Part shown: in pieces, positions 1 to 64,000 of the stretch
How the letters are laid out: each line of letters begins with the position of its first letter
How positions within the stretch are numbered: the stretch's first letter is position 1
IMG/VR virus record: IMGVR_UViG_3300021426_000065
Coordinates: 103,173 to 167,172 of that record
DNA: 64,000 nucleotides
Reading direction: 5' to 3' (one strand)
DNA from: a virus
Taxonomy: Duplodnaviria > Heunggongvirae > Uroviricota > Caudoviricetes
Position numbers and translations under genes: made by a program
The notes under the pieces: generated by a model
Database searches by the model: none
What the model saw: the letters and a program-made list of their open reading frames with translations, nothing else
What the model was told of the DNA's origin: nothing

Positions 1-2
1 TT

Positions 3-1361
3 GATGGAATTACTATTGGTGGATAGGTTGTATATTTTAGCCGTTCTGCCTCTTTACGCGCGGTTAATGCGAGTGTTTTGTTTAAGAATATTAAAGTTGA
101 AGAAGGAGATGCGGAAACCCCGTGGTGTCCAGCCGATAGTGAAATGAATATTGATAGAACTATTATTGAAGATAGTAGTGGATATAATCATAATGGTACT
201 ATTGTTGGCTCTGCTGTTTCCGCGGCCGATACCGCGCGATATGGTGTAAGCACGCATATAGATGGCGCTGGTGTTATTACCGCGACCTCTCCTGGCGCAG
301 ATATTCGTACATTAAGTTGTTGGGTAAAAACAACAAAAAATAAATCTACTTCTCAAATGCTTGTTGCTGATTCTGGTTCAAATATGTGTATTTCTTTTTA
401 TAGTGGAACAATTATTGGTGTGTTTGGTACTACACGAAGCACTGGCAGTAAATGCACGCTTGGGGCGTCTTATAAAGAAAATGATTGGAATCATATTGTA
501 GTCGTAAAAACAAGTGATGATGGTAAGCGTGACATCTACTGCAATGGAGAGAAGCTTACTCCTGCGGCGGATGATTATTGGAGCGCAACAGCCGGATTCT
601 TTGTTGGAAATAGAAATGGCACGGTTAGTGGAAATACCCCGTTCTTTGGATATATATCTGATGTTCGTGCGTATTGTACTCAATTACTTGACACAGACAT
701 AAAATAGTTGTATAATGTTGGTATGAAGGTGGATAAAAAATAGAATATTCACGCTTTTGAGTTTAATGAAACCGCGGGGAGAACATAGTTTTTAAAAACT
801 GGCGTAATAAAAAGTGCGCAAGTCGCAGATAATTTATTATTTGACAATAAAGCACATATTGGGAAGCATAGCTATGAAAATATATTGCCAAATAATGTAA
901 ATATAGTAACGACAAAAAATGGGCATATAACTAATCAAAACACACTTGCATCTATTCCCGCGGCAAAAATACAATCGCTCGCTGGAAAAACATTACGTTT
1001 TACTTATGATGTTAAAGCAGATGGTACTAGAAGTTCTGCTGAAAATAATCAAACAGCATGGAATTATATTAGATATGGAATACATGCTACTTTTTAGTAT
1101 ACAAATGCATCTGGTACTACTGGTACATCGTATCCATTTGCTGGTGATTTAGCATATAGCGGCGCGGCAAAACGTAGCACACAAACATGGACAGTTCCAG
1201 CCGGATATTAGTCATATGGGGCGTTAGGCTTTTCCATATAGACTTTTGATAAACCGGCATCTACAAATAATGAAACATGGTTTATATAGAATGTTAGATT
1301 AGAAGTTATAGATAATACAATTGATGGGTACATTACTGGTACTCAACTTATAGAAAAATAA
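3..1361 (+). CDS. Tail-fibre-like structural protein, 5' truncated by the window edge. The frame is open through several in-frame TAG codons and ends at TAA 1359-1361.
   Basis: One frame stays open across track ORFs 78..707 and 885..1097 and is interrupted only by TAG. Gly/Thr/Ser-rich fibre-like composition. A Shine-Dalgarno site and the ATG of the next gene follow. Confidence 0.55.
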
Positions 1362-1373
1362 GGAGGGAAATCA

Positions 1374-4300
1374 ATGGCGGTCTTAAAGGATACATTAGTG
1401 TAGGGAAGTGCAAGAGTCACTGATACCCTCTATACAACAAATATTGCGGGTGGCAAAATTATTTAGCCAATTACTTGGACCGCGGATGGCTTGCCAGAAA
1501 AAGGTAGCAGTGCAGAGTTTTTTCTCGCGATTGATTCTTTTTAGAATGGTGGAAAAACATATTGGGTAAGTAAGGCTAATACGTTAAGTGCTATCGGCGC
1601 GGCTACGAGTGGGCATAATCATAATACCACTTATTTAAGACTTGATGGCTCCAATATTATGACTGGTACATTAGCTATAAAACCAGCATCAGGTGAAGGT
1701 GGAGAATTACATTTGTGTGCATCTACTGCAAATGCAACAGAAGCCGGAATAGTTTTAGACCATTTAAGTAATTCTTTACGTATTTTTGGTATAGCTTCTG
1801 CAGATGGAACAACTAAAACCGGCGTTGGAACACCATTAGTTATTGATCCATATGCTAAGACAATTACTGGCGGCTATACAATTACTGGCGCATTAACAGG
1901 GCACGCTTCTAGCGATTTAGCTTTAACCGGCGGAAAAATGACTGGCCGTATTTATCGTGAAGGGGTTGCCTCAAATTGGCACAAAGGACGCGATAATTCA
2001 TTAGTAGCAATTAGTACTAAAAATGGTTATAGCCCATTAGCTTCAATGAAAACTACTAATGGCTCTTGGGAAATTGGTACTTATGATAATTCTTCTTTTA
2101 CAGACGACCTGTTATTTACATATATTACAGATACTTTATATAATGGTTCAACCGCAACAACGTCTGCTCAATTACGATTCTATGAAACTGGTGGGGCATT
2201 ATTTACTGGTTAGACTACTGTTGAGTATAATCCAAATGGCGTAAACGCTACTGCAAAAGGTATGATTAATTTAACCTCAAGCGCACCAGCAACTGTGGTG
2301 GTAAGTGGCACTTATTCTTGGGGTATTAATCATTTAGTTCCTAATTTAGCTAGCGGTGCCCATACATGTTTAATTACTGGTATGGGGGATAGTACAAACA
2401 ATTCTGCCGTACTAGAATTTAATTATGTAGGTTCCAATCACGCAGATAATAGTGTTGGCTTAGGATTATATGGTAATAATTAGTTATTAACAATTAATAA
2501 AGCCGGCACAGTAAAAATTAAAGCCACTACGGCATCAACCTCTTCTACAACTGGTGCACTGGTAGTTGGCGGCGGTATAGGTACTGGCGCGGCGTCATAT
2601 TTAACTGGTAGTGTTCATATTACGGGCACTGCAGGTAGCAATGCGCTTATAGTACGCGGAATTTCTGGGTGTTATGAAGATGGTAATCGTGGCGATCCAG
2701 CAACTCAACCAGAAAATACCGCTCTATATCTTAATTTAAATAATGGTCCAATATATCTTGGTAGCGGCTCTACTACTGCATCAGATGTTATATATATGCA
2801 ATATGCACAGGATGCTAGTTCTTCTGCTACTGGTGCGGTTCGTATTGGTGGTGGCTTGGGCGTAGCAAAAAAAATCTATGCTGGCTCTACTATAAGTGCT
2901 CCTAACTTTATTGCAACGCATACTGCTGGTGGTAGCAGCGAATTTAAAGTATAGTATAGTAGTACAATTAGTTATTGGTGGGGTGTTGGTACTGCTAATG
3001 AAAATCACGGTTTATATGATGATAAAGCAAATAAGTGGATTATACTTGCTGGCGCGGCTAATACTTGGAGTTTTGATGGAAATGCTACAACCGCGACAAC
3101 TGCTTCTAAATTAACAAATTTTAAAGTTACCACAAACACGAATCTCGGTGTTGATGCTCCTAGTACTAATGCTATTGGTTATGTTTCTGGTCTTACAAAA
3201 GCGAATTGGAACTATTAGCAAACTGATGGTTCATTATATACACAATTTTATAATGCTAGTTGGATTAGTGAAATATTCCAAGATTATAGAACTGGTTAGT
3301 TAAGCGTTCGCGGGAAAAATAATGGTACTTGGCAATCTTGGCGCAGAATTTTAGATGAAACTAATGGCGCAACTATTTTAGGATTAAGTAATTATCGTGC
3401 TAATACATAGCCAAAATCAGGGGCTTGGTTCACGGGTACACCAGTAGTCGGCACAGATGGTGTAACAGAAGTCGGTAAATATATAGATTTCCATAGCACT
3501 AATGATGGCACATCAGATTATGATGCTCGCATCACTGCTTCAACAAGTGGATTAACTCTTTCTGGCACTACAACTGGCACATTTAGTGGTAATTTAACTG
3601 GTAATGCAAGTGGCACCGCCTCAAATGTAACCGGCACTGTCACAACTACGCACGGTGGTACAGGAATTACAACCTACACTGTCGGTGATATTTTATATTG
3701 TAGTGCGGCTAATACATTATCAAAACTCGCAAAAGGCACAGCGGGCCAATTTTTGAAAATGGGTACTGCTAATGTACCAATATGGGGTGAGGGCAGTGAA
3801 GTTACTTTAAATGGTACCCCAACTACTACACCAAGTTTTTATGCCCCAACGTAGGGTGGAACAGCCAACCATATATTAAAATCTGGCGGCGTTGGCGCAG
3901 AACCAGTATGGGACCCAAATGTTACTGTTAATGCAAATGGTGGATTAAGCGCGACGACCATTTTTACAGATAATATTTATCAAAAAACGAGTTGGGCGAA
4001 TGGTGCTCCAACAACTAATCAATAGAAAGTAATGTTTGAATTAGATGATTCAACTGGTTCTAACTTAATTACATACTTTTATAATAGATATTATCCAGAT
4101 TCTACTACTTCTAGAACTGGCTTATAGGTCAGCGCGCCAATAGCCAATACTGAAACTACTACTTATTTTGAATTATCAATTAACGCAGATGGTACGACAA
4201 AACGCACTTATACTGACGCACAAATCTATGGTGCTGTATGGAACGACTATGCCGAATATCGTAAACAAGCATATAAAATAACCCCCGGCCACGTTGTAAT

Positions 4301-4646
4301 AGATTTGGATAATGGTTTGGTTATATAGACAGAATAGCGCTTAATGCCTGGCGCACAAGTAGTATCAGATACCTTCGGATTTGCTATTGGCGAAAATGAT
4401 GAGTGTAAAACTCCGCTCGCGGTTTCTGGTAGGGTACTTGTTTATCCATATCGTAATCGTTATGAATATCACGCTGGTATGGCAGTATGTTCTGCGCCGA
4501 ACGGTACAGTAGATATAATGACGCGAGAAGAAATAAAAGAATACCCAGATGCGATTGTTGGCATTGTTAGTGAGATACCACAATATGAAGAATGGGGCGA
4601 AAAACCAGTCAAAGTTGATGGGCGTATTTGGATTAAAGTAAAATAA
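1374..4646 (+). CDS. Large tail fibre or receptor-binding protein of about 1090 codons with at least 14 in-frame TAG sense codons.
   Basis: AAGGAGGG Shine-Dalgarno then ATG at 1374. Track ORFs 1659..2213, 2262..2483 and 4344..4646 share one frame and are separated only by TAG. Repetitive G/T/S-rich fibre motifs. Ends at TAA. Confidence 0.6.
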
Positions 4647-4715
4647 TTAAAATATTCAATTTATTTTATTATATACATACATATAAATAGGACAATAGTC
4701 CGAGGAGGTAATATT

Positions 4716-5066
4716 ATGTTAAAATTAGTTCTAAATGAAGATTTCGTGCATGGCATTGATATTGATAACTATAATCAATCTACCGTATTAAGCATTACTA
4801 ACTATTCCACCCATAGTACCAGTATTACTTTTGTAACTCGTGCAGATTCAATTGCTAACATTATGGCTTTTGAGAATACGCCAATTACTAGCCTACGTAT
4901 TCGTGATGACGCGGGAGAAACACTACTTAATCTAAATCTAGCAGATAAAAATGTATATGTACTAAATTATAACACTAACATTTATAATGGTGGACAGAAC
5001 ACAAGCGTTAGTCTTGGACAGGTTGCCGTGGCGGCGCCAGAAAATAGTGAAGGAGAAGGAGAATAA
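4716..5066 (+). CDS. Hypothetical protein.
   Basis: ORF with Shine-Dalgarno, TAA stop, followed by a terminator hairpin. Confidence 0.5.
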   Translation: MLKLVLNEDFVHGIDIDNYNQSTVLSITNYSTHSTSITFVTRADSIANIMAFENTPITSLRIRDDAGETLLNLNLADKNVYVLNYNTNIYNGGQNTSVSLGQVAVAAPENSEGEGE

Positions 5067-5083
5067 TCCTTCTCCTCTTTTTA
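5051..5083 (+). terminator. Rho-independent terminator hairpin.
   Basis: aggagaagga / tccttctcct stem followed by a T-run. Confidence 0.5.
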
Positions 5084-5095
5084 AGGGGTGATATT

Positions 5096-5299
5096 ATGGC
5101 GCATAAAATGACAAAACGTGGTAATATAGATAATGTAATTACTTACGAACATTTCTGTGATACCAAAGCCGACATGGCGGATATAGACCCAAATGAAATT
5201 AATCTTGGTTCTGTCTGCGTGGTTCTTGCTGATGAATCCGCAGGTGGAGCCTTAAACTTTTATCTTGCAAAATCTGATAAGACTTGGGTTCAAGCGTAA
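5096..5299 (+). CDS. Hypothetical protein.
   Basis: ORF with Shine-Dalgarno GGGGTGA, TAA stop. Confidence 0.45.
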   Translation: MAHKMTKRGNIDNVITYEHFCDTKADMADIDPNEINLGSVCVVLADESAGGALNFYLAKSDKTWVQA

Positions 5300-5311
5300 G
5301 GAGGGAATAGT

Positions 5312-7300
5312 ATGGATATAGTTGATATTATTCTCGCGCGCGCAAAGTCTTTTACAGGAGAAACCGCCACTCTAACTCGTCAAGCCCAGCAAGCCATGAC
5401 GGATGCTAATAATATTGTAGATACACTAAGCGATATTCAAGCCGACACAGAGGCCGCGAATACCGCCGCGAATGAGGCGTCTGCCAAAGCAACGGCAGCA
5501 GCCGCAGAGTTTGATGAAATGAAAGCAGACCTTGAAGCCGCGGCAGCCACATTAGTAGACGACCGCGTAGAATAGGCCATGGGCACAGCAACCGACGATA
5601 TTGCGGACTTACAAACCAGAACAACCGCATTAGAAAATCAAATTGAAAACGCCGGTGGCACCATTACTTTTACCGATAATAATACGGCCGCGGCAAAAAT
5701 TAAGCAAGCAAACGTAACCAAAAACGGCGCTACCACAACCTATGTTGTAGAAAAGAATTATACAACCTATGGCGATAATGAGGACGGCTCTATGACACAG
5801 AAGGCGATTAAAAATTACGTCTCTGATGTTAAATCTAATTTAGAAAGTCAAATCCGTACTTCTGGCGGTGGTGGAAACACTAACCTTGGTGATGATAATG
5901 CGGGCCAAGTGGTTATTGTTGGCCCAGATGGCAATATCACCGCTGGCGATACAACAGAATAGTCTATAATTGAAGCACTAATTCGCGCGGGCGTATACCA
6001 AGCGAAAAACGCAGTTGGCACTTCGATAGACTATGAAAATAAAAACATTGGCCGCACATAGGAAGCGACCGCGAATACAGATTTTAATGATTATATCATG
6101 TATAATGGCCGCAGACGTTGTAATGTAAATGATGACGGCATAATAACTGCGTTTTATGGCGATGCTAATTATAAAGAAGATGGCAGTAATGGACAAGTTA
6201 TGGTATATCAACCTAAGTTCTATTATCAGCGCATTCCAATTAATACTACTAATTCTATTGTCGGTAAAATTATTCGTAAAGAATCTTTAATTATTTCTGC
6301 GACCAAACAATCAGGCTTCAAACTACATCCCGCGTTTATAGATGAAAATGGCAACGAACTTGAATATATACTTATTTCTGCCTATGAAGGATGCGCTTAT
6401 GACACTTCCGCAGGAAGTTATATTAAAGATGACGCGGCTGGTATTGATTTCGCGGCCGATAAGTTATCTTCTATCGCCGGAGCTAAACCACTAAGCGGTG
6501 AAAAAAATAATTTAACAATCGCAAACGCAGAAAAATTAGCGCAAAACCGCGGAGACAGATGGCATATCACAAGCATTAAAGCATGTAGTGTAGACCAAAT
6601 GTTGGCTCTTGTAGAATATGGTACCTTTAATATACAAAACGCAATCGAGAACGGCGTTAGTTATCTTGAAAACTCATATACTGTAAATCGCGCTTGCATT
6701 ACTGGTTCTACCGCGGAGTTAGGCAATAGTTCTGGTGCGGCAACACGTAGTAGTAACCTTGTTAATGGCACAACAAACACATATGGAGAAGCAGGTAAAC
6801 GTTCCATTTCTTACCGTGGCGAAGAAAATCCATTCGGTAATATTTGGAAGTTCATCGGTGATGTCAATATCTTTGGTGACGGCAATGTGTAGGGCGGCGT
6901 TCCATATATTTGTAAAAATTATAATTACTCTGATTCTATTACTGCCGACTATGAAAGTGTTGGTATTAGCTTACCAAATACAAGCGATTGGATTTCTGGT
7001 ATGGGCTATGGCGATGAAAAATATGATTGGCTATTTATCCCAGCCGAAGCATCAAATGCAAATAGCGCTACGCCGATAAGCGACTATATTTGGATAACAA
7101 AAAATGTCAATAAGATTCAATCTATGGCGTTTGGCGGCGACTGGCTATTCACACAACGCAATGGCATGTTCTTCTATGCTTGCGACCGCGATATGGATTA
7201 CGCCGCGTCCACATTTGGCGCACGTCTTGTTTATATACCACTTAAAGATAGTGTCCATGATACTAACTATGCCCTATGGCGTAACAAAGTGGGAGGTTGA
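5312..7300 (+). CDS. Coiled-coil tail-fibre-like structural protein, about 660 codons, read through 4 in-frame TAG codons.
   Basis: Track ORFs 5312..5575, 5579..5962, 6098..6892 and 7001..7300 share one frame and are joined only across TAG. Shine-Dalgarno GGAGGG before 5312. Ends at TGA. Confidence 0.55.
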
Positions 7301-7305
7301 TAATT

Positions 7306-7551
7306 ATGATTAATTATGGCAAAGTATAGAGCTTGAATCAGCCTCAATCAACAGAAATTAAAGAAGATAAAGTATTTATAGCATCTAATATTACGCCCTA
7401 TACCACTACTGTTGAAGATAAAGAAGAAAGTGGATATGAATATGATTATGTTGAATACAGTAAAGATGAATACATAATGTTACTTTTTGAAAAGTCTCAA
7501 CAGCTTGAAGAAGAACTAGCCGCGGCAAAAGTTCTATTGGGGGTGGAGTAA
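7306..7551 (+). CDS. Small acidic protein with one in-frame TAG.
   Basis: GGGAGGT Shine-Dalgarno 8 nt upstream of ATG 7306. An in-frame TAG at 7327 precedes track ORF 7333..7551. Confidence 0.5.
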
Positions 7552-7554
7552 TAT

Positions 7555-7965
7555 ATGACATTACTTGAATTAGCGCGTAAATTACGCCCCTACATAGAGA
7601 AAGCCGCGCTTTCTCTTGATGACGCAGATGCATTAGAAGCACCAAACTTATTTCCTAATTGGACGGCGGATAAAGCAGATGGATATAAAGTAGATGAACG
7701 CGTAAGATATGACAATGTTTTATATAAATGCTTATAGGCCCATATACCACAAGAGGCGTGGACCCCAGTGGCCGCGACCAGCTTATGGGCAAAAGTATTA
7801 ATTCCGGATGAAAATACCATTTATAATTGGGAGCAACCAGAATCAACTAACGGCTATAAAATTGGCGATAAAGTTAGATTTGAAGGAAAAGTATATGAAT
7901 CTGTAATTGATAATAATATATGGTCTCCCGCCGGTTATCCTGCTGGATGGAAAGAAGTACCTTAA
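7555..7965 (+). CDS. Protein with a CBM5/12-like (chitin-binding type 3) carbohydrate-binding motif and one in-frame TAG.
   Basis: Track ORFs 7555..7737 and 7768..7965 share a frame. The sequence YKVDERVRYDNVLYKCL-TAG-AHIPQEAWTP resembles the ChtBD3 motif YKCLQPHT...W.P, placing TAG at a position that is Q in Bacillus ChiA1 (recalled from memory). Confidence 0.55.
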
Positions 7966-7968
7966 TAT

Positions 7969-7997
7969 TTGACTTTTTTGGATTTTTATGATATAAT
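7969..7997 (+). promoter_or_regulatory. Sigma-70 consensus promoter of the repeated TTGACT-N17-TATAAT family, with extended -10 TATG.
   Basis: TTGACT 7969-7974 and TATAAT 7992-7997, spacer 17 nt. Confidence 0.6.
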
Positions 7998-8087
7998 ATT
8001 TATAGTGAAAGGGGAGAAAATAAAGTCTCCTCTTTCACAAATAAAACACAGGATAGGAACTGTGGAATTATAAGGAGAGGAACTTAT

Positions 8088-8426
8088 ATGAAGTTTTATA
8101 GTGAAAAGTTAAACCGTCTTTATGATAGTCAGGCGGAATGTGAAAAGGCTGAGTTTGAAGCAAAGGAAGCCGAAAATCGCGAGAAGATTCTCGCAGAGCG
8201 TAAGGCCGCGGAGGCCAAGGCGCAGAAGGAAAAGGAAGCCGCGGAACGCAAGATGATGGCCGCGGAAGTAGATGAAGCGTACAAGGCTATGGTTGCTGCG
8301 CAGAATGCGTATAAGACAAAGCTCGAAGCGTTTGTTAAGAAATATGGTTCTTACCACACTTCTCTAACTACAAAAGACATCCCTAGTCTTTTTGATATTT
8401 TCAATCCTTTTCTATTCAATCTATAA
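8088..8426 (+). CDS. Lys/Glu/Ala-rich coiled-coil protein.
   Basis: ORF with Shine-Dalgarno AAGGAGAGG, TAA stop, and a GC hairpin just after. Confidence 0.5.
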   Translation: MKFYSEKLNRLYDSQAECEKAEFEAKEAENREKILAERKAAEAKAQKEKEAAERKMMAAEVDEAYKAMVAAQNAYKTKLEAFVKKYGSYHTSLTTKDIPSLFDIFNPFLFNL

Positions 8427-8451
8427 GATTGAAGGGGCGTAAGCCCCGTAA

Positions 8452-8523
8452 TGAGGTATGGCCAAGTCGGTAAGGCACGAGACTTTGACTCTCGGATCGT
8501 TGGTTCAAGTCCAGCTACCTCAG
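8452..8523 (+). tRNA. tRNA-Gln, anticodon UUG.
   Basis: Perfect 7-bp acceptor stem tgaggta/tacctca. Anticodon stem cgaga/tctcg with loop ctTTGac. T arm gttgg-ttcaagt-ccagc. Confidence 0.7.
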
Positions 8524-8529
8524 TTATAT

Positions 8530-8617
8530 GAAAATGTGGCCGAGTGGCTTAAGGCGGCGGTCCTGAAAACCGTTGACCCGAGAGGGTCCGTAGGTTCAAA
8601 TCCTACCATTTTCGCCA
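8530..8617 (+). tRNA. tRNA-Ser, anticodon UGA, class II, with encoded CCA. Position 33 is C rather than U.
   Basis: Acceptor gaaaatg/cattttc. Long variable arm. Loop ccTGAaa. T arm gtagg-ttcaaat-cctac. G73 then CCA. Confidence 0.65.
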
Positions 8618-8640
8618 GTAGTGCCCAACACGCCTCTTAA

Positions 8641-9010
8641 TATGCGGACCACGTTGGGACATTATACGGGTTCTTCTCGCGGCCGCCCACCATGGGAAAG
8701 AGAAGCGAGCGTTCCGGCAGGCTTACGTGTAAACGCCGCTAGGAGTGCATCCCCTACAATAAAGTTGTTCTAGAGCAATAGATGCCGGTTTTCATAAGGG
8801 CCGTTATTTTTACTTATGATAGGGTGACATCAACCTATAAATCGTGGTCGTGGTGAACGGCATAGACAATCCGCACGGGTTATGCACGTAATAACATACG
8901 CAAGCGCACCGCGAGATTGTACGCACGCGATAAATAGCAACGCGAGCTATTTTCGCACTCTACCTTTCCACTTATATTAGGACTCCCAACCCTTGCGGTG
9001 GAAAGGTAGT
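8641..9010 (+). ncRNA. Unassigned GC-rich structured RNA block ending in a 12-bp hairpin (ctacctttccac / gtggaaaggtag).
   Basis: No ORF. GC content near 54% against about 35% for the genome. Multiple hairpins. Lies between a tRNA and a promoter. Confidence 0.3.
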
Positions 9011-9017
9011 TTAATAT

Positions 9018-9046
9018 TTGACTTATAATAAAAATTATGTTATAAT
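9018..9046 (+). promoter_or_regulatory. Sigma-70 consensus promoter, family copy.
   Basis: TTGACT 9018-9023, TATAAT 9041-9046, 17-nt spacer. Confidence 0.55.
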
Positions 9047-9070
9047 TTTTATAGAAACGGAGGGATAGGT

Positions 9071-9181
9071 TATGAAAAAGAACGAAAATGTGCAGATTTA
9101 TCTTGACGTAGAAGAAGAAATGGTTGAATGGTATTTTTTAGATGAACTTGGAATTGAAGCAGAAGTTTACGAAGATTAATA
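9071..9181 (+). CDS. Small acidic protein of 36 aa.
   Basis: Promoter, Shine-Dalgarno GGAGGG and ATG. Paralogous to the next small ORF. Confidence 0.4.
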
Positions 9182-9237
9182 TTTGACTAGAAATAAAAAT
9201 TATGATATAATAAATATGTTGAAAGGGGATAAGAAAG

Positions 9238-9366
9238 ATGATGGATGAAATTACTTGGTTATATCTGCATCAGGTGTATCTTTTCAAAGATGAAGATGAA
9301 TTTCAAGATTATCTTGATTATGTAAACTCTGAAGAAGAAATACTTGACACAGAAGAAAAATCGTGA
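9238..9366 (+). CDS. Small acidic protein of 42 aa, paralogue of 9071..9181.
   Basis: Own promoter copy at 9176, Shine-Dalgarno GGGGATAAG, shared YLD..EEE motifs. Confidence 0.4.
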   Translation: MMDEITWLYLHQVYLFKDEDEFQDYLDYVNSEEEILDTEEKS

Positions 9367-9395
9367 TATAATAAGTAAGGAAAGGCGGTAAGAGT

Positions 9396-9635
9396 ATGTA
9401 CACTTGGCATCCTGAATCTTGGAGTAAGCAAGCGCGAAATATGAGCAACAATGAGATTTGGTCTGTTAATAACGGATGGACTACTATTGAAGGCGCAATA
9501 CGTTTTTTCTCTAATTCTTATCGCGCCCCAATTATTCGACAGCGCGCGGCGAAGCGCTTCGGCCGCTATGTGCGTGCGGGTAAGGTAAAGAATAATTGGG
9601 AAGAATATTATAAGCATTATCCTGATGAAAAGTAA
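9396..9635 (+). CDS. Hypothetical protein of 79 aa.
   Basis: Track ORF, Shine-Dalgarno AAGGCGG, TAA stop. Confidence 0.45.
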   Translation: MYTWHPESWSKQARNMSNNEIWSVNNGWTTIEGAIRFFSNSYRAPIIRQRAAKRFGRYVRAGKVKNNWEEYYKHYPDEK

Positions 9636-9636
9636 T

Positions 9637-9709
9637 GGGGATGTAGCTCACTTGGTAGAGCAATTGCCCTGCAAGCAATAGGTAGTGTGTTCAAATCACA
9701 TCATCTCCA
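9637..9709 (+). tRNA. tRNA-Ala, anticodon UGC. Position 33 is C.
   Basis: The G3:U70 Ala identity pair is present. Anticodon stem attgc/gcaat, loop ccTGCaa. T loop ttcaaat. Confidence 0.75.
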
Positions 9710-9836
9710 TGACGCCGCGAGGATGACTGAGCGACGGCAATGAAGCGGAGTCATGACCGCATCGCTTTCCCGAGATACTGATAACATCAACTCGTTAAAG
9801 GTTGAAATAGAACCGTAATACGGATGTTATACGCGT

Positions 9837-9912
9837 AGCAGACAGGACAAACGGCTAAGTCACTAGGCTCATAACCTAAGAGGACCGAGTTCAACTCTCG
9901 GGTCTGCCACCA
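9837..9912 (+). tRNA. tRNA with anticodon CAU (Met, or Ile via lysidine), with an A1-C72 mismatch and encoded CCA.
   Basis: Anticodon stem ctagg/cctaa (four pairs plus a C27·A43 mismatch), loop ctCATaa. T arm ccgag-ttcaact-ctcgg. Acceptor (a)gcagac/gtctgc(c) then A CCA. Confidence 0.65.
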
Positions 9913-10100
9913 GGGCCAGCACTGCCCGAAATAGGTGCCGTGGGGAACGCCAGCGCGGAACTGGTGAGGGCGAATATCATTATCTAAAAGATTTGGTGCA
10001 AGACCAAACCAAGGATGGAGCGTAGAGAGCGCTTTTAGCATTTGATTCTCGGACGCGAGATAGCCCCGCTCAAGGGCGGCCACCCAAGAGCGTAAATTAA

Positions 10101-10169
10101 TACCAGTAGTATAGTGGGAGAATACTCGTCAGGTGGCGAGAGGTATTGGTTCGAATCCAATCTGGTGGT
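10101..10169 (+). ncRNA. tRNA-like element with acceptor-like and D-like stems and a canonical T arm (attgg-ttcgaat-ccaat), but no foldable anticodon arm.
   Basis: Hand folding gives six of seven acceptor pairs and a D stem agt/act with a GGG loop. The 27-43 region does not pair. Confidence 0.3.
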
Positions 10170-11010
10170 GGGTGATCACCTAAAAGCACAGAGTCGAGAG
10201 GCAACGGCTCTCTAAAGAAACACCGAGTCCATTCCATGAAATGGTAAAACTGGATGCATCCCCAGTATAACAAGATGCCGCGTTTATAAGCCGCAAGTTC
10301 GCAATAGCTTATACAGTTGCCCACTCTGTAAAAGGAGGCGCGCCGATAGACCGCAAGTTAAATAGTCTATGGATTGGGGCAATGACAGGACTTTGTGGCA
10401 AACTAAGCCCCACAACAAAAGGGATGGACCACAACGCTGAGGAAAACTGCGTAACAAAAGCGGTAGACATCCTAACAAGAATGTTACGACGTATAGGACA
10501 AGGCTCCACCAAAATAGATGGGAAGCGCTATACAGGTGCCCAAATGACGCAGTAGAAGTTTGAAGGCTTCTAGCCGTATAGCTAACGGTGTGTAACGTAA
10601 GAATGGGTTAAATGGAGTTTGAAGAACAGCCAACGCGCAAACTGAAAGGATAGGTATACGTCCATGTTGCTCGGCGCATTATAAAAGAGGAGCAAAATAA
10701 TGAGCTTTCAGCTTCCAGTAAACTGAATACAGTGGTTTTCAGGCTGAAAAGTACTCGGTAGAGCTTACGAGTATAAATAAATGTGAGTCCGCTCATAGAA
10801 GCGGGTTGCGACGAGCAACCAACGTCCACCTAGGGGACGTAATGATTTCTAGGCCGTGGTGAAAAACGGGAAGGCTAAGGAAAATGGATTGGAAGTCCTG
10901 GGCAGCTCTTAGGGTAGCTCCTTAAACTGAAAAACCAAAGCAGTCTCATCTACTGCTCCCGTCACATAGTGTAGCCACTCAGTTGCGGCTGAGTTATCAA
11001 ACCGCATTAT

Positions 11011-11082
11011 GCTCGGTTGGATTAACGGTTAGATCGGCGGCCCTTCAAGCCACAGACATGAGTTCAACTCTCATACCGAGTA
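11011..11082 (+). tRNA. tRNA-Glu, anticodon UUC. Position 33 is C.
   Basis: Acceptor gctcggt/accgagt. Loop ccTTCaa. T arm atgag-ttcaact-ctcat. Confidence 0.6.
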
Positions 11083-11146
11083 CTCTCACCTGAGCAAAAG
11101 CGGTGACTAAACCGATGCGCGGTTGACTGACCTTAAAGTCTTTAAT

Positions 11147-11223
11147 GGTCTCGTAGTGTAATTGGTTAACATCTCCCGCTGTCACCGGGAAGATTACGGA
11201 ATCGTACTCCGTCGAGACCGCCA
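11147..11223 (+). tRNA. tRNA-Asp, anticodon GUC, with a non-canonical T loop (atcgtac) and encoded CCA.
   Basis: Perfect acceptor ggtctcg/cgagacc. Anticodon stem cccg/cggg, loop ctGTCac. G73 then CCA. Confidence 0.65.
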
Positions 11224-11274
11224 ATTATATAACCTCCGCGGTCAGCCCGTTAGACCTAAAATGGCGGGGCACTT

Positions 11275-11347
11275 ACCCGGTTAGCTTAACTGGATAGAGC
11301 ACGCGGCTACGAACCGCGAGACAGGAGTTCAAGTCTTCTACTGGGTA
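11275..11347 (+). tRNA. tRNA-Arg, anticodon ACG.
   Basis: Acceptor acccggt/actgggt. Anticodon stem cgcgg/ccgcg, loop ctACGaa. T loop ttcaagt. Confidence 0.7.
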
Positions 11348-11521
11348 TTGTCGCTCCTTGCGCAGTTCAGAGCGACTCATAAATAGTTAACTGGCACCGC
11401 TAACATGGATTCGTGGGGACGGTCAACTACCACCGACGTGATGAATCATTATTGAGAACACGGTATGTGGCTTAGTGGAAAGCGGTATATAAAAAAGCAA
11501 AGCAACGGTCTCCACCAATAT

Positions 11522-11550
11522 TTGACTTTTACATAAAATTATGATATAAT
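11522..11550 (+). promoter_or_regulatory. Sigma-70 consensus promoter, family copy.
   Basis: TTGACT 11522-11527, TATAAT 11545-11550, 17-nt spacer. Confidence 0.55.
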
Positions 11551-11569
11551 ATTTATGTAAAAAGGAAAT

Positions 11570-11642
11570 GCCCGCTTAGCTCAGTCGGTAGAGCAATTGG
11601 CTGTTAACCAATGTGTCGGGAGTTCAAGTCTCTCAGCGGGCG
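11570..11642 (+). tRNA. tRNA-Asn, anticodon GUU.
   Basis: Acceptor gcccgct/agcgggc. D arm tagctcagtcggtagagca. Loop ctGTTaa. T loop ttcaagt. Confidence 0.75.
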
Positions 11643-11767
11643 CTCTTTTAGGCGAGTTAACTGCAAAATCTTTATAGGATGATTGAAAATGCTATTTATT
11701 TTCATAGAAAGTTCAAATCTTTCACACTTCCTCGCCTAGTATTTTAAATTAAAATGAGGTAATTAAC

Positions 11768-12307
11768 ATGAGTGATGCAAGGCTAAAGATTCTTCCCCCT
11801 TGGACAATCGTTATTCGTAAGTTTGAGGCCCTATTTGATGGCGATCCTCAGATTGCATGCAATTGTAATTTTAGTGGCTCTGCTCCTTCTATTGTATTTG
11901 CTTGCAATAATGGTGATAAGGTCGCGGCCCTACTATAGATTCTACCAGAAGAAGTTAGTTTCGGTAATATTAAACTAAAGGTAATGGTAGATGGCACCCC
12001 AAGTAATCGTGCTTTTACTAGCAAGGTAGAACTATTTGATACTGCTTTCAAGGGCAATCCCGCGTATGCGTATTCTGTTTGCCCCGCGGAAGAAGGGTAT
12101 CAGTGGATTGGAACTACATATGTTGTATTCAATAATTGCGTAGTTCAGTTCGCGGCGGATAATCTAAATGATTGTCATGGTATTATTAGCACCCTATATG
12201 AAACCATTGCTGATGAACTATTGACTGGTCCAGCGACAGAAGGTGTATTTTATAATACCAATGTTGAGCGCGCTAATCTTGGCAAGCCCCTTGGAGAGTG
12301 GCCGTAA
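11768..12307 (+). CDS. Hypothetical protein of about 179 aa with one in-frame TAG.
   Basis: Shine-Dalgarno TGAGGT then ATG 11768, in the same frame as track ORF 11984..12307 across a TAG. TAA stop. Confidence 0.5.
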
Positions 12308-12319
12308 TAGGAGAGTTAG

Positions 12320-12481
12320 ATGATAGTTGAATTAACAAATCATTGGTCTGAAATGAGTGGTCAATACGAAATTGAAGGAGTAGAAGAACATAATGATTAT
12401 TTTCGATTCTACTTCGGCAATGGTAAATGGTCAAAAGAATATAATATACCAACGTATACTTATAGAATTATACAAAAATGA
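12320..12481 (+). CDS. Small hypothetical protein.
   Basis: ORF with Shine-Dalgarno GGAGAG, TAA stop. Confidence 0.35.
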   Translation: MIVELTNHWSEMSGQYEIEGVEEHNDYFRFYFGNGKWSKEYNIPTYTYRIIQK

Positions 12482-12530
12482 ATTGTAATTCTTCTAACAT
12501 TTTTTGTTAAAACTAATTTATAGACCCGTC

Positions 12531-12638
12531 AGCAAATTACTTCTTTTTTTGACTGTTAATCAAAAGGTTATTGGTTCGAGTCCAATCGTATTCTACGGAA
12601 TATGTAGCTCAATTGGCAGAGCATTATAAGCGGGTCTA
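12531..12638 (+). ncRNA. Candidate Y-RNA-like (YrlA-like) RNA with a permuted tRNA-like module. The order is terminal stem, anticodon-like hairpin, T arm, loop-closed acceptor-like stem, D arm, terminal stem.
   Basis: The 9-bp terminal helix pairs tagacccgt (12531-12539) with gcgggtcta (12630-12638). Hairpin tttga-ctgttaa-tcaaa. T arm attgg-ttcgagt-ccaat. A 7-bp stem cgtattc/gaatatg is closed by tacg. D arm gctc-aattggca-gagc carries the GG needed for a T-loop contact. Confidence 0.4.
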
Positions 12639-12646
12639 GTTTTTAT

Positions 12647-12721
12647 CGCAACGTGACGCAGTTGGTTTAGCGTACCATTCTGATAAAATGGAAGTCCCTG
12701 GTCCGAGTCCAGGCGTTGCGA
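12647..12721 (+). tRNA. tRNA-Ile, anticodon GAU.
   Basis: Acceptor cgcaacg/cgttgcg. Anticodon stem ccatt/aatgg, loop ctGATaa. T arm cctgg-tccgagt-ccagg. Confidence 0.65.
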
Positions 12722-12900
12722 TTACCCGAGCGACGGGGCGCCGGTCGTAAAGTTCCCATGGCTACTTGTCCCGACAAGCGGTAGGACCGAAGTTGAGGAT
12801 TGGAACATTGAAAAGCACTGACAATATGCGTAGACCCGCACTATGGGGCGGCGAGCGAAGTGCCTAGCATAGGCACATTAACTGCAATGTAATTAGGGTA
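12722..12900 (+). ncRNA. Unassigned GC-rich structured RNA block. It contains the hairpin gtgcc-tagcata-ggcac and a second copy of the tagacccg motif.
   Basis: No credible ORF. High GC. Hairpins. Confidence 0.25.
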
Positions 12901-13105
12901 ACAGATGAGAATTGTGTTTAATGAGCACGATTCGTTGGATATTATTATATCCACCGACCAGTATGTCGAAATAACTACCATGGGCTGGCTGAGAGGCCCT
13001 GGTCCATCTTGGCATGTGGAAGATATCTACACTCATGAGGCCATCGCTTATCCAGCGATACATAAAAGGGAGATCGTCTGGCCACTCGACCGGTAGTGGC
13101 AATTC

Positions 13106-13176
13106 GCACCATTGGTGTAGCGGTAACATCTTTGCCTTCCAAGCAAATGTGGCCAGTTCAAATCTGGTATGGTGCT
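13106..13176 (+). tRNA. tRNA-Gly, anticodon UCC.
   Basis: Perfect acceptor gcaccat/atggtgc. Anticodon stem tttgc/gcaaa, loop ctTCCaa. T loop ttcaaat. Confidence 0.75.
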
Positions 13177-13180
13177 TTAA

Positions 13181-13296
13181 AGACGCATCAGCAATTATTC
13201 TTTTGCAAAGGGAGCCCGTCAAGTGTTGGTGCAACTCCAACCCACCGCAACATGCGGTGGTCGCTCAATAGTAGAAGCGCGGTTATAAGTGCGTCT
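13181..13296 (+). ncRNA. Second candidate Y-RNA-like element. Terminal pairing gacgca/tgcgtc encloses a T-arm-like hairpin (gttgg-tgcaact-ccaac) and a loop-closed 7-bp stem (ccaccgc-aacat-gcggtgg).
   Basis: Same module order as 12531-12638. No ORF. Sits between tRNA-Gly and tRNA-Leu. Confidence 0.3.
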
Positions 13297-13304
13297 TGTT
13301 TTAT

Positions 13305-14116
13305 GCCGCTGTGGTGGAATGGCAGACACAGCAGACTTATATAATTTGAGCACTTGGATACGAAAGTTCCAATGTGAATGTTCCCTAATTCGGCGAAAGT
13401 CCAAATTGGATTACGCCGAGCTAAATGGGATTACGCTAAAAAAATTTTTTCCAGAGAGTAAATTAAAATGGTTTCCTTGTAATGTAGTCACTCTTATAAT
13501 GAGGTGATGAATATGCGAAATGATATTATTGAACGCAAAGAAGAAATTCTCCAATGGATTAATGAAGGACAATCAAAAGCGAATATGGCGCGCGAACTTA
13601 GGTGTAAGCCTGAAACTTTAAATCGTTATCTTAATCTTTGGAATATAACTTACGATGGAAATCAAAGTGGTAAAGGTACTACAAAAATCAGTAATCGTGG
13701 TATGAATTTAATGGAATATCTTGCTGAAAGTAAAGATATTCAAACTAATAAAATTCGCCGCAAATTACTTGAAGAAGGATATAAAGAATATAAATGTGAA
13801 TGTTGCGGGAATACCGAATGGATGGGTAAGCCCATTCCGCTTGAAGTTCATCATAAAGATGGAAACCGCAATAACAATACATTAGAAAATTTTGAACTTC
13901 TTTGTCCTAATTGCCATGCTTTTACTGATAGTTATCGTGGAAAAAATAGCGCAATCTCTAAATGTGTAGAGACTATATAGGAACCACCTAAGTCATAAGA
14001 TATGGTGAAAACATAGTCCAGACTACAACGCAGTAATGCGGCCATAGTAATATGGAGTAGTAAGAAAATCTGCTGCTCTTATGAGCGTGCCGGTTCAAGT
14101 CCGGCCAGCGGCACCA
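13305..14116 (+). tRNA. tRNA-Leu, anticodon UAA, class II. The gene is interrupted between U34 and A35 by a 726-nt group I intron (13339-14064) that carries an HNH homing endonuclease ORF. Exon 1 is 13305-13338 and exon 2 is 14065-14116, ending in CCA.
   Basis: Exon 1 has acceptor gccgctg, a 3-bp D stem and gcaga-ctt. Exon 2 is aaaa-tctgc, then a variable-arm hairpin gctc-ttat-gagc, T arm gccgg-ttcaagt-ccggc, cagcggc, A73, CCA. Acceptor and anticodon stems pair perfectly across the intron. The intron starts atataatttgagc and ends gtagtaaG. It has P/Q/R/S-like elements (aattcggcg, cgccgagc, ccagagagtaaat, catagtccagac). The 5' end resembles the cyanobacterial tRNA-Leu intron (AAAUAAUUGAGCC, recalled from memory). 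Confidence 0.6.
13504..13998 (+). CDS. HNH homing endonuclease encoded inside the tRNA-Leu intron. The frame reads through TAG at 13978 to TAA 13996-13998.
   Basis: Motif CECCGN...EVHHKDGNRNNNTLENFELLCPNCH. Promoter-like TATAAT and Shine-Dalgarno GAGGTGA upstream. Confidence 0.75.
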
Positions 14117-14119
14117 AAT

Positions 14120-14193
14120 GTCCTCGTAACAGAATTGGCATATGTACCGCGCTCAAAACGCGGGTTCTGTGGGTCCGACTCCCACCGAGGATA
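14120..14193 (+). tRNA. tRNA with anticodon CAA (nominally Leu) but a class I short variable arm.
   Basis: Acceptor gtcctcg/cgaggat. Perfect anticodon stem ccgcg/cgcgg, loop ctCAAaa. T arm gtggg-tccgact-cccac. A73. Confidence 0.55.
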
Positions 14194-14194
14194 C

Positions 14195-14268
14195 GTCCAG
14201 TTGGCGCAATTGGCAGACGCGCTACGTTTAGGCCGTAGTTTTTGAAGGTTCAAATCCTTTACTGGACA
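14195..14268 (+). tRNA. tRNA with anticodon UAG (nominally Leu, reading CUA) but a class I short variable arm.
   Basis: Perfect acceptor gtccagt/actggac. Anticodon stem ctacg/cgtag, loop ttTAGgc. T loop ttcaaat. A73. Confidence 0.55.
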
Positions 14269-14275
14269 TTAGTAT

Positions 14276-14304
14276 TTGACTTTTCTCCAAAATTATTATA
14301 TAAT
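14276..14304 (+). promoter_or_regulatory. Sigma-70 consensus promoter, family copy.
   Basis: TTGACT 14276-14281, TATAAT 14299-14304, 17-nt spacer. Confidence 0.55.
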
Positions 14305-14330
14305 ATATATGTAAGAAAGGGGCGAATGGA

Positions 14331-14510
14331 ATGAAATTACTTTTTCTTAATAAAGAAGAAAAGAAAGCATTGATTAAATTATTAGTTCCTTTGGCTACTT
14401 CTTCAAAAGGTAATTATGAATTAACAACTATTTTAGAAAAATTGGATTGGAAAGCATATGAATATGCTTTTAACCATCCTAAAGAAGATAAGTATTTGAC
14501 TTTTCCTTAA
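14331..14510 (+). CDS. Small hypothetical protein of 59 aa. The next promoter copy is embedded in its 3' end.
   Basis: Shine-Dalgarno AAAGGGG then ATG. The ORF ends ...KYLTFP, overlapping TTGACTTTTCC. Confidence 0.35.
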   Translation: MKLLFLNKEEKKALIKLLVPLATSSKGNYELTTILEKLDWKAYEYAFNHPKEDKYLTFP

Positions 14511-14537
14511 AATTATGTTATAATAAATATATAATGA

Positions 14538-14806
14538 AGCCCGCTAGCATAATGGTTAATGCACCGGTCTCTAGTCTAAATTGGAGCCTTATATAGTAAT
14601 ATATAAGTGAAAACGCCGCTAATTCGGTGAAGGCTTAACTGCTAATACCGAGCAAGGATTTTTAATCTATGTGTAGAGACTTTATACGGCGCATCCTTAT
14701 AGGATGAAGATAAAGTCCGGACCACGATGCGAAAGCAACGCGTGTGAAGAAAACCGTAACACCTCTGAAGTGGGTTATCTCCGTTCGATCCGGAGGCGGG
14801 CCGCCA
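14538..14806 (+). tRNA. Candidate amber-suppressor tRNA, anticodon CUA, class II, G73, CCA encoded. The gene is split in the anticodon loop after U35 by a 177-nt group I-like intron (14573-14749). Exon 1 is 14538-14572 and exon 2 is 14750-14806.
   Basis: Exon 1 is agcccgc-ta-gcat-aatggtta-atgc-a-ccggt-ctCT. Exon 2 is Aaa-accgt, a 21-nt variable arm (acct/gggt stem), T arm ctccg-ttcgatc-cggag, gcgggcc, G, CCA. Six of seven acceptor pairs form. The spliced loop ctCTAaa matches the A37-A38 pattern of most tRNAs in the island. The intron starts agtctaaattggagcc with a GGAG internal guide for the ..CUCU exon end. It ends gtgtgaaG, the same ..aaG/aaaa junction as the tRNA-Leu intron, and carries P/Q/R/S-like segments (aattcgg, ccgagcaagg, gtagagact, aagataaagtccggacc). 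Confidence 0.5.
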
Positions 14807-14874
14807 TCTTTAAGCGACCATTACAGCAATATTTTATTTATAACTGAAAATTATAAAATATGGTCGCGTTTTTT

Positions 14875-14947
14875 CGGGGTATAGCGCAGTTGGTAGCGCG
14901 CCAGTTTTGGGAACTGGATGCCGCAAGTTCGAGCCTTGCTACTCCGA
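14875..14947 (+). tRNA. tRNA-Pro, anticodon UGG.
   Basis: Acceptor cggggta/tactccg with one G-U pair. Anticodon stem ccagt/actgg, loop ttTGGga. T loop ttcgagc. Confidence 0.65.
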
Positions 14948-14970
14948 CTTATAAAAAGAAAGGAATCAAT

Positions 14971-15336
14971 ATGACAGCGCAAGAAGTAGTTTGGTTTATT
15001 AATCACAAATACGGTGAACAGGCGTATATTGTAGAAACAAACGACCAAATCTTACTATTTACGAAAGAATCCAAATGGATAATCAATAAAAATGATTATT
15101 CTAAGTTTCATTGCTATACTTTATTTCATTCTAATAATACGCAAGGAAATGGATTCCATGTACAAATGCGCGGCAATCATATTGATTTTTTAGTTTATCA
15201 AGCTATCATGCATGATAATAAAGAAATTTTTTCTAATCGTGAAACCTGGGATAATTTTCAAAATGCTTGGGAATTATTTCTTCTTGGACGAAAAATTGAA
15301 GCAGAAATTAATGCGTGGGAATGGATGACAAAATAA
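14971..15336 (+). CDS. Hypothetical protein of about 121 aa.
   Basis: Shine-Dalgarno AAAGGAA then ATG 14971. Track ORF 14860.. starts inside tRNA-Pro, so the downstream start is preferred. Confidence 0.45.
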   Translation: MTAQEVVWFINHKYGEQAYIVETNDQILLFTKESKWIINKNDYSKFHCYTLFHSNNTQGNGFHVQMRGNHIDFLVYQAIMHDNKEIFSNRETWDNFQNAWELFLLGRKIEAEINAWEWMTK

Positions 15337-15355
15337 GATTGGAGCATTAGAATAT

Positions 15356-15562
15356 ATGAATGATGAAAAATATATAGATTCTATTTGTATCAATGGTTAG
15401 AAATATAAAATTAAAGCGTCATTAATTGAAGCTTATCCTATTAACTGTAAAAATTGTGGCGCGTTGTTTGAATTAAAATATGGGTCTGGACGATGTGATT
15501 ATTGCGGCACGTATTATACTACTGAGTTTAAAATAGTAGAAAAACCATTCAAGGAGAATTAA
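15356..15562 (+). CDS. Zinc-ribbon protein (CxxC...CxxC) with one in-frame TAG.
   Basis: ATG 15356. The frame is open through TAG to TAA. Confidence 0.4.
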
Positions 15563-15581
15563 CCGCGGAAGGTAAAATGAG

Positions 15582-15902
15582 ATGATTGAAGGAGTAGTTG
15601 TTTTATCAGAATGGACAAGCATGTCCGCACTGGGTTGTCTTATGCTAACTATCGGTTTAACTTTTTTTATTCTATTCGCTTGGATTGCAATGTTCAATAA
15701 AGGAGTTATTAGTAACAATTGGTTCTGTGTATTTGTTATTGGGTCTATTATTGGAATTGGCTTATTCGTCGGTTCATTTTTCATGCCCAAGGACCATGGG
15801 TACAAAATAACTTTAACTGATGATGCTAACTTTTCAGAAATAGTAAAGCATTATGAAATTATTAGTACCGATAACTTGATATTAAAAGTAAGAGAGCGGT
15901 GA
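15582..15902 (+). CDS. Small membrane protein with two transmembrane helices.
   Basis: Track ORF with hydrophobic stretches, TGA stop. Confidence 0.45.
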   Translation: MIEGVVVLSEWTSMSALGCLMLTIGLTFFILFAWIAMFNKGVISNNWFCVFVIGSIIGIGLFVGSFFMPKDHGYKITLTDDANFSEIVKHYEIISTDNLILKVRER

Positions 15903-15908
15903 AGTGGG

Positions 15909-16112
15909 ATGAATGAAACAGGCTTGAAAAAGACTCGAAAGTATTATCGTCTATGCGGAATGTGCGGAAAAAGGCATGAACAGAAACAAATGAAAAGAAC
16001 GACACATAGCAGAAATGGATGGCTTTGTAAAGATTGCTATGAATCAGATGAATATTTAGATTTTAATACCAATACCGGAGACCCAATTGGATGGGATTCT
16101 AATGAGTGGTAA
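15909..16112 (+). CDS. C4 zinc-finger protein.
   Basis: CGMCGK...CKDCY. Confidence 0.45.
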   Translation: MNETGLKKTRKYYRLCGMCGKRHEQKQMKRTTHSRNGWLCKDCYESDEYLDFNTNTGDPIGWDSNEW

Positions 16113-16151
16113 AAGAATAAAATGAAATTATATACTTCCTATTGGGCATAG

Positions 16152-16574
16152 GTGCGCAATTTTCCAAAAAATCTTATCGGTCTAAATACTACTGTTTTTC
16201 CGCCGAAGTGGCGCCCGCTTGGACAAGACGGCCGCGGCATATGGGTAATTGATTGCCCACCATTAAAGCCTGGCGCGGAATGCGATGGACTATGTAATGG
16301 GAAATGCGCCCCTAAACATCCACAAAATTGTTCTTTTCTACAAGTATATTCAAATCAATTAGATAAAATTGATTTTAAACTTTTCATGTCTAAATTATTT
16401 AGCTTACATGAACGTATCGCATACGATAATGATATAAAAGACTATGATTTCGCATTTATTGTATTTGAAAAATATGACAACCCTTGTAGTGAGCGATGGC
16501 CAATACAAGAGTGGTTTAGAAAAAATGGAGCGACAATAGAAGAATGGACCAAAGAGAATATAATAAACAACTAA
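16152..16574 (+). CDS. Cys-rich hypothetical protein.
   Basis: Track ORF, TAA stop. Confidence 0.45.
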   Translation: MRNFPKNLIGLNTTVFPPKWRPLGQDGRGIWVIDCPPLKPGAECDGLCNGKCAPKHPQNCSFLQVYSNQLDKIDFKLFMSKLFSLHERIAYDNDIKDYDFAFIVFEKYDNPCSERWPIQEWFRKNGATIEEWTKENIINN

Positions 16575-16597
16575 TTGAAAAATATCCATTTCTAATG

Positions 16598-16992
16598 CCA
16601 TATAATATATGGACTGGCGAGCCAATTGAAGATTATGATTATGAATATATATGGCTTGATGATATGCCAGACGGCTGGCGCAACGCATTTGGCTTACAAA
16701 TGTGCGAAGAATTAAAGCAGGCCCTAAACAAGCAGCCATAGGTTTTTGCAGATACCTTTAAAATTATTCAAATTAAAGAAAAGTTTGGCGGTCTACGCTT
16801 CTATACTAATTGGACAACACCAGAGATAAATGAAGTAATTAGTAAATATGAAAATATGAGTTATTCAATTTGTATTCGTTGTGGTGCGCCCGCGAAGTGG
16901 ATTACAAAAGGATGGATTTCTCCTTTCTGTGATAAGTGTAAGCCCGATGAAAATTGCGTAGAAATTGAAAAGTTCTACGAAGAAAATACTTG
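16598..16992 (+). CDS. Hypothetical protein with one in-frame TAG (at 16739) and C-terminal CxxC pairs.
   Basis: Track ORF 16544..16741 continues in frame past TAG to TGA 16990-16992. The start is placed at the first ATG beyond the overlap with the upstream gene. Confidence 0.4.
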
Positions 16993-17048
16993 ACTTATAG
17001 TAAAAATTATAGTATAATTATTATACAAAGAGGAAAGGAGCCAAGAAA

Positions 17049-17405
17049 ATGCGTAATTACAGTATGAAGTCTAAAAATCGTAGGAATCATCAGCGGTGGC
17101 TAAATCAGTATTGTAAAATGGTAAATAAGTATGTCGCGGAAGATCCACTCTGGCTCGGTCGCTTTGTAATGGAACAAGTCAGAACTAGAATGGAATGGTT
17201 TGAGGACGGTAGTGGCGGCCTCATGTATTGCGAGCTTCGTTTCCGCGATAAGAAAACCGGAAAGACTAAAATCTGGGATACCGATTGCCTTGAACTAGAA
17301 TATAAGTCTGGCTTTAAAATGAATGATTTTATTGTTAGTGATTGTGCTGTTTGGGAAAATGAACGCCCATATGAAGAAGTGAGGGATTATAGAAATGTCA
17401 AGTGA
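17049..17405 (+). CDS. Hypothetical protein.
   Basis: Promoter copy at 16990, Shine-Dalgarno GGAAAGGAG, TGA stop. Confidence 0.5.
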   Translation: MRNYSMKSKNRRNHQRWLNQYCKMVNKYVAEDPLWLGRFVMEQVRTRMEWFEDGSGGLMYCELRFRDKKTGKTKIWDTDCLELEYKSGFKMNDFIVSDCAVWENERPYEEVRDYRNVK

Positions 17406-17598
17406 AGAAAATAACGGACAGATTGAGTTTACTTTTTGGCCCGGCGGCGATAATCCGCATGAGCGACGAACAGAACTAAGCTTTGATATTCCAAGCGATG
17501 TCGGTATTGATGAACTATGTGATTGCTTTACTTCGTTCCTTGTCGCACTTGGGTATCATCCAAATACTATTAATAAGTATATTCCCGGGAGCTATTAA
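17395..17598 (+). CDS. Hypothetical protein.
   Basis: ORF overlapping the upstream stop, TAA stop. Confidence 0.4.
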   Translation: MSSEENNGQIEFTFWPGGDNPHERRTELSFDIPSDVGIDELCDCFTSFLVALGYHPNTINKYIPGSY

Positions 17599-17607
17599 GC
17601 TCTCTAT

Positions 17608-17679
17608 GGGACATTAGTTCAACGGTTAGAACGGTGGTCTTATAAACCATTAACGATAGTCCGACTCTATCATGTCCTA
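17608..17679 (+). tRNA. tRNA-Ile, anticodon UAU.
   Basis: Acceptor gggacat/atgtcct. Anticodon stem gtggt/accat, loop ctTATaa. T arm gatag-tccgact-ctatc. Confidence 0.6.
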
Positions 17680-17850
17680 CCACAATAGCGGCTAATCTTT
17701 GCGAAGATTAGGAAGGATGAAAACCACTTCCGCCAAACTATTGGCAGCAGCAAACACCTATGCGTAGGTAAAGGCAAATAGTCGCGACGTTGGTAATTAG
17801 ACCCGAAGCAAGAGGCCGAGTAGTATCCGCAACTCTTCCGCCGCGATTGT
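17680..17850 (+). ncRNA. Unassigned structured RNA block containing the hairpins ctaatctt-tgcg-aagattag and ggaag...cttcc, plus a third copy of the tagacccg motif.
   Basis: No ORF. GC-rich hairpins between two tRNAs. Confidence 0.25.
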
Positions 17851-17932
17851 GCCCGTTTAACTCAACGGACAGAGTATCTGACTTCTAATCAGAAAATATA
17901 GGTTCAATTCCTATAACGGGTATTTAAGTAGA
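17851..17932 (+). tRNA. tRNA-Arg, anticodon UCU.
   Basis: Acceptor gcccgtt/aacgggt. Anticodon stem tctga/tcaga, loop ctTCTaa. T loop ttcaatt. Confidence 0.7.
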
Positions 17933-17989
17933 AGGCGCGGCAGTACAGCGCCCCGAGAGGACAAAACCACACAGTATTCTACTTTTTAT

Positions 17990-18060
17990 GCGCCTGTAAC
18001 ATAGTGGTAGTGTTGTAGACTTTTAATCTATAAGCGCGGTTTCGATTACCGCCAGGCGCA
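17990..18060 (+). tRNA. tRNA-Lys, anticodon UUU.
   Basis: Perfect acceptor gcgcctg/caggcgc. Loop ctTTTaa. T arm gcggt-ttcgatt-accgc. Confidence 0.65.
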
Positions 18061-18138
18061 TTATGAGGTAGCGTTAGAATAGCTAACTAACGAGATAAAG
18101 ATGCTCCTACATCGGCTCAATTTTATATAATCATAGGA

Positions 18139-18801
18139 GTGATTAATATGATAGGATATATTTATAAAATTACTAATGATATAAATAATAAGGTTTATAT
18201 TGGAAAAACTTTAAAATCTATAACAAAGCGATTTGCAGAGCATATTCATGAAAGTACTCGTAAAAGAAGCGAGAAACGACCATTGTACATGGCAATGAAT
18301 AAATATGGAATTGAACATTTTTTCATAGAATTGATAGAAGAAGTTGATTCTTCCATATTAGAAGAACGTGAAATTTATTGGATTCAACAATACAACAGTT
18401 ATCATTATGGTTATAATGCTACTTATGGTGGAGATGGCAAAATATTATATGATGATAATATAAGACAAGAAATGATAAATGAATATAAAGATGGACAATT
18501 AATAATAGAAATTGCTACTAAATACAATTGTGATGTAAGTATTGTTCATAGTGCAATAGTCTCCGCGGGATTAGACGTAAATAGCAATAAAAATAAACGT
18601 CTTATGATTGGCATAAGTGCTTATAAAGATGGAAAATTAATTCAATCATTTGAATCACATAAACTTGCTGGACAATGGCTGTATACTAATGGATATACAC
18701 AGTCTCAAAATTGGGATAATATATCAGCAACCCTTGGCCGTGCAAGAGATAATCCTAATAGAACTGCTTATGGATTTATATGGAAAACAATAGGGGTATA
18801 A
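18139..18801 (+). CDS. GIY-YIG homing endonuclease, free-standing within the tRNA island.
   Basis: Motif GYIYKITNDINNKVYIGKT, then ...Y.G.K, C-terminal DNA-binding region. -10 TATAAT and Shine-Dalgarno upstream. Confidence 0.75.
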   Translation: MINMIGYIYKITNDINNKVYIGKTLKSITKRFAEHIHESTRKRSEKRPLYMAMNKYGIEHFFIELIEEVDSSILEEREIYWIQQYNSYHYGYNATYGGDGKILYDDNIRQEMINEYKDGQLIIEIATKYNCDVSIVHSAIVSAGLDVNSNKNKRLMIGISAYKDGKLIQSFESHKLAGQWLYTNGYTQSQNWDNISATLGRARDNPNRTAYGFIWKTIGV

Positions 18802-18867
18802 GATAATTAGCAGTCGGGGAATCTCCAAAATTCTCAGTTCCTAGGCAGAATAGGATACCCCTGCCAA

Positions 18868-18941
18868 GCGCGTCCAATTCTCGTCGGCCGGGAGCGGGCC
18901 TGCAAAGCCCCTGTTAGTTGGTTCAACTCCAACTGGACGCT
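18868..18941 (+). tRNA. tRNA-Cys, anticodon GCA.
   Basis: Acceptor gcgtcca/tggacgc. Loop ctGCAaa. T arm gttgg-ttcaact-ccaac. Confidence 0.6.
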
Positions 18942-18961
18942 TCAACAAAGGAGAAATAATT

Positions 18962-27791: not shown

Positions 27792-29021
27792 ATGTTGAAT
27801 GCGAATCAAGAACGCGAGTTGGCCTATGTAGTAATTGTTGATGGTATTGAACCTATTCCAGGCTACGACCGCGTAGAACATGCCATTATTGGTGGATGGC
27901 GAGTTATTGTACAGAAAGGCCAATTTAAGGTTGGCGACCCCGCGATTTATTTTGAAATTGACTCTCGCGTACCCTCTGATAAGGAGTGCTTCGCATTTCT
28001 TGAAAAGCGCAATTATAAGGTTAAGACCTTAAAAATGTGTAAAACCATTTCTCAGGGTTTGCTTATGCACGCAACTGATTTTGGCTGGAATTGGTATATA
28101 GATGAAGGAAAAAATATTCCATATATTTATAATAATCAAACAGAAGAGCGTTATTATCCTGATAATGAATCTCGTTTCCTAACCAAGCAACTTGGCGTAA
28201 CCTATGCGGATGAAGAAGATAATCAGCGTAAAGCCGCGTCAGTAGACAAGTATAAGAAAATGGCTTCTCGTCATCCCAATATCTTCAAGAAGCCTTTTGT
28301 TCGCTGGCTAATGAAGTATAAGTTTGGCCGCGGAATTATGTTCTTCTTCTTCGGCAAAAAGAAAGACAAGAAGGGCGGATGGCCCGCTTGGGTCCAAAAG
28401 ACAGATGAAGAACGGGTGCAGAATATGCCTTGGATTCTTACTGACGAAGGCGATTGGGTAGCAACTGAAAAGATTGATGGCACTTCAACCACTTTTACTA
28501 TGAAGCGTGGTAAGTTTGGTAAAAAGTCTTTCTATGTTTGTTCTCGCAATGTATGTTTTGATAGCGTAGATAAACCTTGTTATTATGATAGTAATGTTTA
28601 TTGGGAGATGGCTAAAAAGTATAATATTTTTGATGTGCTTTCTAAAATGCTAGACAGCAATCCCTCAGAAGAATGGATTACTATTCAGGGAGAAACCTAT
28701 GGTGAAGGCGTGCAGCGCCGTGAATATTCTATGAGCGGTCATGATTTCGCAGCTTTCAACCTTGTATTCTCTACCAAAGGACGCGTAGGCACTATTGAAA
28801 TGATTGGTATTCTTTCTCAATACAATGTTCCTTGTGTACCTGTTGTTGAAGAAAAGATGAAAATTAATCAATTTGAAAATGTAGATGCTATCCTAAATTA
28901 CGCAGAAGGCAATTCCAAGGTAGATGGCCAGCCCCGTGAAGGCATCGTCTTCCGCACTCTTGATGGCACCAAGTCTTTTAAAGCAGTAAGTAATAGTTTT
29001 CTACTAAAATATCATGGATAA
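27792..29021 (+). CDS. ATP-dependent polynucleotide ligase, probably an RNA ligase (Rnl-like).
   Basis: Nucleotidyltransferase motif I EKIDGTS, motif IV EGIVFR, motif V lysines. 409 aa with an extra N-terminal domain. A separate DNA ligase exists at 36742. Confidence 0.5.
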   Translation: MLNANQERELAYVVIVDGIEPIPGYDRVEHAIIGGWRVIVQKGQFKVGDPAIYFEIDSRVPSDKECFAFLEKRNYKVKTLKMCKTISQGLLMHATDFGWNWYIDEGKNIPYIYNNQTEERYYPDNESRFLTKQLGVTYADEEDNQRKAASVDKYKKMASRHPNIFKKPFVRWLMKYKFGRGIMFFFFGKKKDKKGGWPAWVQKTDEERVQNMPWILTDEGDWVATEKIDGTSTTFTMKRGKFGKKSFYVCSRNVCFDSVDKPCYYDSNVYWEMAKKYNIFDVLSKMLDSNPSEEWITIQGETYGEGVQRREYSMSGHDFAAFNLVFSTKGRVGTIEMIGILSQYNVPCVPVVEEKMKINQFENVDAILNYAEGNSKVDGQPREGIVFRTLDGTKSFKAVSNSFLLKYHG

Positions 29022-29042
29022 TATATAAAAGGAGAAAGTAAA

Positions 29043-29594
29043 ATGAATAATATGTTTAATGGAATGTTTGGAAAAATTGCCCCTGGCATGTGCCGTGTCT
29101 CTATGAATGGCGAAATTGCTATTAAAACCTCTAATGGCTATAAGACATATAATGTAGAAACTGGCACGCTAACTAATTGCGATAATTTCGCATTTGATAT
29201 TGGTGAGGATTTCTTCTTCATTATCCCAACCAACAAGGTTCATAAGGGAGATATTATTCTAGCGGGCGGCAAGCCTCGTTGTGTAATTGAAGCCGCGGCG
29301 AATGAAATTAAGACCTTCTGCTATGAAGATGGTACTATTGGAACTATCGTCCCCGAACATCACATGTTTATGGGTAAGCAGTATTTCTATGGTAAGATTG
29401 TCTCGATGTTCGGCAATATGATGAGCGAAAAGGGTGGCATGAATAACATGATGAAGTATATGATGATGTCTGAAATGATGAAGGGCAACAGTAATACTAA
29501 TTCTATGCTACCAATGATGTTCATGATGAACGGCGGCCTTAATTTTAATAACATTTTTGATGTAGACGAAGAGGAAGAAAAGGAGGATAAGTAA
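29043..29594 (+). CDS. Met/Asn-rich low-complexity protein.
   Basis: Shine-Dalgarno AAGGAGAAAG, TAA stop. Confidence 0.45.
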   Translation: MNNMFNGMFGKIAPGMCRVSMNGEIAIKTSNGYKTYNVETGTLTNCDNFAFDIGEDFFFIIPTNKVHKGDIILAGGKPRCVIEAAANEIKTFCYEDGTIGTIVPEHHMFMGKQYFYGKIVSMFGNMMSEKGGMNNMMKYMMMSEMMKGNSNTNSMLPMMFMMNGGLNFNNIFDVDEEEEKEDK

Positions 29595-29596
29595 GT

Positions 29597-30445
29597 ATGG
29601 GTGGCGGTACATGGACTACCACAGCTTATAATGCTAGTATCAGAAGCATGGGCTTCAAGGACGCAACCTCTGTAAGCTATACTAGTAATATCCAGTCGGT
29701 TTATAAAGAAAATCATCTACACCCTCTGCTGAATCCCTATGGAGTTACTCGTGAGTGCCGCGACACAGAAGAGCATCCAGAAACAATTCCTGTTATTCTC
29801 GCGCTAGATGTTACCGGAAGTATGGGGCGGGCAGCCGCGATGTGCGCGGGAAAACTAGATGAAGTAATGCAAGAACTTTACTCAAAAGTAAAAGATGTAG
29901 AGTTTCTAATGATGGGCATTGGCGATTTGAGTTATGATGACGCGCCAATCCAGGCTTCGCAGTTTGAAAGCGACATCCGCATTCTAGACCAGACTACAAA
30001 GATTTATTTTGAAGGTGGTGGCGGCGGCAATTCGTTTGAATCCTATACGGCCGCGTGGTATTTTGGCCTACATAATACCGAACTTGATTGTTGGAAGCGC
30101 GGAAAGAAGGGCATTATCATCACACTCGGTGATGAGCCGCTTAATCCATATCTTCCCGGTCATAATTTAAGTAAAGTACTTGGGTGCCCTGCGCAAGATG
30201 TTAATACCCCAGAACTTTATAAAGAAGTCTGTGAAAAGTTTGATGTATATCATATTGCTATTACCAATGAAAGCAGTTATAGACACTATGATGAAGCAAT
30301 TAAAAACACTTGGGGTGAACTTCTAGGCCAGCATTTAATTGTTGCGTCTAGTGAAGAACTACCAAAGGTAATTGGTGAAATTGTAGCAGAACATGAAAAT
30401 GGCACTAATACAATTAATGTAACAGAGGAAGGAATTAGTTGGTAA
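29597..30445 (+). CDS. vWA-domain protein.
   Basis: MIDAS motif LALDVTGSMG. Confidence 0.5.
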   Translation: MGGGTWTTTAYNASIRSMGFKDATSVSYTSNIQSVYKENHLHPLLNPYGVTRECRDTEEHPETIPVILALDVTGSMGRAAAMCAGKLDEVMQELYSKVKDVEFLMMGIGDLSYDDAPIQASQFESDIRILDQTTKIYFEGGGGGNSFESYTAAWYFGLHNTELDCWKRGKKGIIITLGDEPLNPYLPGHNLSKVLGCPAQDVNTPELYKEVCEKFDVYHIAITNESSYRHYDEAIKNTWGELLGQHLIVASSEELPKVIGEIVAEHENGTNTINVTEEGISW

Positions 30446-30446
30446 T

Positions 30447-31526
30447 ATGGAAGTCAAAGTTGTAATTGGAAGTAATTATGGCGACGAGGGTAAGGGATTG
30501 GTATCGGCAAATCTCGCGCGCGAAGCAAAGCAGGAAAATAAGAAGTCTCTCACTGTATTTTATAATGGCACAGTACAAAGAGCGCATTCTTTTGGAAATA
30601 AAGTACTTCATTGTCTAGCCGCCGGCGAAGAGTTTGGTAGTGATACTTATTATCACCATATGTTCGTCGTAGACCCAATTGCAGTTTGGCTTACACAGTC
30701 TCGTGTATATATTGACCCTAATTGTCGCGTGATTCTACCTTGCGACGTCATGGAAAATCGCAAGGTAGAAAAAGACCGCGGTGACAAGCGCCATGGCTCA
30801 TGTGGATTAGGTCTATTCGCCGCGGTAAAACGTAGTAAAAAATTAGAAGATAATGTTGTAATTAATGATTTTTGTAGTCCATATAATCTGTACTTTAAAT
30901 TAAAAGAAATTGAGCAACGCCATCCAACAGAAAAAGATACATTATATAATATTGATATGTTCATGCGAGCAGTCGCGTGGATTGTGAGTAATTGTAAGAT
31001 TATCACATTTGACGACTTAGTGAAAAATCATCAGTATGATACAATTATTTATGAAGGCGGGCAAGGACTACTACTTGACCAAACTAATATGGATGATTTT
31101 CCGCACCTAACTCCTTCCAGTGTGGGAATGTATAATATTACACATGATATTAATAAATTAAATTGTACGCCCGAACTATTCTATGTTTCGCGCACTTATA
31201 TGACACGGCATGGCGCTGGACCAATGGAGTTTGAGTGCAATAAAGAAGATATTAACCCCAGCATTGTTGATAATGTTAATCAGCCAAATGAATGGCAAGG
31301 TTCTCTACGATTTGGCCGCATTGATTTGAATACGCTTTATCAGCGTATTCAGAAAGATGCCGCGACATATAATAATAATTCAAATATTAATCTTGTCTTT
31401 ACTCAATTAAATTATACAGATAATAAGATTGAGACAAATAATGGACGAGTAGATATTATCAAACCAGATTTTTGTTCAAAGATTTATATTTCAAACGACA
31501 AATATTATATTTTTAATAAGGAGTAA
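30447..31526 (+). CDS. Adenylosuccinate-synthetase-like protein. At 359 aa it is short for PurA, so it is possibly PurZ-like.
   Basis: P-loop VVIGSNYGDEGKGL matches the PurA GDEGKGK motif. The protein is about 70 aa shorter than bacterial PurA. Confidence 0.5.
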   Translation: MEVKVVIGSNYGDEGKGLVSANLAREAKQENKKSLTVFYNGTVQRAHSFGNKVLHCLAAGEEFGSDTYYHHMFVVDPIAVWLTQSRVYIDPNCRVILPCDVMENRKVEKDRGDKRHGSCGLGLFAAVKRSKKLEDNVVINDFCSPYNLYFKLKEIEQRHPTEKDTLYNIDMFMRAVAWIVSNCKIITFDDLVKNHQYDTIIYEGGQGLLLDQTNMDDFPHLTPSSVGMYNITHDINKLNCTPELFYVSRTYMTRHGAGPMEFECNKEDINPSIVDNVNQPNEWQGSLRFGRIDLNTLYQRIQKDAATYNNNSNINLVFTQLNYTDNKIETNNGRVDIIKPDFCSKIYISNDKYYIFNKE

Positions 31527-31528
31527 TT

Positions 31529-32485
31529 ATGTTTATTTTCATTATCGGTATTCTTTTACTAATTGGTTCTATTGTTGCCCTAGTAATAAAAACAGAAGCA
31601 GAATATAAGGCAGTAGTACGAGTAAGTGGAGTTGTAGCATTTATTCTCGCGCTTGTGTTGGTTAGTTTTTCATGCATTTCTTATGTCCCTACCGGCTATA
31701 CTGGTATTGTAACGACATTCGGTAAAGTTCATGACGTAACCCTTGACGCCGGCATTAATTTCCACGCGCCTTGGGATAAGGTAATTACAATGGACAACCG
31801 CGAACAACGTGTTCCATTTACTATGCAGGCATTTTCGTCTGATATTCAGGAAGTATCTATCTCTGGCTCTGTAAACCTAAATATTGATAAGAGTACAGCG
31901 ATGAATCTATATCGTGAAGTAGGTACAAATTACCTAAATATTCTAGTAATGCCACGCATTTCAGAAGAAGTAAAAAGCGTTATTAGCAAATATACCGCCG
32001 AAGGACTTATTGTGAATAGAAATAATCTATCTCTTGAAATGGCTGATTTACTAAAATCCGCGCTGGCGCAGCAAGGTATTAATATCTTATCCGTCGCGGT
32101 TGAAGATGTAGACTTCTCTGATGCTTTTACTAATGCTGTTGAAGCAAAGCAGGTTGCTACACAGGAAAAGCAGAAAGCACAGACCGAACAGGAACGCATG
32201 ACTATGGAAGAAGAAGCGGCTTCAAAGCGTGCCATTATTATTGCTAATGCCGAAGCAGAGAAGGCCAAAATCGCCGCGCAGGCAGACCTTGAAGTCGTAA
32301 AGATTCAGGCCGAGGCCGCGCTATATGCTGGCGAAAAAGAAGCCGAAAAGAATAAGCGTATTGCCGAAGCACTAAGCGACGAACTAATTAAATATTACTG
32401 GATTAAGCAATGGAATGGTAAGCTTCCTACCGTATCCACAGATAATGCCATGTCAATCCTAAATATTCCAGAAATTACAGAATAA
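31529..32485 (+). CDS. SPFH/band-7 (stomatin or prohibitin-like) membrane protein.
   Basis: N-terminal transmembrane helix, SPFH core, Ala/Glu-rich coiled coil. Confidence 0.6.
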   Translation: MFIFIIGILLLIGSIVALVIKTEAEYKAVVRVSGVVAFILALVLVSFSCISYVPTGYTGIVTTFGKVHDVTLDAGINFHAPWDKVITMDNREQRVPFTMQAFSSDIQEVSISGSVNLNIDKSTAMNLYREVGTNYLNILVMPRISEEVKSVISKYTAEGLIVNRNNLSLEMADLLKSALAQQGINILSVAVEDVDFSDAFTNAVEAKQVATQEKQKAQTEQERMTMEEEAASKRAIIIANAEAEKAKIAAQADLEVVKIQAEAALYAGEKEAEKNKRIAEALSDELIKYYWIKQWNGKLPTVSTDNAMSILNIPEITE

Positions 32486-32896
32486 TCCCATGTCTAAAAT
32501 AATCTGGTATGCTTGGATTTATATGCCCAATGGTTATAAAGGAATAATTAAAATTAATTCATATGATAATTTAAGTAGAACTTGTGATATAGTTTTTTCT
32601 GGCGGTATAGCCGCGGAAGTATCAATGAATTGGATACATGCCTGTAATGGATGTATCTTACCTTGGGAAGAAGATAAAAAATGTCAAGATTAATTTCTTG
32701 ACATTTTTTTAAAATTATAGTATAATTAATATATCAAGAGGAAAGGAAGTAGAAAAATGACTTACTTTGAGTTCGTCCGTCGCTTTAATCAGATGTATAC
32801 CATTATTGATGAGACACCAGAAGAACGTATCGCAAGTGCACTTGAACGTATCGCAGACGCAATGGAAAAAGAAAGTCAGAAAGAGGAAAAAGAAAA

Positions 32897-33285
32897 TGGC
32901 TAATTATTTGATTGTCGCGCAGGAAGATATGTATCGGGGCGAGCATGGTATTGAAGATTGGACTATTGAAGATTGTGCTAATGTACAAGAAGCAATTGCT
33001 ATCGGCCGCGAAATGTCATTAGATTTAATTGATTCTTATTGCCAATTTTATAACTCTTATAAAGAAAATGCTGAATGCTGGGCTGACCAGGAAGAAGAGG
33101 ACGGTAAGTTTTTATCTGCCGAAGCAAGAGAAGAGTATATCGCCAATGCAATTGAAGAGCAGCGCGAAGATGCAGTGTATTGTATGTGCTGGAAACTTTC
33201 TGATAAATTTGACTATTCCTCTCTAAACAAAGAAGATATTGATTGGCGCAATATTGCGGATATATATGGCGAGGAGGAATATTAA
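32897..33285 (+). CDS. Acidic hypothetical protein.
   Basis: Shine-Dalgarno then ATG 32897 inside track ORF 32767..33285. Confidence 0.45.
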
Positions 33286-33540
33286 TGACGACTATACTCC
33301 TTGGTTTAATTCTAATTGTACTAGTTTGCTATGTATTAAATGATGATAATATGAGGTATTAATATGAATAAGGAAAACAAAATTAAGGCACTTGAATATC
33401 GTTATAATCTAATTATGAAGCGCGGATTTTACAATAATAAAATTGGTAATAAGATTCTTCGTAAGATTAGAAAGTTGGAGAGAGAGGAATGACTTGGATT
33501 GTTTGGACCTGTATTGGAGTCACAGTCGCGCTCTTTATCT

Positions 33541-34419
33541 ATGCCCTCTGTAAAGCCGGAAATTGGTTCCAAGAATAAAGTTTTTTATTTCACAGACATA
33601 CATGGCCACTTACATTTATGTAATTATATTATAAATTATTGTAATACATTAGACCCAGATTGTGCAATAATTTTCGGCGGTGATGCCTGTGATCGCGGAA
33701 TCTATGGATATGAAATTATGAAAGTTCTTTTAAATAGTGAAAATATAATTTATTTAAAAGGTAATCATGAAGATATGTTCGTTAAAGCTGCGAAAGAATT
33801 TATGGAACATTTTCCTGCTTATGGCAACATGTCTTTAGAAACTATAACACGTATTTTAAAGGGCGTAAATATATTTGATAATAAATATCCAGCATTGCAA
33901 ATATATTTATATAACGGCGGAAAAGAAACATTGATTAATTGGCTTTTGAAAGAACCAAGAAAAGAAGAATTTGTAGAACGAATTAACTCACTTCCTCTAA
34001 CATATTCATATAAAAACATTGATTTCTGTCATGCTGGTGGGGTATATCCAAGTTTTACCAGAGAACAAAAAAATGAATTTGATATGGAGAGTATTTTATG
34101 GAATCGAACCGCCTTTGATTATGGATGGGCCCCCAATAGAATCTGTATTCATGGCCATACTCCCACGCCAGCAATGCCTAAAAGATGTGGCGGCCGAATG
34201 CCTATTCATGAGGCGCATCCGCTGAAATATCGTGGCGATTTTGACGATAAATATACTGGATACAAAATTAACATGGACACAGGAGTGTTCGCTTCTGGAC
34301 GTATTTTTATACTAGATTGCTGTAATTTAATTGCCACTGGTTTTTACGACCATGAAATTAATGATACAGAAAAGCTATCACATAATATAGAAAAAATAAT
34401 AGATATTAATTTATCATAA
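33541..34419 (+). CDS. Calcineurin-like Ser/Thr or diadenosine-polyphosphate phosphatase (PrpE/ApaH-like).
   Basis: Motifs DIHG, GDACDRG, GNHE. Confidence 0.55.
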   Translation: MPSVKPEIGSKNKVFYFTDIHGHLHLCNYIINYCNTLDPDCAIIFGGDACDRGIYGYEIMKVLLNSENIIYLKGNHEDMFVKAAKEFMEHFPAYGNMSLETITRILKGVNIFDNKYPALQIYLYNGGKETLINWLLKEPRKEEFVERINSLPLTYSYKNIDFCHAGGVYPSFTREQKNEFDMESILWNRTAFDYGWAPNRICIHGHTPTPAMPKRCGGRMPIHEAHPLKYRGDFDDKYTGYKINMDTGVFASGRIFILDCCNLIATGFYDHEINDTEKLSHNIEKIIDINLS

Positions 34420-34420
34420 G

Positions 34421-34449
34421 ATGCGGCGTTAAACGCCGCATTTTTTTTG
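34421..34449 (+). terminator. Rho-independent terminator.
   Basis: Stem gatgcggcgtt-aa-acgccgcat followed by T8. Confidence 0.6.
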
Positions 34450-34483
34450 TTATTTTAATACATATTATCTAGGCAGACGGGAG

Positions 34484-34900
34484 GTGGTGTCAATGGAGCA
34501 GGAAGTACTCAATTGGATATGGTCCAATATTTGGAAAATTATTGTTATCTTATCTTTATTTATTGAAATTACACCTATTAAATGGAATCCGTTATCTTCG
34601 GCGTTTAAATGGCTTGGCCGCAAGCTGACCGCGCGAATTGAAGATGACTTATCTGCAATTCATAAAGAAATTGAAGAGAACGAAAAAGACCGTATTCGTT
34701 GGGAAATTTTAGATTTTGCAAACTCATGTCGCAATGGCAGGAAGCACACAAAAGATGAATATTAGCATATAATGACCTTAAATGATAAATATACAAAACT
34801 ACTCGCAAAAACACATGATAAAAATGGTGTTTTTGAAGCAGAATACGAGTATATTAAAAAATTATATGCCGAACGCCAAATGAAAAATGATTTTCTATAA
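34484..34900 (+). CDS. Membrane protein with one in-frame TAG (at 34763), possibly a holin partner.
   Basis: N-terminal transmembrane helix. The frame continues past TAG to TAA. Confidence 0.4.
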
Positions 34901-34912
34901 GGAGGAATTACT

Positions 34913-35122
34913 ATGAAAGAATGGATTAAAGCCGCGGGAATACGCGCACTAAAAACAGTCGCATAGACAGCAGTCGCTACAATAGGAACAAGCGCAGTTA
35001 TATCAGAAGTAAATTGGGTAATGGTTGCATCTGCTTCTGTCTTAGCCGGTATATTAAGTCTATTAACCAGCGTTGCTGGTCTACCAGAATTAAAACAACC
35101 AGAAGAAAATATAACCGAGTAA
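34913..35122 (+). CDS. Holin-like protein of 69 aa with two transmembrane helices and one in-frame TAG.
   Basis: Shine-Dalgarno GGAGGAA then ATG. Sequence ...AVATIGTSAVI...ASASVLAGILSLL. Confidence 0.45.
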
Positions 35123-35182
35123 TTACTTGACTTTTTTATTTTTTTATAGTATAATATAAGAAAAGGAATAAGGAGCAAGTAA

Positions 35183-35683
35183 ATGGAAGAACGTCGCAGT
35201 AAAGAAAAAGTCTTGTCGCTGGAAATTTATACAGATGGTTCATTAAAAAAACGTGGCCAGCTAACATTCGGTGGCTGGGGCTTTATTGCGGTACAAGATA
35301 GTCAACAAATTGAGGCGCGGGCGGGTAGCGAAAAGGATACAACAAATCAGCGTATGGAATTAACCGCAATCGTAGAAGCATTGAAATATGCTTCCGCTAC
35401 CCGCCGCACCAATGAAAAAATTATTATTTATAGTGACTCTGCTTACGCCATTAACTGTTATAGACAAGAATGGTATCATGGATGGATGGCAAACGGATGG
35501 GTCAATTCAAAAGGAGAGCCGGTCGCCAATCAAGATTTATGGTATCAAATTGTGCCTTATTTTGATAATTTTTGGTATGATTTTAGAAAAGTAACTGGCC
35601 ATGCAGGTAACTATTGGAACGAATGCTGTGATGACCTAGCTCAGGCACAGTCAGAAGCATTAAAACAAGAATATAGAGGTTAA
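35183..35683 (+). CDS. rnhA: Ribonuclease HI.
   Basis: Motifs IYTDGS, ELTA, IIYSDS, HAGNYWNECCDDLA. Confidence 0.75.
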   Translation: MEERRSKEKVLSLEIYTDGSLKKRGQLTFGGWGFIAVQDSQQIEARAGSEKDTTNQRMELTAIVEALKYASATRRTNEKIIIYSDSAYAINCYRQEWYHGWMANGWVNSKGEPVANQDLWYQIVPYFDNFWYDFRKVTGHAGNYWNECCDDLAQAQSEALKQEYRG

Positions 35684-35684
35684 T

Positions 35685-36008
35685 ATGGATAACGAAATTT
35701 ATCGAGTAGGACGTGATGAATATGTCGGTTTCATGGCTGAAATAAAACCAGAATGCCGTGAAGTAGAAATATCTCATCTAAAAAATAATACCATAGTAAA
35801 AGTATTGAGTAAAAAGACTGGAAAACATTTATGTTCTCGTATTATTCCAGAAGAAGATGAAGAACAATATTATATCTTCAATATGCCAGATAATGATGAG
35901 CGGCAACGTGGTCGCGCGATTAGAAAAATTACTTTAAAAACGCAAGAAGAAGTTCAATCATTTTTTGACGCACTTTCTAAGGTAATGAAGGAGAATGAAC
36001 ATGGTTGA
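35685..36008 (+). CDS. Hypothetical protein.
   Basis: ORF, TGA stop. Confidence 0.45.
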   Translation: MDNEIYRVGRDEYVGFMAEIKPECREVEISHLKNNTIVKVLSKKTGKHLCSRIIPEEDEEQYYIFNMPDNDERQRGRAIRKITLKTQEEVQSFFDALSKVMKENEHG

Positions 36009-36187
36009 AATTTTTACCGATATTTCAGATACAACAAAAGCGGGCGCGGAAATGATTTTTAATATCGCCAGTTAGTTAAACCCAACAAAAATGGCAGAAC
36101 TACTTAATAATTATACAAACGCTTGCCCCGAAAATGAACAAGAGTTTGTTCGTTTCTATTTTAATATGCGTATGAGGTAGATAATGA

Positions 36188-36739
36188 ATGAAAGTGATAA
36201 TGATAAGCGGTAAAAGCGGCTCTGGAAAAGATGCCGTAGCAAACGCCTTTGCTCAAAAATTAGAAGCACGAAATAATCAGGTACTAACTATTCATTTCGC
36301 TGATTTAGTAAAATTTTACGCCCTCATTTATTATAAGTGGGACGGCGAAAAGGATGAAGCCGGCCGTAAACTATTGCAAACAATTGGCACCGAAATGATG
36401 CGCACATATGAGCCAGATTATTGGGCTAATATTGTAGCAAAATTTATTGATGCATCAAAAGATGATTTTGATGTTGCATTAATTCCCGATTGGCGTTTCA
36501 TTAATGAATATGAGCGTGTATGCCATTATAACAGTGATGTATGTGCAATTCGTATTGAGCGCTATAATCCAGATGGAACTGCTTATGTCAATCCTAATAT
36601 GACAGCAGAGCAACTACGTCATATCAGTGAAACACAATTAGATAAGTTTGCATTTGATTATATTATTGAAAATCGTGATGGGCTTAAAGCCCTTGAAGAT
36701 TCAGTTGATGTAATTATTGAAGATTTAATGAAGGAGTAA
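36188..36739 (+). CDS. dNMP kinase-like P-loop kinase.
   Basis: Motif ISGKSGSGKD, similar to T4 gp1. Confidence 0.55.
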   Translation: MKVIMISGKSGSGKDAVANAFAQKLEARNNQVLTIHFADLVKFYALIYYKWDGEKDEAGRKLLQTIGTEMMRTYEPDYWANIVAKFIDASKDDFDVALIPDWRFINEYERVCHYNSDVCAIRIERYNPDGTAYVNPNMTAEQLRHISETQLDKFAFDYIIENRDGLKALEDSVDVIIEDLMKE

Positions 36740-36741
36740 TT

Positions 36742-37854
36742 ATGGATTTATTTACTATGGAACCCATGAAGTACTGGTCAATCCAAAGTACCGTTTCACC
36801 ACAAGATAAACGCATGAAGCTTGAACGTTTAAGTGAAAGTGGAAATTATCTTTTTGGTATTAAAACCGACGGAAATTGGAGTCGCGCGGTTCTTACTGCG
36901 GAGCGCAAAGCACTTCAAACACGCGGTATTTCTAAAAATACTGGAACTTACGGCGAAATCCAAGATAAAGTATTTTTTTGGGACGCTGTTGTAAATGCTT
37001 TCCAAGATGGAGATACTGTAATTCTTGGTGAAGTATATCGTGATGGTGATATAGATAAAGATATTGGTAGTGTACTTAGGTGTCTAACGCCAAAAGCACG
37101 CGAGCGTCAAAAAAATAATCCATTAAGATGGCGTATTTTTGATGTGCTTTATATTGATGGCCAAAATCTAATGGATACAGATTTTGAAGAACGTATTAAA
37201 TATATTCCACAAGTAGTAAATAGAATCAATTCTCCATTGGTTGAAGGCGTTGAATATTATCCAATGGATGATACTTTCTTTGATAAAATGGGTAAAATTT
37301 TTGCCGCGGGAGGAGAGGGCGCGGTATGTTATAAGCGTAATGCGCATTACGAAGCCGGCAAAAGAGGCCCGCACGCTTGGGACAGTATTAAAGTTAAGCA
37401 AGAGATTTCATCTGATATTGATTGCTTTATTTTAAATACCGTACCGTGCGAAAAAAATTATAATGGCGGTGATATTGGACATTGGCAATTTTGGGAGAAC
37501 ACACGCACTGGCGAAAAGCTTTGCGGCGAATATTATGGAGATTACCATCTTGGTGGCCCTTATATTCCAATTTCAAAAAATTATTATTATAATTGGCCAG
37601 CCAGTATTACTGTGGGTGTTTTTGATGGAGAAGGAAATAAAATTGAATTATGTAAAGTCGCAGGATTAACTGAAGAGTTCAAAAACGAACTACGTGACCA
37701 TTTTGATGATTATTATATGTGTCCCGTAAGTATTAATGGAATGATGGTTTCTACAGCGCGCGAAAATATTTCAATTCGTCATCCAGTTCTAAAATCAATT
37801 AGAATGGAAGACATTTCTCCGGAAGATTGCACTCTTGAAAAAATTTTAAATTAA
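36742..37854 (+). CDS. ATP-dependent DNA ligase.
   Basis: Motif I GIKTDGNWSR (KxDGxR) and EGAVCYKR. Confidence 0.65.
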   Translation: MDLFTMEPMKYWSIQSTVSPQDKRMKLERLSESGNYLFGIKTDGNWSRAVLTAERKALQTRGISKNTGTYGEIQDKVFFWDAVVNAFQDGDTVILGEVYRDGDIDKDIGSVLRCLTPKARERQKNNPLRWRIFDVLYIDGQNLMDTDFEERIKYIPQVVNRINSPLVEGVEYYPMDDTFFDKMGKIFAAGGEGAVCYKRNAHYEAGKRGPHAWDSIKVKQEISSDIDCFILNTVPCEKNYNGGDIGHWQFWENTRTGEKLCGEYYGDYHLGGPYIPISKNYYYNWPASITVGVFDGEGNKIELCKVAGLTEEFKNELRDHFDDYYMCPVSINGMMVSTARENISIRHPVLKSIRMEDISPEDCTLEKILN

Positions 37855-37884
37855 TGTTGTTCCTCGAACAACGAGGAGGTTTTT

Positions 37885-38490
37885 ATGGCTTTAGATTTTG
37901 ATATTTCCACTCTTTTAGAGTAGGTTGGTTTTAACGCAAAAGATTATCAATATTTTCATCAATTATTAGATAATCGCACCATACTTTTTAATACTTATAT
38001 TGATGAGGATATAGTAGAAAAAATCTATCTACCTCTAAAAGAGTTTGAAAACGATACATCTGTTGAGCCAGTGACACTTATTCTTAACTCTCCTGGTGGC
38101 TCTGTTGCAGATGGTTTCTTTCTAGCACATTACATTGCGCAGTATAAGAAACAATTAAATATAATTGTTCTTGGGTATGCTGCTTCTATGTCCGCAGTAA
38201 TTTTAGCCGCGGGCGGAAAGAATGACAACGTGCATCGTATGTGCTATCCAAGCACCTATGCTTTAGTACATGATGGTTATATTACTATGGAATCTAGCGA
38301 ATCAAAAACCGCGCAAGATTTTATGGCATTTAATGATAAAGTTGATAATGATATTAAAGATTTTATTATTAAAAATACAAATATAACCGCAGAATTATAT
38401 GAGTCAAAAACTAGACATCAATGGTTTATTTCCGCGAAAGAAATGAAAGAATTAAATTTAATTGATGAAATTATTGGAAGTGAAGAATAA
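37885..38490 (+). CDS. ClpP-like serine protease with one in-frame TAG.
   Basis: LNSPGGSV...YAASMSAVILAAG. Shine-Dalgarno GAGGAGG. Same frame as track ORF 38071..38490 across the TAG. Confidence 0.6.
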
Positions 38491-39716
38491 TGATTAACTT
38501 TTTAGATACATCGGCTATCCTCTCCGGCGGTTTGGATAGCTTTTTCAATATTTATATAAGTCCAATTGTAATTAGTGAATTAGAAAATATTAAAACAGAT
38601 AAAAATAAAGACGATAATACTAAATTTTTCGCGCGGCAGGCTGTGCGCGAAATTATCCAAAATAATGAATACTCATTTACTTGTTTTGCACAAAAGGATA
38701 TTCTAAAAGAAATTAAAAAATATCCTTTTTTAACAGATATAAACGACCATCGCATTTTAAGCGAAGCTATTTTATTAAGTAAAAAAATGCGGCAACCAGT
38801 CCATTTTATTACTTCTGATGGTGCATTATTTCTATTCGCAAAACAAATTAAGGAAATAACGAGCACTTACTATGTGCCTAAAGATAAAGAATTAACAGAA
38901 CAATATTGCGGTTGGCGTCGCTGCTATCCAGACATGGATACATTAAGTGAAATTTATACAAATCCTAATAATAACGTTTTTAATTGTAAAAACAATGAAT
39001 TTATTATGATATATAATGATAATGATGAATTAAAAGATGTTATGTTTTGGAATGGTACAAAATATAGGCCGCTGGCTTATAAAGAATTTACATCAGTACT
39101 TGGTGAACGCATCAAGCCACGTAATATTGAACAAAAAATGTATATGGACTTATTACAGAATAAAGATGTTCCTATTAAATTATGTCTTGCTAAGTTTGGT
39201 ACAGGCAAAAGTTTCCTTGCATTAAATTATGCACTACATGAAATGCAGACTGGACGTTTTGATAAGATTGTCTTTGTCAAAAATAATCTAGAAGTCAAAG
39301 GCGCGGGAAAATTAGGAACATTACCCGGAGATACGGTTTCCAAATTATATCCTTGGCTAATGCAAATTGAGGATATGATTGGTATTGAAAAATTTGAAGA
39401 ATATTTAGATAATGGACAAATTGAACCAGCGCACTTATCTTCTCTTCGCGGCCGCGACTTAAAGAATTGTTGCATTGTGGTCGATGAAGCGGAGAACTTA
39501 TTAACATCTAATATTCAATTATTACTTGGGCGTGTTGCAGAAGGTAGTGAAATTATTTTCTGCGCAGATGTAAAGCAATGTGATTATTATGATGAAAAAA
39601 TGAGTGGTATCCCAAAGATGATTGAAAGATTGTATGGAAAATCATTATTTGGAATGGTGAAGTTATTAAAGACTGAAAGAAGTAATGTTGCGGCTATGGC
39701 GGATTTGTTAGATTAA
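38490..39716 (+). CDS. PIN-domain PhoH-like ATPase (YlaK-like).
   Basis: N-terminal PIN domain, Walker A GTGKSFLAL, DEAEN. Confidence 0.65.
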   Translation: MINFLDTSAILSGGLDSFFNIYISPIVISELENIKTDKNKDDNTKFFARQAVREIIQNNEYSFTCFAQKDILKEIKKYPFLTDINDHRILSEAILLSKKMRQPVHFITSDGALFLFAKQIKEITSTYYVPKDKELTEQYCGWRRCYPDMDTLSEIYTNPNNNVFNCKNNEFIMIYNDNDELKDVMFWNGTKYRPLAYKEFTSVLGERIKPRNIEQKMYMDLLQNKDVPIKLCLAKFGTGKSFLALNYALHEMQTGRFDKIVFVKNNLEVKGAGKLGTLPGDTVSKLYPWLMQIEDMIGIEKFEEYLDNGQIEPAHLSSLRGRDLKNCCIVVDEAENLLTSNIQLLLGRVAEGSEIIFCADVKQCDYYDEKMSGIPKMIERLYGKSLFGMVKLLKTERSNVAAMADLLD

Positions 39717-39730
39717 GTTGGTGATAAAAA

Positions 39731-42124
39731 ATGGCTAAATCTAAAAAAAAATCAATATCAAATACTTGGGCCCCTACTTTTCCTAGTAGATATATATTTT
39801 TTCAATCTCTTAAAAATGCAAAAGGTTCACTCGGGGGATTAAGTATTCATATGTCAAATGTATTTGGCTCTTTATCAATTAAACAAGAAGAAGAACAAAA
39901 ACGACAATAGTCCTTACAATATATTTCTAATTATATTACAATGCTGACTAAATTAGCAGAAAAGGAACAAAGTCAAGAAAAAAAATATTTACAATCAATT
40001 GCTAGAAATGGATTTGATGAAAATAAATTTAAAAATACTGATGGTAGTTTTAACTATTTAGCTTTTATTAAAGAATTAAATTTGGCTAATAGTAATATTG
40101 AATTTTTACGTAAAACAATTAAAACAAATATTAATAATATACAACAAATTGAATAGGAAATGAAAAAATTTAGTCAACAAGAAGAACGGACATATAAACG
40201 ACTGAAGGTTAATGCTAAAAATAAAGATGATACTATTGATATTGTCACTAATGAAGATGAATATATAAAACATGGCTATGTAGTAGCATATCAAAAATAT
40301 ATTGAAGAAATGTAGAAAAGAGTTAATAGCAGTTATGCAAAAACATTAAATGAATAGTTTACTGCACTAGTAAATAAAGTTATATCTAATATAGCATATA
40401 ATAAAAAAATTTTAACATAGATTACTAATGCCTGCACTAATTTAGGTATTCCTGAATCAGCCTTATTAACTACTATTCAGAACCTATGTGTAGAAGCAGT
40501 AAGATAGGAAGCTTAGAATGTCAAATGGAATTTAAAACAAATTAATGTTAAACAATTAATAAATAATCTTAATGGTACTGCGCAATTAGATTAGTTAATA
40601 GAACGCGCAGCGAATAGTATGGCCAATAAAGTTATGGATTCATAGAATAGTGTAATTCAGCAAATTTTAGATAATAGCTTAAAAGACGGTCGAGGCATTG
40701 CTAAACGTTTAGAAGAGACTCCAGAATCCTTAGATGAGTTACTCAATACAATCGGAGCGAATCAAACAGAAAAAAAATAGATTAAAAAACTTTTTTCTAA
40801 CGATCAAAAAGCCCTAAAAAATAAAAATAATAAAAAAACGAATGGCGCGATTGAACGAGCAGAATTAAAATTAACTTAGACTCGTCATCAATTGACAAAA
40901 GAGATAAATAGAATTATTAAAAAAATAGATAATAAAACATATTCTAAAAAAGAAGAGCGTGAAATAGCAGTTAATAAAATTATTTCTACATATATTTCAT
41001 CTTCAACTCCGGCTACAGTATAGCAGGCATTAATTAATTCACTTTCTTCAAGACTCAAGGTAACAAATTTATCAGATAATTCCGCGGCAGAAATACTAAG
41101 TAGCCCTGAATTTCATAATTTTCTACAAAATCATATTACAGATATATTTATTCCAGGAAAATCTATTCAATATAAACATGATTTAGCTTTTGGAGTATCT
41201 TTATAGCCACTAGAAGATACATAGTTATTAAAATATTTTACTAATATGCCATATTGGATAGAAACATACGCAGAAGAACGAGGAAGACTATTCTTAGAAG
41301 CTTATAAAGCAACTGCTGGTGGAGCAACTAGTGTATCACTCGCAGCAGAAGCCTATCGTAATGTTTTGTCAGCAAGTTTAGCGTCAAAAAAAGCTATGTT
41401 GGTCCAAGCAGATGAGAATTTACACGATAAAATTGAAGAATATTTTTCTGGACAATTAGATGGCGCAATTTCTGTTAAAGAATACAAATTCTATGATAAT
41501 AATCAAGGATTTCACGCGGGTTCATTGGGTGGAAGCGGAAAAGTAGTAGATGCTATTCCGTAGATTGCTTAGATGTTAGAATTAGGCGGAATCACATTAC
41601 CAGATACTGAATTAATAATTGATGCCTTATTAAACTGTTTTAGTGAATCTTTAATTGGCGATACTGGCCTTTTAGATGATTTAAAAAGTTTATTAATAGG
41701 TGGAGCAGCAATGATGCTTTTTGATGATGGCTTTGCCAACTGTGAAAATTTTATTAATAGATTAGTAAGTGAATTTCAACTTTCTAACGCTAAAGAACTT
41801 CCTACCGGTGGTAGTGTTCATATATTATATTTAAATAATATTTATATGCCACAATCTTATATATTATTCAACGTTATTGATCAGTTAAAAAAAATTCAGG
41901 CCGATTTAAATGGAGATGTTTTTGAGCCCTCCGAAGCCCAAAATAGTTTATACTTAAACAATCCAATGTCGGAAAGCATGTTAAAAGAAGTAGAAAATTT
42001 ACCCACTCCTGCAGAGCGATGGAATGCAATTTCTAGTTATGCACAAGAAAATGTTACAATTCATTTTCTTTTTATGGCAGGAATGCTCGATATTCTCCAA
42101 AGTTTAGAAAATTTAGGTATATAA
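39731..42124 (+). CDS. Protein of about 797 aa that is extremely TAG-rich (about 27 TAG codons), probably a virion or internal protein.
   Basis: Track ORFs 39941.., 41246.. and 41573.. share the frame of ATG 39731. Only TAG interrupts the frame. TAA stop and terminator. Confidence 0.5.
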
Positions 42125-42127
42125 TTA

Positions 42128-42157
42128 ATGAGGCACAATTTGTGCCTCACTTTTTTT
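42128..42157 (+). terminator. Rho-independent terminator.
   Basis: Stem tgaggcaca-att-tgtgcctca followed by T7. Confidence 0.6.
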
Positions 42158-42375
42158 ATTTGACTTTTTCCAAAATCTATGTTATAATAAAGAAAAAGTT
42201 AGGAGGAAAAATATGTCCGAACATACAATTTATGATGAGATGATAGATGAATATTTCAATCGTCATCCTGATGCTGGATTAGCATGGTGGATGTTACCAT
42301 TAGAGCAACAGCCAGAAGGATTTAAACAAGAAATGTATGATATTCTTTGGGATTTGACACATAAGGAGAATAAAA

Positions 42376-43041
42376 ATGAATAAAGAACCACTTGGATACT
42401 TAGGCGGCGATATTATGACACATGGCTCTAATCTCGCACGCCAAGAAGAATATGATAAATTCAAAGCCGCGGGAATACCAGGTGAAGTATATAGCCCGGT
42501 TTAGAATAAATCCATTAATGATAAGTCTAGTATGACAGAAGAAGAAAATAATCACTTGGCGGAAAAAATCTGCGAAGCGGATATTGAACGTCTTTGGAAT
42601 AGTGATTATACTGTTTTATGTCCAGAGCAGAGCGCCATTGGTACTATGTGTGAGATGGGCGTATTGTATGGATGGAAATATATGGCAGATAAATTGCTCG
42701 ATTTAGAAGAAGCTTTTATAGAAGAACATCGCCAAGAATTTGATGAAGGAAATAAAGAGCATTGTCTAGAATTAGTTAATGAAATGCACAATAAAGTATG
42801 GGAAGAAATTTATCGTATTCTTACCAAAAAAAATTATGCTCATTATTTTGATATTCGCACAAACCATCTTAATGAAAAAGATTGGCGTCGTAGCTTTTCC
42901 ATTAATTAGATGTTATATGGCATGATTTTATATGCAACAGCAGACCATACTTTACATAATTCATTTGATGAAATACTACCAATTCTTCAAAAACAATATA
43001 GCGTTAAAAACAATGAAGAATTAAATTCAGAATGGAGATAA
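42376..43041 (+). CDS. Nucleoside 2-deoxyribosyltransferase-like protein with 2 in-frame TAG codons.
   Basis: Motif LGYLGGDI..HG. Track ORF 42532..42909 extended in frame. Confidence 0.4.
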
Positions 43042-43220
43042 TATGAGAGACTCACATCGTATTAACAAAATTTGTGATATGCTAGCCGCGGCTTGGAGCA
43101 ATGTCCCAGATTGGCGGCTGGCTCAACTTATGTCTAATATTTTTGCAACAAAAGATTGTTTCTATATGGAAGATAAAGAATTTATTGAATATATTGAAAA
43201 ATATATTGAAGGAGTAAAAA

Positions 43221-44507
43221 ATGGAAAGTAATATGTTATATAATATTAATGATAAACTACCAATAAAACGCTTAATTGTGGCGGCATTACAGCAAGTTGT
43301 TGCTTGCTTTGTCGCAACAATTCTTATTCCTCAAATTTGCGGCCTACCTATCGCGCCCGCAATGCTTGGCGCCTGTATTGGCACTCTTATCTATCAGCTA
43401 TGTACACGTGGTCAAAGCCCCATGTTTATTAGTTCTTCTGGCGCATTTGTTGCCGCGGTAATTGGCGGACTTGCATTAGGCGCGACTCCAAATTATACCG
43501 CAGTAGCAATTGGCGGCGCCATTGTATGTATTGTTTATTGCGCTATTGGTGCAATTATCAATAAATGCGGCACCAATTGGATGAATAAAGTTTTGCCGCC
43601 CGTTGTTATTGGCCCAATCGTTGCAGTTATTGGTCTAAATCTTGCTACATTTATTCCAACTTACTTCCAAATTAATGGTGAATATAGTTTACTTGGCGTT
43701 GGACTTGGTATGCTAACATTAGCAATTACCGCGTTAATTTCGCACTATGGTAAGGGATTTATTAAAAATCTACCATTCCTATTTTCTATTTTAATTGTAT
43801 ATGCTTTCGCCGCGGTATTAACTGCTTGTGGCGTACCAATTATTGATTTCTCCGTATTTAATAATGTAAAGCTAATTCAAATCCCCGATTTTGCTTTTAT
43901 GCATTTTGCCGCGTTTGATTGGACACTACTACCCCAGATTCTAATGTTATTCTTACCACTATCATTAGTTACAATCGCGGAACACACCAGTGACCATAAG
44001 GCTTTAAGCGCTGTTATTGGCATAGACCTAACGCAGAATCCTGGACTTGGCAAGACTCTAATTGGCGATGGTATTGCTACCGCAGCCGGGTGTGTTATTG
44101 GCGGACTACCCAATACAAGCTATGGCGAAAGTGTTGGAACCACTGGTTTTAGCAAGATTTGCTCTCGCTATGTAATTAGTCTCGCCGCCGTTATTATGGG
44201 CGTTGCTGCATTCTTTGGACCACTTCAAGCCTTCTTAGTAAGTATTCCAAGCTCAATTTTCGGCGGCTGTGCCGCGGTTCTTTATGGATATATTACTTTG
44301 TCCGGTATTCGTACCATTAAGGATAATAATATTGACCTAAATAATAATAAGAATGTCACAATCATTGCTTCTGTTTTAACTCTTGGCGTTTCCGGTGCGG
44401 TTTGTAATTTTGGTATTGTAAGCATTGGAACCACTGCACTTGCAATGCTTGTTGGTATTATTTTAAATCTTATTTTAAAGGAGAAAAAAGATGAGAAACT
44501 TTCTTGA
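43221..44507 (+). CDS. NCS2-family nucleobase permease, copy 1.
   Basis: Twelve or more transmembrane helices, Gly-rich NCS2 motifs, EHTSDHKA. Confidence 0.6.
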   Translation: MESNMLYNINDKLPIKRLIVAALQQVVACFVATILIPQICGLPIAPAMLGACIGTLIYQLCTRGQSPMFISSSGAFVAAVIGGLALGATPNYTAVAIGGAIVCIVYCAIGAIINKCGTNWMNKVLPPVVIGPIVAVIGLNLATFIPTYFQINGEYSLLGVGLGMLTLAITALISHYGKGFIKNLPFLFSILIVYAFAAVLTACGVPIIDFSVFNNVKLIQIPDFAFMHFAAFDWTLLPQILMLFLPLSLVTIAEHTSDHKALSAVIGIDLTQNPGLGKTLIGDGIATAAGCVIGGLPNTSYGESVGTTGFSKICSRYVISLAAVIMGVAAFFGPLQAFLVSIPSSIFGGCAAVLYGYITLSGIRTIKDNNIDLNNNKNVTIIASVLTLGVSGAVCNFGIVSIGTTALAMLVGIILNLILKEKKDEKLS

Positions 44508-45798
44508 TTCACATTTCCATATTACCGAGCGCGGTTCAACTATTGGCCGCGAAGTAATTGGTGGACTCGTTACCTTCCTTACGATGGCATACATTCTAGT
44601 TGTTAATCCATCTATTCTTGGAGCAACTGGTATGGATTATACTGCACTGGTAGTTGCAACAGCACTAGCTTCTGCAATTGGCACGCTATTAACCGGCTTT
44701 ATTGCCAACGCGCCAATTGGACAAAGCACCGGATTGGGCGTTAATGCGTTTTTCGCTTATACGCTATGTTTAAAAATGGGCTATACTTGGCAGCAATGCC
44801 TTGGTATTACATTTATTAGCGGCCTTGTATTCCTTGGCATTATGCTTTCGCCACTTCGTAACAAAATCATTGATGTTATTCCAGCCGCGCTAAAACGCGC
44901 AATTAGTGTTGGTATCGGCTTATTTGTTACTTTAATTGCTTTCTTTAATGCCGGTATTATTCAGACTGCCAATGGCATCCTAGACCTTGGTCTAATTACT
45001 TCTGGTCCTGGTCTGCTAGCTATTATCGGTCTAGCAATTACAGCACTACTAATGATTTTCAAAGTAAAAGGCGCAATTCTTATCGGTATTATCGCCGCGA
45101 CACTAATTGGTATTCCAATGGGAGTAACAAATGTTAATATTACTTCTCTTGCCAGTATAAGTGTAGCGCCAGTATTCTTTAAACTATCTTTTACTGGTTT
45201 ACTATCTGCTGGTGTTGTGCCGCTACTTACTTCTATTTTTACACTTGCAATTATTGATACTTTCGATTCTGTCGGTACACTTACCGCAACACTTGCTGAA
45301 TGTGATATGATTGATGAGAACGGTGAAGTCAAAGATAAGACTATGACAAAAGCATTAATTGCTGACGCGGCGGCAACCTGCACTGGCGCACTTACGGGCG
45401 TTAGCACTATCACAAGTTTCGTAGAATCCAGCGCCGGTATAGCAGCGGGAGCACGCACAGGACTAGCCTCAATCGTAACTGGTATTTTATTCTTACTTTC
45501 TTGCGTGCTTGCTCCATTCGCTGGTGTCGTTCCATCAGCAGCAACAGCCGCGGCATTAATTATCGTTGGCATTCTAATGTTTAAGAATGTAAAATACATT
45601 GATTGGACAGATTTAGAAATTGCCATTCCAGCATTTCTAACAATTGTCGCAATGCCTTTTACATATTCAATTTCTAATGGGCTTGGATTTGGATTTATTT
45701 CTTATGTATTAATTAAAATGGTACGTGGAAAGTTTAAAGAAATCCATCCGCTTATGTATGTTCTCGCGGCATTATTCGTATTAATGTTTATTCTATAA
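44491..45798 (+). CDS. NCS2-family nucleobase permease, copy 2.
   Basis: Polytopic membrane protein, paralogue of the upstream gene. Confidence 0.6.
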   Translation: MRNFLDSHFHITERGSTIGREVIGGLVTFLTMAYILVVNPSILGATGMDYTALVVATALASAIGTLLTGFIANAPIGQSTGLGVNAFFAYTLCLKMGYTWQQCLGITFISGLVFLGIMLSPLRNKIIDVIPAALKRAISVGIGLFVTLIAFFNAGIIQTANGILDLGLITSGPGLLAIIGLAITALLMIFKVKGAILIGIIAATLIGIPMGVTNVNITSLASISVAPVFFKLSFTGLLSAGVVPLLTSIFTLAIIDTFDSVGTLTATLAECDMIDENGEVKDKTMTKALIADAAATCTGALTGVSTITSFVESSAGIAAGARTGLASIVTGILFLLSCVLAPFAGVVPSAATAAALIIVGILMFKNVKYIDWTDLEIAIPAFLTIVAMPFTYSISNGLGFGFISYVLIKMVRGKFKEIHPLMYVLAALFVLMFIL

Positions 45799-45909
45799 TT
45801 GATTAAAAATAAAATTTATGTTATAATTTAATAGAAATGAAATGAAGAAATATTACCTATCTTATGATAGGAATATTTCTTTTTACTAGGGAGGTGCCAA
45901 AAACGTCAA

Positions 45910-46095
45910 ATGATACAAGAAATTATTAACAAATACTATGATTTTATTAAACAAAAAGGATGGACTTATCAGCTCGCGGCGGAAAAAATAGAATGTAGCC
46001 GCACACATCTAGGTCGTATTTTTAATGGGTTGCGAGTGCCATCTATGACCTTATTAATGAGAATGGAAGAGGTTATGAAGAATGACAGAGATTAA
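45910..46095 (+). CDS. Small HTH (XRE-like) regulator.
   Basis: QLAAEKIECSRTHLGRIFNG. Confidence 0.5.
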   Translation: MIQEIINKYYDFIKQKGWTYQLAAEKIECSRTHLGRIFNGLRVPSMTLLMRMEEVMKNDRD

Positions 46096-46287
46096 AACCT
46101 ATAAAATTTATACTCGTTGGCTAGCATTTGCATTACGCAAGCAAGGCTTTAAAATTATTAGCACGGATATAAATGAATATCATCCACAATTTGATGTCTG
46201 GCTATTTGAAGATAGCCCAGAATTGCAGGCCGCAATATCTAAGCTCAGTAAGAATCATAAGCAAAGCGGCTGAGGAGGAACCAAAGT

Positions 46288-46665
46288 ATGCCAAATTATA
46301 TGAACCAATTACGTCTAAATCTTACAGAATTAGATAAAATAACACATAAAGAAGGAAACCGTTTTATTCAACCTATTGATTTTAAATGGGAAGCCGCGGC
46401 GATGCGCAACTTAAACGGAAATGCTTATAAAATCTGGCGTTATCTTTTACGCTGGTATGGCAAAGATTATTTCTACTTTTCTCCCGCGGCAATAAGAAAA
46501 GAATTAGGACTTGGAGAGAATGGTGCCACATCCGCGCGAAAAGAACTTGAAGCCAAAGGATATATTACACCAGTAGAGGGAAAAGAAAATGTATATACTT
46601 TTACTCCTGTGCTGCCAGTGGATTATGAAAATTTAAAAAATAAAAAAGATTTAACTGATGGATAA
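46288..46665 (+). CDS. Winged-helix replication-initiator-like protein.
   Basis: HTH segment AAIRKELGLGENGATSARKELEAKGYI, next to iterons. Confidence 0.5.
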   Translation: MPNYMNQLRLNLTELDKITHKEGNRFIQPIDFKWEAAAMRNLNGNAYKIWRYLLRWYGKDYFYFSPAAIRKELGLGENGATSARKELEAKGYITPVEGKENVYTFTPVLPVDYENLKNKKDLTDG

Positions 46666-46666
46666 C

Positions 46667-46850
46667 CACGAAAATCGTGGCATTCATTGCATCAAAAATC
46701 GTGGCATTCATCCACGAAAATCGTGGAAGGTATACACGAAAATCGTGGCATTGCCACGAAAATCGTGGATATGTCCACGAAAATCGTATGAGTAATATAA
46801 ATATAATATAAATATAAATAAAAATATTAAATAAAAACAATAAATAAAAA
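46667..46850 (+). repeat. Iteron array (CACGAAAATCGTGG, 5-6 copies) followed by a more than 90% AT stretch, a putative replication origin.
   Basis: Direct 14-bp repeats at 46667, 46713, 46735, 46754 and 46776, with a variant at 46695. Then the AT-rich tract ATATAAATATAAATAAAAAT. Confidence 0.6.
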
Positions 46851-49582
46851 TATGGTCGCCGCGCGACTTAAAAGGAGAAATTTTATGAATACAGATGATG
46901 AATTTTTAGAAGAACAGACAAAAGAACAAATTATTATCTTTCTTCACAATACTGAATATGAATTAGAAAGTTTACGTAAACGTATGGAAAAATTAACTGG
47001 CTGCCGTGAATTTGGTGCTATGGATAGTATGAACGGTAATTGTATAGAATGTTTTTATGATGATAAAAAACTTTTTGAAAAATGTGAAAAATTTAAACTT
47101 GACAAAAAATAAAATTTAGTGTATAATAAAGAAAAAGAAGAAAGGAAGTATGATTATGGGAATGGATTTGTATATCTTTAAAGCGCGAACTCGTAAGGTT
47201 TTTGAAACAGATAATTGGTATAATTCTGATGCAGTAACAGAAGTGCTTTATGCACGTAAATGGTGGAGCCTTGTAGAGCATTGCTCATTTATTCCAGAAG
47301 ATTACGAAAGCGGCGATTATATTGAACTCACTTATGATAATATTGAAGAAATGATTAAAGTTGCCTGTGAATATCCAGATTATTGGGATGATTATACTAA
47401 TGTTCCTATTCTTTGTCGTATGCGTGATTCTTTTCAAGAAATTACCGAAGAGGGCTACCATTACTACCTTGAATATGATTGGTGATTAATATGAATTTAA
47501 AGACAATACAAGAATATTTTCCTATGGAAAAAACTTTAATTGGTTTCTATTCTACTGACCAAAGTTTTGAAGCGCATTGCTTTGAGGATGTAAAAAATAT
47601 TGATAGATGGCCGTTCCCACCGCTAGATTGGGCAACAGGATGTTATCCTTTTATTTATTATAACAAAGAACGGGATGAGTTTGAATGCTGGATGTTTGCC
47701 GCGTGGCCAGTACAAGGATACTATACTGATGATGTTTATGGTGAAGACTACCAGTTAATCACTAATGAGCCTGATTTTGGTATAGAAATTGTTGACCCAT
47801 TTGACCATGATGAATACCATATTGTTTTTAAGCCCTATGCCGAAGATGATTATGAAGAAAAAATTCTTCAATTATATGCTGATAATGAATATCGCCAGCA
47901 AATAGAACTTGCGGCTTATAGATGGAATCCAGAAGCATATATGGATGGAAAAATTATGACTACTTATGACGCGGTTAAAAATTTTTGTGCAAATATGGAA
48001 GAGAGTAAGGCATGAGAAAACTTTATTATAAATTAAAATTTATGCTTTTTAAATTAAAATTTAAAATACAGAAAAAATTTTATACAGTATCGCCGCGTGG
48101 CGAGTATATGATTAAATATCTTATAGATAGATATATAAATTGTACTGCACTGGAAGATAATGAAATTTATGAATCGTCTCTGCGTCCATATGTAGAAAAA
48201 CACGCAAATAAAATTTCAAATGAATTATTTAAAAATGTTCCAGAAGTATTAATAGATGATTTAAAACAATACCATTGTATCTTTGCTTATTTATGTTCAT
48301 TGCTATTATTTTCTAAAGATAAACGAGAGTGGCTAGATTATATTAATAATGAAAAAATACGCGCATTAGTTGCAGAAACAATAGGAGATTAATTATGAAA
48401 ACAGTAATTCGCAGCCGTGATAGCGGCAAAGCAAAAGAACTACTACAATACGCGCGCGATAATAATGCTTTTGTAGTTAGTCAAAACAAACGCGCGCTTC
48501 AAGTAAAAGCAAAGGCATTAGGATATGATGACGTAATGATTATAGATTATGAAGATTTGTCTAATGAAATATTTGAAGGTAATATTGTAATTCATAATGT
48601 AGATAAATGGTTAAAAGAAATTTTTTATAATACTTATGGTCTTAATGTAATCGGTTTTAGCGCGACAGAGGAATAATATGAGAACAATAATAGATTTTAA
48701 TACTCATGAAAATTTTCAAGTATGTAATAGCGCAGACGAATTAAATAAAATTATTACTGACACTATCACCTATTATCAAGATATAGCAAAGCGCGCCGAA
48801 GATAAAGCCGCGAAAACAAGAGAACAAGTCGCGGCCGAAATACATAATGAGTTTGAAGAAGAAAATAAATCCTTGCGGGCACGGTTACATTTTTCTTATG
48901 GTAGCTTTCATACTGAAAAAGAATTAAATAAATGGAAAGATTTTTGTGAGCGCCATCAAGATTGTTGGGATGGCAGCAAAATTAGCTCTGGTCGTGCATT
49001 TTATATTAAACCATACAATACTGGATTTAGTACTGGTTATGTCGCAGTTTGTCCGTATTGCGGAGTAGAAGAAGATATAAGTGATACAAGTTGGTGGTAA
49101 TTTATGAAGAAAGAACTATTAAAACAATTAGAATCACTACGTATTGACGTAGATACAGAAACTCAGTATTGTGACCCGACTGGTGAGCTTCGTGCGCGAT
49201 ATGAAAAAGCCAATGAAATGCTAGATGAATGTATTTCAATAGTTGATAAACATGTGGTTGACAATTATAATTATTATGAAGATGAAAAATCACGAATCTA
49301 TGATTATTGTCGCGAAAACAATCTTTCACTAACAGATGAAGACTTAGCGGATACATTATGGGACGTTGATTATATCACAGGCAATCAAACTGGATATGAT
49401 ACAGAAGAAAATTGTCAGATTTATGTTGGACAAAATTTAGACTTAGCCAAAGAAGCATTAGACTCATTTGGCACAAGTTTTAAAGATATTCCAGAAGATA
49501 ATCCCGCAACTTATATAGACGCTACTATTCGTTGTTATTTACTACAAGAGTTGATCTGGGAATTACAGGAGGAAAATACTTG

Positions 49583-49981
49583 ATGAAAAATAAATTGATT
49601 CCTATTATAACCATAGTCTTTTTACTACTATTTACATCTCTTTCTATTGGAGAAGAGCAAGAAATTTCTAATGTTATTAAACCCGACCCATCCATTGAAT
49701 TAATTACACCAACTCCCGCCCCAACGCCAGAGCCTACTCCAATACCTAAAAGAGTAACAATCGCTACAAATCGTAAATCAGTAATGGAAGAGGGTGCGAC
49801 AGTTACACTAACTAGTAAACTAGAAGGATTTGAAGACTGTGAAGAAATCCATTATCAGTGGCAACGAGACCGCGGTAATGGTTTTGAGGATATGCCAGGT
49901 GCTACATCCAGTACATATAGTTTCCCAGCAACCGCAGAATCACTTTGCTGGGGATGGCGTTTAATTGTTTATTATAGATAA
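49583..49981 (+). CDS. Secreted or anchored Pro/Thr-rich protein.
   Basis: Signal-peptide-like N terminus, PTPAPTPEPTP linker. Confidence 0.45.
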   Translation: MKNKLIPIITIVFLLLFTSLSIGEEQEISNVIKPDPSIELITPTPAPTPEPTPIPKRVTIATNRKSVMEEGATVTLTSKLEGFEDCEEIHYQWQRDRGNGFEDMPGATSSTYSFPATAESLCWGWRLIVYYR

Positions 49982-49995
49982 AGAAAGGAAAGAAA

Positions 49996-50445
49996 ATGAA
50001 AATTTATTTAGCGGGTCCTTGCGATAGCGAAAATCGTAGTCTAATGGTCGCGGCGGCAAAAATTCTTCGTAAGTATGGGTTAGAAATTTATTGCCCGTTT
50101 GAGCTTAAAATTGAAAATGCTTGGGATTACCCGCAGGAAGAATGGGCACAGAAAGTGTTTGAGAAAGATGTAGAAGCTATTAACAAATGTGATTGTATGC
50201 TTTATATTAGTCGCGGCCGCATGTCTTCTGCTGGAAGTAACTGGGAACAGGGTTATGCTTATGCACTAAAAAAGCGTATCGTAGTGCTTCAAATTGAAGA
50301 TGTACCTACATCGCTTATGACATTCTGTGGCTGTGATTTGTTCTTTAATATTGATGATATTAATGAGTTGCCGTTAGTAATTAAAATTATTGAAGATAAT
50401 GATTATGACAATTATATTAAAAGTTGTTCTACTATTTTGACATAA
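49996..50445 (+). CDS. Nucleoside 2-deoxyribosyltransferase-family protein.
   Basis: MKIYLAGP...E motif. Confidence 0.55.
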   Translation: MKIYLAGPCDSENRSLMVAAAKILRKYGLEIYCPFELKIENAWDYPQEEWAQKVFEKDVEAINKCDCMLYISRGRMSSAGSNWEQGYAYALKKRIVVLQIEDVPTSLMTFCGCDLFFNIDDINELPLVIKIIEDNDYDNYIKSCSTILT

Positions 50446-50854
50446 GGGTAAATAATATGGAAATAGAAATTAAATATAAATTGCCAACAGTGACAGAAGA
50501 AGATTCAAACCTTAACGCGCTTATATTATATGAATTAAATTCTGCTTTTGATAGTGAAAAATATCCGCCTCTTCAACCAACTGATATTTATACTATGACA
50601 GTAATAAAAACTATACGAAAAATAATAGCTGAACGACTATTAATTAAACGATTGGAAATTGAAAATCAAATTAATGAGGCACTTGAAGCTGCGCATAAAA
50701 TGTATCCACAATATACTATTGATGAATTAAAAGAAAAAATTGGTGGAATTAATATAAAATTTGTTGAAGAAAATAAGTCAACTGATTAAATAGTTGACTT
50801 TATATCAAAATTATGATATAATAAATTATAAAGAAAAGAAAGGGAGATTAAGTA

Positions 50855-51454
50855 ATGAAGTATCTTAAACATTTCGGAGATCAATTTAAAAAGGTTGCAA
50901 TGGATCCAAACGCTACTCGTAGCTCTGCACTTCTTGAGCCCATGCATACAGAAATTGCAAAACAAGTAGAATCATATGGTTTTCAGACACGGAGTTTAAA
51001 AAATAAAGAATATGAATTTATTGGGCCATATGGTAGTAAAAAATTAGATATTGGTATTTTTAAAAATGGAAAACTGGTTGGTGCAATTATGTTCAAAGGA
51101 ATTAGAAGCGAGTATAATAAAAATGCTAATAATTATTTTGAAGGAATGCGTGGAGAAAGTCAATTACTAATTGATGGCGGTATTCCGGTATATCAAATTA
51201 TGTTAATTCCTACCAAAGTAAAGCATAAAAATAATAGTAATATAGTATTTGAAATTCCAGCCGAGAAATATAGTATTAATTATAGTAACTATATCAATAG
51301 TAAATATAAACCAAATAAATTAAAGGTCGGAGTATATTACGTAGACGTTAATTATAATACATATGAAGTAAATTATTCTAATAAAAAAATTTTAGGGGTT
51401 GAAGACACCATAGAAGAAGGTATTAAAAATTTTATAGACTCACTTGGAGAGTGA
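50855..51454 (+). CDS. Hypothetical protein, possibly a restriction-endonuclease-like partner of the adjacent methyltransferase.
   Basis: Adjacent to and overlapping the MTase start. Possible D...K fold, not verified. Confidence 0.3.
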   Translation: MKYLKHFGDQFKKVAMDPNATRSSALLEPMHTEIAKQVESYGFQTRSLKNKEYEFIGPYGSKKLDIGIFKNGKLVGAIMFKGIRSEYNKNANNYFEGMRGESQLLIDGGIPVYQIMLIPTKVKHKNNSNIVFEIPAEKYSINYSNYINSKYKPNKLKVGVYYVDVNYNTYEVNYSNKKILGVEDTIEEGIKNFIDSLGE

Positions 51455-52640
51455 TATAAATATGGATAAAATTAAACAATTGGGCCAAGTCATGACTCCT
51501 ACAAATATCGTCAATCATATGATTGACGTTCTTTGTTTATCGGAAGAAGAAATAAAAACTAAATTATTTCTAGATAATAGTTGTGGAAATGGAAATTTTA
51601 TTAAAGCATTAATTAATATAGGTGTTCCTCCTACTCATATATATGCTTGTGACATAGATAAAGAAATTAGCCAGCTAGTTATCTCTTTAATTCCAAAAAA
51701 TAATTTCTATTTAGGATCTGCATTTGATAAAATTGATTGGTTTAATAAATTTGATTATGTTATAGGGAATCCTCCATATGTACGGATACATAATCTAGAT
51801 ACTAATTTAAAAGAATTTTTAAAGATAAACTATAGTACTTGTACGGGAATGTTTGATCTATATTATGCTTTTTATGAATTAGGATTACAATTTTTAAATG
51901 ATAAAGGTACTTTATTGTATATTACTCCAAATAGTTTTATTAAAAATATTTCTGGAAAAAAATTAAGAGAACTCATAGAAAATAAAACAAATCTTTGGTA
52001 TTTTGAAGATTTTGAACATCAAAATAATTTTAATAATTATTCAACTTATACATGTATTGTAGGATTAAGTAGTATAAAAGAAAAAATACCAATTCCTTGG
52101 AGTATTACTCGTAATAAGATTGGTTTAAGTTTTTCGTCTCTACAAAATGGTATCGCGACATTAGCTGATAAAATTTTTATACAAAATGATTTTTCTTTCT
52201 TAGAATCAGAATTAATTCACCCAATATTAAAAGCTTCTACCGGTGAAAAAAAATATGTAATTGTTCCGCCTAAAACAGAAGAAGAATTAAAAAAATTTCC
52301 TAAAACTTATGAATATTTAAATAATAATAAAAATAAATTATTAGCTCGTGCAATTACCGGAAAGACTCAATGGTTTGAATTTGGGCGTTCACAAGGGCTA
52401 GCTAATATGAATAATGAGAAAATTGCAATTCCAACCACTGTTTCATTTAATGAGTTAAAAACTTATAGATTACCAAAAAATTATTATGTATATTCAGGAT
52501 TATATGCAACAGCAGAAAATTTAGATAAATTAGAAAATGAATTACATGATGAAAATTTATTGGATTATTTAATAAATAACGGTAAACCTATGCAAGGAAA
52601 TTACGTACAAATTAGTTCAACCTTATTAAAAAATTATTAA
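51444..52640 (+). CDS. N6-adenine DNA methyltransferase (gamma-class).
   Basis: Motif I LDNSCGNGNF and motif IV VIGNPPYV. Confidence 0.7.
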   Translation: MESDINMDKIKQLGQVMTPTNIVNHMIDVLCLSEEEIKTKLFLDNSCGNGNFIKALINIGVPPTHIYACDIDKEISQLVISLIPKNNFYLGSAFDKIDWFNKFDYVIGNPPYVRIHNLDTNLKEFLKINYSTCTGMFDLYYAFYELGLQFLNDKGTLLYITPNSFIKNISGKKLRELIENKTNLWYFEDFEHQNNFNNYSTYTCIVGLSSIKEKIPIPWSITRNKIGLSFSSLQNGIATLADKIFIQNDFSFLESELIHPILKASTGEKKYVIVPPKTEEELKKFPKTYEYLNNNKNKLLARAITGKTQWFEFGRSQGLANMNNEKIAIPTTVSFNELKTYRLPKNYYVYSGLYATAENLDKLENELHDENLLDYLINNGKPMQGNYVQISSTLLKNY

Positions 52641-52655
52641 GTCAAGTTAAATAAC

Positions 52656-52684
52656 TTGACTTTTTCTTTAATTTATGATATAAT
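52656..52684 (+). promoter_or_regulatory. Sigma-70 consensus promoter overlapping a terminator hairpin.
   Basis: TTGACT 52656-52661, TATAAT 52679-52684. Hairpin gtcaagtt-aaat-aacttgac upstream. Confidence 0.5.
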
Positions 52685-52712
52685 TAAATGAAAGAAAAGG
52701 AGGATTGATATA

Positions 52713-54584
52713 GTGGCTTATGATGCAAATTCAATTCAAGTAAGAGACTTTCGCACTGCGGCGAGGACAACTCCTGGCATGTATATTGGTGCTGATGGGC
52801 AAGACGCAGTTTTTAATTGTTTTCTTGAAATTTTAAATAATTCTTGTGATGAGGCTATTATGGGCCGCGGCGATAAGATTGAAGTGCTTGTAATGCCCAA
52901 TGAAATTACAATTTCTGATGCGGGTGCTGGTGTTCCTCGCGGTCCCAATAAAGATTGTGAAGAAGTTCTAATTGAGTTATATACCTCTGCTCATAGCTCT
53001 GGGAAATTTGATACTAAAAATTATTCGCGCGTTCGCGGTATGCACGGCGTCGGTGCTTCTACTGTATGCGTTTGTTCAAAGCAATTTACAGTATGGACAC
53101 GGCGTGATGGTGCAGAATGGGAGCTTACATTTATAGATGGTATTCCACAAAATCCAGTAGCTAAGCAAGTAAGAAAGACAAAAGAAACGGGGACTACAAT
53201 ATATTTTAAGCCCGATAAAAGTATTTTTCATATTGATGATGCTACACCTGCTTTTGATATAGATAGAATAAAAGATGAATTAGAACTAACTAGTTATTTT
53301 ATTCCTAATGTTAGTTTTATATTAATTGATGGCACTAATGACAAGCGTTTTACTTATTTATCAAAGAATGGCTTAAAAGATTTCGCCGCGGCAAAAATTT
53401 CAAATCCACTACATAAAAATTATATCTATGCTAATAAACATTTTGAAGATAATGTTGATATTGAAGTTTTCGCGCAATGGACCGCGGGAAAAGAAAAAAG
53501 TTATGTATTTTCCAATGGCGCATTAAATAGTGGCGGCGGCACTCCAATCACAGGTATGAAAACTGCTTTTACGCGCACTATTAATGACCAGTCCAAAGAA
53601 TCATTTGATAGTGATATGATTCGTAAGGGCTTAGTAACAATTATTAATATCAAACATCCACATCCAATATATCAGAATCAGGTTAAAGATAAAATTCAGA
53701 ACCAAGAACTTCGTGGTTATACTCAAACTGTTTTCACCGAAGCGATTAAAGATTGGATTGTAAAGAATAGAGAAGATTTTGATAAGATTATTGCTTTACT
53801 TGCACGCGATAAGAAGGCTGAGGCCGCAGCTGAAAAAGCACGTCAGGGTGTTCTCAATTTTGAGAAGAAAGAGATAGAACATAAGAAACAAAAAATTACT
53901 TCCTCTGATAAGTTCAAAGATTGTGAAAAGCATGGCCAAGATTCTATGCTTATTATCTGTGAAGGTAATTCTGCTCTTGGCGGTCTGATGCCCGCGCGTG
54001 ATGTTAATAAGGAAGCATTATATGCTGTGCGCGGTAAGGTTAAGAATCTATTGAAGCATCCGCTTGATGAATGCCTTGAAAACCAAGAAGTATCTGATAT
54101 TATTATGGCGCTTGGATGCGGTATTCAAGAAAAGTATAATAGTAAAAAATTAAATTATGGCAAGGTCGCGATTGCAACAGATGCTGATGTTGATGGATAT
54201 TCTATTATGTGTCTAATTGCAACTTTATTTCATACACTAATGCCTTCGTTTGTAATGGAAGGTCGTCTATGTTGGCTTCGCGCCCCGCTTTATAAAATTG
54301 AAAAAGGCAATCAAAAATTATTTGCTTATGATGATAATGAACTTGCTTCTATTAGAAAAGGTCGTGAAAATTGGGATATCACAAGGGCAAAAGGGTTGGG
54401 AGAACTGAGCGCAGATGATATGGAAAAGTCAATGCTCCATCCAACCGAGCGACGTCTTGAAGTTCTTACTATTCATGATGTTGAAGCCGCGGCTGAAAGT
54501 ATTATGATGCTAATGGGGCCAGAAGTTGAAGGCAGACGTGATTTCCTGTTTGAAAATGTTGATTTCAGCATTTTGAATAGGTGA
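52713..54584 (+). CDS. Type II DNA topoisomerase ATPase and TOPRIM subunit (GyrB or T4 gp39-like).
   Basis: GHKL motifs, NNSCDEA, TOPRIM EGNSA/DADVDG. Confidence 0.7.
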   Translation: MAYDANSIQVRDFRTAARTTPGMYIGADGQDAVFNCFLEILNNSCDEAIMGRGDKIEVLVMPNEITISDAGAGVPRGPNKDCEEVLIELYTSAHSSGKFDTKNYSRVRGMHGVGASTVCVCSKQFTVWTRRDGAEWELTFIDGIPQNPVAKQVRKTKETGTTIYFKPDKSIFHIDDATPAFDIDRIKDELELTSYFIPNVSFILIDGTNDKRFTYLSKNGLKDFAAAKISNPLHKNYIYANKHFEDNVDIEVFAQWTAGKEKSYVFSNGALNSGGGTPITGMKTAFTRTINDQSKESFDSDMIRKGLVTIINIKHPHPIYQNQVKDKIQNQELRGYTQTVFTEAIKDWIVKNREDFDKIIALLARDKKAEAAAEKARQGVLNFEKKEIEHKKQKITSSDKFKDCEKHGQDSMLIICEGNSALGGLMPARDVNKEALYAVRGKVKNLLKHPLDECLENQEVSDIIMALGCGIQEKYNSKKLNYGKVAIATDADVDGYSIMCLIATLFHTLMPSFVMEGRLCWLRAPLYKIEKGNQKLFAYDDNELASIRKGRENWDITRAKGLGELSADDMEKSMLHPTERRLEVLTIHDVEAAAESIMMLMGPEVEGRRDFLFENVDFSILNR

Positions 54585-55476
54585 TAAAAATGAATAAAGA
54601 AAATATTGTAGGACGATTTCACGGAAAAGAAGTATATGTGGTGCCAGATAAGAAATTAGATACAATCATTTTACCAGAATCATTGGCTAAATATATATTA
54701 GAATTACAAGATAATACAATTAAAAATGTAAATCAAACTCATCGAGGTAAACGCAGTAATCTTATAGGTTTTGTTAATAATAATTAGATTATTTGGTTTA
54801 ATATTTTGACTAATGAAATAGATAGAATAGAACAATTTGATGGGTGAAGTATGAAACTTATAATTTTAAAAATTACAGAGCCACATGGCTGGGTAATAGC
54901 TAATACCATTTGCGAAAAATATCCTTCATTTATAAAAGTCAATTATAGTGATGAAATATTTATTAATTCATTAACAGTTCCACAAACCACTTCATTAGAG
55001 GAGCTAAGTCAGGCCATAAAATATTGGTTTACTATAAGATTTAAAGAAAATAAACACTTATTAATATTAACTAATAAAACAGAAGAAGAGAATGTTAAGT
55101 TAATTGAAGTATTAAATAATATTAATTTAGATAATTATTGTATATTAATTTGTAACGATTTTATGAAAAAATATTTTAATAACAATTGACTTATTCCAAA
55201 ATTTATAATATAATATATTTATAAAAAGGAGAGAAATAAAATGGATAAAAATAATTCTACTAGTAGTGGTATTGGCTTTACTGGCCTACTTACAATAGTC
55301 TTTATTGTATTAAAACTATGTCATGTTATAGAATGGTCTTGGCTTTGGGTTCTTGCGCCTCTGTGGATTTCAACTATACTTGGATTAATTATTGTAATTA
55401 TCTATGCTATAATAGTAACAAAATAATTGACAATAATAAAAATTTATGATATAATATAAGAAATAAAGAAAAGGAA

Positions 55477-57864
55477 GTGAACCCATTGATTAAAGAAGTA
55501 GACTTCCAAAAAACTACTGAAAGTGCATTTTTAGCCTATGCCGCATCAGTTGCGCAGGAACGAGCAATTCCAGATGTAAGAGATATGCTTAAAATCGGTT
55601 TGCGGCAAGGTTTGTATGCACAATTTACAAATAAACTTACATATAAAGATAAGTATCAGAAAGCACAGAAAAGTGTTGCCGCAGCCATGACGCAATCATA
55701 TGTCCATGGTGATGTCGCGATGTATGATACATTTATTCGCGCAGCCCGCCCTTGGTCTTATCGTTATCCTCTTGAAGCGGTTCAAGGTAACTATGGTAAT
55801 CCATCTTCACCAGATAGCCACGCGGCCGCGCGTTATGTAGAAATGAAGGCGGCAGAAACCGCGAATATTCTTTTTGATGGATTAAAAAAGAACGCAATTG
55901 GAAATCAGAAATATTGGAATTATGATGATACAGAAGAAATTCCGTCTGTATTTCCTTCAATTGGATTTTGGAATATTGTAAATGGATGCTCTGGTATTGC
56001 GGTCGCTATGGCGACCTCTGTCCCGCAGTTTAATTTACGCGAAGTAAATGAAGCGCTTATTAAAATTATTCAAAATCCAGATATAGATTTTAATGAAATC
56101 TATTGTAAGCCCGACTTTGCAACTGGTGGCACAATTATAAATGCCGCGCAAGTAAAAGAAAGTCTACGTATTGGTAAGGGCGAATCAATTCGTTTACGCG
56201 CGAAGCTTGAATATTTTCCTGACCAGAATATGATTCAGGCAACAGAGCTACCATATGGTGTATTTACAAATACAGTAATTGACCAACTCGCGGCAGTAAC
56301 TAGTGAAAATGAAAGTTATGGAATTGAGCGCGTTGTAGACCATACAAAGAAAACCGCGGACATTCGTATTTATCTAACGAAGGGCACGAATCCAAGTAAG
56401 ATGATAGCAAAATTATATAAGGATACCTCATTAGAAAATTGGTATTCTGTAAATATGATTTTACTAGACCAGGGCAGATTTCCTAGACTATTTGGTTGGC
56501 GTGCGGCGTGCGATGCGTATATTGCACATATTCGTGAATGCGAACGCAATATCATTCAATTTGATTTAGATAAAGCCCTCGCGCGAAAAAATATCGTAGA
56601 TGGTTTAATTAAAGCATATTCAATTATTGATGAAGTTGTAGCACTTATTCGCGCATCTTCAAATCCAACCGAGGCCGCGGGAAAACTAATTTCAAAATAT
56701 GATTTTAATGAAGAGCAAGCCAAAGCAATTCTCGCTATGAAACTTTCTTCATTAACAAAATTAGATATAGTAAAGTTGAATAACGAGGCCGAAGAACTTA
56801 TTGAAAAAATTGAGTGGTGTCACCACTTATTAAATGATTCTACGGCTTTGGATAATGAATTAATTAAAATTTTGCGTGATGTTGCTACTAAATTTGGTGA
56901 TGAACGTAGAACAAAGATACTAAATATAGTAGAACAAGATGACGAATCAGCCGAACCAATTGAAGAAAAAGAATTGGGGATTATGTTATTTGACAATAAC
57001 ATGATTCGTCTAATTGAAAAAGATAACCTTCAAGGCGCGAAACGTGGCAGGAAGGGCATTAATATTAAGCCGCCAAAGAATGCGAATCTAATTAATACTT
57101 TGTATTCCACAAATCTTGGCACAATTGCAGCATTTACTGACCGCGGCAGAATGTATAGCTTCTCACTTGGAGACTTAGATACAGATAAAGATTATTCTAT
57201 TTATGAATTAATCGCGCTTCAAGATGATGAAAAGCCAATTCTATTAATTGATACAACTTCTTTAAACGCATATAAATATCTTATTACGATAAGTAAAAAT
57301 GGATTTATTAAAAAGACGTTGATTAAGGAATATAATAGTAGGAATAAGAAAGGTTTAGTCGCGGTAAAAATTGAAGATGATGATACACTTATAGGCGTAT
57401 ATCTATCTCATTCTGATAATGATAAAGTATTTGTTGGCAACGTAAATGGTTCTTATAATTATTATAATCTATCAGAAGTAAGCTCTACTGGACGCGCAAC
57501 GAAGGGCGTTAAAGCAATTAAATTAAGTAAAGATGAATATGTATCATGCGCTGCACTTATTAGAGAAAATATTACATATCGTGGCTTACTAACAATTTCT
57601 AGTTCTGGGCGTGGAAAAATTACTGAACTTGAAGAGTTTTCAGAAACTGCGCGTGGAGCAAAGGGCGCGGCAGTAATGAACTTAAAAGATGAACAACTCG
57701 CAGCAATGTGCGCAATTACAGATGAAATGGAAAAGATTTTCGTAACAGCTAATAATAAAGCGGTTCTGCTTGAAATAAATAGTATTCCAGTACAGGGCCG
57801 CAATACCGCTGGCGTTCAAATTATAGATGCGCGTAATTCTAATGCCGCAATTAAGATTATGTGA
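55477..57864 (+). CDS. Type II DNA topoisomerase DNA-cleavage subunit (GyrA or T4 gp52-like).
   Basis: Motif YVHGDVAMYDTFIRAARPWSYRYPLEAVQGNYGN. Confidence 0.7.
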   Translation: MNPLIKEVDFQKTTESAFLAYAASVAQERAIPDVRDMLKIGLRQGLYAQFTNKLTYKDKYQKAQKSVAAAMTQSYVHGDVAMYDTFIRAARPWSYRYPLEAVQGNYGNPSSPDSHAAARYVEMKAAETANILFDGLKKNAIGNQKYWNYDDTEEIPSVFPSIGFWNIVNGCSGIAVAMATSVPQFNLREVNEALIKIIQNPDIDFNEIYCKPDFATGGTIINAAQVKESLRIGKGESIRLRAKLEYFPDQNMIQATELPYGVFTNTVIDQLAAVTSENESYGIERVVDHTKKTADIRIYLTKGTNPSKMIAKLYKDTSLENWYSVNMILLDQGRFPRLFGWRAACDAYIAHIRECERNIIQFDLDKALARKNIVDGLIKAYSIIDEVVALIRASSNPTEAAGKLISKYDFNEEQAKAILAMKLSSLTKLDIVKLNNEAEELIEKIEWCHHLLNDSTALDNELIKILRDVATKFGDERRTKILNIVEQDDESAEPIEEKELGIMLFDNNMIRLIEKDNLQGAKRGRKGINIKPPKNANLINTLYSTNLGTIAAFTDRGRMYSFSLGDLDTDKDYSIYELIALQDDEKPILLIDTTSLNAYKYLITISKNGFIKKTLIKEYNSRNKKGLVAVKIEDDDTLIGVYLSHSDNDKVFVGNVNGSYNYYNLSEVSSTGRATKGVKAIKLSKDEYVSCAALIRENITYRGLLTISSSGRGKITELEEFSETARGAKGAAVMNLKDEQLAAMCAITDEMEKIFVTANNKAVLLEINSIPVQGRNTAGVQIIDARNSNAAIKIM

Positions 57865-58428
57865 GGTTAATAAAATGAAGAAAGAATATCAAGATTTATT
57901 TGTAGAGATGGCTCTATCAGCCGCGACATTGGCTGAAAGGGTTATGGACTATGATAAAAAGAAAAATGACAATAAAGGTTATGAAGTCGCTGAATCTATG
58001 CGTGATGATTATTTGGAACTTCATGGCAGACTAAAAGACGGTGGTATGCCTACTTATAATGATTATACAAAGCTACTTGCTGCGGCTTATATGATTACTA
58101 ATAATCTACAAGACCAAGTAACCATGTATCAAAAAGCAATTAATGGATATAAAACAGATACTATTCCTAAACTTTCTAGAATTATGGATGAAACGAAAAA
58201 TAATTCTGACGAATTTGAAAAATTAGTCCATCAATTATTTGACTAAAATAAAAATTCATGATATAATATAAATGTAAAGAAGAGCAAATGAAAATTCTTA
58301 AATATAAAACAGAATTAAATATTTGACTATTCTTTAAAAGTATGATATAATATGTATATAAAGAGGGAAGGGAAAACCTACCGCTTTAATATAAATAAAA
58401 TAAATAAATTTTTTAAAACAAAAGGAGA

Positions 58429-58797
58429 ATGATTATTATGACTCAGAATTCAGAACTCGTGCTAAATTATCTAAAGAAGAACTATGGTAGCGAATTTTCT
58501 AAGGCCCAGATTGCTGAGGCACTAGGTATTTCCGTTCCCGCCGTCACCGGTAGTCTAAATAGTCTAATTAAGAAGGGCTATGCAAGAAACACCCGCAGTG
58601 AGGAAGTTGTTGTAACCGAAGCCACTGAAACCCGTAAGGCCCAGATTAAGAACGTTCTATATCACACTCTAACCGAAGCTGGCCTATCTTATGACCCCGT
58701 TGCCGAGGAAGCCGAGAAGCTAGCGGCTAAGGAAGCCGCGAAGGCTGCTCGTGCCGCTGAGCGCGCTGCTGCCAAGGCCGCGAAGGAAAACGCCTAA
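58429..58797 (+). CDS. HTH protein with a C-terminal AKAA-repeat tail, histone-like.
   Basis: wHTH N terminus and C-terminal AAKEAAKAARAAERAAAKAAKE. Confidence 0.5.
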   Translation: MIIMTQNSELVLNYLKKNYGSEFSKAQIAEALGISVPAVTGSLNSLIKKGYARNTRSEEVVVTEATETRKAQIKNVLYHTLTEAGLSYDPVAEEAEKLAAKEAAKAARAAERAAAKAAKENA

Positions 58798-58886
58798 TTA
58801 TCTAACCCACCAGCGTGGGAACAGTTTCTGTGAACGTAAAACGTTTACTGTGGACGGTTCCAAAAAGGAACCGTCCATTTTAAAAA

Positions 58887-58915
58887 TTGACAGAAAATAA
58901 AAATTATAGTATAAT
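58887..58915 (+). promoter_or_regulatory. Sigma-70 consensus promoter with a perfect TTGACA -35.
   Basis: TTGACA 58887-58892, TATAAT 58910-58915, 17-nt spacer. Confidence 0.55.
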
Positions 58916-58945
58916 AAAGAAAAAAGAAAATGGAGAAGAAATAAT

Positions 58946-59836
58946 ATGAAAACACTAATGGATCAATCAACAAATAAGATAACAATTGTAGGCAAGCTTC
59001 TAGATGCAACTTTTAATAGCGGTAAGACCAAGACTGGTGTGCCATATGAGCGCGCAAATATCACAGTCCGTGTGGCTCAGCATTATGGCGACCATGATGA
59101 AGTAAGTGAAATCCCTGTAAGCATGTTTGCTTCTCAGTTCACGCAGAAGGGTACTCTTAATCCCGCGTGGCAGAGCATTTAGGATCTTCGTAAAATGAAG
59201 ACTGCTCAGGATCATGGCATTGACGGCGCGGATACAGTTCGTATTACTGGTGCGAATATTCGTGAAAATAACTTTGTATCCAAGAGTGGCCAGCTAATTA
59301 CCGGTTGGCAGATTAACACTTCTTTCGTTAATGCTGGCAATACTCCCGAAGTCGCATCTTTTATTCTAGATATTTTCATCATGGATATGACTGATGAACT
59401 TGACCGCGATGGCGATCCTACTGGTCGTTTAATTATCAAGGGCGCGCTAGTTCAGTATGGTGGTAAGCTTGATGTTCTACAATTTATTGTAGAAAATCCT
59501 GACGCGGTTGATTATATCAGCAGCCACTGGAATCCAAATGATACAAATACTGTAAAGGGTCGTATTCGTGTAACTTCTACCGAAGAGAAGTCTGCACCTT
59601 CTACAAGCTCTTGGGGCGAAGATGTTCCTGACACCACAACCCGTATGGTGCGTGAACTTATTATCACAAAGGGTGATGATGAAGGCAAAGAAGAAGACTT
59701 CGCGTATGACCCAGTTGAAATTAAGAAAGGGTTTAATGCCCGTAAGGCTGAAATTGAACAGCTACAAATTGATGCAAAGAACAAGAGCGCTGCTCCTGCT
59801 CCTGCCACAACCTCTAATAAGTATACCTGGGAGTAA
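58946..59836 (+). CDS. Putative single-stranded DNA-binding protein with one in-frame TAG.
   Basis: OB-fold-like N terminus KITIVGKL..., acidic C-terminal tail. Track ORFs 58946..59182 and 59195..59836 share a frame across TAG 59180. Confidence 0.45.
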
Positions 59837-59867
59837 TTCTCCCAGGTCATTTTAGGAGGGATGACAT

Positions 59868-61921
59868 ATGGCAAATATTGATATTTTTAATTTAGAGCCA
59901 AGTAAGATTAGCCGCGACCTAAAAGGTAAATTTTTATTGATTTACGGTCAGCCTAAATAATTTGGGCCTTATATAAGCGATTATATAAGATAATTACTGG
60001 AAAAATCTGGAAGCCTGAAATGGCAATCAGAGCGGAAGTTATTCCTTAAAAAGAATAACACGCACAACGATTAGGATAATTAAACATCCAAGGAGGGTTC
60101 TATCTATGGATATTACCGTTATTAAGCAATTATATGAAAACGACAAAAAAAGTTTGGCGTAGTTAAGTAAAGACACAGGAATTAGTGCTTATAGATTAAA
60201 AAAAATTCTACTAGCAGAAGGAATTCACATTAGAAGTAAAGAAGAGCAAAACAAGTATTCTCCATAGAATCAAAGAAAATATAAAATTTATGATGAGTTT
60301 TTTGATAATTTAAATCCAACTAATGTCTATCTTATTGGATTTCTTGCCGCTGATGGTAGTATTCAAAAAGACGGCGGAATAAAAATTGGTTTATCTACTA
60401 TTGATAAATCATTTTTAGAACAAATAAAATTACTACTTAATAGTAATTATCCAATTAGAGATTATATTACTAAAGATGGATTTTCTATTTCAGAATTTAT
60501 TTTTAGAAGTGAAAAAATAAAACAAAAATTAAGTGAATTTGGTATTGTAAATAATAAGACAAAAACCTTTCAGTTTCCTTATAATTTACCAAAAGAATTT
60601 TATATTGACTTTATTCGCGGTTATTTTGATGGGGATGGAACATTTTGTACGGCTGGGCAATATTGTCGAGCTTCATTATGTGGATACAATAAACAATTTT
60701 TACAGGACGTTGTTGATATTCTTGAAAATCAATACAATATTCCAAAAGTAAAAATACAAAAAGATTCACGCGGCAATACTTATTATTTCCAATATTCTCA
60801 AACTTCTGCAAAAAAATTATATGAACTTTTTTATCAAAATCATCCAAAACTTTACTTGACTCGTAAATATGAAAAATGCTTACAACTCTTTGGTGAAATA
60901 ACATCCCACGAGCCAGTAACTTCTCAAGAAGAAGAAAAGATAATCTGACCTTATACGAATAATAAGTATAAGAATTATCGGATAAAAAGCCGATAAGATA
61001 ACATAAGTGAAGACTGGCAAGTCAACATTTGGTTCTTAGTTGCCTCGCGCATTATTCCTTAACTTTGAATAGGGTACAAATGCATTAGCCGGTATTCGCG
61101 GTGTGCCAATTCTTCGTTGGACGGACTTTAAGAAGGTATTAAGTCAGCTACGTAAACCATAGGCACGCGAAATGTATGATAGCATCGTTGTTGATACTGC
61201 TTCTATTGCTTGGCAGCTTTGTGAAGATTATATCAAGCAACGCGAATCAGTCGATTCTATTAGAGACATTCCTTGGGGCCAAGGATGGGGAATGGTTAAG
61301 AATGAGTTCTCTGAATGCTGGCGTGAGATTACCCTACTAGGATTTGGTATCCTATTTATTGCACACAGTAAAGAAAAGCCAACCGAAATGCGAGATGAAG
61401 AGGGTAATCCGATTACTGCGGTCGCGCCAGACCTACCAAATAATGCTTATACAATTATAAATAGTATTGTAGACATTATTGGTTATCTACAAGTTCAAAT
61501 GAACGCGGACGGAACAACAGAGCGTTATTTGTATACACGTTCTACTCCAACGATTTTCGCGGGTTCAAGGTATTAGTATCTAGCACCTAAAATCGCATTT
61601 GGTTATAAGGAGCTTGTAGATGCAATTGGTGAAGCAATTGACCAAGCGGTTACAAAAGACGGAGCAGAAGTAACTGACCATACTGAAATCGCTCAGGTTA
61701 AGGCGCGTCCATTCCAAGAAGTTATGGAAGAAGCTAAGCAAATCTGGATTCATTATTTGGATATGGCTACAAATGATGAAGAAAAAGACCAGCACGCAAA
61801 TATTATGCGAGATATTATTAAACGAGTATTTGGTTCAGAGGATTTCAAACTCAGCCAGGCTGTACCTTCTCAAACTGACCTCGTTGAATTGTTTATAGAT
61901 GAAATGAAAGATTTAATGTAA
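59868..61921 (+). CDS. AAA_24 (Sak4-like) recombination ATPase gene split by a group I intron. Exon 1 is 59868-59954 and exon 2 is 61010-61921. The intron (59955-61009) carries a LAGLIDADG ORF. Exon 2 contains 4 in-frame TAG codons.
   Basis: Exon 1 ends FLLIYGQP. Exon 2 begins KTGKSTFGSQLPRALFLNFEQG, rebuilding the Walker A GQPKTGKS only after splicing. The intron ends in G. A GGGC internal guide lies 9 nt inside the intron, opposite the exon end GCCU. Walker B IVVDTASI follows downstream. Confidence 0.5.
60106..60948 (+). CDS. Intron-encoded LAGLIDADG homing endonuclease with two motifs and 2 in-frame TAG codons.
   Basis: LIGFLAADGS and IRGYFDGDGT. Shine-Dalgarno AAGGAGGG then ATG 60106. 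Confidence 0.7.
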
Positions 61922-61941
61922 GCTTATCTGCTATGCGGAGA

Positions 61942-61975
61942 GGACGTTTCAAATTAAGAAACGTCCTTGTTTTAT
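61942..61975 (+). terminator. Rho-independent terminator.
   Basis: Stem ggacgtttc-aaattaa-gaaacgtcc followed by a T-rich tail. Confidence 0.55.
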
Positions 61976-62025
61976 TTGACTTTCTTTTAAACTTGTGTTA
62001 TAATAATTATAGAGGTGAAATATAA

Positions 62026-62505
62026 ATGGATAGTAAAAGATGTTGGAAATGTCATGATAATTTTCGTAAAGACGAATTAATTGATTATTGCGCGCCCGGA
62101 TATAAAACTTATCATAGTTATTGTAAGAAATGTTTAAAAGAACAGCAAGATTTTGATGCATTAAAATTGAAAATTGTTTCTATATTTGGTAACGACCAGA
62201 AATTATGGCCGCGAATAATGAAAGATAGAAAACGAATAATAATGCAATATGGTTATACAGATAATACTATTAGCGATTGTCTAGATTATTTATATAATGT
62301 TTTAAAATTAAAGGTACTATCTAAATCTTTATGTTTAGTGACACCTACAAATGTAGAAAAAATGAAGCAGTATAAAAGGCAGCAAAGTGCAGCGGCCGGA
62401 CAATTAGCAGCGGCAGCCGCGATAGAAATTGTAGAAAAGCCTGTATCAATACGGGAAAATATAGATGAGGAACAAGAAGAAAATCTTGATGAATGGTTTG
62501 AATGA
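62026..62505 (+). CDS. Zinc-finger hypothetical protein.
   Basis: CWKCH...CKKC. Promoter copy at 61976. Confidence 0.5.
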   Translation: MDSKRCWKCHDNFRKDELIDYCAPGYKTYHSYCKKCLKEQQDFDALKLKIVSIFGNDQKLWPRIMKDRKRIIMQYGYTDNTISDCLDYLYNVLKLKVLSKSLCLVTPTNVEKMKQYKRQQSAAAGQLAAAAAIEIVEKPVSIRENIDEEQEENLDEWFE

Positions 62506-62517
62506 GAGGGGATTTAA

Positions 62518-64000
62518 TTGGTTTTATCAGATACAGCAGCACAGCGAGCAATCGTTGGAGCGTTAATCCATAATCCACTTCTCTTTTTGGAATATCCAGA
62601 TTTAACCCCAGCCGATTTTGATTTAGAGATTGCACGAAGGTGCATGGGTGTTATTAGGTATTTATATACGCAAGGAGCAAAAACATTAACTCCCGCGGAA
62701 GTAGACCAGGAGTTTGCTAGACGTGATAAAATATATAGCTCTTACGAAAGAGAAGGCGGATTAGAGTATTTAAAGAATGCGTATGAATATGCTTCTTCAT
62801 CAGGAAGTAACTTTGATATGTATTATCAACGATTAAAGAAATATTCATTGCTTCGTAGATTAAAAGCAGATAAATATGACATTAGTGATTATTATATAGA
62901 TGATAAAGAAAATGATGACCCATTAAAAGAAGTAAAAACATTAGAAAGATTTAATAACGCAACACTTGAAGAGATTTTAAATACAGTAGAAAGTAAATAT
63001 AATATAATCAGAAATGATTATTTGAATGGCGGAAAAGCAAAAGGAGACCCAGCAGAAGGCATCTTCGCCTTAATAGATAGATTAAAGCAAAGTCCAGATA
63101 TTGGACCAAACTTAGAAGGAAAATTATTTAATTACGCATGTCGCGGCGCGAGAGAAGGATGTTTCTTCTTAAAATCAGCAAGTACGAATGCAGGTAAAAC
63201 AAGAACTTCGGTATTCGACGCTTGTAGATTAGCATATCCAATTAAATGGTCGCATGAAAAAAATACTTTTGTTCAAGAAGCAGATAGCGTGACAGGAGAA
63301 ATATATAAGCCAAGAAAAGTATTATTTATTGTAACGGAGATGGATAAAGAAGAACTGCAAACAATTATGTTGGCTTATCTATCCGGTGTTAATGAAGACC
63401 ATATACTTCGCGGCGAATATGAATTGGGCGAAGAACAGCGCGTTAGATATGCTGGGAAAATTATAGAAAAATATAGTGGATATTTTATAATTGAAGAAAT
63501 TAGTGAACCTAATCTTGTAAATGTTGAAGCAACAATTAGAAAATATGCTACATTAGATAAAGTAAAATATATTTTCTTTGACTATATTCACACAACTGCG
63601 AGTATGGTCAATGAATTTGCAAAAAATAATTTAAGAGAAGATACGATTTTAATGATGATGGCAAATCAGTTAAAATAGGTTGCCAAAGATTATAATGTTT
63701 TTATTTTCTCCGCGACTCAGGTTAATGCAATGGCAATGGGTGACGATGGAGAATTTAAAAATGAGATGTGTATTCGCGGCAGTAAGGCAGTAGCTGATAA
63801 GTGCGATATGGGTTATGTAATGACGCGAGTCAGTGAACAAACATGGCAAAAGTTGCTTCCTAATTTTCGTATGGCTGTGCGCGAAGGCATTATAAGTAGT
63901 AAATATTTAGAAGATGATAGTAAACCAACTCATGTTATTGACATCTATAAAATGCGCCGCGGACGTTTTAAGAACGTAAGGATTTGGTTGAATCTACATT
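62518..64000 (+). CDS. DnaB-like replicative helicase, 3' truncated by the window edge, with at least one in-frame TAG (at 63676).
   Basis: DnaB N-terminal domain, Walker A SASTNAGKTRT, motif SATQVN after the TAG. Confidence 0.6.

What the first reader, a model, noticed from the sequence alone, without database searches (positions are those of the whole stretch)
1..64000. TAG is a sense codon across the whole genome, not only in late genes
At least 25 genes keep one reading frame through in-frame TAG codons (for example 1374-4646 with at least 14, 39731-42124 with about 27, 5312-7300, 20490-21146, the ClpP-like gene, the DnaB-like helicase, the SSB-like gene, the LAGLIDADG ORF and the HNH ORF). 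Every genuine stop I checked is TAA or TGA and none is TAG. A candidate suppressor tRNA sits in the tRNA island. Recoding is usually described for late genes of crAss-like or Lak phages, whereas here early and replication genes also carry TAG. The only hint for the inserted amino acid is weak: TAG falls at the ChiA1 ChtBD3 Q position (YKCL-Q-PH) at 7735, and the suppressor tRNA shape is class II, which argues against Gln.
Basis: seen in the sequence. Interest (0 to 1): 0.8.

Follow-up and report, generated by a model that had tools for sequence, protein, structure and literature searches.

The report
Phage reads TAG as glutamine
This rumen phage fragment reads the stop codon TAG as glutamine, which is a known phage trick, but the tRNA that does it must first splice out an intron and carries an extra arm that imitates the anticodon loop of a normal glutamine tRNA.

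Summary
With only TAA and TGA as stops, long + strand genes appear that carry in-frame TAG: 67 TAG codons in 21 of 70 credible genes, and no gene ends at TAG. Alignment with IMG/VR relatives shows TAG behaves as glutamine, not serine, so this is genetic code 15, a known kind of phage recoding.

"Across the whole genome" is overstated. TAG supplies 31-47% of Gln codons in the tail genes and in two unknown genes. It supplies 11% in the replication module and only about 4% in two large nucleic-acid-metabolism blocks. Both topoisomerase II subunits and the DNA ligase have none.

The suppressor tRNA exists at 14538-14806. Standard tRNA scans miss it because a 177-nt group I intron interrupts its anticodon. 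A near-consensus sigma-70-type promoter sits directly upstream.

However, its extra arm is a covariation-supported hairpin whose 7-nt loop reads YUCUGAR, which is a tRNA-Gln (CUG) anticodon-loop look-alike. Phage UCA (opal) suppressors have the same architecture with a Trp-like (CCA) loop, and cross-combinations are almost absent. I found no description of this in the literature I could search.

The parts
144..7965 (+). Tail and fibre module, TAG-rich. Genes: 144-1361 (7 TAG, Laminin_G_3), 1374-4646 (14 TAG), 5312-7300 (4 TAG, phrog_5302 tail protein), 7306-7551 (1), 7555-7965 (1, CBM_5_12; TAG at 7735 on the conserved Q).
   Evidence: TAG is 27 of 83 Gln codons.
14496..14524 (+). Near-consensus sigma-70-type promoter (TTGACT, 17-nt spacer, TG-TATAAT) ending 13 nt before the suppressor tRNA.
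   Evidence: It is one of 28 such sites on the + strand, against 2 on the - strand and 1.7 expected from shuffles.
14538..14572 (+). Suppressor tRNA(CUA), 5' exon. It ends ...CCGGUCUCU, that is, after U35 of the anticodon.
   Evidence: Local aragorn -i run, coordinates, and alignment to intronless homologues (A2).
14573..14749 (+). A 177-nt group I intron inside the anticodon of the suppressor tRNA. It has no ORF.
   Evidence: Rfam Intron_gpI gives 49.3 bits (gathering score 50), E 8.4e-12, with the full model matched. P1 has a U.G pair at the splice site and the intron ends in G. Relatives L027, L086 and L010 lack exactly these 177 nt.
14750..14806 (+). Suppressor tRNA(CUA), 3' exon. It contains the rest of the anticodon loop, the long variable arm, the T arm, the acceptor 3' strand, G73 and an encoded CCA. 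The mature tRNA is 92 nt.
14760..14772 (+). Variable-arm hairpin CAC-CUCUGAA-GUG. Its 7-nt loop copies a tRNA-Gln (CUG) anticodon loop.
   Evidence: Of 48 distinct homologues, 47 have a YTCTGAR loop. Stem covariation is 0.817 against 0.165 in shuffles.
8452..20431 (+). tRNA island. ARAGORN finds 17 tRNAs. Rfam adds Met(CAU) 9837-9909 and Cys(GCA) 18870-18940. Two genes are intron-split: Leu(UAA) 13305-14116 and Sup(CUA). tRNA-Gln(UUG) is at 8452-8523.
20490..21146 (+). Gene of unknown function, 218 aa with 7 TAG (47% of its Gln codons).
21208..39716 (+). TAG-poor block A with 7 TAG in 5865 codons. It encodes polynucleotide kinase, a phosphoesterase, a DUF2828/DUF7788 protein that PHROGs (phrog_850) labels RNA-binding, a nucleotidyltransferase, RNA ligase, RNase H, dNMP kinase, DNA ligase, a ClpP-like protein (1 TAG) and PhoH.
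   Evidence: Sigma-70-like promoters lie at 21151, 22759, 24760, 27731, 32698 and 35127.
39731..42124 (+). Gene of unknown function, 797 aa with 16 TAG (31% of Gln codons). It has no promoter-like site of its own and directly follows PhoH.
42213..58797 (+). TAG-poor block B with 5 TAG in 5246 codons. It encodes nucleoside 2-deoxyribosyltransferase (2 TAG), two Xan_ur_permease genes, a DnaD-like protein, a methyltransferase-like protein and both topoisomerase II subunits (0 TAG).
58946..64000 (+). Replication module with intermediate TAG use: 8 TAG in 1532 codons, 11% of Gln codons.
   Evidence: Promoter-like sites lie at 58887 and 61976.

Best explanation
The window is part of a large, uncultured rumen phage that uses genetic code 15, in which TAG encodes glutamine and only TAA and TGA terminate.

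Decoding is carried out by a phage-encoded amber suppressor tRNA (anticodon CUA) at 14538-14806. This gene sits behind its own near-consensus host-type promoter. It is interrupted between U35 and A36 by a 177-nt self-splicing group I intron, so a working anticodon exists only after splicing.

The mature tRNA has a Gln-like acceptor end (A1.C72 mismatch, G73, encoded CCA). It also has a long variable arm whose hairpin loop (CUCUGAA) copies the anticodon loop of tRNA-Gln(CUG).

TAG use is graded:
- about one third of Gln codons in the tail genes and in two unknown genes, apparently at the expense of CAG;
- about a tenth in the replication module;
- almost none in two blocks of nucleic-acid-metabolism genes that lie behind host-type promoters.

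Inferred, not shown:
- TAG-free genes can be translated at once with host machinery.
- TAG-bearing genes must wait for the spliced, charged suppressor tRNA, giving a delay that scales with TAG load.
- The extra arm helps the glutamine-charging system of the host accept a tRNA whose real anticodon is no longer Gln-like.
For: TAG is a sense codon:
- ORFs of 1095 and 799 codons exist only when TAG is read through. Chance is 6e-27 and 8e-20.
- There are 67 in-frame TAG in 21 of 70 genes, and no TAG stop.
- TAG lies inside Pfam, PHROG or PDB-aligned regions.

TAG is Gln:
- Residues aligned with TAG in 83 related loci are Q in 109 of 385 cases (9.6x background). Next come R, H and K. S is 0.63x, L 0.87x and Y 0.31x.
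- 40 of 83 conserved columns are Q.
- In orthologues at 60-98.5% identity, TAG pairs with TAG 664 times, Q 479, K 73, E 40 and S 23. This matches the substitution profile of Q itself.

Suppressor tRNA and intron.

Promoter.

Graded use: (tail 32.5%, replication 11.3%, blocks A and B 4.2% and 3.5% of Gln codons; tail against block A p=2.9e-9). CAG falls to 11 of 83 Gln codons in the tail genes, against 72 of 168 in block A.

Extra arm:
- 47 of 48 distinct class II CUA tRNAs have a YTCTGAR loop, against 0 of 78 Ser/Leu/Tyr tRNAs.
- All 8 class II CUA tRNAs obtained without any pattern constraint have it.
- The stem is supported by covariation, with 0 of 500 shuffles reaching the observed score.
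- In pattern scans, the anticodon and the arm loop co-vary. CUA with a CUG-like loop gives 59 tRNAs and UCA with a CCA-like loop gives 14. CUA with a CCA-like loop gives 1 and UCA with a CUG-like loop gives 0.
- The host contigs gain ORF cover under the matching code.
Against: - There is no protein-level evidence. The inserted amino acid is inferred from alignments, which are also biased by the one-step CAG to TAG mutation path.
- A class II tRNA with G73 could in principle be a SerRS substrate. A crude similarity test of the tRNA against phage tRNAs of known anticodon was inconclusive.
- The Rfam intron score (49.3) is just below the curated threshold (50), and splicing was not shown.
- Expression timing is inferred only from gene function and promoter-like motifs.
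- TAG-bearing genes (replication module, 20490-21146, 39731-42124) lie downstream of host-type promoters, so a simple early/late split does not hold.
- The arm-as-identity-element idea has a geometric problem. In known class II tRNAs the variable arm is far from where the synthetase holds the anticodon (general structural knowledge, not tested here).
- Only 64 kb of the genome is seen. A second suppressor, a release factor or a synthetase could lie outside.
Confidence: 0.8

Rival explanations
1. TAG is decoded as serine, or as a Ser/Gln mixture. The only suppressor seen is class II with G73, which resembles the tRNA-Ser identity set, and SerRS ignores the anticodon.
For: The tRNA has class II shape and G73. 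The nearest matches by crude similarity include Ser tRNAs. One conserved window position (5312-7300, aa 88) aligns with S.
Against: - S is depleted opposite TAG: 0.63x background and 23 of 1584 cases in close orthologues.
- Strictly conserved Q sites carry TAG, for example the CBM_5_12 'CLQAH' site with 31 Q and 6 TAG.
- Phage Ser tRNAs have G1-C72, whereas the suppressors have weak or mismatched 1:72 pairs.
- The arm is a short hairpin with a conserved 7-nt loop, unlike Ser arms; 0 of 35 Ser tRNAs carry the motif.
Confidence: 0.06
2. TAG is Gln, but its uneven distribution has no regulatory role. It reflects history: modules of different origin or age, or drift of CAG to TAG in fast-evolving tail genes once a suppressor is always present.
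For: - The suppressor has a strong host-type promoter and so may be present from the start.
- TAG also occurs in promoter-proximal replication genes.
- Tail and fibre genes are the most divergent, with few homologues.
Against: - There is a ten-fold difference in TAG share between blocks of similar composition. Off-frame TAG is 14-31 per 1000 in all blocks, whereas in-frame TAG ranges from 1 to 32 per 1000.
- The same bias to structural and lysis genes recurs in unrelated recoded phage clades (Borges et al., 10.1101/2021.08.26.457843).
- The homing-endonuclease ORF inside an early gene is recoded here, as also reported there.
Confidence: 0.3
3. The CUG-like hairpin in the variable arm is a relic of how these tRNAs arose, for example by duplication of an anticodon arm. 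Alternatively it serves something other than aminoacylation, such as processing, modification or a decoy for anticodon nucleases.
For: - The two loops differ by one base, CUCUAAA against CUCUGAA.
- The variable arm of known class II tRNAs points away from the anticodon-binding domain of the synthetase (general knowledge).
Against: - The loop sequence is kept while the stems and the rest of the tRNA diverge widely.
- The loop switches to CCA exactly in UCA suppressors, whose D arm (TAGTGTAAYGGCAGCACA) is visibly shared with CUA suppressors (sequences; no formal comparison was run). A relic should decay and should not track the reassigned amino acid.
Confidence: 0.35
4. The in-frame TAGs are pseudogene lesions, assembly errors or ordinary leaky stops in a standard-code phage.
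For: None found.
Against: - There are 14-16 TAG per gene with no TAA or TGA.
- The same positions hold TAG or Gln codons in independent metagenome contigs.
- A dedicated CUA tRNA is present.
- No gene ends in TAG.
Confidence: 0.01

Closest known systems
Code-15 (TAG to Gln) recoded phages: crAss-like, Lak, and the Jade, Sapphire, Agate and related clades of Borges et al. (bioRxiv 10.1101/2021.08.26.457843). Experimentally validated in crAss-like phages (PMC9523058).
   Same: TAG is read as Gln. A phage-encoded CUA tRNA is present. TAG is concentrated in structural genes, and nucleic-acid-metabolism genes are largely compatible with the standard code. An intron-borne homing endonuclease is recoded. 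No TAG stops are used.
   Different: There is no close sequence relative: the best GenBank phage match for the topoisomerase is 33% aa identity. Replication genes behind host-type promoters carry TAG here. The suppressor is class II, intron-split and carries a CUG-like arm, none of which is described in those papers as far as I could read.
Phage phAss-1 and the proposed Phassvirus genus (PMC10607447; OQ749652.1), NCBI 'Caudoviricetes code 15 clade'.
   Same: A large phage (136 kb) with a big tRNA island, TAG read as Gln in virion genes and in some DNA-processing genes, and no dedicated synthetase. It is a distant topoisomerase II homologue (32% identity).
   Different: The one suppressor copy I looked at, in the 46 kb fetched, is class I (annotated as 74 nt, 77 nt by ARAGORN), with no intron and no extra arm. 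The paper reports three suppressor genes; I did not find the other two.
Bacterial tRNA group I introns: cyanobacterial and plastid tRNA-Leu(UAA), Azoarcus tRNA-Ile, Agrobacterium tRNA-Arg. Recalled from memory (Reinhold-Hurek and Shub 1992); not re-read here.
   Same: A small ORF-less group I intron lies in the anticodon loop, with a U.G pair at the 5' splice site and a terminal G. The window also has the classic tRNA-Leu(UAA) insertion after U34.
   Different: The host gene is a phage amber suppressor, and the insertion lies within the anticodon triplet (U35|A36). The intron is only 177 nt. I found no report of a group I intron in a suppressor tRNA gene. tRNA 'introns' in alternatively coded jumbo phages are mentioned only generically (PMC13037316).
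Theta (HDV-like) ribozymes next to phage suppressor tRNAs (PMC10879173).
   Same: A catalytic RNA is physically coupled to maturation of the recoding tRNA, suggesting control of the code switch at the level of tRNA processing.
   Different: A different ribozyme class (group I intron inside the tRNA, against a cleaving ribozyme beside it) and a different processing step (anticodon-loop splicing, against end processing).
Classical E. coli amber suppressors charged by GlnRS, supE (tRNA-Gln CUA) and su7 (tRNA-Trp CUA). Textbook knowledge.
   Same: A CUA anticodon combined with a weak 1:72 pair and G73 gives Gln insertion.
   Different: Those are class I tRNAs. The phage tRNA adds a second, CUG-bearing hairpin in the variable region.

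Membership tests
Genetic code 15 phage (TAG to Gln) | Conserved genes keep their frame through in-frame TAG | tested here: met
Genetic code 15 phage (TAG to Gln) | TAG positions align with Gln in homologues | tested here: met
   9.6x enrichment; 40 of 83 conserved columns; profile equals that of Q.
Genetic code 15 phage (TAG to Gln) | TAG is not used as a terminator | tested here: met
   0 of 69 complete credible genes end in TAG. Two ambiguous small ORFs have a TAG close to their end: the HNH ORF 13507-13998 and 35995-36213.
Genetic code 15 phage (TAG to Gln) | A tRNA with anticodon CUA is encoded | tested here: met
   14538-14806, found only when introns are allowed. It was missed by the default ARAGORN and Rfam runs.
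Genetic code 15 phage (TAG to Gln) | Gln is found at TAG positions in the protein | not testable with these tools
   Needs proteomics.
Group I intron (Rfam RF00028) | Match to the covariance model at the curated threshold | tested here: inconclusive
   49.3 bits against a gathering score of 50. E is 8.4e-12 in a 341-nt search, and the full model 1-253 is aligned. It was not reported in the 64-kb or 12-kb searches.
Group I intron (Rfam RF00028) | U.G pair at the 5' splice site in P1 and a terminal G | tested here: met
   cmscan alignment. Boundaries are CUCU|A...G|AAAACC.
Group I intron (Rfam RF00028) | Precise absence from homologous genes (intron-less alleles) | tested here: met
   Alignment A2 shows a clean 177-nt gap in L027, L086 and L010.
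Group I intron (Rfam RF00028) | Self-splicing activity | not testable with these tools
   Needs an in vitro splicing assay or RNA-seq.
Class II tRNA of Leu or Tyr type | Discriminator A73 (textbook identity rule; also seen in phage Leu and Tyr tRNAs here) | tested here: not met
   The window tRNA has G73. Phage Leu and Tyr tRNAs have A73.
Class II tRNA of Ser type | G1-C72 with G73 and a long variable arm without a conserved loop sequence | tested here: not met
   The window tRNA has an A1.C72 mismatch. The family shows weak 1:72 pairs. The arm loop is conserved, and 0 of 35 Ser tRNAs share it.
tRNA-Gln identity (GlnRS rules from E. coli, textbook) | Weak 1:72 pair, G73, U35 | tested here: met
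tRNA-Gln identity (GlnRS rules from E. coli, textbook) | G36 in the anticodon and a class I (short variable loop) shape | tested here: not met
   The anticodon is CUA and the variable region is 21 nt. A CUG triplet is present only in the arm loop.
tRNA-Gln identity (GlnRS rules from E. coli, textbook) | Charged with Gln by GlnRS, or by non-discriminating GluRS plus GatCAB | not testable with these tools
   Needs an aminoacylation assay. The host and its Gln pathway are unknown.

The most novel reading that the evidence does not exclude
Phage stop-codon suppressor tRNAs of this widespread class II type carry, in their variable arm, a functional copy of the anticodon stem-loop of the tRNA whose amino acid they deliver. 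CUA suppressors carry CUG (Gln) and UCA suppressors carry CCA (Trp). This second 'identity anticodon' would let anticodon-reading host enzymes (GlnRS or the GluRS/GatCAB route; TrpRS) accept a tRNA whose decoding anticodon has been changed. In the window phage the system is additionally gated by a self-splicing intron inside the decoding anticodon.
Probability: 0.35. Interest if true: 0.88.

Novelty: new variant of a known kind. Interest (0 to 1): 0.62.

Why it matters
Recoding of TAG to Gln in phages is established, so the headline finding is a new member of a known kind. Two things make this case more useful than that.

First, the suppressor gene is invisible to default tRNA finders because an intron splits its anticodon. 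Published surveys detect suppressors in only about 40-60% of recoded phages and speculate about non-canonical tRNAs (10.1101/2021.08.26.457843; PMC13037316). Intron-split genes are one concrete cause, and they are easy to screen for.

Second, how host synthetases come to charge phage suppressors with Gln or Trp is named as an open question in that literature. A conserved, covarying hairpin that copies the cognate anticodon loop, and that switches from CUG to CCA together with the decoding anticodon, turns that question into a simple mutational experiment. It could also give a design rule for engineered suppressor tRNAs.

Tried and rejected
- Default ARAGORN and Rfam scans and a hairpin scan for CUA loops found no suppressor. 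I briefly considered near-cognate reading by tRNA-Gln(UUG). I dropped that idea when the intron-aware run found the gene.
It is not.
- PDB sequence searches for the DnaB-like and deoxyribosyltransferase proteins gave nothing. Only the ClpP alignment was informative.
- A homologue search for the 16-TAG gene 39731-42124 gave an identical database entry already translated with Q, plus one 26% relative. Pfam and PHROGs gave nothing. Its function stays unknown.
- Assigning an isotype to the suppressor by pairwise similarity to phage tRNAs was inconclusive, with scores of 0.25-0.31 and mixed isotypes.
- An 'unbiased' pattern scan without the arm motif was swamped by chance matches. Only 2 real CUA tRNAs were found, both of other types. 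It therefore cannot give the frequency of the arm motif among all class II suppressors.
- phAss-1 was checked as a possible published example of the arm. The suppressor copy found there is class I.
- Rfam found no group I model in the intervening sequence of the AAA_24 gene, and only a weak partial hit in the tRNA-Leu intron.
- Walking along the 82-kb near-identical contig (L001) to see the rest of the genome was judged too costly in scans and was not done.


Full report
**1. What the window is.**
The window is 36.6% G+C, and nearly all genes lie on the + strand behind strong AGGAGG ribosome-binding sites. No GenBank phage is close: the best topoisomerase II match is 33% aa identity. IMG/VR holds contigs at 99% identity (L001, L004, L012) and many relatives at 50-80% identity. 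These include contigs of 140-190 kb, whose sample identifiers I take to be rumen metagenomes; the sources were not looked up. The window is therefore a piece of a large uncultured rumen phage. Only part of the genome is visible.

**2. Is TAG a sense codon?**
Yes.
- When only TAA and TGA stop translation, + strand ORFs of 1095 codons (14 TAG) and 799 codons (16 TAG) appear. So do several others.
- The probability of frames that long being free of TAA and TGA by chance is 6e-27 and 8e-20.
- ORFs of at least 100 codons cover 74% of the window under table 11 and 88% when TAG is sense.
- Among 70 credible genes outside the tRNA island, 21 carry 67 in-frame TAG.
- 49 genes end in TAA, 20 in TGA and none in TAG.
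39731-42124 has 16 TAG, not about 27. Both topoisomerase II genes and the DNA ligase have none.

**3. Which amino acid?**
I translated TAG as X and compared window proteins with ORFs of 83 related loci.
- Residues opposite TAG are Q in 109 of 385 cases, which is 9.6 times background. R, H and K follow.
- S, L and Y are depleted.
- Counting each position once, 40 of 83 well-conserved columns are Q.
- In orthologues of 60-98.5% identity, TAG pairs with TAG 664 times, Q 479, K 73, E 40 and S 23. This is the same profile that Q itself shows.
- A public database already holds the 797-aa protein translated with Q.

TAG is therefore Gln, genetic code 15.

**4. Is it genome-wide?**
No, use is graded.

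| Region | TAG share of Gln codons |
|---|---|
| Tail module | 32.5% |
| 20490-21146 (unknown) | 47% |
| 39731-42124 (unknown) | 31% |
| Replication module 58946-64000 | 11% |
| Block 21208-39716 | 4.2% |
| Block 42213-58797 | 3.5% |

- The two low blocks encode RNA repair, nucleotide metabolism, permeases and topoisomerase.
- Tail against block A gives p=3e-9.
- Off-frame TAG is equally common everywhere, so the difference lies in the coding frame.
- In the tail genes TAG seems to replace CAG. CAG is 11 of 83 Gln codons there, against 72 of 168 in block A.
- The + strand holds 28 near-consensus TTGACT-17-TATAAT sites. The - strand has 2, and 1.7 are expected by chance.
- These sites precede the TAG-poor blocks, the tRNA island and the replication module. 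None lies directly upstream of the TAG-rich genes at 1374, 5312 or 39731.
- However, the overall picture is the published one: structural genes are heavily recoded and many early genes are standard-code compatible (10.1101/2021.08.26.457843; PMC10607447).

**5. The suppressor tRNA.**
- Default ARAGORN, Rfam and a hairpin scan found no CUA tRNA.
- Relatives, however, carry an 86-97-nt CUA tRNA in the island.
- Running ARAGORN with introns allowed found the window gene at 14538-14806, with a 177-nt insertion.
- The insertion matches Rfam Intron_gpI over the whole model: 49.3 bits against a threshold of 50, E 8e-12.
- The model places a U.G pair at ...CUCU|A, and the intron ends in G.
- Intronless homologues lack exactly these 177 nt.
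- The splice site lies between U35 and A36, so the anticodon itself is assembled by splicing.
- A TTGACT-17-TG-TATAAT site ends 13 nt upstream of the gene.
- The 99%-identical contig L012 has the same intron. No other locus fetched does.

**6. Why class II, if Gln?**
- The mature tRNA (92 nt) has an A1.C72 mismatch, G73 and an encoded CCA.
- In the family, 1:72 is typically weak or mismatched and position 73 is G. Phage tRNA-Gln looks the same.
- Phage Ser tRNAs (G1-C72) and Leu and Tyr tRNAs (A73) look different.
- The 'variable arm' is a short hairpin with a 7-nt loop. The window has CAC-CUCUGAA-GUG.
- 47 of 48 distinct family members have YUCUGAR, against 0 of 78 Ser/Leu/Tyr tRNAs.
- The 8 members obtained through the tail-protein search, with no motif constraint, all have it.
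- The stem covaries: score 0.817 against 0.165 in shuffles, 0 of 500 shuffles reach it, and slid controls are at most 0.14.
- YUCUGAR is what a tRNA-Gln(CUG) anticodon loop looks like. It differs from the real loop, CUCUAAA, by one base.

I then asked whether opal suppressors do the same with Trp.
- A scan for UCA-anticodon tRNAs with UCCAA in the arm returned 14 real class II tRNAs whose arm loop reads NUCCAAA, the tRNA-Trp loop. By eye, several of them have Trp-like A1-U72 and G73 ends (sequences).
- The cross-combinations are nearly empty. CUA with UCCAA gave 1 tRNA in a complete scan of the collection. UCA with UCUGA gave 0.
- Contigs with the UCA type gain ORF cover when TGA is sense. Contigs with the CUA type gain when TAG is sense.

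Caveats:
- The loop 5-mer was part of the search patterns.
- A motif-free scan was uninformative.

**7. Mechanism.**
Shown:
- TAG is a sense codon that behaves as Gln.
- A dedicated CUA tRNA gene is present.
- A group-I-like intron lies in its anticodon.
- A promoter-like site lies upstream of it.
- TAG use is graded across modules.
- The tRNA has a conserved arm that resembles an anticodon loop.

Inferred:
- Host RNA polymerase transcribes the tRNA early.
- Splicing and charging then permit translation of TAG-bearing genes, with a delay that grows with TAG load.
- The arm helps Gln-specific charging.

The last step is the weakest. I know of no structure in which a variable arm reaches the anticodon-binding domain of a synthetase, so a relic or another function remains plausible.

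**8. Literature.**
Searches found the known framework of code 15, suppressor tRNAs, theta ribozymes and generic 'tRNA introns' in jumbo phages. They found no description of a group I intron in a suppressor tRNA or of an anticodon-like variable arm. The library is incomplete, so novelty is provisional.

**9. Verdict.**
- The phenomenon is a new member of a known kind.
- The way the suppressor tRNA is built looks like a new variant worth an experiment.

Noticed in passing
window 13305-14116: tRNA-Leu(UAA) is split after U34 by a 726-nt intron that carries an HNH endonuclease ORF (13507-13998). The 99%-identical contig L012 has the intact 86-nt gene, L014 has the same 726-nt intron, and L009/L086 have a 198-nt intron at that site. 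The intron is therefore polymorphic among close relatives.
   Followed up: partly
window 59868-61921: The AAA_24 (Sak4-like) ATPase gene is interrupted inside its Walker A codons (GQP|KTGKST) by a 1055-nt intervening sequence, probably an intron. This sequence encodes a LAGLIDADG endonuclease with 2 in-frame TAG. The boundaries end in T and G as in group I introns, but Rfam gives no group I hit.
   Followed up: partly
window, + strand, 28 sites from 688 to 61976: There are 28 near-consensus sigma-70-type promoters (mostly TTGACT-17-TATAAT, often with an upstream TG) on the + strand, against 2 on the - strand and 1.7 expected. Almost all are intergenic. This suggests heavy reliance on the host RNA polymerase.
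   Followed up: partly
IMG/VR loci, e.g. L351, L380, L392: Class II tRNAs with anticodon UCA (labelled 'SeC' by ARAGORN, but with 7/5 stems) have a variable-arm loop that copies the tRNA-Trp anticodon loop (NUCCAAA). They sit in contigs that gain ORF cover when TGA is sense.
   Followed up: partly
L512 7800-7892 (IMGVR_UViG_3300028805_000058): This is the single exception to the pairing rule: a CUA-anticodon tRNA on a Trp-type scaffold with a GUCCAAAG arm loop. It could be a recent anticodon switch or a phage reading TAG as Trp.
   Followed up: no
L094, L116, L145, L160, L161, L173, L193, L194, L195, L201: Some contigs carry two adjacent CUA tRNAs, one class II (about 91 nt, with the CUG-like arm) and one class I (75-78 nt, U1.C72 mismatch, G73).
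   Followed up: no
window 14120-14268: Two adjacent 'Leu' tRNAs (anticodons CAA and UAG) are only 74-75 nt long, that is, class I in shape, although bacterial tRNA-Leu is normally class II. The pair is conserved in relatives (L009, L012, L014, L018, L023).
   Followed up: no
window 10100-10169: A tRNA-like sequence (Rfam tRNA, 35.8 bits) has normal acceptor, D and T arms, but its anticodon arm folds as 6 bp with a 4-nt loop. ARAGORN calls the L014 counterpart 'tRNA-??? (gg)'.
   Followed up: no
window 12546-12655 and 12909-13028; 21208-29021: There are sub-threshold Rfam hits to YrlA (Y RNA-like, 32.9 bits), cow-rumen-3 RNA (60.2 bits) and DUF3800-XI RNA inside the tRNA island. Downstream lie a polynucleotide kinase, a phosphoesterase, a DUF2828/DUF7788 protein (phrog_850, which PHROGs labels RNA-binding), a nucleotidyltransferase and an RNA ligase. 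Together these look like an RNA-repair module; a Y-RNA partnership is a guess that was not tested.
   Followed up: no
window 43221-45798: Two tandem Xan_ur_permease (nucleobase transporter) genes occur in a phage. PHROGs labels one of them 'tail protein' (phrog_27398), which looks like a mis-annotation.
   Followed up: partly
window 144-7965 compared with 21208-39716: In the tail genes CAG is rare (11 of 83 Gln codons) while TAG is common (27). CAG plus TAG together make the same share as in the TAG-poor block (about 46-47%). TAG therefore seems to have replaced CAG specifically.
   Followed up: partly
P0001: A public protein collection already holds the 797-aa product of 39731-42124 with Q at all 16 TAG positions. 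Some pipeline has therefore called this gene under code 15.
   Followed up: no

What the first reader, a model, noticed from the sequence alone, without database searches (positions are those of the whole stretch)
8530..11082. Non-universal C33 in three tRNAs and near-universal A37-A38
tRNA-Ala (loop ccUGCaa, with the G3:U70 identity pair confirming the assignment), tRNA-Ser(UGA) (ccUGAaa) and tRNA-Glu (ccUUCaa) carry C where U33 is almost invariant. Nearly all tRNAs in the island, including both spliced intron-containing ones, have AA at positions 37-38. This may reflect phage-specific decoding tuning or a modification-enzyme requirement.
Basis: seen in the sequence. Interest (0 to 1): 0.5.

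Follow-up and report, generated by a model that had tools for sequence, protein, structure and literature searches.

The report
Phage tRNAs with C at position 33
Three transfer RNAs of an uncultured rumen-type phage really do carry a C where nearly every known elongator tRNA has a U, and the same change recurs and persists in many phage tRNAs, so it is a real and apparently undescribed phage trait whose purpose (most likely escape from host enzymes that cut or modify the anticodon loop) is still unproven.

Summary
Confirmed for C33, ordinary for A37-A38. ARAGORN and the Rfam tRNA model both give the loops CCUGAAA (Ser-UGA, C33 = 8563), CCUGCAA (Ala-UGC, 9669) and CCUUCAA (Glu-UUC, 11043). The other 18 or so canonical-loop tRNAs of the island have U33.

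No alternative register puts a U at 33. Twelve distinct C33 tRNA-Glu sequences from relatives fit the cloverleaf at 95% pairing, with 15 of 21 pairs showing compensatory changes. Slid registers reach only 26-43%.

C33 is heritable. It is present in independent assemblies at 98% and about 90% identity, and in diverged relatives. It is recurrent in Glu, Gly, Ala, Ser, Val, Lys, Arg and Pro tRNAs. It is enriched in phage tRNAs: 3.8% of 504 viral sequences, 7.5% of about 612 from metagenome tRNA-array contigs, and 2 of 74 in three cultured phages. It was absent from 228 bacterial tRNAs.

Within this phage family C33 occurs only next to a wobble U34, but that link fails in the wider sample. Other "universal" positions (U8, T54, U55, A58) also deviate at 3-5% in phage tRNAs.

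The best reading is an adaptive loop variant that escapes a host enzyme acting at U33/U34. An RNA-repair cassette lies next to the island. Tolerated drift remains a serious rival. AA at 37-38 is seen in 18 of 21 window tRNAs, against 74% of phage and 90% of bacterial tRNAs sampled.

The parts
8530..8617 (+). tRNA-Ser(UGA), type II with a long variable arm and encoded CCA. Loop CCUGAAA: C32 = 8562, C33 = 8563, anticodon 8564-8566, A37-A38 = 8567-8568.
   Evidence: ARAGORN. Rfam tRNA 56.1 bits with alignment. The same C33 is seen in L002 and L037 (98% relatives) and in a diverged orthologue, L027. 43 other viral contigs and 121 bacterial hits with the same anticodon stem have T33.
9636..9710 (+). 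tRNA-Ala(UGC) with G3:U70. Loop CCUGCAA: C32 = 9668, C33 = 9669, anticodon 9670-9672, A37-A38 = 9673-9674.
   Evidence: ARAGORN. Rfam 64.6 bits. C33 is also in L001 and L002. Near-identical tRNAs in L003 and L004 have U33.
11011..11083 (+). tRNA-Glu(UUC). Loop CCUUCAA: C32 = 11042, C33 = 11043, anticodon 11044-11046, A37-A38 = 11047-11048. C.A mismatch in the anticodon stem; G1.U72.
   Evidence: ARAGORN. Rfam 53.2 bits. C33 is kept in 12 distinct diverged homologues with compensatory stem changes.
8452..20431 (+). tRNA island: about 22 tRNA genes, all on the + strand. All except the three above have U33. Includes Leu(UAA) with a 726-nt intron (13305-14116) and a CUA suppressor with a 177-nt intron (14538-14806).
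21208..29021 (+). Context, not part of the tRNAs: an RNA-repair-type cassette.
- P-loop polynucleotide-kinase-like protein, 21208-21708
- metallophosphoesterase, 21686-22282
- Ro60-like DUF2828/DUF7788 RNA-binding protein, 22846-24321
- RlaP nucleotidyltransferase, 24760-25590
- DUF5662, 25587-26174
- RNA ligase, 27792-29021
   Evidence: Pfam. PHROGs phrog_505 polynucleotide kinase, phrog_968 RNA ligase and phrog_850 RNA-binding protein.

Best explanation
The three genes encode working elongator tRNAs of an uncultured phage related to contigs from rumen and gut viromes. In them the near-universal U33 has been replaced by C, and the change is inherited.

Most likely mechanism (inferred, not shown): U33 is the nucleotide immediately 5' of the bond that wobble-directed anticodon nucleases cut. 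PrrC cuts 5' of the wobble base. LshCas13a cuts mainly at the first anticodon nucleotide and prefers U. U33 is also read by at least one enzyme that modifies U34. A C at 33 would make the phage's replacement tRNAs poor substrates for a host enzyme that acts on the U33-U34 step. The tRNAs could still decode the phage's most used codons, because C is the mildest replacement of the U-turn base.

On this reading the phage keeps translation going when host tRNAs are cut. The neighbouring kinase, phosphoesterase and RNA ligase cassette would be a second line that repairs cut RNA.

Shown: the fold, the C33 bases, their inheritance, their recurrence, and their enrichment in phage tRNAs.
Inferred: that selection rather than tolerance keeps them, and that the selective agent is an anticodon-loop nuclease or modifier.
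For: - Real and heritable. Two independent tRNA detectors give the same fold. C33 is identical in independent assemblies at 98% and about 90% nucleotide identity.
- Long retention. Twelve distinct C33 tRNA-Glu sequences differ at many stem pairs, yet 15 of 21 pairs change in a compensatory way. Of 36 unique C33 Glu sequences, 29 have a C33 sequence as nearest neighbour.
- Recurrence. Near-identical tRNA pairs differ at position 33 only or almost only: Ala (window versus L003/L004), Gly-UCC (L004 versus L005), Arg-UCU (L125 versus L076). Parsimony needs about 13 U/C switches on the Glu tree, against 30 for shuffled labels.
- Only C replaces U in well-folded tRNAs.
- Enrichment. C33 is found in 19 of 504 viral, 46 of about 612 metagenome-array and 2 of 74 cultured-phage tRNAs, against 0 of 228 bacterial. 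For one tRNA-Glu type, C33 is in 19 of 31 viral contigs and 49 of 120 metagenome contigs.
- In this phage family every C33 sits next to U34: 19 of 24 C33 tRNAs in the first 130 viral loci, odds ratio 5.3, p = 4.5e-4, and odds ratio 3.8, p = 0.005 without the bait tRNAs.
- The C33 tRNAs match heavily used phage codons. GAA is 83% of Glu codons and GCA is the top Ala codon.
- An RNA-repair cassette lies next to the island. Phage tRNA repair enzymes are the known answer to PrrC (abstract of PMC2610378).
- Literature. LshCas13a cuts tRNAs "mainly at first anticodon nucleotides" with a U preference, and its best substrates Lys, Glu, Gln and Thr all have U34 (PMC11042736). Phage tRNAs carry loop changes predicted to block anticodon nucleases (PMC10264068). 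Phage tRNAs rescue phages from PrrC and retron-Eco7 (PMC11555353).
Against: - No nuclease, host or cleavage assay is available. The host is unknown.
- In the wider metagenome sample C33 shows no link to U34: 15 of 196 against 31 of 416. A U33-U34-specific enzyme therefore cannot be the general cause.
- In the same phage tRNAs other universal positions deviate at similar rates: U8 3%, T54 4%, U55 to C 5.2%, A58 4%. This fits general relaxation of constraint.
- One tested nuclease, K. lactis gamma-toxin, cuts a C33 stem-loop as well as the wild type (PMC2275089). C33 does not protect in every case.
- The retention argument is modest, because trees built from 72-nt sequences are noisy.
Confidence: 0.4

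Rival explanations
1. Tolerated drift. Phage tRNAs are under weaker purifying selection than cellular ones because the host supplies a full set and the phage tRNAs act only briefly. The mildest change of U33, a transition to C, therefore accumulates as a nearly neutral variant with no dedicated function.
For: Other universal positions deviate at 3-5% in the same 405 phage tRNAs (U8, T54, U55, A58), against 0-0.4% in 228 bacterial tRNAs. Three window tRNAs also have C55. There is no U34 association in the metagenome sample. A C33 stem-loop behaves like the wild type towards gamma-toxin, which suggests a similar loop shape (PMC2275089).
Against: A large C33 clade of tRNA-Glu stays C33 while its stems turn over by compensatory change. 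In the family, all eight or so independent origins fall in U34 tRNAs. C33 is the majority state for one tRNA-Glu type in viral contigs (19 of 31 contigs). The affected tRNAs read the phage's commonest codons.
Confidence: 0.3
2. Decoding or modification tuning. C33 changes the geometry of the U-turn, or blocks or redirects modification of the neighbouring U34. This would alter wobble reading, or the tRNA's dependence on host modification enzymes.
For: C33 is restricted to U34 tRNAs in this family. In eukaryotes U33 is the trigger for Elongator. [quoted passage not shown]
Against: The affected tRNAs span both bacterial U34 modification classes and both two-codon and four-codon boxes, so no single decoding change fits all of them. 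Bacteria do not use Elongator. The metagenome sample shows C33 beside C34, G34 and A34 as well. Nothing here measures decoding.
Confidence: 0.2
3. Non-translational role. The C33 molecules would be decoys or competitive inhibitors that bind a tRNA-targeting enzyme without being cut, rather than adaptors for translation.
For: Only indirect evidence. The same island holds clearly non-canonical tRNA-like RNAs (10100-10169 with an abnormal loop; a YrlA-like hit at 12546-12655), and a Ro60-like protein is encoded nearby.
Against: Identity elements are intact: G3:U70 in Ala, the long variable arm in Ser, and CCA or discriminator bases. Acceptor and T stems are maintained by compensatory change. The anticodons match the phage's preferred codons. 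No second, U33 copy of the same anticodon was found in the window.
Confidence: 0.06
4. Artefact: a misfold, pseudogenes or assembly error.
For: The window's tRNA-Glu has a C.A mismatch in the anticodon stem and the lowest score of the three (53.2 bits).
Against: Two detectors agree. Covariation supports the register. The same bases occur in independent assemblies. All three scores are well above the gathering threshold.
Confidence: 0.02

Closest known systems
Phage-encoded tRNAs with anticodon-loop substitutions proposed or shown to escape tRNA-targeting defences (mycobacteriophage tRNAs versus VapC, PMC10264068; T5-like tRNA-Tyr versus retron-Eco7 and phage tRNA-Lys versus PrrC170, PMC11555353)
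   Same: These are phage tRNA islands that supply replacement tRNAs. The difference from the cellular consensus lies in the anticodon loop, next to a known nuclease cleavage site. RNA-repair genes lie nearby, as in the T4 Pnkp/Rnl1 response to PrrC.
   Different: The published cases involve positions other than 33. A search of the text and supplements of PMC10264068 found no mention of U33 or C33. Here no host tRNA, no nuclease and no resistance test is available, so membership is a hypothesis.
C33 in eukaryotic cytoplasmic initiator tRNA-Met (listed with Candida tRNA-Ser G33 as the only exceptions to U33 in PMC5041475)
   Same: A natural, conserved C at position 33 in a functional tRNA. This shows that C33 is compatible with ribosome function.
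   Different: Those are initiators that bind the P site directly. The tRNAs here are elongators (Ser, Ala, Glu, and in relatives Gly, Val, Lys, Arg, Pro, Ile) in viruses of bacteria.
Wobble-directed anticodon nucleases: PrrC, RloC and the collateral activity of Cas13a (PMC2610378, PMC3458546, PMC11042736)
   Same: They cut at or beside the wobble nucleotide, that is at the 33/34 junction. Cas13a prefers U and prefers U34 tRNAs, including tRNA-Glu(UUC). This matches the C33-next-to-U34 pattern in this phage family.
   Different: These are candidate selective agents, not homologues of the feature. None was looked for or found in a host, and the effect of C33 on them is untested.

Membership tests
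Canonical elongator tRNA (Rfam RF00005) | Cloverleaf with a 7-nt anticodon loop, and a score above the family's gathering score | tested here: met
   56.1, 64.6 and 53.2 bits against a gathering score of 29. ARAGORN gives the same cloverleaves. Covariation in homologues supports the register.
Canonical elongator tRNA (Rfam RF00005) | U at position 33 (U-turn) | tested here: not met
   C at 8563, 9669 and 11043.
Canonical elongator tRNA (Rfam RF00005) | Purine at 37, T-loop TTCRA, U8, and identity elements | tested here: met
   A37 is present in all three. T-loops are TTCAAAT, TTCAAAT and TTCAACT. U8 is present. Ala has G3:U70, and Ser has a long variable arm and G73.
Phage tRNAs that evade anticodon nucleases through loop mutations | Encoded by a phage, in a tRNA cluster | tested here: met
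   The window carries a phage gene set and has 230 relatives in IMG/VR viral contigs.
Phage tRNAs that evade anticodon nucleases through loop mutations | The loop differs from the host's cognate tRNA at or next to the cleavage site | tested here: inconclusive
   The host is unknown. The loops differ from the universal U33 and from 228 of 228 sampled bacterial tRNAs. Position 33 borders the PrrC and Cas13a cleavage site (PMC11042736).
Phage tRNAs that evade anticodon nucleases through loop mutations | The host encodes a nuclease that cuts the cognate host tRNA, and the phage tRNA resists it | not testable with these tools
   This needs host identification and cleavage assays.
T4-type tRNA repair (polynucleotide kinase/phosphatase plus RNA ligase), as context | Kinase, 3' end-healing phosphoesterase and RNA ligase encoded together | tested here: met
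   - Kinase: AAA_33 / phrog_505 polynucleotide kinase at 21208-21708.
- Phosphoesterase: Metallophos at 21686-22282.
- Ligase: RNA_ligase / phrog_968 at 27792-29021.
The phosphatase is of the calcineurin type, not the T4 HAD type, and activity is untested.
Eukaryotic initiator tRNA with C33 | CAU anticodon and initiator features | tested here: not met
   The anticodons are UGA, UGC and UUC. The window's CAU tRNA (9837-9909) has U33.

The most novel reading that the evidence does not exclude
U33-to-C is a dedicated and widespread phage countermeasure. It makes phage-encoded elongator tRNAs uncleavable by, or invisible to, host enzymes that read the universal U33, such as HEPN anticodon nucleases of the PrrC/RloC/Cas13 type or U34-modification-dependent toxins, while the ribosome still accepts them. 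This would reveal both an unrecognised escape route and a functional tolerance of the U-turn base in bacterial elongation.
Probability: 0.3. Interest if true: 0.75.

Novelty: new variant of a known kind. Interest (0 to 1): 0.55.

Why it matters
U33 is treated as invariant in elongator tRNAs, and it underlies the U-turn that presents the anticodon. Finding natural bacterial-virus elongator tRNAs with C33 says two things. These tRNAs are inherited, recurrent and aimed at the phage's commonest codons, so bacterial ribosomes probably tolerate C33 better than textbooks imply. It also gives a concrete, cheap test of the idea that phage tRNAs are built to survive host tRNA-cutting defences: swap one base and assay cleavage by PrrC, RloC or Cas13. 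If C33 protects, it would be a simple design rule for nuclease-resistant tRNAs and a marker for predicting which host defences a phage faces.

Tried and rejected
- Alternative registers. Shifting the anticodon stem by one base gives no pairing for any of the three tRNAs by inspection. In homologues the slid structures pair only 26-43%. Rejected.
- Close GenBank relative. Megablast of 8300-21000 found nothing. The gyrase A gene has at most 32% identity to any GenBank phage. The best hit for the marker protein 6098-6892 is Clostridium phage CS266P3 at 51%. This is only a weak host hint, because the protein is a tail domain.
- Host clue from the tRNA-Ser anticodon arm. The same arm occurs in many bacterial phyla, so it is uninformative.
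- U34 link as a general rule. It holds in the rumen phage family but fails in the metagenome sample, so it is not a general rule.
- C32 link. 22 of 24 C33 tRNAs have C32, but C32 is about 75% of all tRNAs in the sample. Not significant.
- Literature. Searches for C33/U33C in phage tRNAs found no description. The supplements of PMC10264068 do not mention position 33. Subscription-only papers were not searchable.
- A reading in which U34 acts as the U-turn base and the anticodon shifts by one. This would make Ala read Cys codons, and similar errors for the others, and it conflicts with the intact identity elements. Rejected on logic and not tested.
- C-to-U RNA editing of C33. Nothing supports it and it is not testable here.
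- BLAST of a high-GC metagenome tRNA array (L281) against GenBank phages. It gave only single-tRNA hits. I used these to fetch three cultured phages as a small control.
Full report
**What is there.** The window (36.6% G+C) carries a tRNA island on the + strand from 8452 to 20431. ARAGORN finds 17 intron-less tRNAs plus two with introns. Rfam adds a CAU tRNA at 9837-9909, a weak tRNA-like element at 10100-10169 and a Cys-like tRNA near 18870-18940.

The surrounding genes are phage-like and have no close GenBank relative. Gyrase A and B, DnaB, DNA ligase, PIN-PhoH, a tail-protein domain and GIY-YIG/HNH endonucleases are present. Megablast of the island finds nothing, and the best protein identities are 32-51%. 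The relatives are IMG/VR contigs of up to about 190 kb. A sub-threshold hit to the Rfam "cow-rumen-3" motif and rumen-labelled MAG titles among the tRNA-Ser hits suggest a rumen or gut habitat, but that is inference.

**The observation.**
- Ser(UGA) 8530-8617 has the loop CCUGAAA, with C33 at 8563.
- Ala(UGC) 9636-9710 has G3:U70 and the loop CCUGCAA, with C33 at 9669.
- Glu(UUC) 11011-11083 has the loop CCUUCAA, with C33 at 11043.

The Rfam scores are 56.1, 64.6 and 53.2 bits against a threshold of 29. Every other canonical-loop tRNA in the island has U33. Shifting the stem register gives no pairing.

The decisive check uses homologues. RNAalifold on nine tRNA-Glu homologues (six C33, three U33) predicts the same 7-nt loop without guidance, and 15 of 20 pairs show compensatory change. 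On 12 distinct C33 tRNA-Glu sequences the cloverleaf pairs 95.2% of cells. None of 500 shuffles reached that value, and structures slid by 1-3 columns pair only 26-43%.

Assembly error is unlikely, because the same bases occur in independent assemblies (L001, L002, L037, L050, L051).

**A37-A38.** AA at 37-38 is present in 18 of 21 canonical-loop tRNAs. This includes both intron-containing ones. Their exon junctions are fixed by an intron-less allele of Leu(UAA) in 98%-identical relatives and, for the CUA tRNA, by the terminal G of the intron.

This is ordinary. AA is upper-case consensus in the Rfam model. It occurs in 74% of 428 phage tRNAs and 90% of 234 bacterial tRNAs sampled here. It corresponds to the known substrate motifs of universal A37-modifying enzymes: 36-UAA-38 for t6A (abstract of PMC13276492) and A36A37A38 for MiaA (from my own knowledge).

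**Is C33 inherited?** Contigs at 98% identity (L002/L056, L037/L052) and about 90% identity (L001/L066) keep C33 in the same tRNAs. More distant relatives, found through the protein at 6098-6892 (230 relatives), show a mosaic:
- L057 and L070 have C33 in Glu and Gly(UCC).
- L060 has it in Glu and Lys(UUU).
- L061, L062 and L064 have it in Glu.
- L004/L065 have it in Gly only.
- L067 has it in Val(UAC).
- L125 has it in Arg(UCU).
- The contig behind L027/L061 has a diverged Ser(UGA) with C33.

Several C33 tRNAs have near-identical U33 counterparts. Examples are Ala in the window lineage versus L003/L004, Gly in L004 versus L005/L059/L063, and Arg in L125 versus L076. These are recent, independent U-to-C changes.

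tRNA-Glu shows the opposite pattern. A large set of diverged sequences all keep C33 while their stems have turned over. On 106 unique tRNA-Glu(UUC) sequences, a neighbour-joining tree with position 33 masked needs about 13 state changes, against about 30 for shuffled labels. Of 36 C33 sequences, 29 have a C33 nearest neighbour. The state is therefore both recurrent and long-lived. Trees built from 72-nt sequences are noisy, so these numbers are rough.

**How unusual is it?** Counts are of unique sequences, with the tRNAs I used as search baits excluded.

| Sample | C33 |
|---|---|
| Viral loci | 19 of 504 (3.8%) |
| tRNA-dense metagenome contigs | 46 of about 612 (7.5%) |
| Three cultured phages | 2 of 74 |
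| Bacterial tRNAs | 0 of 228 |

The two cultured-phage cases are tRNA-Ile(GAU) of Caulobacter phage CcrBL9 and of the T4-like Erwinia phage Cronus. In bacteria, the tRNA-Ser bait was T33 in 121 of 121 genomes.

For one tRNA-Glu type (GCC[C/U]UUCAAGC with T-loop GUUCAACUC), C33 is the majority in IMG/VR. It is present in 19 of the 31 contigs, and in 49 of the first 120 metagenome hits.

Grosjean and Westhof list C33 only for eukaryotic initiators and G33 for Candida tRNA-Ser (PMC5041475). I found no paper describing C33 in phage tRNAs. That search covers only open-access text.

**Patterns that bear on mechanism.**
- In the first 130 viral loci, 19 of 24 C33 tRNAs have U34 (odds ratio 5.3, p = 4.5e-4). 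Without baits the odds ratio is 3.8 (p = 0.005). Within the phage family all eight or so independent events are in U34 tRNAs.
- This does not hold in the metagenome sample, where the counts are 15 of 196 U34 against 31 of 416 others. There C33 is also common in Ile(GAU), Arg(CCG), Asp and Gly(GCC).
- Phage tRNAs are generally less canonical. In the same 405 tRNAs U8, T54, U55 and A58 deviate in 3-5% (U55 to C in 5.2%), against 0-0.4% in the bacterial sample. Three window tRNAs have C55.
- The C33 tRNAs read codons the phage uses heavily. GAA is 83% of Glu codons and GCA is the commonest Ala codon.
- Directly downstream of the island lies an RNA-repair-type cassette. It holds a polynucleotide-kinase-like P-loop protein, a metallophosphoesterase, a Ro60-like RNA-binding protein, an RlaP nucleotidyltransferase, DUF5662 and an RNA ligase.

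**Explanation.** The secure part is that these are intact, inherited elongator tRNAs with a real C33, and that C33 is a recurrent trait of phage tRNAs.

For the cause I favour escape from a host enzyme acting at the 33/34 step (confidence 0.4). PrrC-type nucleases cut 5' of the wobble base and are countered by phage tRNA repair enzymes (PMC2610378 abstract; the cleavage position is from my own knowledge). LshCas13a cuts tRNAs mainly at the first anticodon nucleotide with a U preference, and it favours Lys, Glu, Gln and Thr tRNAs, all with U34 (PMC11042736). Phage tRNAs with altered loops are proposed or shown to bypass such defences (PMC10264068, PMC11555353).

Against this reading, no host or nuclease is known here. 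C33 does not protect a stem-loop from gamma-toxin (PMC2275089). The general looseness of phage tRNAs makes tolerated drift a serious rival (0.3). A third possibility (0.2) is that C33 changes U34 modification or wobble reading. In eukaryotes U33C blocks Elongator's action on U34 (PMC11096365), but bacteria use other enzymes and the affected tRNAs do not share one decoding need. The decoy (0.06) and artefact (0.02) readings are unlikely.

**Comparison and novelty.** The closest known kind is [quoted passage not shown]. The feature shares the setting and the location next to a cleavage site. The defining functional tests, a sensitive host tRNA and a resistant phage tRNA, could not be run, so membership remains a hypothesis. 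Position 33 has not, to my knowledge, been reported as such a site. I therefore rate it a new variant of a known kind, of moderate interest (0.55). It would be higher if a one-base swap is shown to confer nuclease resistance.

Noticed in passing
window 11768-12307 and 14538-14806: The ORF 11768-12307 has an in-frame TAG at 11936-11938, with the same reading frame on both sides. The island encodes a tRNA with anticodon CUA, a long variable arm and a 177-nt intron. Relatives L005 and L049 carry intron-less CUA tRNAs. Together these suggest that TAG is read as an amino acid in part of this phage's genes.
   Followed up: partly
window 13305-14116 (intron about 13339-14064; HNH ORF 13504-13980): tRNA-Leu(UAA) is split by a 726-nt intron between U34 and A35, the classic tRNA-Leu group I intron site, and the intron carries an HNH endonuclease ORF. 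Relatives at 98% identity (L050, L051, L056) have the exact intron-less allele, so the intron is a presence/absence polymorphism. Rfam did not report a group I intron here.
   Followed up: partly
window 21208-29021: An RNA-repair-type cassette lies next to the tRNA island. It contains a polynucleotide-kinase-like protein, a metallophosphoesterase, a Ro60-like DUF2828/DUF7788 RNA-binding protein, an RlaP nucleotidyltransferase, DUF5662 and an RNA ligase.
   Followed up: partly
window 12546-12655 and 22846-24321: There is a sub-threshold Rfam hit to YrlA, a Y RNA-like RNA with a tRNA-like domain (32.9 bits, E = 5e-4), inside the tRNA island. A Ro60-like protein gene lies 10 kb downstream. This may be a phage Ro/Y-RNA pair.
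   Followed up: no
window 12909-13008: There is a sub-threshold but significant match to the Rfam motif cow-rumen-3 RNA (60.2 bits against a gathering score of 86.7; E = 1e-11). The function of this motif is unknown.
   Followed up: no
window 10100-10169; L001 4189-4260: A tRNA-like element (Rfam tRNA 35.8 bits) has normal acceptor and T arms but an abnormal anticodon arm, with a 6-nt loop CAGGUG or a 4-nt loop. It is conserved in the roughly 90% relative L001.
   Followed up: partly
window 12646-12722, 14120-14194, 17608-17682, 11147-11223: Other universal tRNA positions deviate as well. C55 replaces U55 in the T-loops of Ile(GAU), Leu(CAA) and Ile(UAU) (TCCGAGT, TCCGACT). tRNA-Asp has the unusual T-loop ATCGTAC. 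Across 405 phage tRNAs, U55 to C occurs in 5.2%.
   Followed up: partly
window 30447-31526: A short homologue of adenylosuccinate synthetase (359 aa; Pfam Adenylsucc_synt, E = 8e-17) is of the size of phage PurZ. This raises the possibility of 2-aminoadenine DNA. It was not examined further.
   Followed up: no
window 43221-45798: There are two adjacent xanthine/uracil permease family genes (428 and 435 aa) in a phage genome. This is an unusual auxiliary transport function.
   Followed up: no
window 8618-9000 and 9910-11010: ORF-poor spacers between the tRNAs are richer in G+C than the rest of the window (about 47% against 36.6%). 8614-10307 is 91% conserved in L001, while 10307-11007 is not. 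These may be structured RNAs, but there was no Rfam match.
   Followed up: no
L281, L301, L304, L367, L369, L378, L393, L395 (metagenome contigs): High-G+C contigs carry 25-28 tRNAs in 3.5-5 kb. Each has several C33 tRNAs: Ala-UGC, Leu-UAA, Ile-GAU and Arg-CCG. This is a different lineage showing the same trait.
   Followed up: partly

What the first reader, a model, noticed from the sequence alone, without database searches (positions are those of the whole stretch)
12531..13296. Two Y-RNA-like (YrlA-like) candidates in the tRNA island, paired with a Ro60/Rsr-like gene 10 kb downstream
Element 12531-12638 has a 9-bp terminal helix (tagacccgt / gcgggtcta) that encloses a permuted tRNA-like module: an anticodon-like hairpin, a canonical T arm, a 7-bp acceptor-like stem closed by a tetraloop, and a D arm with GG. 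That is the architecture reported for bacterial Y RNAs that partner Rsr. Element 13181-13296 repeats the plan (terminal gacgca / tgcgtc, a T-arm-like hairpin, a loop-closed 7-bp stem). Gene 22846-24321 is a TROVE+vWA Ro60-like protein. The tagacccg motif recurs at 12828 and 17797.
Basis: inference. Interest (0 to 1): 0.85.

Follow-up and report, generated by a model that had tools for sequence, protein, structure and literature searches.

The report
Phage Y-like RNAs paired with Ro60-like protein

Summary
I found a third, short member, E3 (14814-14867).

They are not Rfam YrlA. E1 scores 32.9 bits against a cutoff of 69, and E2 has no hit. The YrlA 5' motif (GNCGAA) is absent, and an invariant (A/U)CAGCAA sits at that position instead.

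A covariance model found about 50 homologues with strong covariation: 95% of cells paired against 70% in shuffles, and 25 of 27 pairs with double changes.

Gene 22846-24321 is Pfam DUF2828+DUF7788, not Pfam TROVE. Its AlphaFold model nevertheless matches only Ro60 structures at full length.

The RNA family sits next to this gene, on the same strand, in 7 of the 9 cultured phages I examined: Lumos, Felix O1 (FO1a), Listeria LP-048, Staphylococcus S-CoN_Ph5, Enterococcus EA1, Bacillus PK-3 and Campylobacter CP30A. It occurs as arrays that mix short forms with tRNA-like forms.

The most likely reading is a Y-RNA-like partner of a divergent Ro60 paralogue within a phage RNA-repair or counter-defence module. 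Binding and function are inferred, not shown. I rate it a new variant of a known kind.

The parts
12521..12638 (+). E1, a long (tRNA-like) member of the ACAGCAA-stem RNA family. P1 helix 12521-12529 / 12630-12638; UCAGCAA 12529-12535; anticodon-arm-like hairpin 12547-12565 (loop CUGUUAA); T arm 12570-12586; acceptor-like 7-bp stem plus UACG loop 12587-12604; D arm 12607-12622; A-rich linker 12623-12629. tRNA-Ile starts 8 nt downstream.
   Evidence: Sequence; fold z = -3.4; R1 96.6 bits; R2 93.7 bits; Rfam YrlA only 32.9 bits against GA 69.
13180..13297 (+). E2, the second long member. P1 13180-13187 / 13290-13297; UCAGCAA 13188-13194; pyrimidine-rich segment and GGAGC 13195-13215; 3-bp closing stem CCG 13216-13218 / CGG 13280-13282; T arm 13225-13241 (non-canonical loop UGCAACU); acceptor-like 7-bp stem plus AACAU loop 13242-13260; D arm 13262-13279; UUAUAAG 13283-13289. 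It starts 4 nt after tRNA-Gly and ends 8 nt before the intron-containing tRNA-Leu.
   Evidence: R1 120 bits; R2 91.2 bits; no YrlA match at E up to 10.
14814..14867 (+). 8-bp helix GCGACCAU / AUGGUCGC (14814-14821 / 14860-14867), ACAGCAA 14823-14829, an AU-rich interior and no tRNA-like module (analogous to YrlB). tRNA-Pro starts 8 nt downstream.
   Evidence: Core-descriptor scan; R2 26.8 bits, E = 5e-4 in 23 kb; conserved in L001, L002, L014 and L016; same form as the short elements next to the gene in Lumos, Staphylococcus, Listeria, Felix O1 (FO1a) and PK-3.
22846..24321 (+). Ro60-like protein, 491 aa: an N-terminal helical (HEAT-like) domain (Pfam DUF2828) and a C-terminal vWA-like domain (Pfam DUF7788) with an invariant DxSxS MIDAS motif (D296, S298, S300). 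Inferred protein partner of E1-E3.
   Evidence: Pfam; PHROG 850 'RNA-binding protein'; AF2 pLDDT 81, pTM 0.74; Foldseek top 11 hits all Ro60/TROVE, best E = 4e-8, TM 0.58/0.61; invariant columns; no sequence-level PDB hit.
21208..22282 (+). Context: AAA_33 kinase (21208-21708) and calcineurin-like phosphoesterase (21686-22282). Together they resemble a polynucleotide kinase/phosphatase pair for healing RNA ends.
   Evidence: Pfam.
24760..25590 (+). Context: RlaP-family nucleotidyltransferase (RNA-ligase-associated Pol-beta).
   Evidence: Pfam PF10127, E = 1e-9; family role as described in PMC7824862.
27792..29021 (+). Context: RNA ligase (PHA02142 OB domain plus RNA_ligase domain).
   Evidence: Pfam.

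Best explanation
E1, E2 and E3 are small non-coding RNAs of a conserved phage family. They are cut out of the tRNA polycistron and serve as the RNA partners, that is the Y-RNA analogues, of the Ro60-fold protein encoded at 22846-24321.

The module shared by every member is an 8-9 bp helix formed by the 5' and 3' ends. The 5' strand of that helix is followed at once by the invariant single-stranded (A/U)CAGCAA, and the 3' strand is preceded by an A-rich linker. I infer that this module is the protein-binding site. It occupies the place of the GNCGAA / GGUCCGA Ro-binding motif of YrlA and of animal Y RNAs.

Long members (E1, E2) also carry a circularly permuted tRNA mimic: T arm, acceptor stem closed by a short loop, D arm, with or without an anticodon-like arm. 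I infer that this mimic presents a tRNA shape to tRNA-binding factors. Those factors could be the phage's own RNA-healing and sealing enzymes encoded next to the protein (kinase/phosphatase, RlaP, RNA ligase), or host nucleases and defence proteins that would be tethered or decoyed. Short members (E3) would occupy or regulate the protein without that module, as YrlB does.

Shown here: the RNA structure and its conservation; the Ro60 fold of the protein; genomic linkage of the two across very distant phages.

Inferred: physical binding; the role of the ACAGCAA module; the biological function in RNA repair or counter-defence.
For: 1. RNA family.
- An unconstrained-N pattern found 12 viral loci whose three free stem positions are always complementary, in 5 different versions. 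The flanking pair outside the pattern also covaries: UA in 7 and AU in 7.
- Model R1 then found about 35 more full-length hits.
- On 46 distinct sequences, 95.3% of cells are paired against 69.6% in shuffles and 27-49% in slid controls. 25 of 27 pairs show double changes. The D arm was not in the model and is still 86% paired, with all 4 of its pairs covarying.

2. Protein. AF2 gives pLDDT 81. The top 11 Foldseek PDB hits are all Ro60/TROVE at full length: phiLo Ro60, D. radiodurans Rsr, Xenopus Ro and human Ro60. The DxSxS MIDAS motif is invariant.

3. Linkage.
- All CM hits in the 80 protein-centred metagenomic loci lie on the gene's strand.
- A simple descriptor (8-bp stem plus [AT]CAGC[AT]A) gives 192 hits on the gene strand against 35 on the opposite strand over 1.6 Mb. 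169 of them are upstream, and the 0-2 kb bin is the peak: 55 hits against 2 on the other strand. 76 of 89 loci have at least one hit.
- In cultured phages whose protein is only 31-43% identical, the elements abut the gene:
  - Lumos: 3 in tandem, 45-300 nt after the stop codon, followed by a hairpin and U-run that looks like a terminator; this is not a tRNA island.
  - Staphylococcus S-CoN_Ph5: 3 short elements right after the stop codon.
  - Enterococcus EA1: 3 elements within 560 nt upstream, two of them at 73 and 89 bits.
  - Bacillus PK-3: 4 elements.
  - Listeria LP-048: 3 elements.
  - Campylobacter CP30A: 2 elements.
  - Felix O1 (FO1a): 3 elements.
- Two loci found through the RNA alone (L011, L015) carry a 33%-identical DUF2828 gene 0.5-1.5 kb downstream on the same strand.

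4. Context. RNA-repair genes surround the protein here, in LP-048 (RtcB and an RNA ligase) and in XbC2 (an RNA ligase and a CCA-adding enzyme).

5. Literature.
- Ro60 with tRNA-like Y RNA pairs is established in bacteria and reported in phages (PMC4201824, PMC12135203).
- The Ro60-like gp130 of the phage Bas63 counters the Ppl defence, and its authors guessed that Y RNAs hide in the downstream tRNA array (bioRxiv 10.1101/2024.10.10.617714). That Bas63 is Felix O1-like, and that gp130 corresponds to FO1a gp42, is my own inference; I did not test it.
Against: - There is no direct evidence of transcription, processing or binding.
- In this window the RNAs are 8-10 kb from the gene and sit in a tRNA island. 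In this phage lineage, co-location could therefore partly reflect conserved synteny between the tRNA island and the repair cluster.
- No element was detected within 6-7 kb of the gene in Vibrio nt-1 or Xanthomonas XbC2.
- I did not run a collection-wide test of whether the RNA ever occurs in phages that lack the gene.
- The descriptor has a background of about 1 hit per 45 kb of strand, so isolated short hits are weak evidence.
- The protein's similarity to Ro60 is at fold level only (12-14% identity, TM 0.4-0.6).
- The interior between CAGCAA and the T arm is poorly conserved. My structure for that part is uncertain.
Confidence: 0.7

Rival explanations
1. They are ordinary YrlA RNAs, true members of Rfam RF02553, that are too diverged for the curated model, and the protein is simply a diverged Rsr.
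For: The order of modules is the same: terminal stem, T arm, loop-closed acceptor, D arm. The YrlA model gives sub-threshold matches to E1 (32.9 bits, E = 4.5e-5 in 1 kb) and to the Lumos element (39.3 bits). Chen et al. 2014 report YrlA-like RNAs in mycobacteriophages. Those may include relatives of the Lumos element, but their supplementary table was not available.
Against: Scores are about half the gathering score and come only from the generic tRNA-like part. The outer, Ro-binding helix of the model is not matched. E2, Felix O1 10420-10546 and five other loci get no YrlA match. The GNCGAA/CGAA motif is absent, and a different invariant motif, ACAGCAA, takes its place. All six proteins tested here, the window's and five homologues, hit DUF2828+DUF7788 and not Pfam TROVE. 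Many members have an anticodon-like arm closed as a hairpin, so the module opens between the D and anticodon arms and not within the anticodon stem.
Confidence: 0.13
2. They are structural or processing elements of phage tRNA polycistrons, for example RNase entry sites, spacers or stabilisers, with no specific relation to the Ro60-like protein.
For: E1, E2 and E3 are wedged 4-8 nt from neighbouring tRNAs and have no promoter-like site of their own directly upstream. In Felix O1, PK-3, Listeria and the rumen phages they sit in tRNA islands.
Against: In Lumos and in Staphylococcus S-CoN_Ph5 the elements directly follow the Ro60-like gene, and there is no tRNA array there. Hits peak in the 2 kb next to the gene. 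An invariant 7-nt single-stranded motif plus a tRNA mimic with a closed acceptor stem is more than a processing site needs.
Confidence: 0.09
3. They partner with another protein of the repair cluster (RlaP nucleotidyltransferase, RNA ligase, kinase/phosphatase) and not with the Ro60-like protein, for example as a template or substrate mimic.
For: RlaP, an RNA ligase and a kinase/phosphatase pair flank the Ro60-like gene here. A tRNA mimic would be a natural ligand for tRNA-repair enzymes.
Against: The annotated genes next to the elements in Lumos, Staphylococcus S-CoN_Ph5, EA1 and CP30A include no RlaP or RNA ligase, while the DUF2828 gene is always there. That comparison is biased, because the loci were chosen through that gene. 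Short members have no tRNA-like part.
Confidence: 0.06
4. They are decayed or rearranged tRNA genes: permuted tRNA pseudogenes, permuted tRNA genes that mature into real tRNAs, or pieces of a two-piece tmRNA.
For: E1 contains all four tRNA arms, including a perfect 7-nt anticodon loop (CU-GUU-AA). The tRNA model gives 24.7 bits on its 5' two-thirds.
Against: ARAGORN calls neither a tRNA nor a tmRNA there. The acceptor stem is closed by 3-13 nt loops, with no discriminator or CCA. All helices, including the non-tRNA terminal helix, covary across about 50 sequences. The non-tRNA motif is conserved. Short members have no tRNA part at all.
Confidence: 0.02

Closest known systems
YrlA (Rfam RF02553), the tRNA-like bacterial Y RNA bound by Rsr/Ro60 (Chen et al. 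2014, PMC4201824)
   Same: About 110-125 nt. The 5' and 3' ends pair in a terminal stem. A conserved purine-rich motif sits on the 5' strand just inside the stem. Then come a T arm, an acceptor-like stem closed by a loop, and a D arm, in that order. It is encoded on the same strand as a Ro60-fold protein, often together with a shorter sibling RNA and RNA-repair genes.
   Different: The elements fail the curated score (32.9 bits and no hit, against 69). The motif is (A/U)CAGCAA and not GNCGAA(N)G. Many members, E1 among them, close the anticodon arm as its own hairpin. The partner protein is DUF2828/DUF7788 and not Pfam TROVE. The distance to the gene here is 8-10 kb. Copies come in arrays of 2-4 and are embedded among tRNAs.
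YrlB, and the phage phiLo Yrl1/Yrl2 (short Y RNA-like RNAs; PMC12135203)
   Same: E3 and the short elements of Lumos, Staphylococcus, Listeria, Felix O1 and PK-3 are about 50-80 nt. They consist of a terminal stem plus the motif, have no tRNA module, and lie next to the Ro60-like gene.
   Different: phiLo Yrl1/2 and YrlB carry the CGAA motif and bind a canonical Ro60. The short elements here carry ACAGCAA.
Metazoan Y RNAs and D. radiodurans Yrn1
   Same: The concept is the same: a terminal helix as the Ro60 docking site and a variable distal module that tethers an effector (PNPase for Yrn1).
   Different: There is no sequence similarity, and the bulged GGUCCGA/UUGAC helix is absent. The distal module here is a tRNA mimic or a simple AU-rich loop.
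Circularly permuted tRNA genes (Cyanidioschyzon merolae) and two-piece tmRNA
   Same: The 3' half of a tRNA-like cloverleaf precedes the 5' half in the gene.
   Different: Those mature into molecules with a free, CCA-bearing acceptor end. Here the acceptor stem is capped by a stable loop (UACG in E1) and the free ends lie in a separate helix.
Ro60 / Rsr (TROVE plus vWA) proteins
   Same: The predicted fold of the 22846 protein matches Ro60 over its full length. The vWA domain has a DxSxS MIDAS motif. The gene sits among RNA-repair genes, as in the bacterial rsr-yrlBA-rtcBA operon.
   Different: Neither a single-sequence nor a profile search finds any similarity to Ro60 chains, and identity in the structural alignment is 12-14%. 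Pfam files the protein under DUF2828/DUF7788. This clade is abundant in phages: 705 cultured phage records.

Membership tests
YrlA (Rfam RF02553) | Score at or above the curated gathering score (69 bits) of the covariance model | tested here: not met
   E1 32.9 bits; E2 no match at E up to 10. Lumos homologue 39.3 bits. No YrlA match in L049, L043, L088, L021 or L090 at gathering score, nor in Felix O1 at E up to 1.
YrlA (Rfam RF02553) | 5' motif GNCGAAN0-1G (CGAA), proposed as the Rsr recognition site (Chen et al. 2014) | tested here: not met
   No G.CGAA.?G and no CGAA anywhere in E1, E2 or E3 with 10-20 nt of flank on each side. The equivalent position holds the invariant (A/U)CAGCAA.
YrlA (Rfam RF02553) | tRNA-like domain with a T arm, an acceptor-like stem-loop and a D arm, in that order | tested here: met
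   Present in E1 and E2. The helices covary across 46 sequences: T arm 99.6% paired, acceptor 97.1%, D arm 85.8%.
YrlA (Rfam RF02553) | Terminal stem formed by the 5' and 3' ends | tested here: met
   9 bp in E1 and 8 bp in E2. 8 of the 9 pairs covary and 97.3% of cells are paired.
YrlA (Rfam RF02553) | Encoded within about 4 kb of a Ro60 (TROVE) orthologue, on the same strand | tested here: inconclusive
   Same strand, yes. The distance in this window is 10.2, 9.5 and 8.0 kb. In other phages it ranges from about 20 nt to 2.4 kb. The neighbouring protein has the Ro60 fold but is not Pfam TROVE.
YrlA (Rfam RF02553) | Bound by Ro60/Rsr in vivo, and carrying tRNA-type modifications | not testable with these tools
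   Needs co-immunoprecipitation and modification mapping.
Ro60 / TROVE protein family | Match to the Pfam TROVE domain, or sequence similarity to known Ro60 proteins | tested here: not met
   Pfam gives DUF2828+DUF7788 with weak VWA hits and no TROVE. Neither phmmer nor a profile of 31 homologues finds a Ro60 chain in the PDB.
Ro60 / TROVE protein family | Fold: alpha-helical HEAT-repeat domain followed by a vWA domain, superposable on Ro60 | tested here: met
   AF2 pLDDT 81.2, pTM 0.74. Foldseek against the PDB: ranks 1-11 are all Ro60/TROVE over 491-574 aligned columns, E from 4e-8 to 2e-4. The best TM is 0.58/0.61, to the phiLo Ro60.
Ro60 / TROVE protein family | MIDAS motif (DxSxS) in the vWA domain | tested here: met
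   D296, S298 and S300 (VDVSGSM) are invariant in 31 homologues.
tRNA (RF00005 / ARAGORN) | Canonical cloverleaf with a free acceptor end, called by tRNA finders | tested here: not met
   ARAGORN does not call E1 or E2. RF00005 gives 24.7 bits, below 29, on part of E1 only. The acceptor stems are loop-closed and there is no CCA.
Two-piece (permuted) tmRNA | Permuted tRNA-like domain with a CCA end, plus a tag reading frame | tested here: not met
   ARAGORN finds no tmRNA in the window. The elements have no CCA and no reading frame.

The most novel reading that the evidence does not exclude
There is a second Ro60/Y-RNA-type ribonucleoprotein system, distinct in sequence from the known one and specific to phages. 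In it, the DUF2828 clade of Ro60-fold proteins recognises a terminal helix plus single-stranded ACAGCAA, where canonical Ro60 recognises the CGAA / GGUCCGA site. Phages would encode arrays of such RNAs. Some of these display a capped, permuted tRNA that decoys or tethers host tRNA-targeting defence nucleases, or that recruits the phage's own tRNA-repair enzymes. This would supply the missing RNA component behind the reported anti-Ppl activity of Bas63 gp130. It would also assign a function to unannotated gaps in the tRNA islands of Felix O1-like, P100-like and many gut and rumen phages.
Probability: 0.4. Interest if true: 0.8.

Novelty: new variant of a known kind. Interest (0 to 1): 0.66.

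Why it matters
Ro60 with Y RNA is a conserved but poorly understood RNA-surveillance particle. Here a clean, testable RNA signature (helix plus ACAGCAA) is tied to a large protein family that Pfam lists as of unknown function: 705 cultured phage genomes and thousands of metagenomic proteins. That family includes genetically tractable phages such as Felix O1 and its relatives, mycobacteriophage Lumos, Listeria P100-like phages and Staphylococcus phages.

- It gives candidate identities to unannotated or mis-annotated stretches in phage tRNA islands ("hypothetical protein", "tRNA-OTHER").
- It offers a natural pair of specificities, CGAA against ACAGCAA, for dissecting how Ro60 rings choose their RNAs.
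- It suggests a concrete RNA cofactor for a Ro60-like protein already reported to counter a bacterial defence system.
- It shows that capped, permuted tRNA mimics recur as a solution in such particles.

Tried and rejected
- **DNA similarity to cultured phages around the elements.** Only homing-endonuclease and tRNA fragments matched, so the phage has no close cultured relative.
- **Sequence and profile searches of the protein against the PDB.** Nothing was found. Only the fold search was informative.
- **A hairpin pairing GCAA of the motif with a downstream UUGC** (in model R1). It is not conserved in the wider family, where many members have no complementary segment, so I dropped it and now treat the motif as single-stranded.
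- **The minimum-free-energy fold of E2, which pairs CUUUUGC with the D-arm 3' strand.** It is not conserved in L011, L012 or L015, so I rejected it in favour of the D arm, which covaries.
- **The extra TAGACCCG copies at 12831 and 17798.** They have no CAGCAA and no partner arm, so they are not family members.
- **Partial covariance-model hits covering only the T, acceptor and D positions.** These are junctions between two adjacent ordinary tRNAs and are false positives.
- **L071:7310 and L076:4152.** They look like 3' ends of a tmRNA or tRNA that carry CCA, so I excluded them from the second model.
- **Literature searches for DUF2828 and for the motif.** No functional description turned up. 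The supplement of Chen et al. 2014, which lists phage YrlA candidates, is not held. The 2020 Annual Review is not held either.
- **Vibrio nt-1 and Xanthomonas XbC2.** No convincing element lies within 6-7 kb of the gene.
Full report
**1. The observation**

The window carries a phage tRNA island. ARAGORN tRNAs and Rfam calls more, all on the + strand.

In 5'-to-3' order E1 contains:
- UCAGCAA;
- a pyrimidine-rich stretch;
- a hairpin with a 6-bp stem and the textbook 7-nt anticodon loop CU-GUU-AA;
- a canonical T arm (GGUUCGAGUCC);
- a 7-bp stem closed by a UACG tetraloop;
- UA;
- a D arm with GG in its loop;
- an A-rich linker.

E2 (13180-13297) has the same plan. Both fold better than their dinucleotide shuffles, with z = -3.4 and -3.1. 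They share AGAC-NNN-UCAGCAA on the 5' side and UUAUAAG-NNN-GUCU on the 3' side, and exactly 88 nt lie between these blocks in both.

**2. Is it a known family?**

At gathering thresholds Rfam reports only tRNAs. At permissive thresholds YrlA (RF02553) matches E1 with 32.9 bits against a gathering score of 69. The score comes from the tRNA-like core, and the outer helix of the model is marked as unpaired. E2 gets no YrlA match at all.

According to Chen et al. 2014 (PMC4201824), YrlA has three characteristic features: a tRNA-like T/acceptor/D module, a 5' GNCGAAN0-1G motif thought to be the Ro60 site, and a location within about 4 kb of a TROVE gene on the same strand. E1 and E2 have the first feature. 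They lack the second, since there is no CGAA anywhere in them. They lie 9.5-10.2 kb from the candidate gene.

**3. Homologues and covariation**

I scanned IMG/VR with a pattern that leaves the three inner stem positions free. It returned 12 loci. In every hit the free positions are complementary, in five versions: CCG/CGG, GCA/UGC, ACA/UGU, GUA/UAC and GAA/UUC. The pair flanking the pattern also switches, U-A in 7 and A-U in 7.

A covariance model built from these 14 distinct sequences (R1) found about 35 further full-length matches in loci I had fetched through the protein. All are on the protein's strand.

I counted pairs on 46 distinct sequences:

| Measure | Observed | Column shuffles | Partners slid by 1-3 columns |
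|---|---|---|---|
| Cells forming a standard pair | 95.3% | 69.6% | 27-49% |
| Pairs with changes on both sides | 25 of 27 | mean 19.7 | 9-13 |

The alignment was fitted to the model, which favours the modelled helices. The D arm, however, was not in that model. It still pairs in 86% of cells, and all four of its pairs covary.

The segment between the motif and the T arm is variable. It is usually a small hairpin, and sometimes a 3-bp stem closes the junction. My drawing of that part is tentative.

**4. The protein**

ORF 22846-24321 hits Pfam DUF2828 (N-terminal) and DUF7788 (C-terminal, vWA-like). It does not hit TROVE. PHROGs calls it "RNA-binding protein". Neither phmmer nor a 31-sequence profile finds any Ro60 chain in the PDB.

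An AlphaFold2 model (pLDDT 81, pTM 0.74) was searched with Foldseek against the PDB. Ranks 1-11 are exclusively Ro60/TROVE structures aligned over their full length: Thermus phage phiLo Ro60, D. radiodurans Rsr, Xenopus Ro and human Ro60. E-values run from 4e-8 to 2e-4, the best TM-score is 0.58/0.61, and identity is 12-14%. Isolated vWA domains follow below. A DxSxS MIDAS motif is invariant in the family.

So "Ro60-like" is right at the level of fold. By sequence this is a separate family.

The neighbouring genes are a kinase and a phosphoesterase (a polynucleotide kinase/phosphatase-like pair), an RlaP nucleotidyltransferase, an RNA ligase and a Band-7 protein. That is an RNA-repair neighbourhood of the kind described for jumbo phages (PMC7824862).

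**5. Is the RNA linked to the protein?**

The protein family is large. More than 7,900 clusters scored E <= 1e-5, and 705 cultured phage records carry it. Five homologues from very different phages all show DUF2828+DUF7788 and no TROVE.

*Cultured phages.* Using R1 and a broader model R2, I found elements next to the gene, on the same strand, in 7 of the 9 phages examined.

| Phage | Elements found | Position relative to the gene |
|---|---|---|
| Mycobacteriophage Lumos | 3 in tandem: short, tRNA-like, short | 45-300 nt after the stop codon, then a hairpin and U-run that looks like a terminator; no tRNA array |
| Enterococcus phage EA1 | 2 long (73 and 89 bits) and 1 short | within 560 nt upstream |
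| Bacillus phage PK-3 | 2 long and 2 short | within 2.4 kb upstream |
| Staphylococcus phage S-CoN_Ph5 | 3 short | immediately after the stop codon, under tiny annotated "hypothetical" ORFs |
| Listeria phage LP-048 | 3 | within 340 nt upstream |
| Campylobacter phage CP30A | 2 | within 175 nt upstream |
| Salmonella phage FO1a (Felix O1) | 2 short and 1 long | 0.5-1.2 kb downstream, between tRNAs |

Rfam has no match to the Felix O1 elements even at E = 1. That stretch is conserved in 260 records, mostly Felix O1-like phages of Escherichia, Salmonella and Shigella. There it is annotated as "unknown", "hypothetical protein" or "tRNA-OTHER".

*The common core.* Across all of these, the shared core is an 8-9 bp terminal helix of free, covarying sequence. 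ACAGCAA follows the 5' strand directly (UCAGCAA in E1 and E2), and an A-rich linker precedes the 3' strand.

*Enrichment.* I scanned 89 protein-centred loci (1.6 Mb) with a crude descriptor of that core:
- 192 hits on the gene strand against 35 on the opposite strand;
- 169 of the gene-strand hits lie upstream of the gene;
- the 0-2 kb upstream bin is the peak, with 55 hits against 2 on the other strand;
- 76 loci have at least one hit.

*From RNA to protein.* Two loci retrieved through the RNA pattern alone (L011, L015) contain a DUF2828 gene only 33% identical to the window's. It lies 0.5-1.5 kb downstream of the RNAs on the same strand.

*Against universality.* Nothing convincing was found near the gene in Vibrio nt-1 or Xanthomonas XbC2. 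I could not run a collection-wide test for the RNA in phages that lack the gene.

**6. A third member in the window**

The descriptor and R2 both pick up 14814-14867. It has the helix GCGACCAU/AUGGUCGC, ACAGCAA and an AU-rich interior, and it lies 8 nt before tRNA-Pro. R2 gives 26.8 bits, E = 5e-4 in 23 kb. It is conserved in four related contigs. It is the short, YrlB-like form. The window therefore carries an array of two long RNAs and one short RNA, as the cultured phages do.

**7. How it most likely works**

*Shown.* This is a conserved structured RNA family with a common helix-plus-ACAGCAA module and an optional capped, permuted tRNA mimic. The protein has a Ro60 fold. The two are linked in the genome across phages of Actinobacteria, Firmicutes, Proteobacteria and Campylobacterota.

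*Inferred.*
- The helix plus ACAGCAA is the docking site for the Ro60-like ring. It is the only feature shared by long and short forms, and it sits where the CGAA / GGUCCGA site sits in YrlA and in animal Y RNAs.
- The RNAs are released from the tRNA polycistron by the enzymes that process the flanking tRNAs. The gaps to those tRNAs are 4-8 nt, and no promoter-like site lies directly upstream of the elements.
- The tRNA mimic tethers or decoys tRNA-binding factors. These could be the adjacent healing and sealing enzymes, or host nucleases and defence proteins.

*Precedents from the literature.* In D. radiodurans, Y RNA tethers Ro60 to PNPase, and YrlA is a substrate of tRNA-modifying enzymes (PMC4201824). 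The phiLo Ro60 with Yrl1/2 binds host PNPase (PMC12135203). Bas63 gp130, a Ro60-like protein encoded directly upstream of that phage's tRNA array, counters the Ppl defence, and its authors speculated that some of the "tRNA genes" are Y RNAs (bioRxiv 10.1101/2024.10.10.617714). FO1a gp42 occupies the same position in the Felix O1 genome. If Bas63 is Felix O1-like, which I inferred but did not test, the elements found here are concrete candidates for that RNA.

**8. Comparison with what is known, and novelty**

Functionally and architecturally this is a Y RNA / YrlA analogue. As a family member it fails two tested defining features of YrlA, the curated score and the CGAA motif, and its partner fails the sequence definition of TROVE. 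I therefore file it as a new variant of a known kind: a parallel Ro60-like/Y-like pair with a different recognition motif.

Some mycobacteriophage members may already have been counted as "YrlA-like" by Chen et al. 2014. Their supplementary table was not available, and this tempers the claim of novelty. I found no description of the ACAGCAA module, of the short forms, or of the association with DUF2828 proteins in Felix O1, Listeria, Staphylococcus, Enterococcus, Campylobacter or rumen phages.

**9. Verdict**

- That the RNA family is real: about 0.95.
- That it is the partner of the Ro60-like protein: about 0.7.
- That its role is tRNA-related repair or counter-defence: about 0.4.
- Interest: 0.66.

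Noticed in passing
window 13306-14107 (+): tRNA-Leu(UAA) interrupted in its anticodon loop by a group I intron of about 720 nt that carries an HNH endonuclease ORF (13504-13980). The 5' exon is GCCGCTGTGG...CAGACTT. The 3' exon is AAAATCTGCTG...CAGCGGCACCA, so CCA is encoded. This is the same anticodon-loop position, as far as I recall, as the classical cyanobacterial and plastid tRNA-Leu intron.
   Followed up: partly
window 14537-14810 (+): A second intron-containing tRNA. Group I intron match at 14563-14742 (49.3 bits against GA 50, E = 4e-11), flanked by tRNA-like exon halves. It lies directly upstream of E3.
   Followed up: partly
window 12909-13028 (+): Sub-threshold but significant match to cow-rumen-3 RNA (RF03083; 60.2 bits against GA 86.7, E = 1e-12). 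It overlaps a DUF3800-XI-like hairpin (RF02975, 28.7 bits) and lies between E1 and E2. This suggests a rumen origin and yet another ncRNA in the island.
   Followed up: no
window 17800-17848 (+), and 12723-12908 (+): Unassigned intergenic stretches in the tRNA island. The roughly 45 nt just before tRNA-Arg(UCU) are 85-98% identical in more than 12 loci whose Ro60-like proteins are only about 57-64% identical to the window's. That is unusually strong conservation for an unannotated segment. 12723-12908 is conserved only in close relatives, and its fold energy is not better than its shuffles.
   Followed up: partly
window 14276-14304 and 14496-14524 (+): Two nearly identical strong promoter-like sites (TTGACT-17-TATAAT, 11 of 12 matches) set in a repeated sequence of about 40 nt. 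They are probably phage promoters inside the tRNA island.
   Followed up: no
E2 (13225-13279) and its relatives in L007, L016 and L018: Where the D loop has AG in place of the usual GG, the T loop has U(G/C)C in place of UUC. This may be covariation of the tertiary 18-55 contact of the tRNA elbow. The four sequences are close relatives, so it could be a single event.
   Followed up: no
L088 946-1554 and 6312-6661; L090 2112-2463: Related phages carry a ROOL RNA (337 bits) and phage-encoded tmRNAs in the same tRNA island upstream of the Ro60-like gene.
   Followed up: no
window 31529-32485 (+); L093 5759-6691: A Band-7/SPFH protein lies near the Ro60-like gene both in this window and in mycobacteriophage Lumos. 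This could be a further conserved neighbour of the system.
   Followed up: no
window 43221-45798 (+): Two adjacent xanthine/uracil permease-family genes and an adenylosuccinate-synthetase-like gene (30447-31526) in a phage context. These are auxiliary nucleotide-metabolism genes.
   Followed up: no

What the first reader, a model, noticed from the sequence alone, without database searches (positions are those of the whole stretch)
13305..14116. tRNA-Leu(UAA) split at U34/A35 by a group I intron carrying an HNH homing endonuclease
Exon 1 (13305-13338) and exon 2 (14065-14116) rebuild a perfect class II tRNA-Leu(UAA) with A73 and CCA. The insertion site and the intron 5' end (AUAUAAUUUGAGC compared with Anabaena AAAUAAUUGAGCC, from memory) mirror the ancient cyanobacterial and plastid tRNA-Leu intron. 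The intron carries a 164-codon HNH ORF (13504-13998) that itself reads through a TAG. This intron is known from cyanobacteria and plastids, so finding it in a phage tRNA island with a homing endonuclease ORF added is unusual.
Basis: partly seen in the sequence, partly recalled or inferred. Interest (0 to 1): 0.8.

Follow-up and report, generated by a model that had tools for sequence, protein, structure and literature searches.

The report
Mobile self-splicing intron in phage tRNA-Leu
A phage tRNA-Leu(UAA) gene is interrupted in its anticodon by a group I (self-splicing type) intron carrying an HNH homing endonuclease gene, a near-identical sister phage has the same gene without the intron, and this kind of element proves common in uncultured phages though hardly described there.

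Summary
Exons 13305-13338 and 14065-14116 join into a perfect 86-nt class II tRNA-Leu(UAA). The 726-nt insert (13339-14064) has the full fold of a group I intron: P1 with a U.G pair at the 5' splice site, P2-P9, and a terminal G. Across 22 relatives, 92% of cells form standard pairs and 41 of 66 pairs carry compensatory changes. A covariance model built without the window scores its 3' domain at 127.6 bits.

The HNH gene (13513-13980) sits in the loop of P6, and its last codons overlap P6', P7 and P3'. Sister phage contigs (97-98% identical over 9 kb) carry exactly exon1+exon2 with no intron. This fixes the boundaries and shows presence/absence polymorphism.

The intron belongs to the Azoarcus-like tRNA intron family. 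I found it in about 49 of 75 IMG/VR phage loci that share one core motif, and in many bacterial genomes.

It is a new member of a known kind. HNH-bearing tRNA-Leu(UAA) introns were reported in Bacteroidota in 2026, and 'enigmatic' phage tRNA introns in 2019.

The phage reads TAG as Gln, so read-through of the TAG at the end of the ORF is plausible. Its CUA suppressor tRNA (14538-14806) carries a second, 177-nt group I intron.

The parts
13305..13338 (+). tRNA-Leu(UAA) exon 1 (positions 1-34, ends with U34)
   Evidence: ARAGORN -i; identical to the 5' part of the intron-less gene in L217/L218
13339..14064 (+). Group I intron, 726 nt, Azoarcus-like (IC3-type) core
   Evidence: Manual fold mapped onto 22 relatives: 92.2% of cells paired against 33-39% when partners are slid; 41/66 pairs with compensatory change. 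ORF-less homologues pass the Rfam Intron_gpI gathering score (L067 62.8, L057 71.5 bits). Absent from sister contigs L217/L218
13336..13350 (+). P1: exon CUU + intron A (13336-13339) paired with guide sequence UGAG (13347-13350). U13338.G13348 is the splice-site wobble pair. UUU 13345-13347 can pair with exon-2 AAA (P10)
   Evidence: Sequence; pair counts for helix 1, 95.5% paired, U.G in 20/22
13351..13376 (+). P2 hairpin with GAAA tetraloop (13362-13365)
   Evidence: 9 of 10 pairs with compensatory changes
13380..13384 (+). P3 5' strand GUUCC (pairs with 13980-13984 GGAAC)
   Evidence: 5/5 pairs covary, 100% paired. The window has CC/GG where most relatives have GG/CC
13389..13420 (+). P4 (13389-13395/13414-13420), J4/5 AAA, P5 (13399-13403/13407-13411)
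   Evidence: partial Rfam Intron_gpI hit 13390-13473 (17.2 bits)
13427..13437 (+). P6 5' strand GGGAUUACGCU (pairs with 13948-13958)
   Evidence: 10 of 11 pairs in the window; 8/8 tested P6 pairs covary. Homology to ORF-less relatives stops at 13426 and resumes at 13959
13513..13980 (+). HNH homing endonuclease gene in the loop of P6 (155 aa; Shine-Dalgarno GAGGTGA at 13501-13507). Alternative end is TAA 13996-13998 if TAG is decoded as Gln
   Evidence: dN/dS 0.13-0.16 against intron-borne orthologues. Identical protein on at least 12 metagenome contigs
13948..13958 (+). P6 3' strand, inside the 3' end of the ORF
13969..13975 (+). P7 5' strand (G-AGACUA with bulged A; guanosine-binding helix), inside the ORF. 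The stop codon TAG 13978-13980 touches P3'
13980..13984 (+). P3 3' strand GGAAC
13985..14007 (+). P8 with an 11-nt tetraloop-receptor motif (CCUAAG...UAUGG), the expected dock for the L2 GAAA loop
   Evidence: Sequence. The docking is inferred by analogy with the Azoarcus intron (my own knowledge)
14014..14019 (+). P7 3' strand UAGUCC
14022..14064 (+). P9 (14022-14026/14057-14061) enclosing two GUAA-capped hairpins (14029-14040, 14042-14055); terminal G at 14064
   Evidence: P9a 4/4 and P9b 5/5 pairs covary. Model R1 gives 127.6 bits, E 3e-31, over 13958-14066
14065..14116 (+). tRNA-Leu(UAA) exon 2 (A35 to the CCA end)

Best explanation
This is a mobile group I intron in a phage tRNA gene. The tRNA array is transcribed, and the pre-tRNA-Leu(UAA) carries a 726-nt ribozyme between U34 and A35.

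Proposed splicing: the RNA folds into P1-P9. A free guanosine attacks after U13338, which is held in a U.G pair by the internal guide UGAG. The freed exon then attacks after the terminal G14064, joining the exons. This restores the anticodon loop CUUAAAA and yields an ordinary tRNA-Leu(UAA).

Proposed homing: the loop of P6 holds an HNH endonuclease gene. Its product is expected to nick or cut intron-less tRNA-Leu(UAA) alleles of co-infecting relatives near the insertion site, so that recombinational repair copies the intron in. The end of the ORF overlaps P6', P7 and P3', so translation and ribozyme folding on one RNA molecule should exclude each other.

Shown here: the tRNA, the fold and its covariation, membership of a large tRNA-intron family, an intact endonuclease gene under purifying selection, decayed copies in relatives, and an exact empty-site allele in a sister phage.

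Inferred, not shown: catalytic splicing, endonuclease activity, and its target.
For: - tRNA and boundaries.
- Fold: 66 proposed pairs, 92.2% of cells paired against 33-39% in slid controls, and 41 pairs with double changes; 0 of 500 shuffles reach the observed values.
- Model R1, built from 18 relatives without the window: 127.6 bits, E 3e-31, at 13958-14066.
- ORF-less homologues (L067, L069, L057) reach the Rfam Intron_gpI gathering score. They align with the window on both sides of the P6 insert.
- The intron is the only large difference between the window and L217/L218 over 9 kb.
- HNH gene: phrog_10822, E 1.7e-28. It is about 50% identical to annotated HNH homing endonucleases that lie between tRNA genes in T5-like and jumbo phages. 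dN/dS is 0.13-0.16.
- Fragmented HNH ORFs in related introns (L012/L050, L039, L075, L059), and HNH ORFs placed either in P6 or near the 5' end, fit a gain-and-decay cycle.
- The element is 97-100% conserved on at least 10 contigs from several samples.
Against: - Rfam's own Intron_gpI model gives only a 17.2-bit partial hit in the window, as expected when a 500-nt ORF splits the model.
- P7 and P8 are invariant in my alignment because the relatives were selected by a motif covering them, so they give no covariation evidence.
- No sigma-70-like promoter precedes the ORF.
- Pfam HNH scores are just below the curated cut-offs.
- No splicing or cleavage data exist.
- The empty-site allele cannot distinguish intron gain from precise loss.
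Confidence: 0.88

Rival explanations
1. The intron still splices, but its HNH gene no longer drives homing into tRNA-Leu. The gene would be a recently captured 'tRNA-array' endonuclease that cuts elsewhere (for example between tRNA genes, as its free-standing relatives presumably do), or it would be on its way to decay.
For: The closest annotated homologues are free-standing genes between tRNA genes, not intron-borne ones. Several related introns hold broken HNH ORFs. The intron-less sister allele persists in the same phage population. That allele differs at 5 positions of the variable arm, 12-21 nt downstream of the insertion site, which could make it a poor target.
Against: The ORF is intact, identical on at least 12 contigs, and under purifying selection against other intron-borne copies. 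Intron-borne HNH genes of the same family recur in about two dozen related tRNA-Leu introns.
Confidence: 0.15
2. The gene is a dead tRNA-Leu, disrupted by a mobile insertion that can no longer be removed from the RNA.
For: No direct splicing evidence. Standard tRNA finders skip the gene.
Against: Every core helix is intact and matches family covariation. The splice-site U.G pair and the terminal G are present. Both exons are undamaged; in the variable arm, the only differences from the sister allele are compensatory. There is no other tRNA-Leu(UAA) gene among the window's tRNA genes. The element is conserved across samples.
Confidence: 0.04
3. The intron is kept because it benefits the phage. 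It might time or gate tRNA maturation, or shield the anticodon region of the gene or precursor from host nucleases.
For: A second group I intron sits in the phage's CUA suppressor tRNA. Suppressor tRNAs of two other TAG-recoded phage lineages carry introns at the same site. A 2026 survey reports tRNA introns in 77% of jumbo phages that use alternative codes (PMC13037316).
Against: The intron-less allele in a 97-98% identical phage shows the intron is dispensable. The presence of a homing endonuclease and the decay pattern are what a selfish element predicts. Nothing here tests a benefit.
Confidence: 0.1

Closest known systems
HNH-encoding group I intron in tRNA-Leu(UAA) of Bacteroidota (survey of bacterial tRNA introns, mSystems 2026, PMC13011429)
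   Same: Same gene, same 34/35 insertion site, same class of endonuclease, intron longer than 500 nt. My genome scan also found 681-688-nt versions (L147 from a Prevotellaceae MAG; L186, whose source record I did not check) ending in GTAGTAAG/GTAGCAAG like the phage group.
   Different: Those were reported from bacterial chromosomes; this one lies in a phage tRNA array.
Azoarcus tRNA-Ile(CAU) and other proteobacterial tRNA group I introns (subgroup IC3)
   Same: Core strings AAUUCGGCGAAA, ACGCCGAGC, GUGUAGAGACUA and CACCUAAG. L2 GAAA loop plus an 11-nt receptor in P8. Small P2-P9 architecture without P5abc. The Azoarcus sequence is recalled from memory. Near-identical tRNA(CAU) introns are in L006 and L023.
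   Different: Different tRNA and splice position. The Azoarcus intron is 205 nt and has no ORF. Here P9 carries two extra GUAA hairpins and P6 carries a gene.
Cyanobacterial and plastid tRNA-Leu(UAA) intron (Anabaena/Nostoc)
   Same: Identical insertion site U34/A35 and a P1 built on CUU|A/UGAG. Positive control for self-splicing in PMC13011429.
   Different: No ORF. Its P7/P8 sequences, as I recall them, do not match the motif shared by the phage family. Not tested directly here.
Synechocystis tRNA-fMet intron with I-Ssp6803I (Bonocora and Shub 2001, cited in PMC3984707)
   Same: A tRNA group I intron that carries its own homing endonuclease targeting the anticodon region.
   Different: PD-(D/E)XK enzyme, different tRNA and site, bacterial host.
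Phage T4 td intron with I-TevI; SPO1/SP82 introns with HNH I-HmuI/II
   Same: Phage group I introns with the endonuclease gene looped out of a peripheral helix (P6 in td). The HNH enzymes nick intron-less alleles. ORF and ribozyme overlap requires controlled translation (PMC3984707).
   Different: Those lie in protein-coding genes and belong to subgroup IA. The 2014 review states that all phage introns then known were in protein genes.
'Enigmatic' tRNA introns of Lak megaphages (Devoto 2019, PMC6784885) and of alternative-code jumbo phages (PMC13037316)
   Same: Introns in phage tRNA genes of TAG-recoded phages. The Lak-B1 locus L199 matches my group I 3'-domain model at 64.1 bits.
   Different: In the text I read, those introns were not classified as group I, and no endonuclease was described.

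Membership tests
Group I intron (Rfam RF00028) | 5' splice site after a U held in a U.G wobble pair within P1, formed with an internal guide sequence | tested here: met
   U13338.G13348 within CUUA/UGAG. U.G in 20 of 22 relatives. Boundary fixed by the empty-site allele.
Group I intron (Rfam RF00028) | Intron ends in G (omega G) | tested here: met
   G14064 precedes exon 2.
Group I intron (Rfam RF00028) | Conserved core: P3-P8 and P4-P6 domains with the P3/P7 pseudoknot | tested here: met
   All helices found. P3 5/5, P6 8/8 and P2 9/10 pairs covary; 92.2% paired overall. P7 and P8 are invariant, so uninformative.
Group I intron (Rfam RF00028) | Score at or above the Rfam gathering threshold (50 bits) | tested here: inconclusive
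   The window gives only 17.2 bits over model positions 60-139, because the ORF splits the RNA. ORF-less homologues L067 (62.8), L057 (71.5) and L069 (50.3) pass. My own model without the window gives 127.6 bits for the 3' domain.
Group I intron (Rfam RF00028) | Guanosine-dependent self-splicing | not testable with these tools
   Needs an in vitro transcription and splicing assay.
tRNA-Leu(UAA) anticodon-loop intron (34/35) | Insertion between U34 and A35 of a tRNA-Leu(UAA) | tested here: met
Subgroup IC3 | Assignment by subgroup-specific covariance models or diagnostic peripheral elements | not tested
   No subgroup models were available. The resemblance to Azoarcus (L2 GAAA, P8 receptor, no P5abc) rests on the sequence and my memory of that intron.
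HNH homing endonuclease | HNH (beta-beta-alpha-metal) motif with zinc-binding cysteines | tested here: met
   The motif reads CECCG...EVHHKDGNRNNNTLENFELLCPNCH. PHROG HNH families score E 1.7e-28 and 2.8e-25. Pfam HNH 20.9 bits against a 21.4 cut-off, and HNH_3 24.2 against 24.8, both just under. The motif aligns with McrA (weak).
HNH homing endonuclease | Gene resides in a self-splicing intron, and intron-less alleles exist in the population | tested here: met
   L217/L218.
HNH homing endonuclease | Site-specific cleavage of the intron-less allele | not testable with these tools
   Needs protein expression and a cleavage assay.

The most novel reading that the evidence does not exclude
[quoted passage not shown] This phage carries one in tRNA-Leu(UAA) and one in the CUA suppressor tRNA that implements TAG=Gln. 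Suppressor tRNAs of Lak megaphage B1 and crAss-like phage cr115_1 are split at the same 35/36 site. If splicing rate sets when the suppressor matures, a ribozyme would time the switch of genetic code and hence late-gene expression. Phages would also be the reservoir from which endonuclease-bearing tRNA introns reach gut and rumen bacteria.
Probability: 0.15. Interest if true: 0.8.

Novelty: new member of a known kind. Interest (0 to 1): 0.55.

Why it matters
A 2014 review stated that every phage group I intron then known sat in a protein-coding gene, despite the many phage tRNA genes. A 2019 paper called the tRNA introns of Lak phages 'enigmatic'.

This window gives a clean, fully dissected case of a phage tRNA intron. 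The evidence comprises the ribozyme fold, the endonuclease gene, and both the filled and empty alleles within one phage population. One core motif alone recovers about 49 such tRNA-Leu introns in IMG/VR.

Practical consequences:
- Standard tRNA finders miss these genes, so phage tRNA repertoires are under-counted. That includes the suppressor tRNAs used to infer genetic codes.
- The filled/empty allele pair offers a ready-made system for testing homing into a tRNA gene.

Tried and rejected
- Rfam at gathering thresholds on the whole window found no Intron_gpI. The E-value scan gave only a partial hit for the main intron. This is explained by the ORF and does not count against an intron.
- Megablast of 13 kb, and blastn of the locus, against 50,697 GenBank phages found no close relative. 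A relaxed search found only uncultured phages, so I found no cultured isolate with this intron.
- The PDB sequence search gave nothing significant for the HNH protein.
- The promoter scan found no sigma-70-like promoter in front of the ORF.
- A hairpin that might hide the Shine-Dalgarno sequence was considered. I did not pursue it, because L003 is too similar to test conservation.
I reversed this after finding long TAG-containing genes and Gln codons at the homologous sites of relatives.
- The look-up of the 158-aa GTG-start protein found nothing. The ATG-start forms are on record.
- The Rfam scan of the 1,052-bp insertion in the Sak4-like gene gave nothing, so that element is unclassified.
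- Literature searches found no paper that describes a group I intron with an endonuclease gene in a phage tRNA gene.

Full report
**1. The observation**

Default ARAGORN and the Rfam tRNA model do not see a gene there.

The two exons together (86 nt) fold into a perfect class II cloverleaf with loop CUUAAAA, discriminator A73 and an encoded CCA. The gene lies in a tRNA array:
- 17 genes called by ARAGORN between 8452 and 20431;
- one more seen only by Rfam, at 9837-9909;
- the two split genes described here.

The next two genes downstream are tRNA-Leu(CAA) and tRNA-Leu(UAG). There is no other tRNA-Leu(UAA) in the window.

**2. What lies between the exons**

Rfam's Intron_gpI model gives only a 17.2-bit partial match at 13390-13473. 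Reading the sequence by hand gives a complete group I fold:
- P1: exon CUU plus intron A, paired with UGAG, with U13338.G13348 at the splice site.
- P2: 13351-13376, capped by GAAA.
- P3: 13380-13384 with 13980-13984.
- P4/P5: 13389-13420.
- P6: 13427-13437 with 13948-13958.
- P7: 13969-13975 with 14014-14019, with a bulged A.
- P8: 13985-14007, containing CCUAAG...UAUGG.
- P9: 14022-14061, enclosing two GUAA hairpins.
- Terminal G at 14064.

The ORF and its leader fill the loop of P6.

**3. Testing the fold with relatives**

I searched IMG/VR for the core string GTAGAGACTA-N(5-14)-CACCTAAG and obtained 75 loci. ARAGORN with introns placed 66 intron-bearing tRNA calls over the motif (some loci give two overlapping calls). 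By my count about 49 of the 75 loci are tRNA-Leu(UAA) split at 34/35. This includes calls labelled Phe, Trp or Ser because the boundary was shifted by one base. Intron lengths run from 195 to 878 nt.

Other hosts of the motif are tRNA(CAU) genes with Azoarcus-like introns and a few further tRNAs. ORF-less members pass Rfam's own threshold: L023 74.9, L057 71.5, L041 65.1, L067 62.8, L046 50.4 and L069 50.3 bits. L067, L069, L051 and L016 align with the window over 13302-13426 and 13959-14116. The part peculiar to the window is therefore 13427-13958, which is distal P6 plus the gene.

On an alignment of 22 distinct introns with distal P6 trimmed, my 66 pairs behave as follows:
- 92.2% of cells form standard pairs, against 33-39% when the 3' partners are slid by 1-3 columns.
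- 41 pairs show changes on both sides.
- None of 500 shuffles reaches the observed values.
- P3 (5/5), P6 (8/8), P2 (9/10), P9a (4/4) and P9b (5/5) covary.

P7 and P8 never vary, but the search motif selected them, so they say nothing either way.

A covariance model of the 3' domain, built from 18 relatives without the window, scores window 13958-14066 at 127.6 bits, E 3e-31, end to end.

**4. The empty site**

Two IMG/VR contigs (L217, L218) are collinear with the window: 97.3% identity over 10599-13339 and 98.2% over 14065-20591. The only large difference is that the intron is missing.

Their tRNA-Leu(UAA) reads ...GCAGACTT|AAAATCTGCTG..., exactly exon 1 joined to exon 2. The two alleles differ only in the variable arm, by a compensatory swap (GCUC/GAGC against GUCC/GGAC). 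Both therefore look functional.

This fixes the intron boundaries independently of any fold. It also shows presence/absence polymorphism within one phage species. It does not say whether the intron was gained or precisely lost.

**5. The endonuclease gene**

The ORF runs from ATG 13513 (behind GAGGTGA) to TAG 13978-13980, giving 155 aa. It has an N-terminal helix-turn-helix and a C-terminal CxxC...HH...N...CxxCH motif.
- Pfam scores fall just under the cut-offs.
- PHROG HNH families score E 1.7e-28 and 2.8e-25.
- tblastn finds about 50% identity to annotated HNH homing endonucleases of T5-like phages and jumbo phages.

In Salmonella phage S124 and Klebsiella phage KP13-7 these homologues are free-standing genes between tRNA genes. 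The family thus already lives in tRNA arrays, which fits capture of a free-standing endonuclease by an intron.

Intron-borne orthologues in L013 and L020 are 67-72% identical in protein, with dN/dS 0.13-0.16. The same protein is encoded on at least 12 metagenome contigs from several samples, at 97-100% DNA identity.

In related introns the HNH gene lies either in P6 or near the 5' end, and several copies are fragmented. That is the pattern expected from repeated invasion and decay.

The last 11 codons of the window's ORF overlap P6', J6/7 and P7, and the stop codon touches P3'. The 2014 review notes that such overlaps require controlled translation (PMC3984707).

**6. The TAG at the end of the ORF**

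I first took it as a normal stop. The window, however, contains long reading frames that are open only if TAG is sense:
- 39731-42124: 797 codons, 16 TAGs.
- 1374-4646: 1090 codons, 14 TAGs.
- 5312-7300: 662 codons, 4 TAGs.
- 61007-61921: 4 TAGs.

The 662-aa product matches a PHROG tail protein in one stretch across three TAGs. The 61007-61921 product matches Sak4-like proteins across all four of its TAGs.

Homologues of the Sak4-like protein in standard-code relatives (L215, L216) have CAA or CAG at all four positions. A near-identical contig (L212) has TAG there. The phage therefore reads TAG as glutamine.

The HNH ORF may thus end at TAG, or six codons later at TAA 13996-13998. The TAG itself arises from the window's compensatory P3 variant (UAG-GAAC where relatives have UAC-CAAC; in L019 the frame reads on). 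The extension lies in the ribozyme core and is irrelevant to the enzyme.

**7. How it most likely works**

The pre-tRNA self-splices by the standard two-step guanosine-initiated pathway and yields tRNA-Leu(UAA). The HNH protein, translated from precursor or excised intron RNA, cuts or nicks intron-less alleles in mixed infections. Repair then copies the intron in.

The fold, the family, the gene and the two alleles are shown. Catalysis and target are inferred.

Rivals are listed separately: an endonuclease that has lost or changed its target, a dead gene, and a beneficial gating role. The dead-gene reading is poorly supported. The beneficial-role reading is untested, and the intron-less sister shows the intron is dispensable.

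**8. Comparison with what is known**

The core is of the Azoarcus type. This rests on shared strings and the L2 GAAA loop with the P8 receptor, compared against my memory of the Azoarcus sequence.

The same motif in GTDB genomes hit the scan's 120-locus limit. Those loci are mostly ORF-less tRNA-Leu(UAA) introns of Alphaproteobacteria and Acidobacteria, plus tRNA(CAU), tRNA-Arg(CCU) and Patescibacteria tRNA-Asp/Asn. All the window's nearest relatives are viral; bacterial introns share only 60-70 nt of core.

Published context:
- A 2026 survey of complete bacterial genomes found 333 tRNA group I introns in 18 phyla, with 34/35 in tRNA-Leu as a common site and an HNH gene in tRNA-Leu(UAA) introns of Bacteroidota (PMC13011429).
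- Devoto et al. 2019 reported 'enigmatic' tRNA introns in Lak megaphages as the first phage tRNA introns (PMC6784885).
- A 2026 survey found tRNA introns in 77% of jumbo phages that use alternative codes (PMC13037316).
- The 2014 review said all phage group I introns then known were in protein genes.

I found no paper that identifies a phage tRNA intron as a group I intron with a homing endonuclease. One deposited but unannotated huge-phage genome (LR756511.1) has the same arrangement: tRNA-Leu(taa) with a 700-nt intron carrying an HNH gene.

**9. Verdict**

The finding is real and correctly interpreted. It is a new member of a known kind: a known intron type at a known site with a known endonuclease class, in a host (a phage tRNA array) where it is barely documented but evidently common.

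Interest is moderate (0.55). It is raised by the filled/empty allele pair and by the context found in passing: a TAG=Gln phage whose suppressor tRNA also carries a group I intron.

Noticed in passing
window 14538-14806 (exon 1 14538-14572, intron 14573-14749, exon 2 14750-14806): A second, ORF-less group I intron of only 177 nt splits a 92-nt tRNA between U35 and A36 (loop CUCU|AAA), giving anticodon CUA, an amber suppressor. The tRNA has a long variable arm, an A1.C72 mismatch, G73 and an encoded CCA. Rfam Intron_gpI scores 49.3 bits (threshold 50), E 7.7e-12, over the full model. My model R1 scores 40.2 bits. The split gene is also present in L203, L204, L217 and L218.
   Followed up: partly
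window 78-7300, 20490-21146, 39731-42124, 58946-61921: The phage decodes TAG as glutamine. Long genes contain 4-16 in-frame TAGs. Profile matches run across the TAG positions. Standard-code relatives have CAA/CAG at all four TAG positions of the Sak4-like gene. ORF lists made with table 11 therefore break these genes into pieces.
   Followed up: yes
L199 (Prevotella phage Lak-B1, MK250020.1 about 412.0-412.35 kb) and L200 (crAss-like phage cr115_1, NC_055898.1 about 30.5-30.85 kb): Both hold a 73-nt tRNA split by an intron of about 245 or 228 nt that matches my group I 3'-domain model (64.1 and 72.5 bits). With boundaries set to U(-1) and a terminal G, the anticodon is CUA and the site is 35/36, as in the window's suppressor. 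Suppressor tRNAs of three unrelated TAG-recoded phage lineages therefore carry group I introns at one site. This may include one of the 'enigmatic' Lak introns of Devoto 2019, which I did not check against their tables.
   Followed up: partly
window 59868-61921: The Sak4-like recombinase gene is split inside its Walker A motif. Exon 1 is about 59868-59957. A 1,052-bp insertion (59958-61009) follows, holding a LAGLIDADG endonuclease ORF (60106-60948, phrog_4645, two in-frame TAGs). The rest of the gene comes after. Contig L212 (98-99% identical flanks) lacks the insertion. Rfam finds no intron model there, so its type is unresolved.
   Followed up: partly
L052 and L070 (IMG/VR): These tRNAs have loop CUU|CAAA (anticodon UCA, opal-suppressor type) and are split at 34/35 by group I introns of the same family. 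By ARAGORN's calls the introns are about 192 nt in L052 and 605 nt in L070. The L070 intron carries an ORF unrelated to the HNH family.
   Followed up: no
L201 (IAS virus NC_049978.1, gap between the two 'DNA primase' CDSs): A core related to the tRNA introns lies in the gap of a split primase gene of a crAss-like phage (20.6 bits, E 0.006 with R1). It is probably a group I intron in a protein-coding gene.
   Followed up: no
window 9837-9909: A tRNA is seen by Rfam only (42.9 bits), not by ARAGORN. It has anticodon CAU, an unusual D arm and an encoded CCA.
   Followed up: no
window 13177-13304: The 128-nt spacer between tRNA-Gly and tRNA-Leu is closed by an 8-bp long-range pairing (AAGACGCA/TGCGTCTT) and holds two internal hairpins. 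It gives a weak Twister-sister-like hit (20 bits, E 0.2). It may be a structured RNA or a tRNA remnant.
   Followed up: no
L064 2936-3535; L067 2850-2956: ROOL RNA (304.7 bits) and drum RNA (75.8 bits) lie next to the tRNA arrays of related phage contigs.
   Followed up: no
L219 943-1200: A tRNA-Asn(GUU) is split at 35/36 by a 185-nt mini-intron related to the window's second intron. The site is the one reported for Patescibacteria tRNA-Asn (PMC13011429).
   Followed up: no
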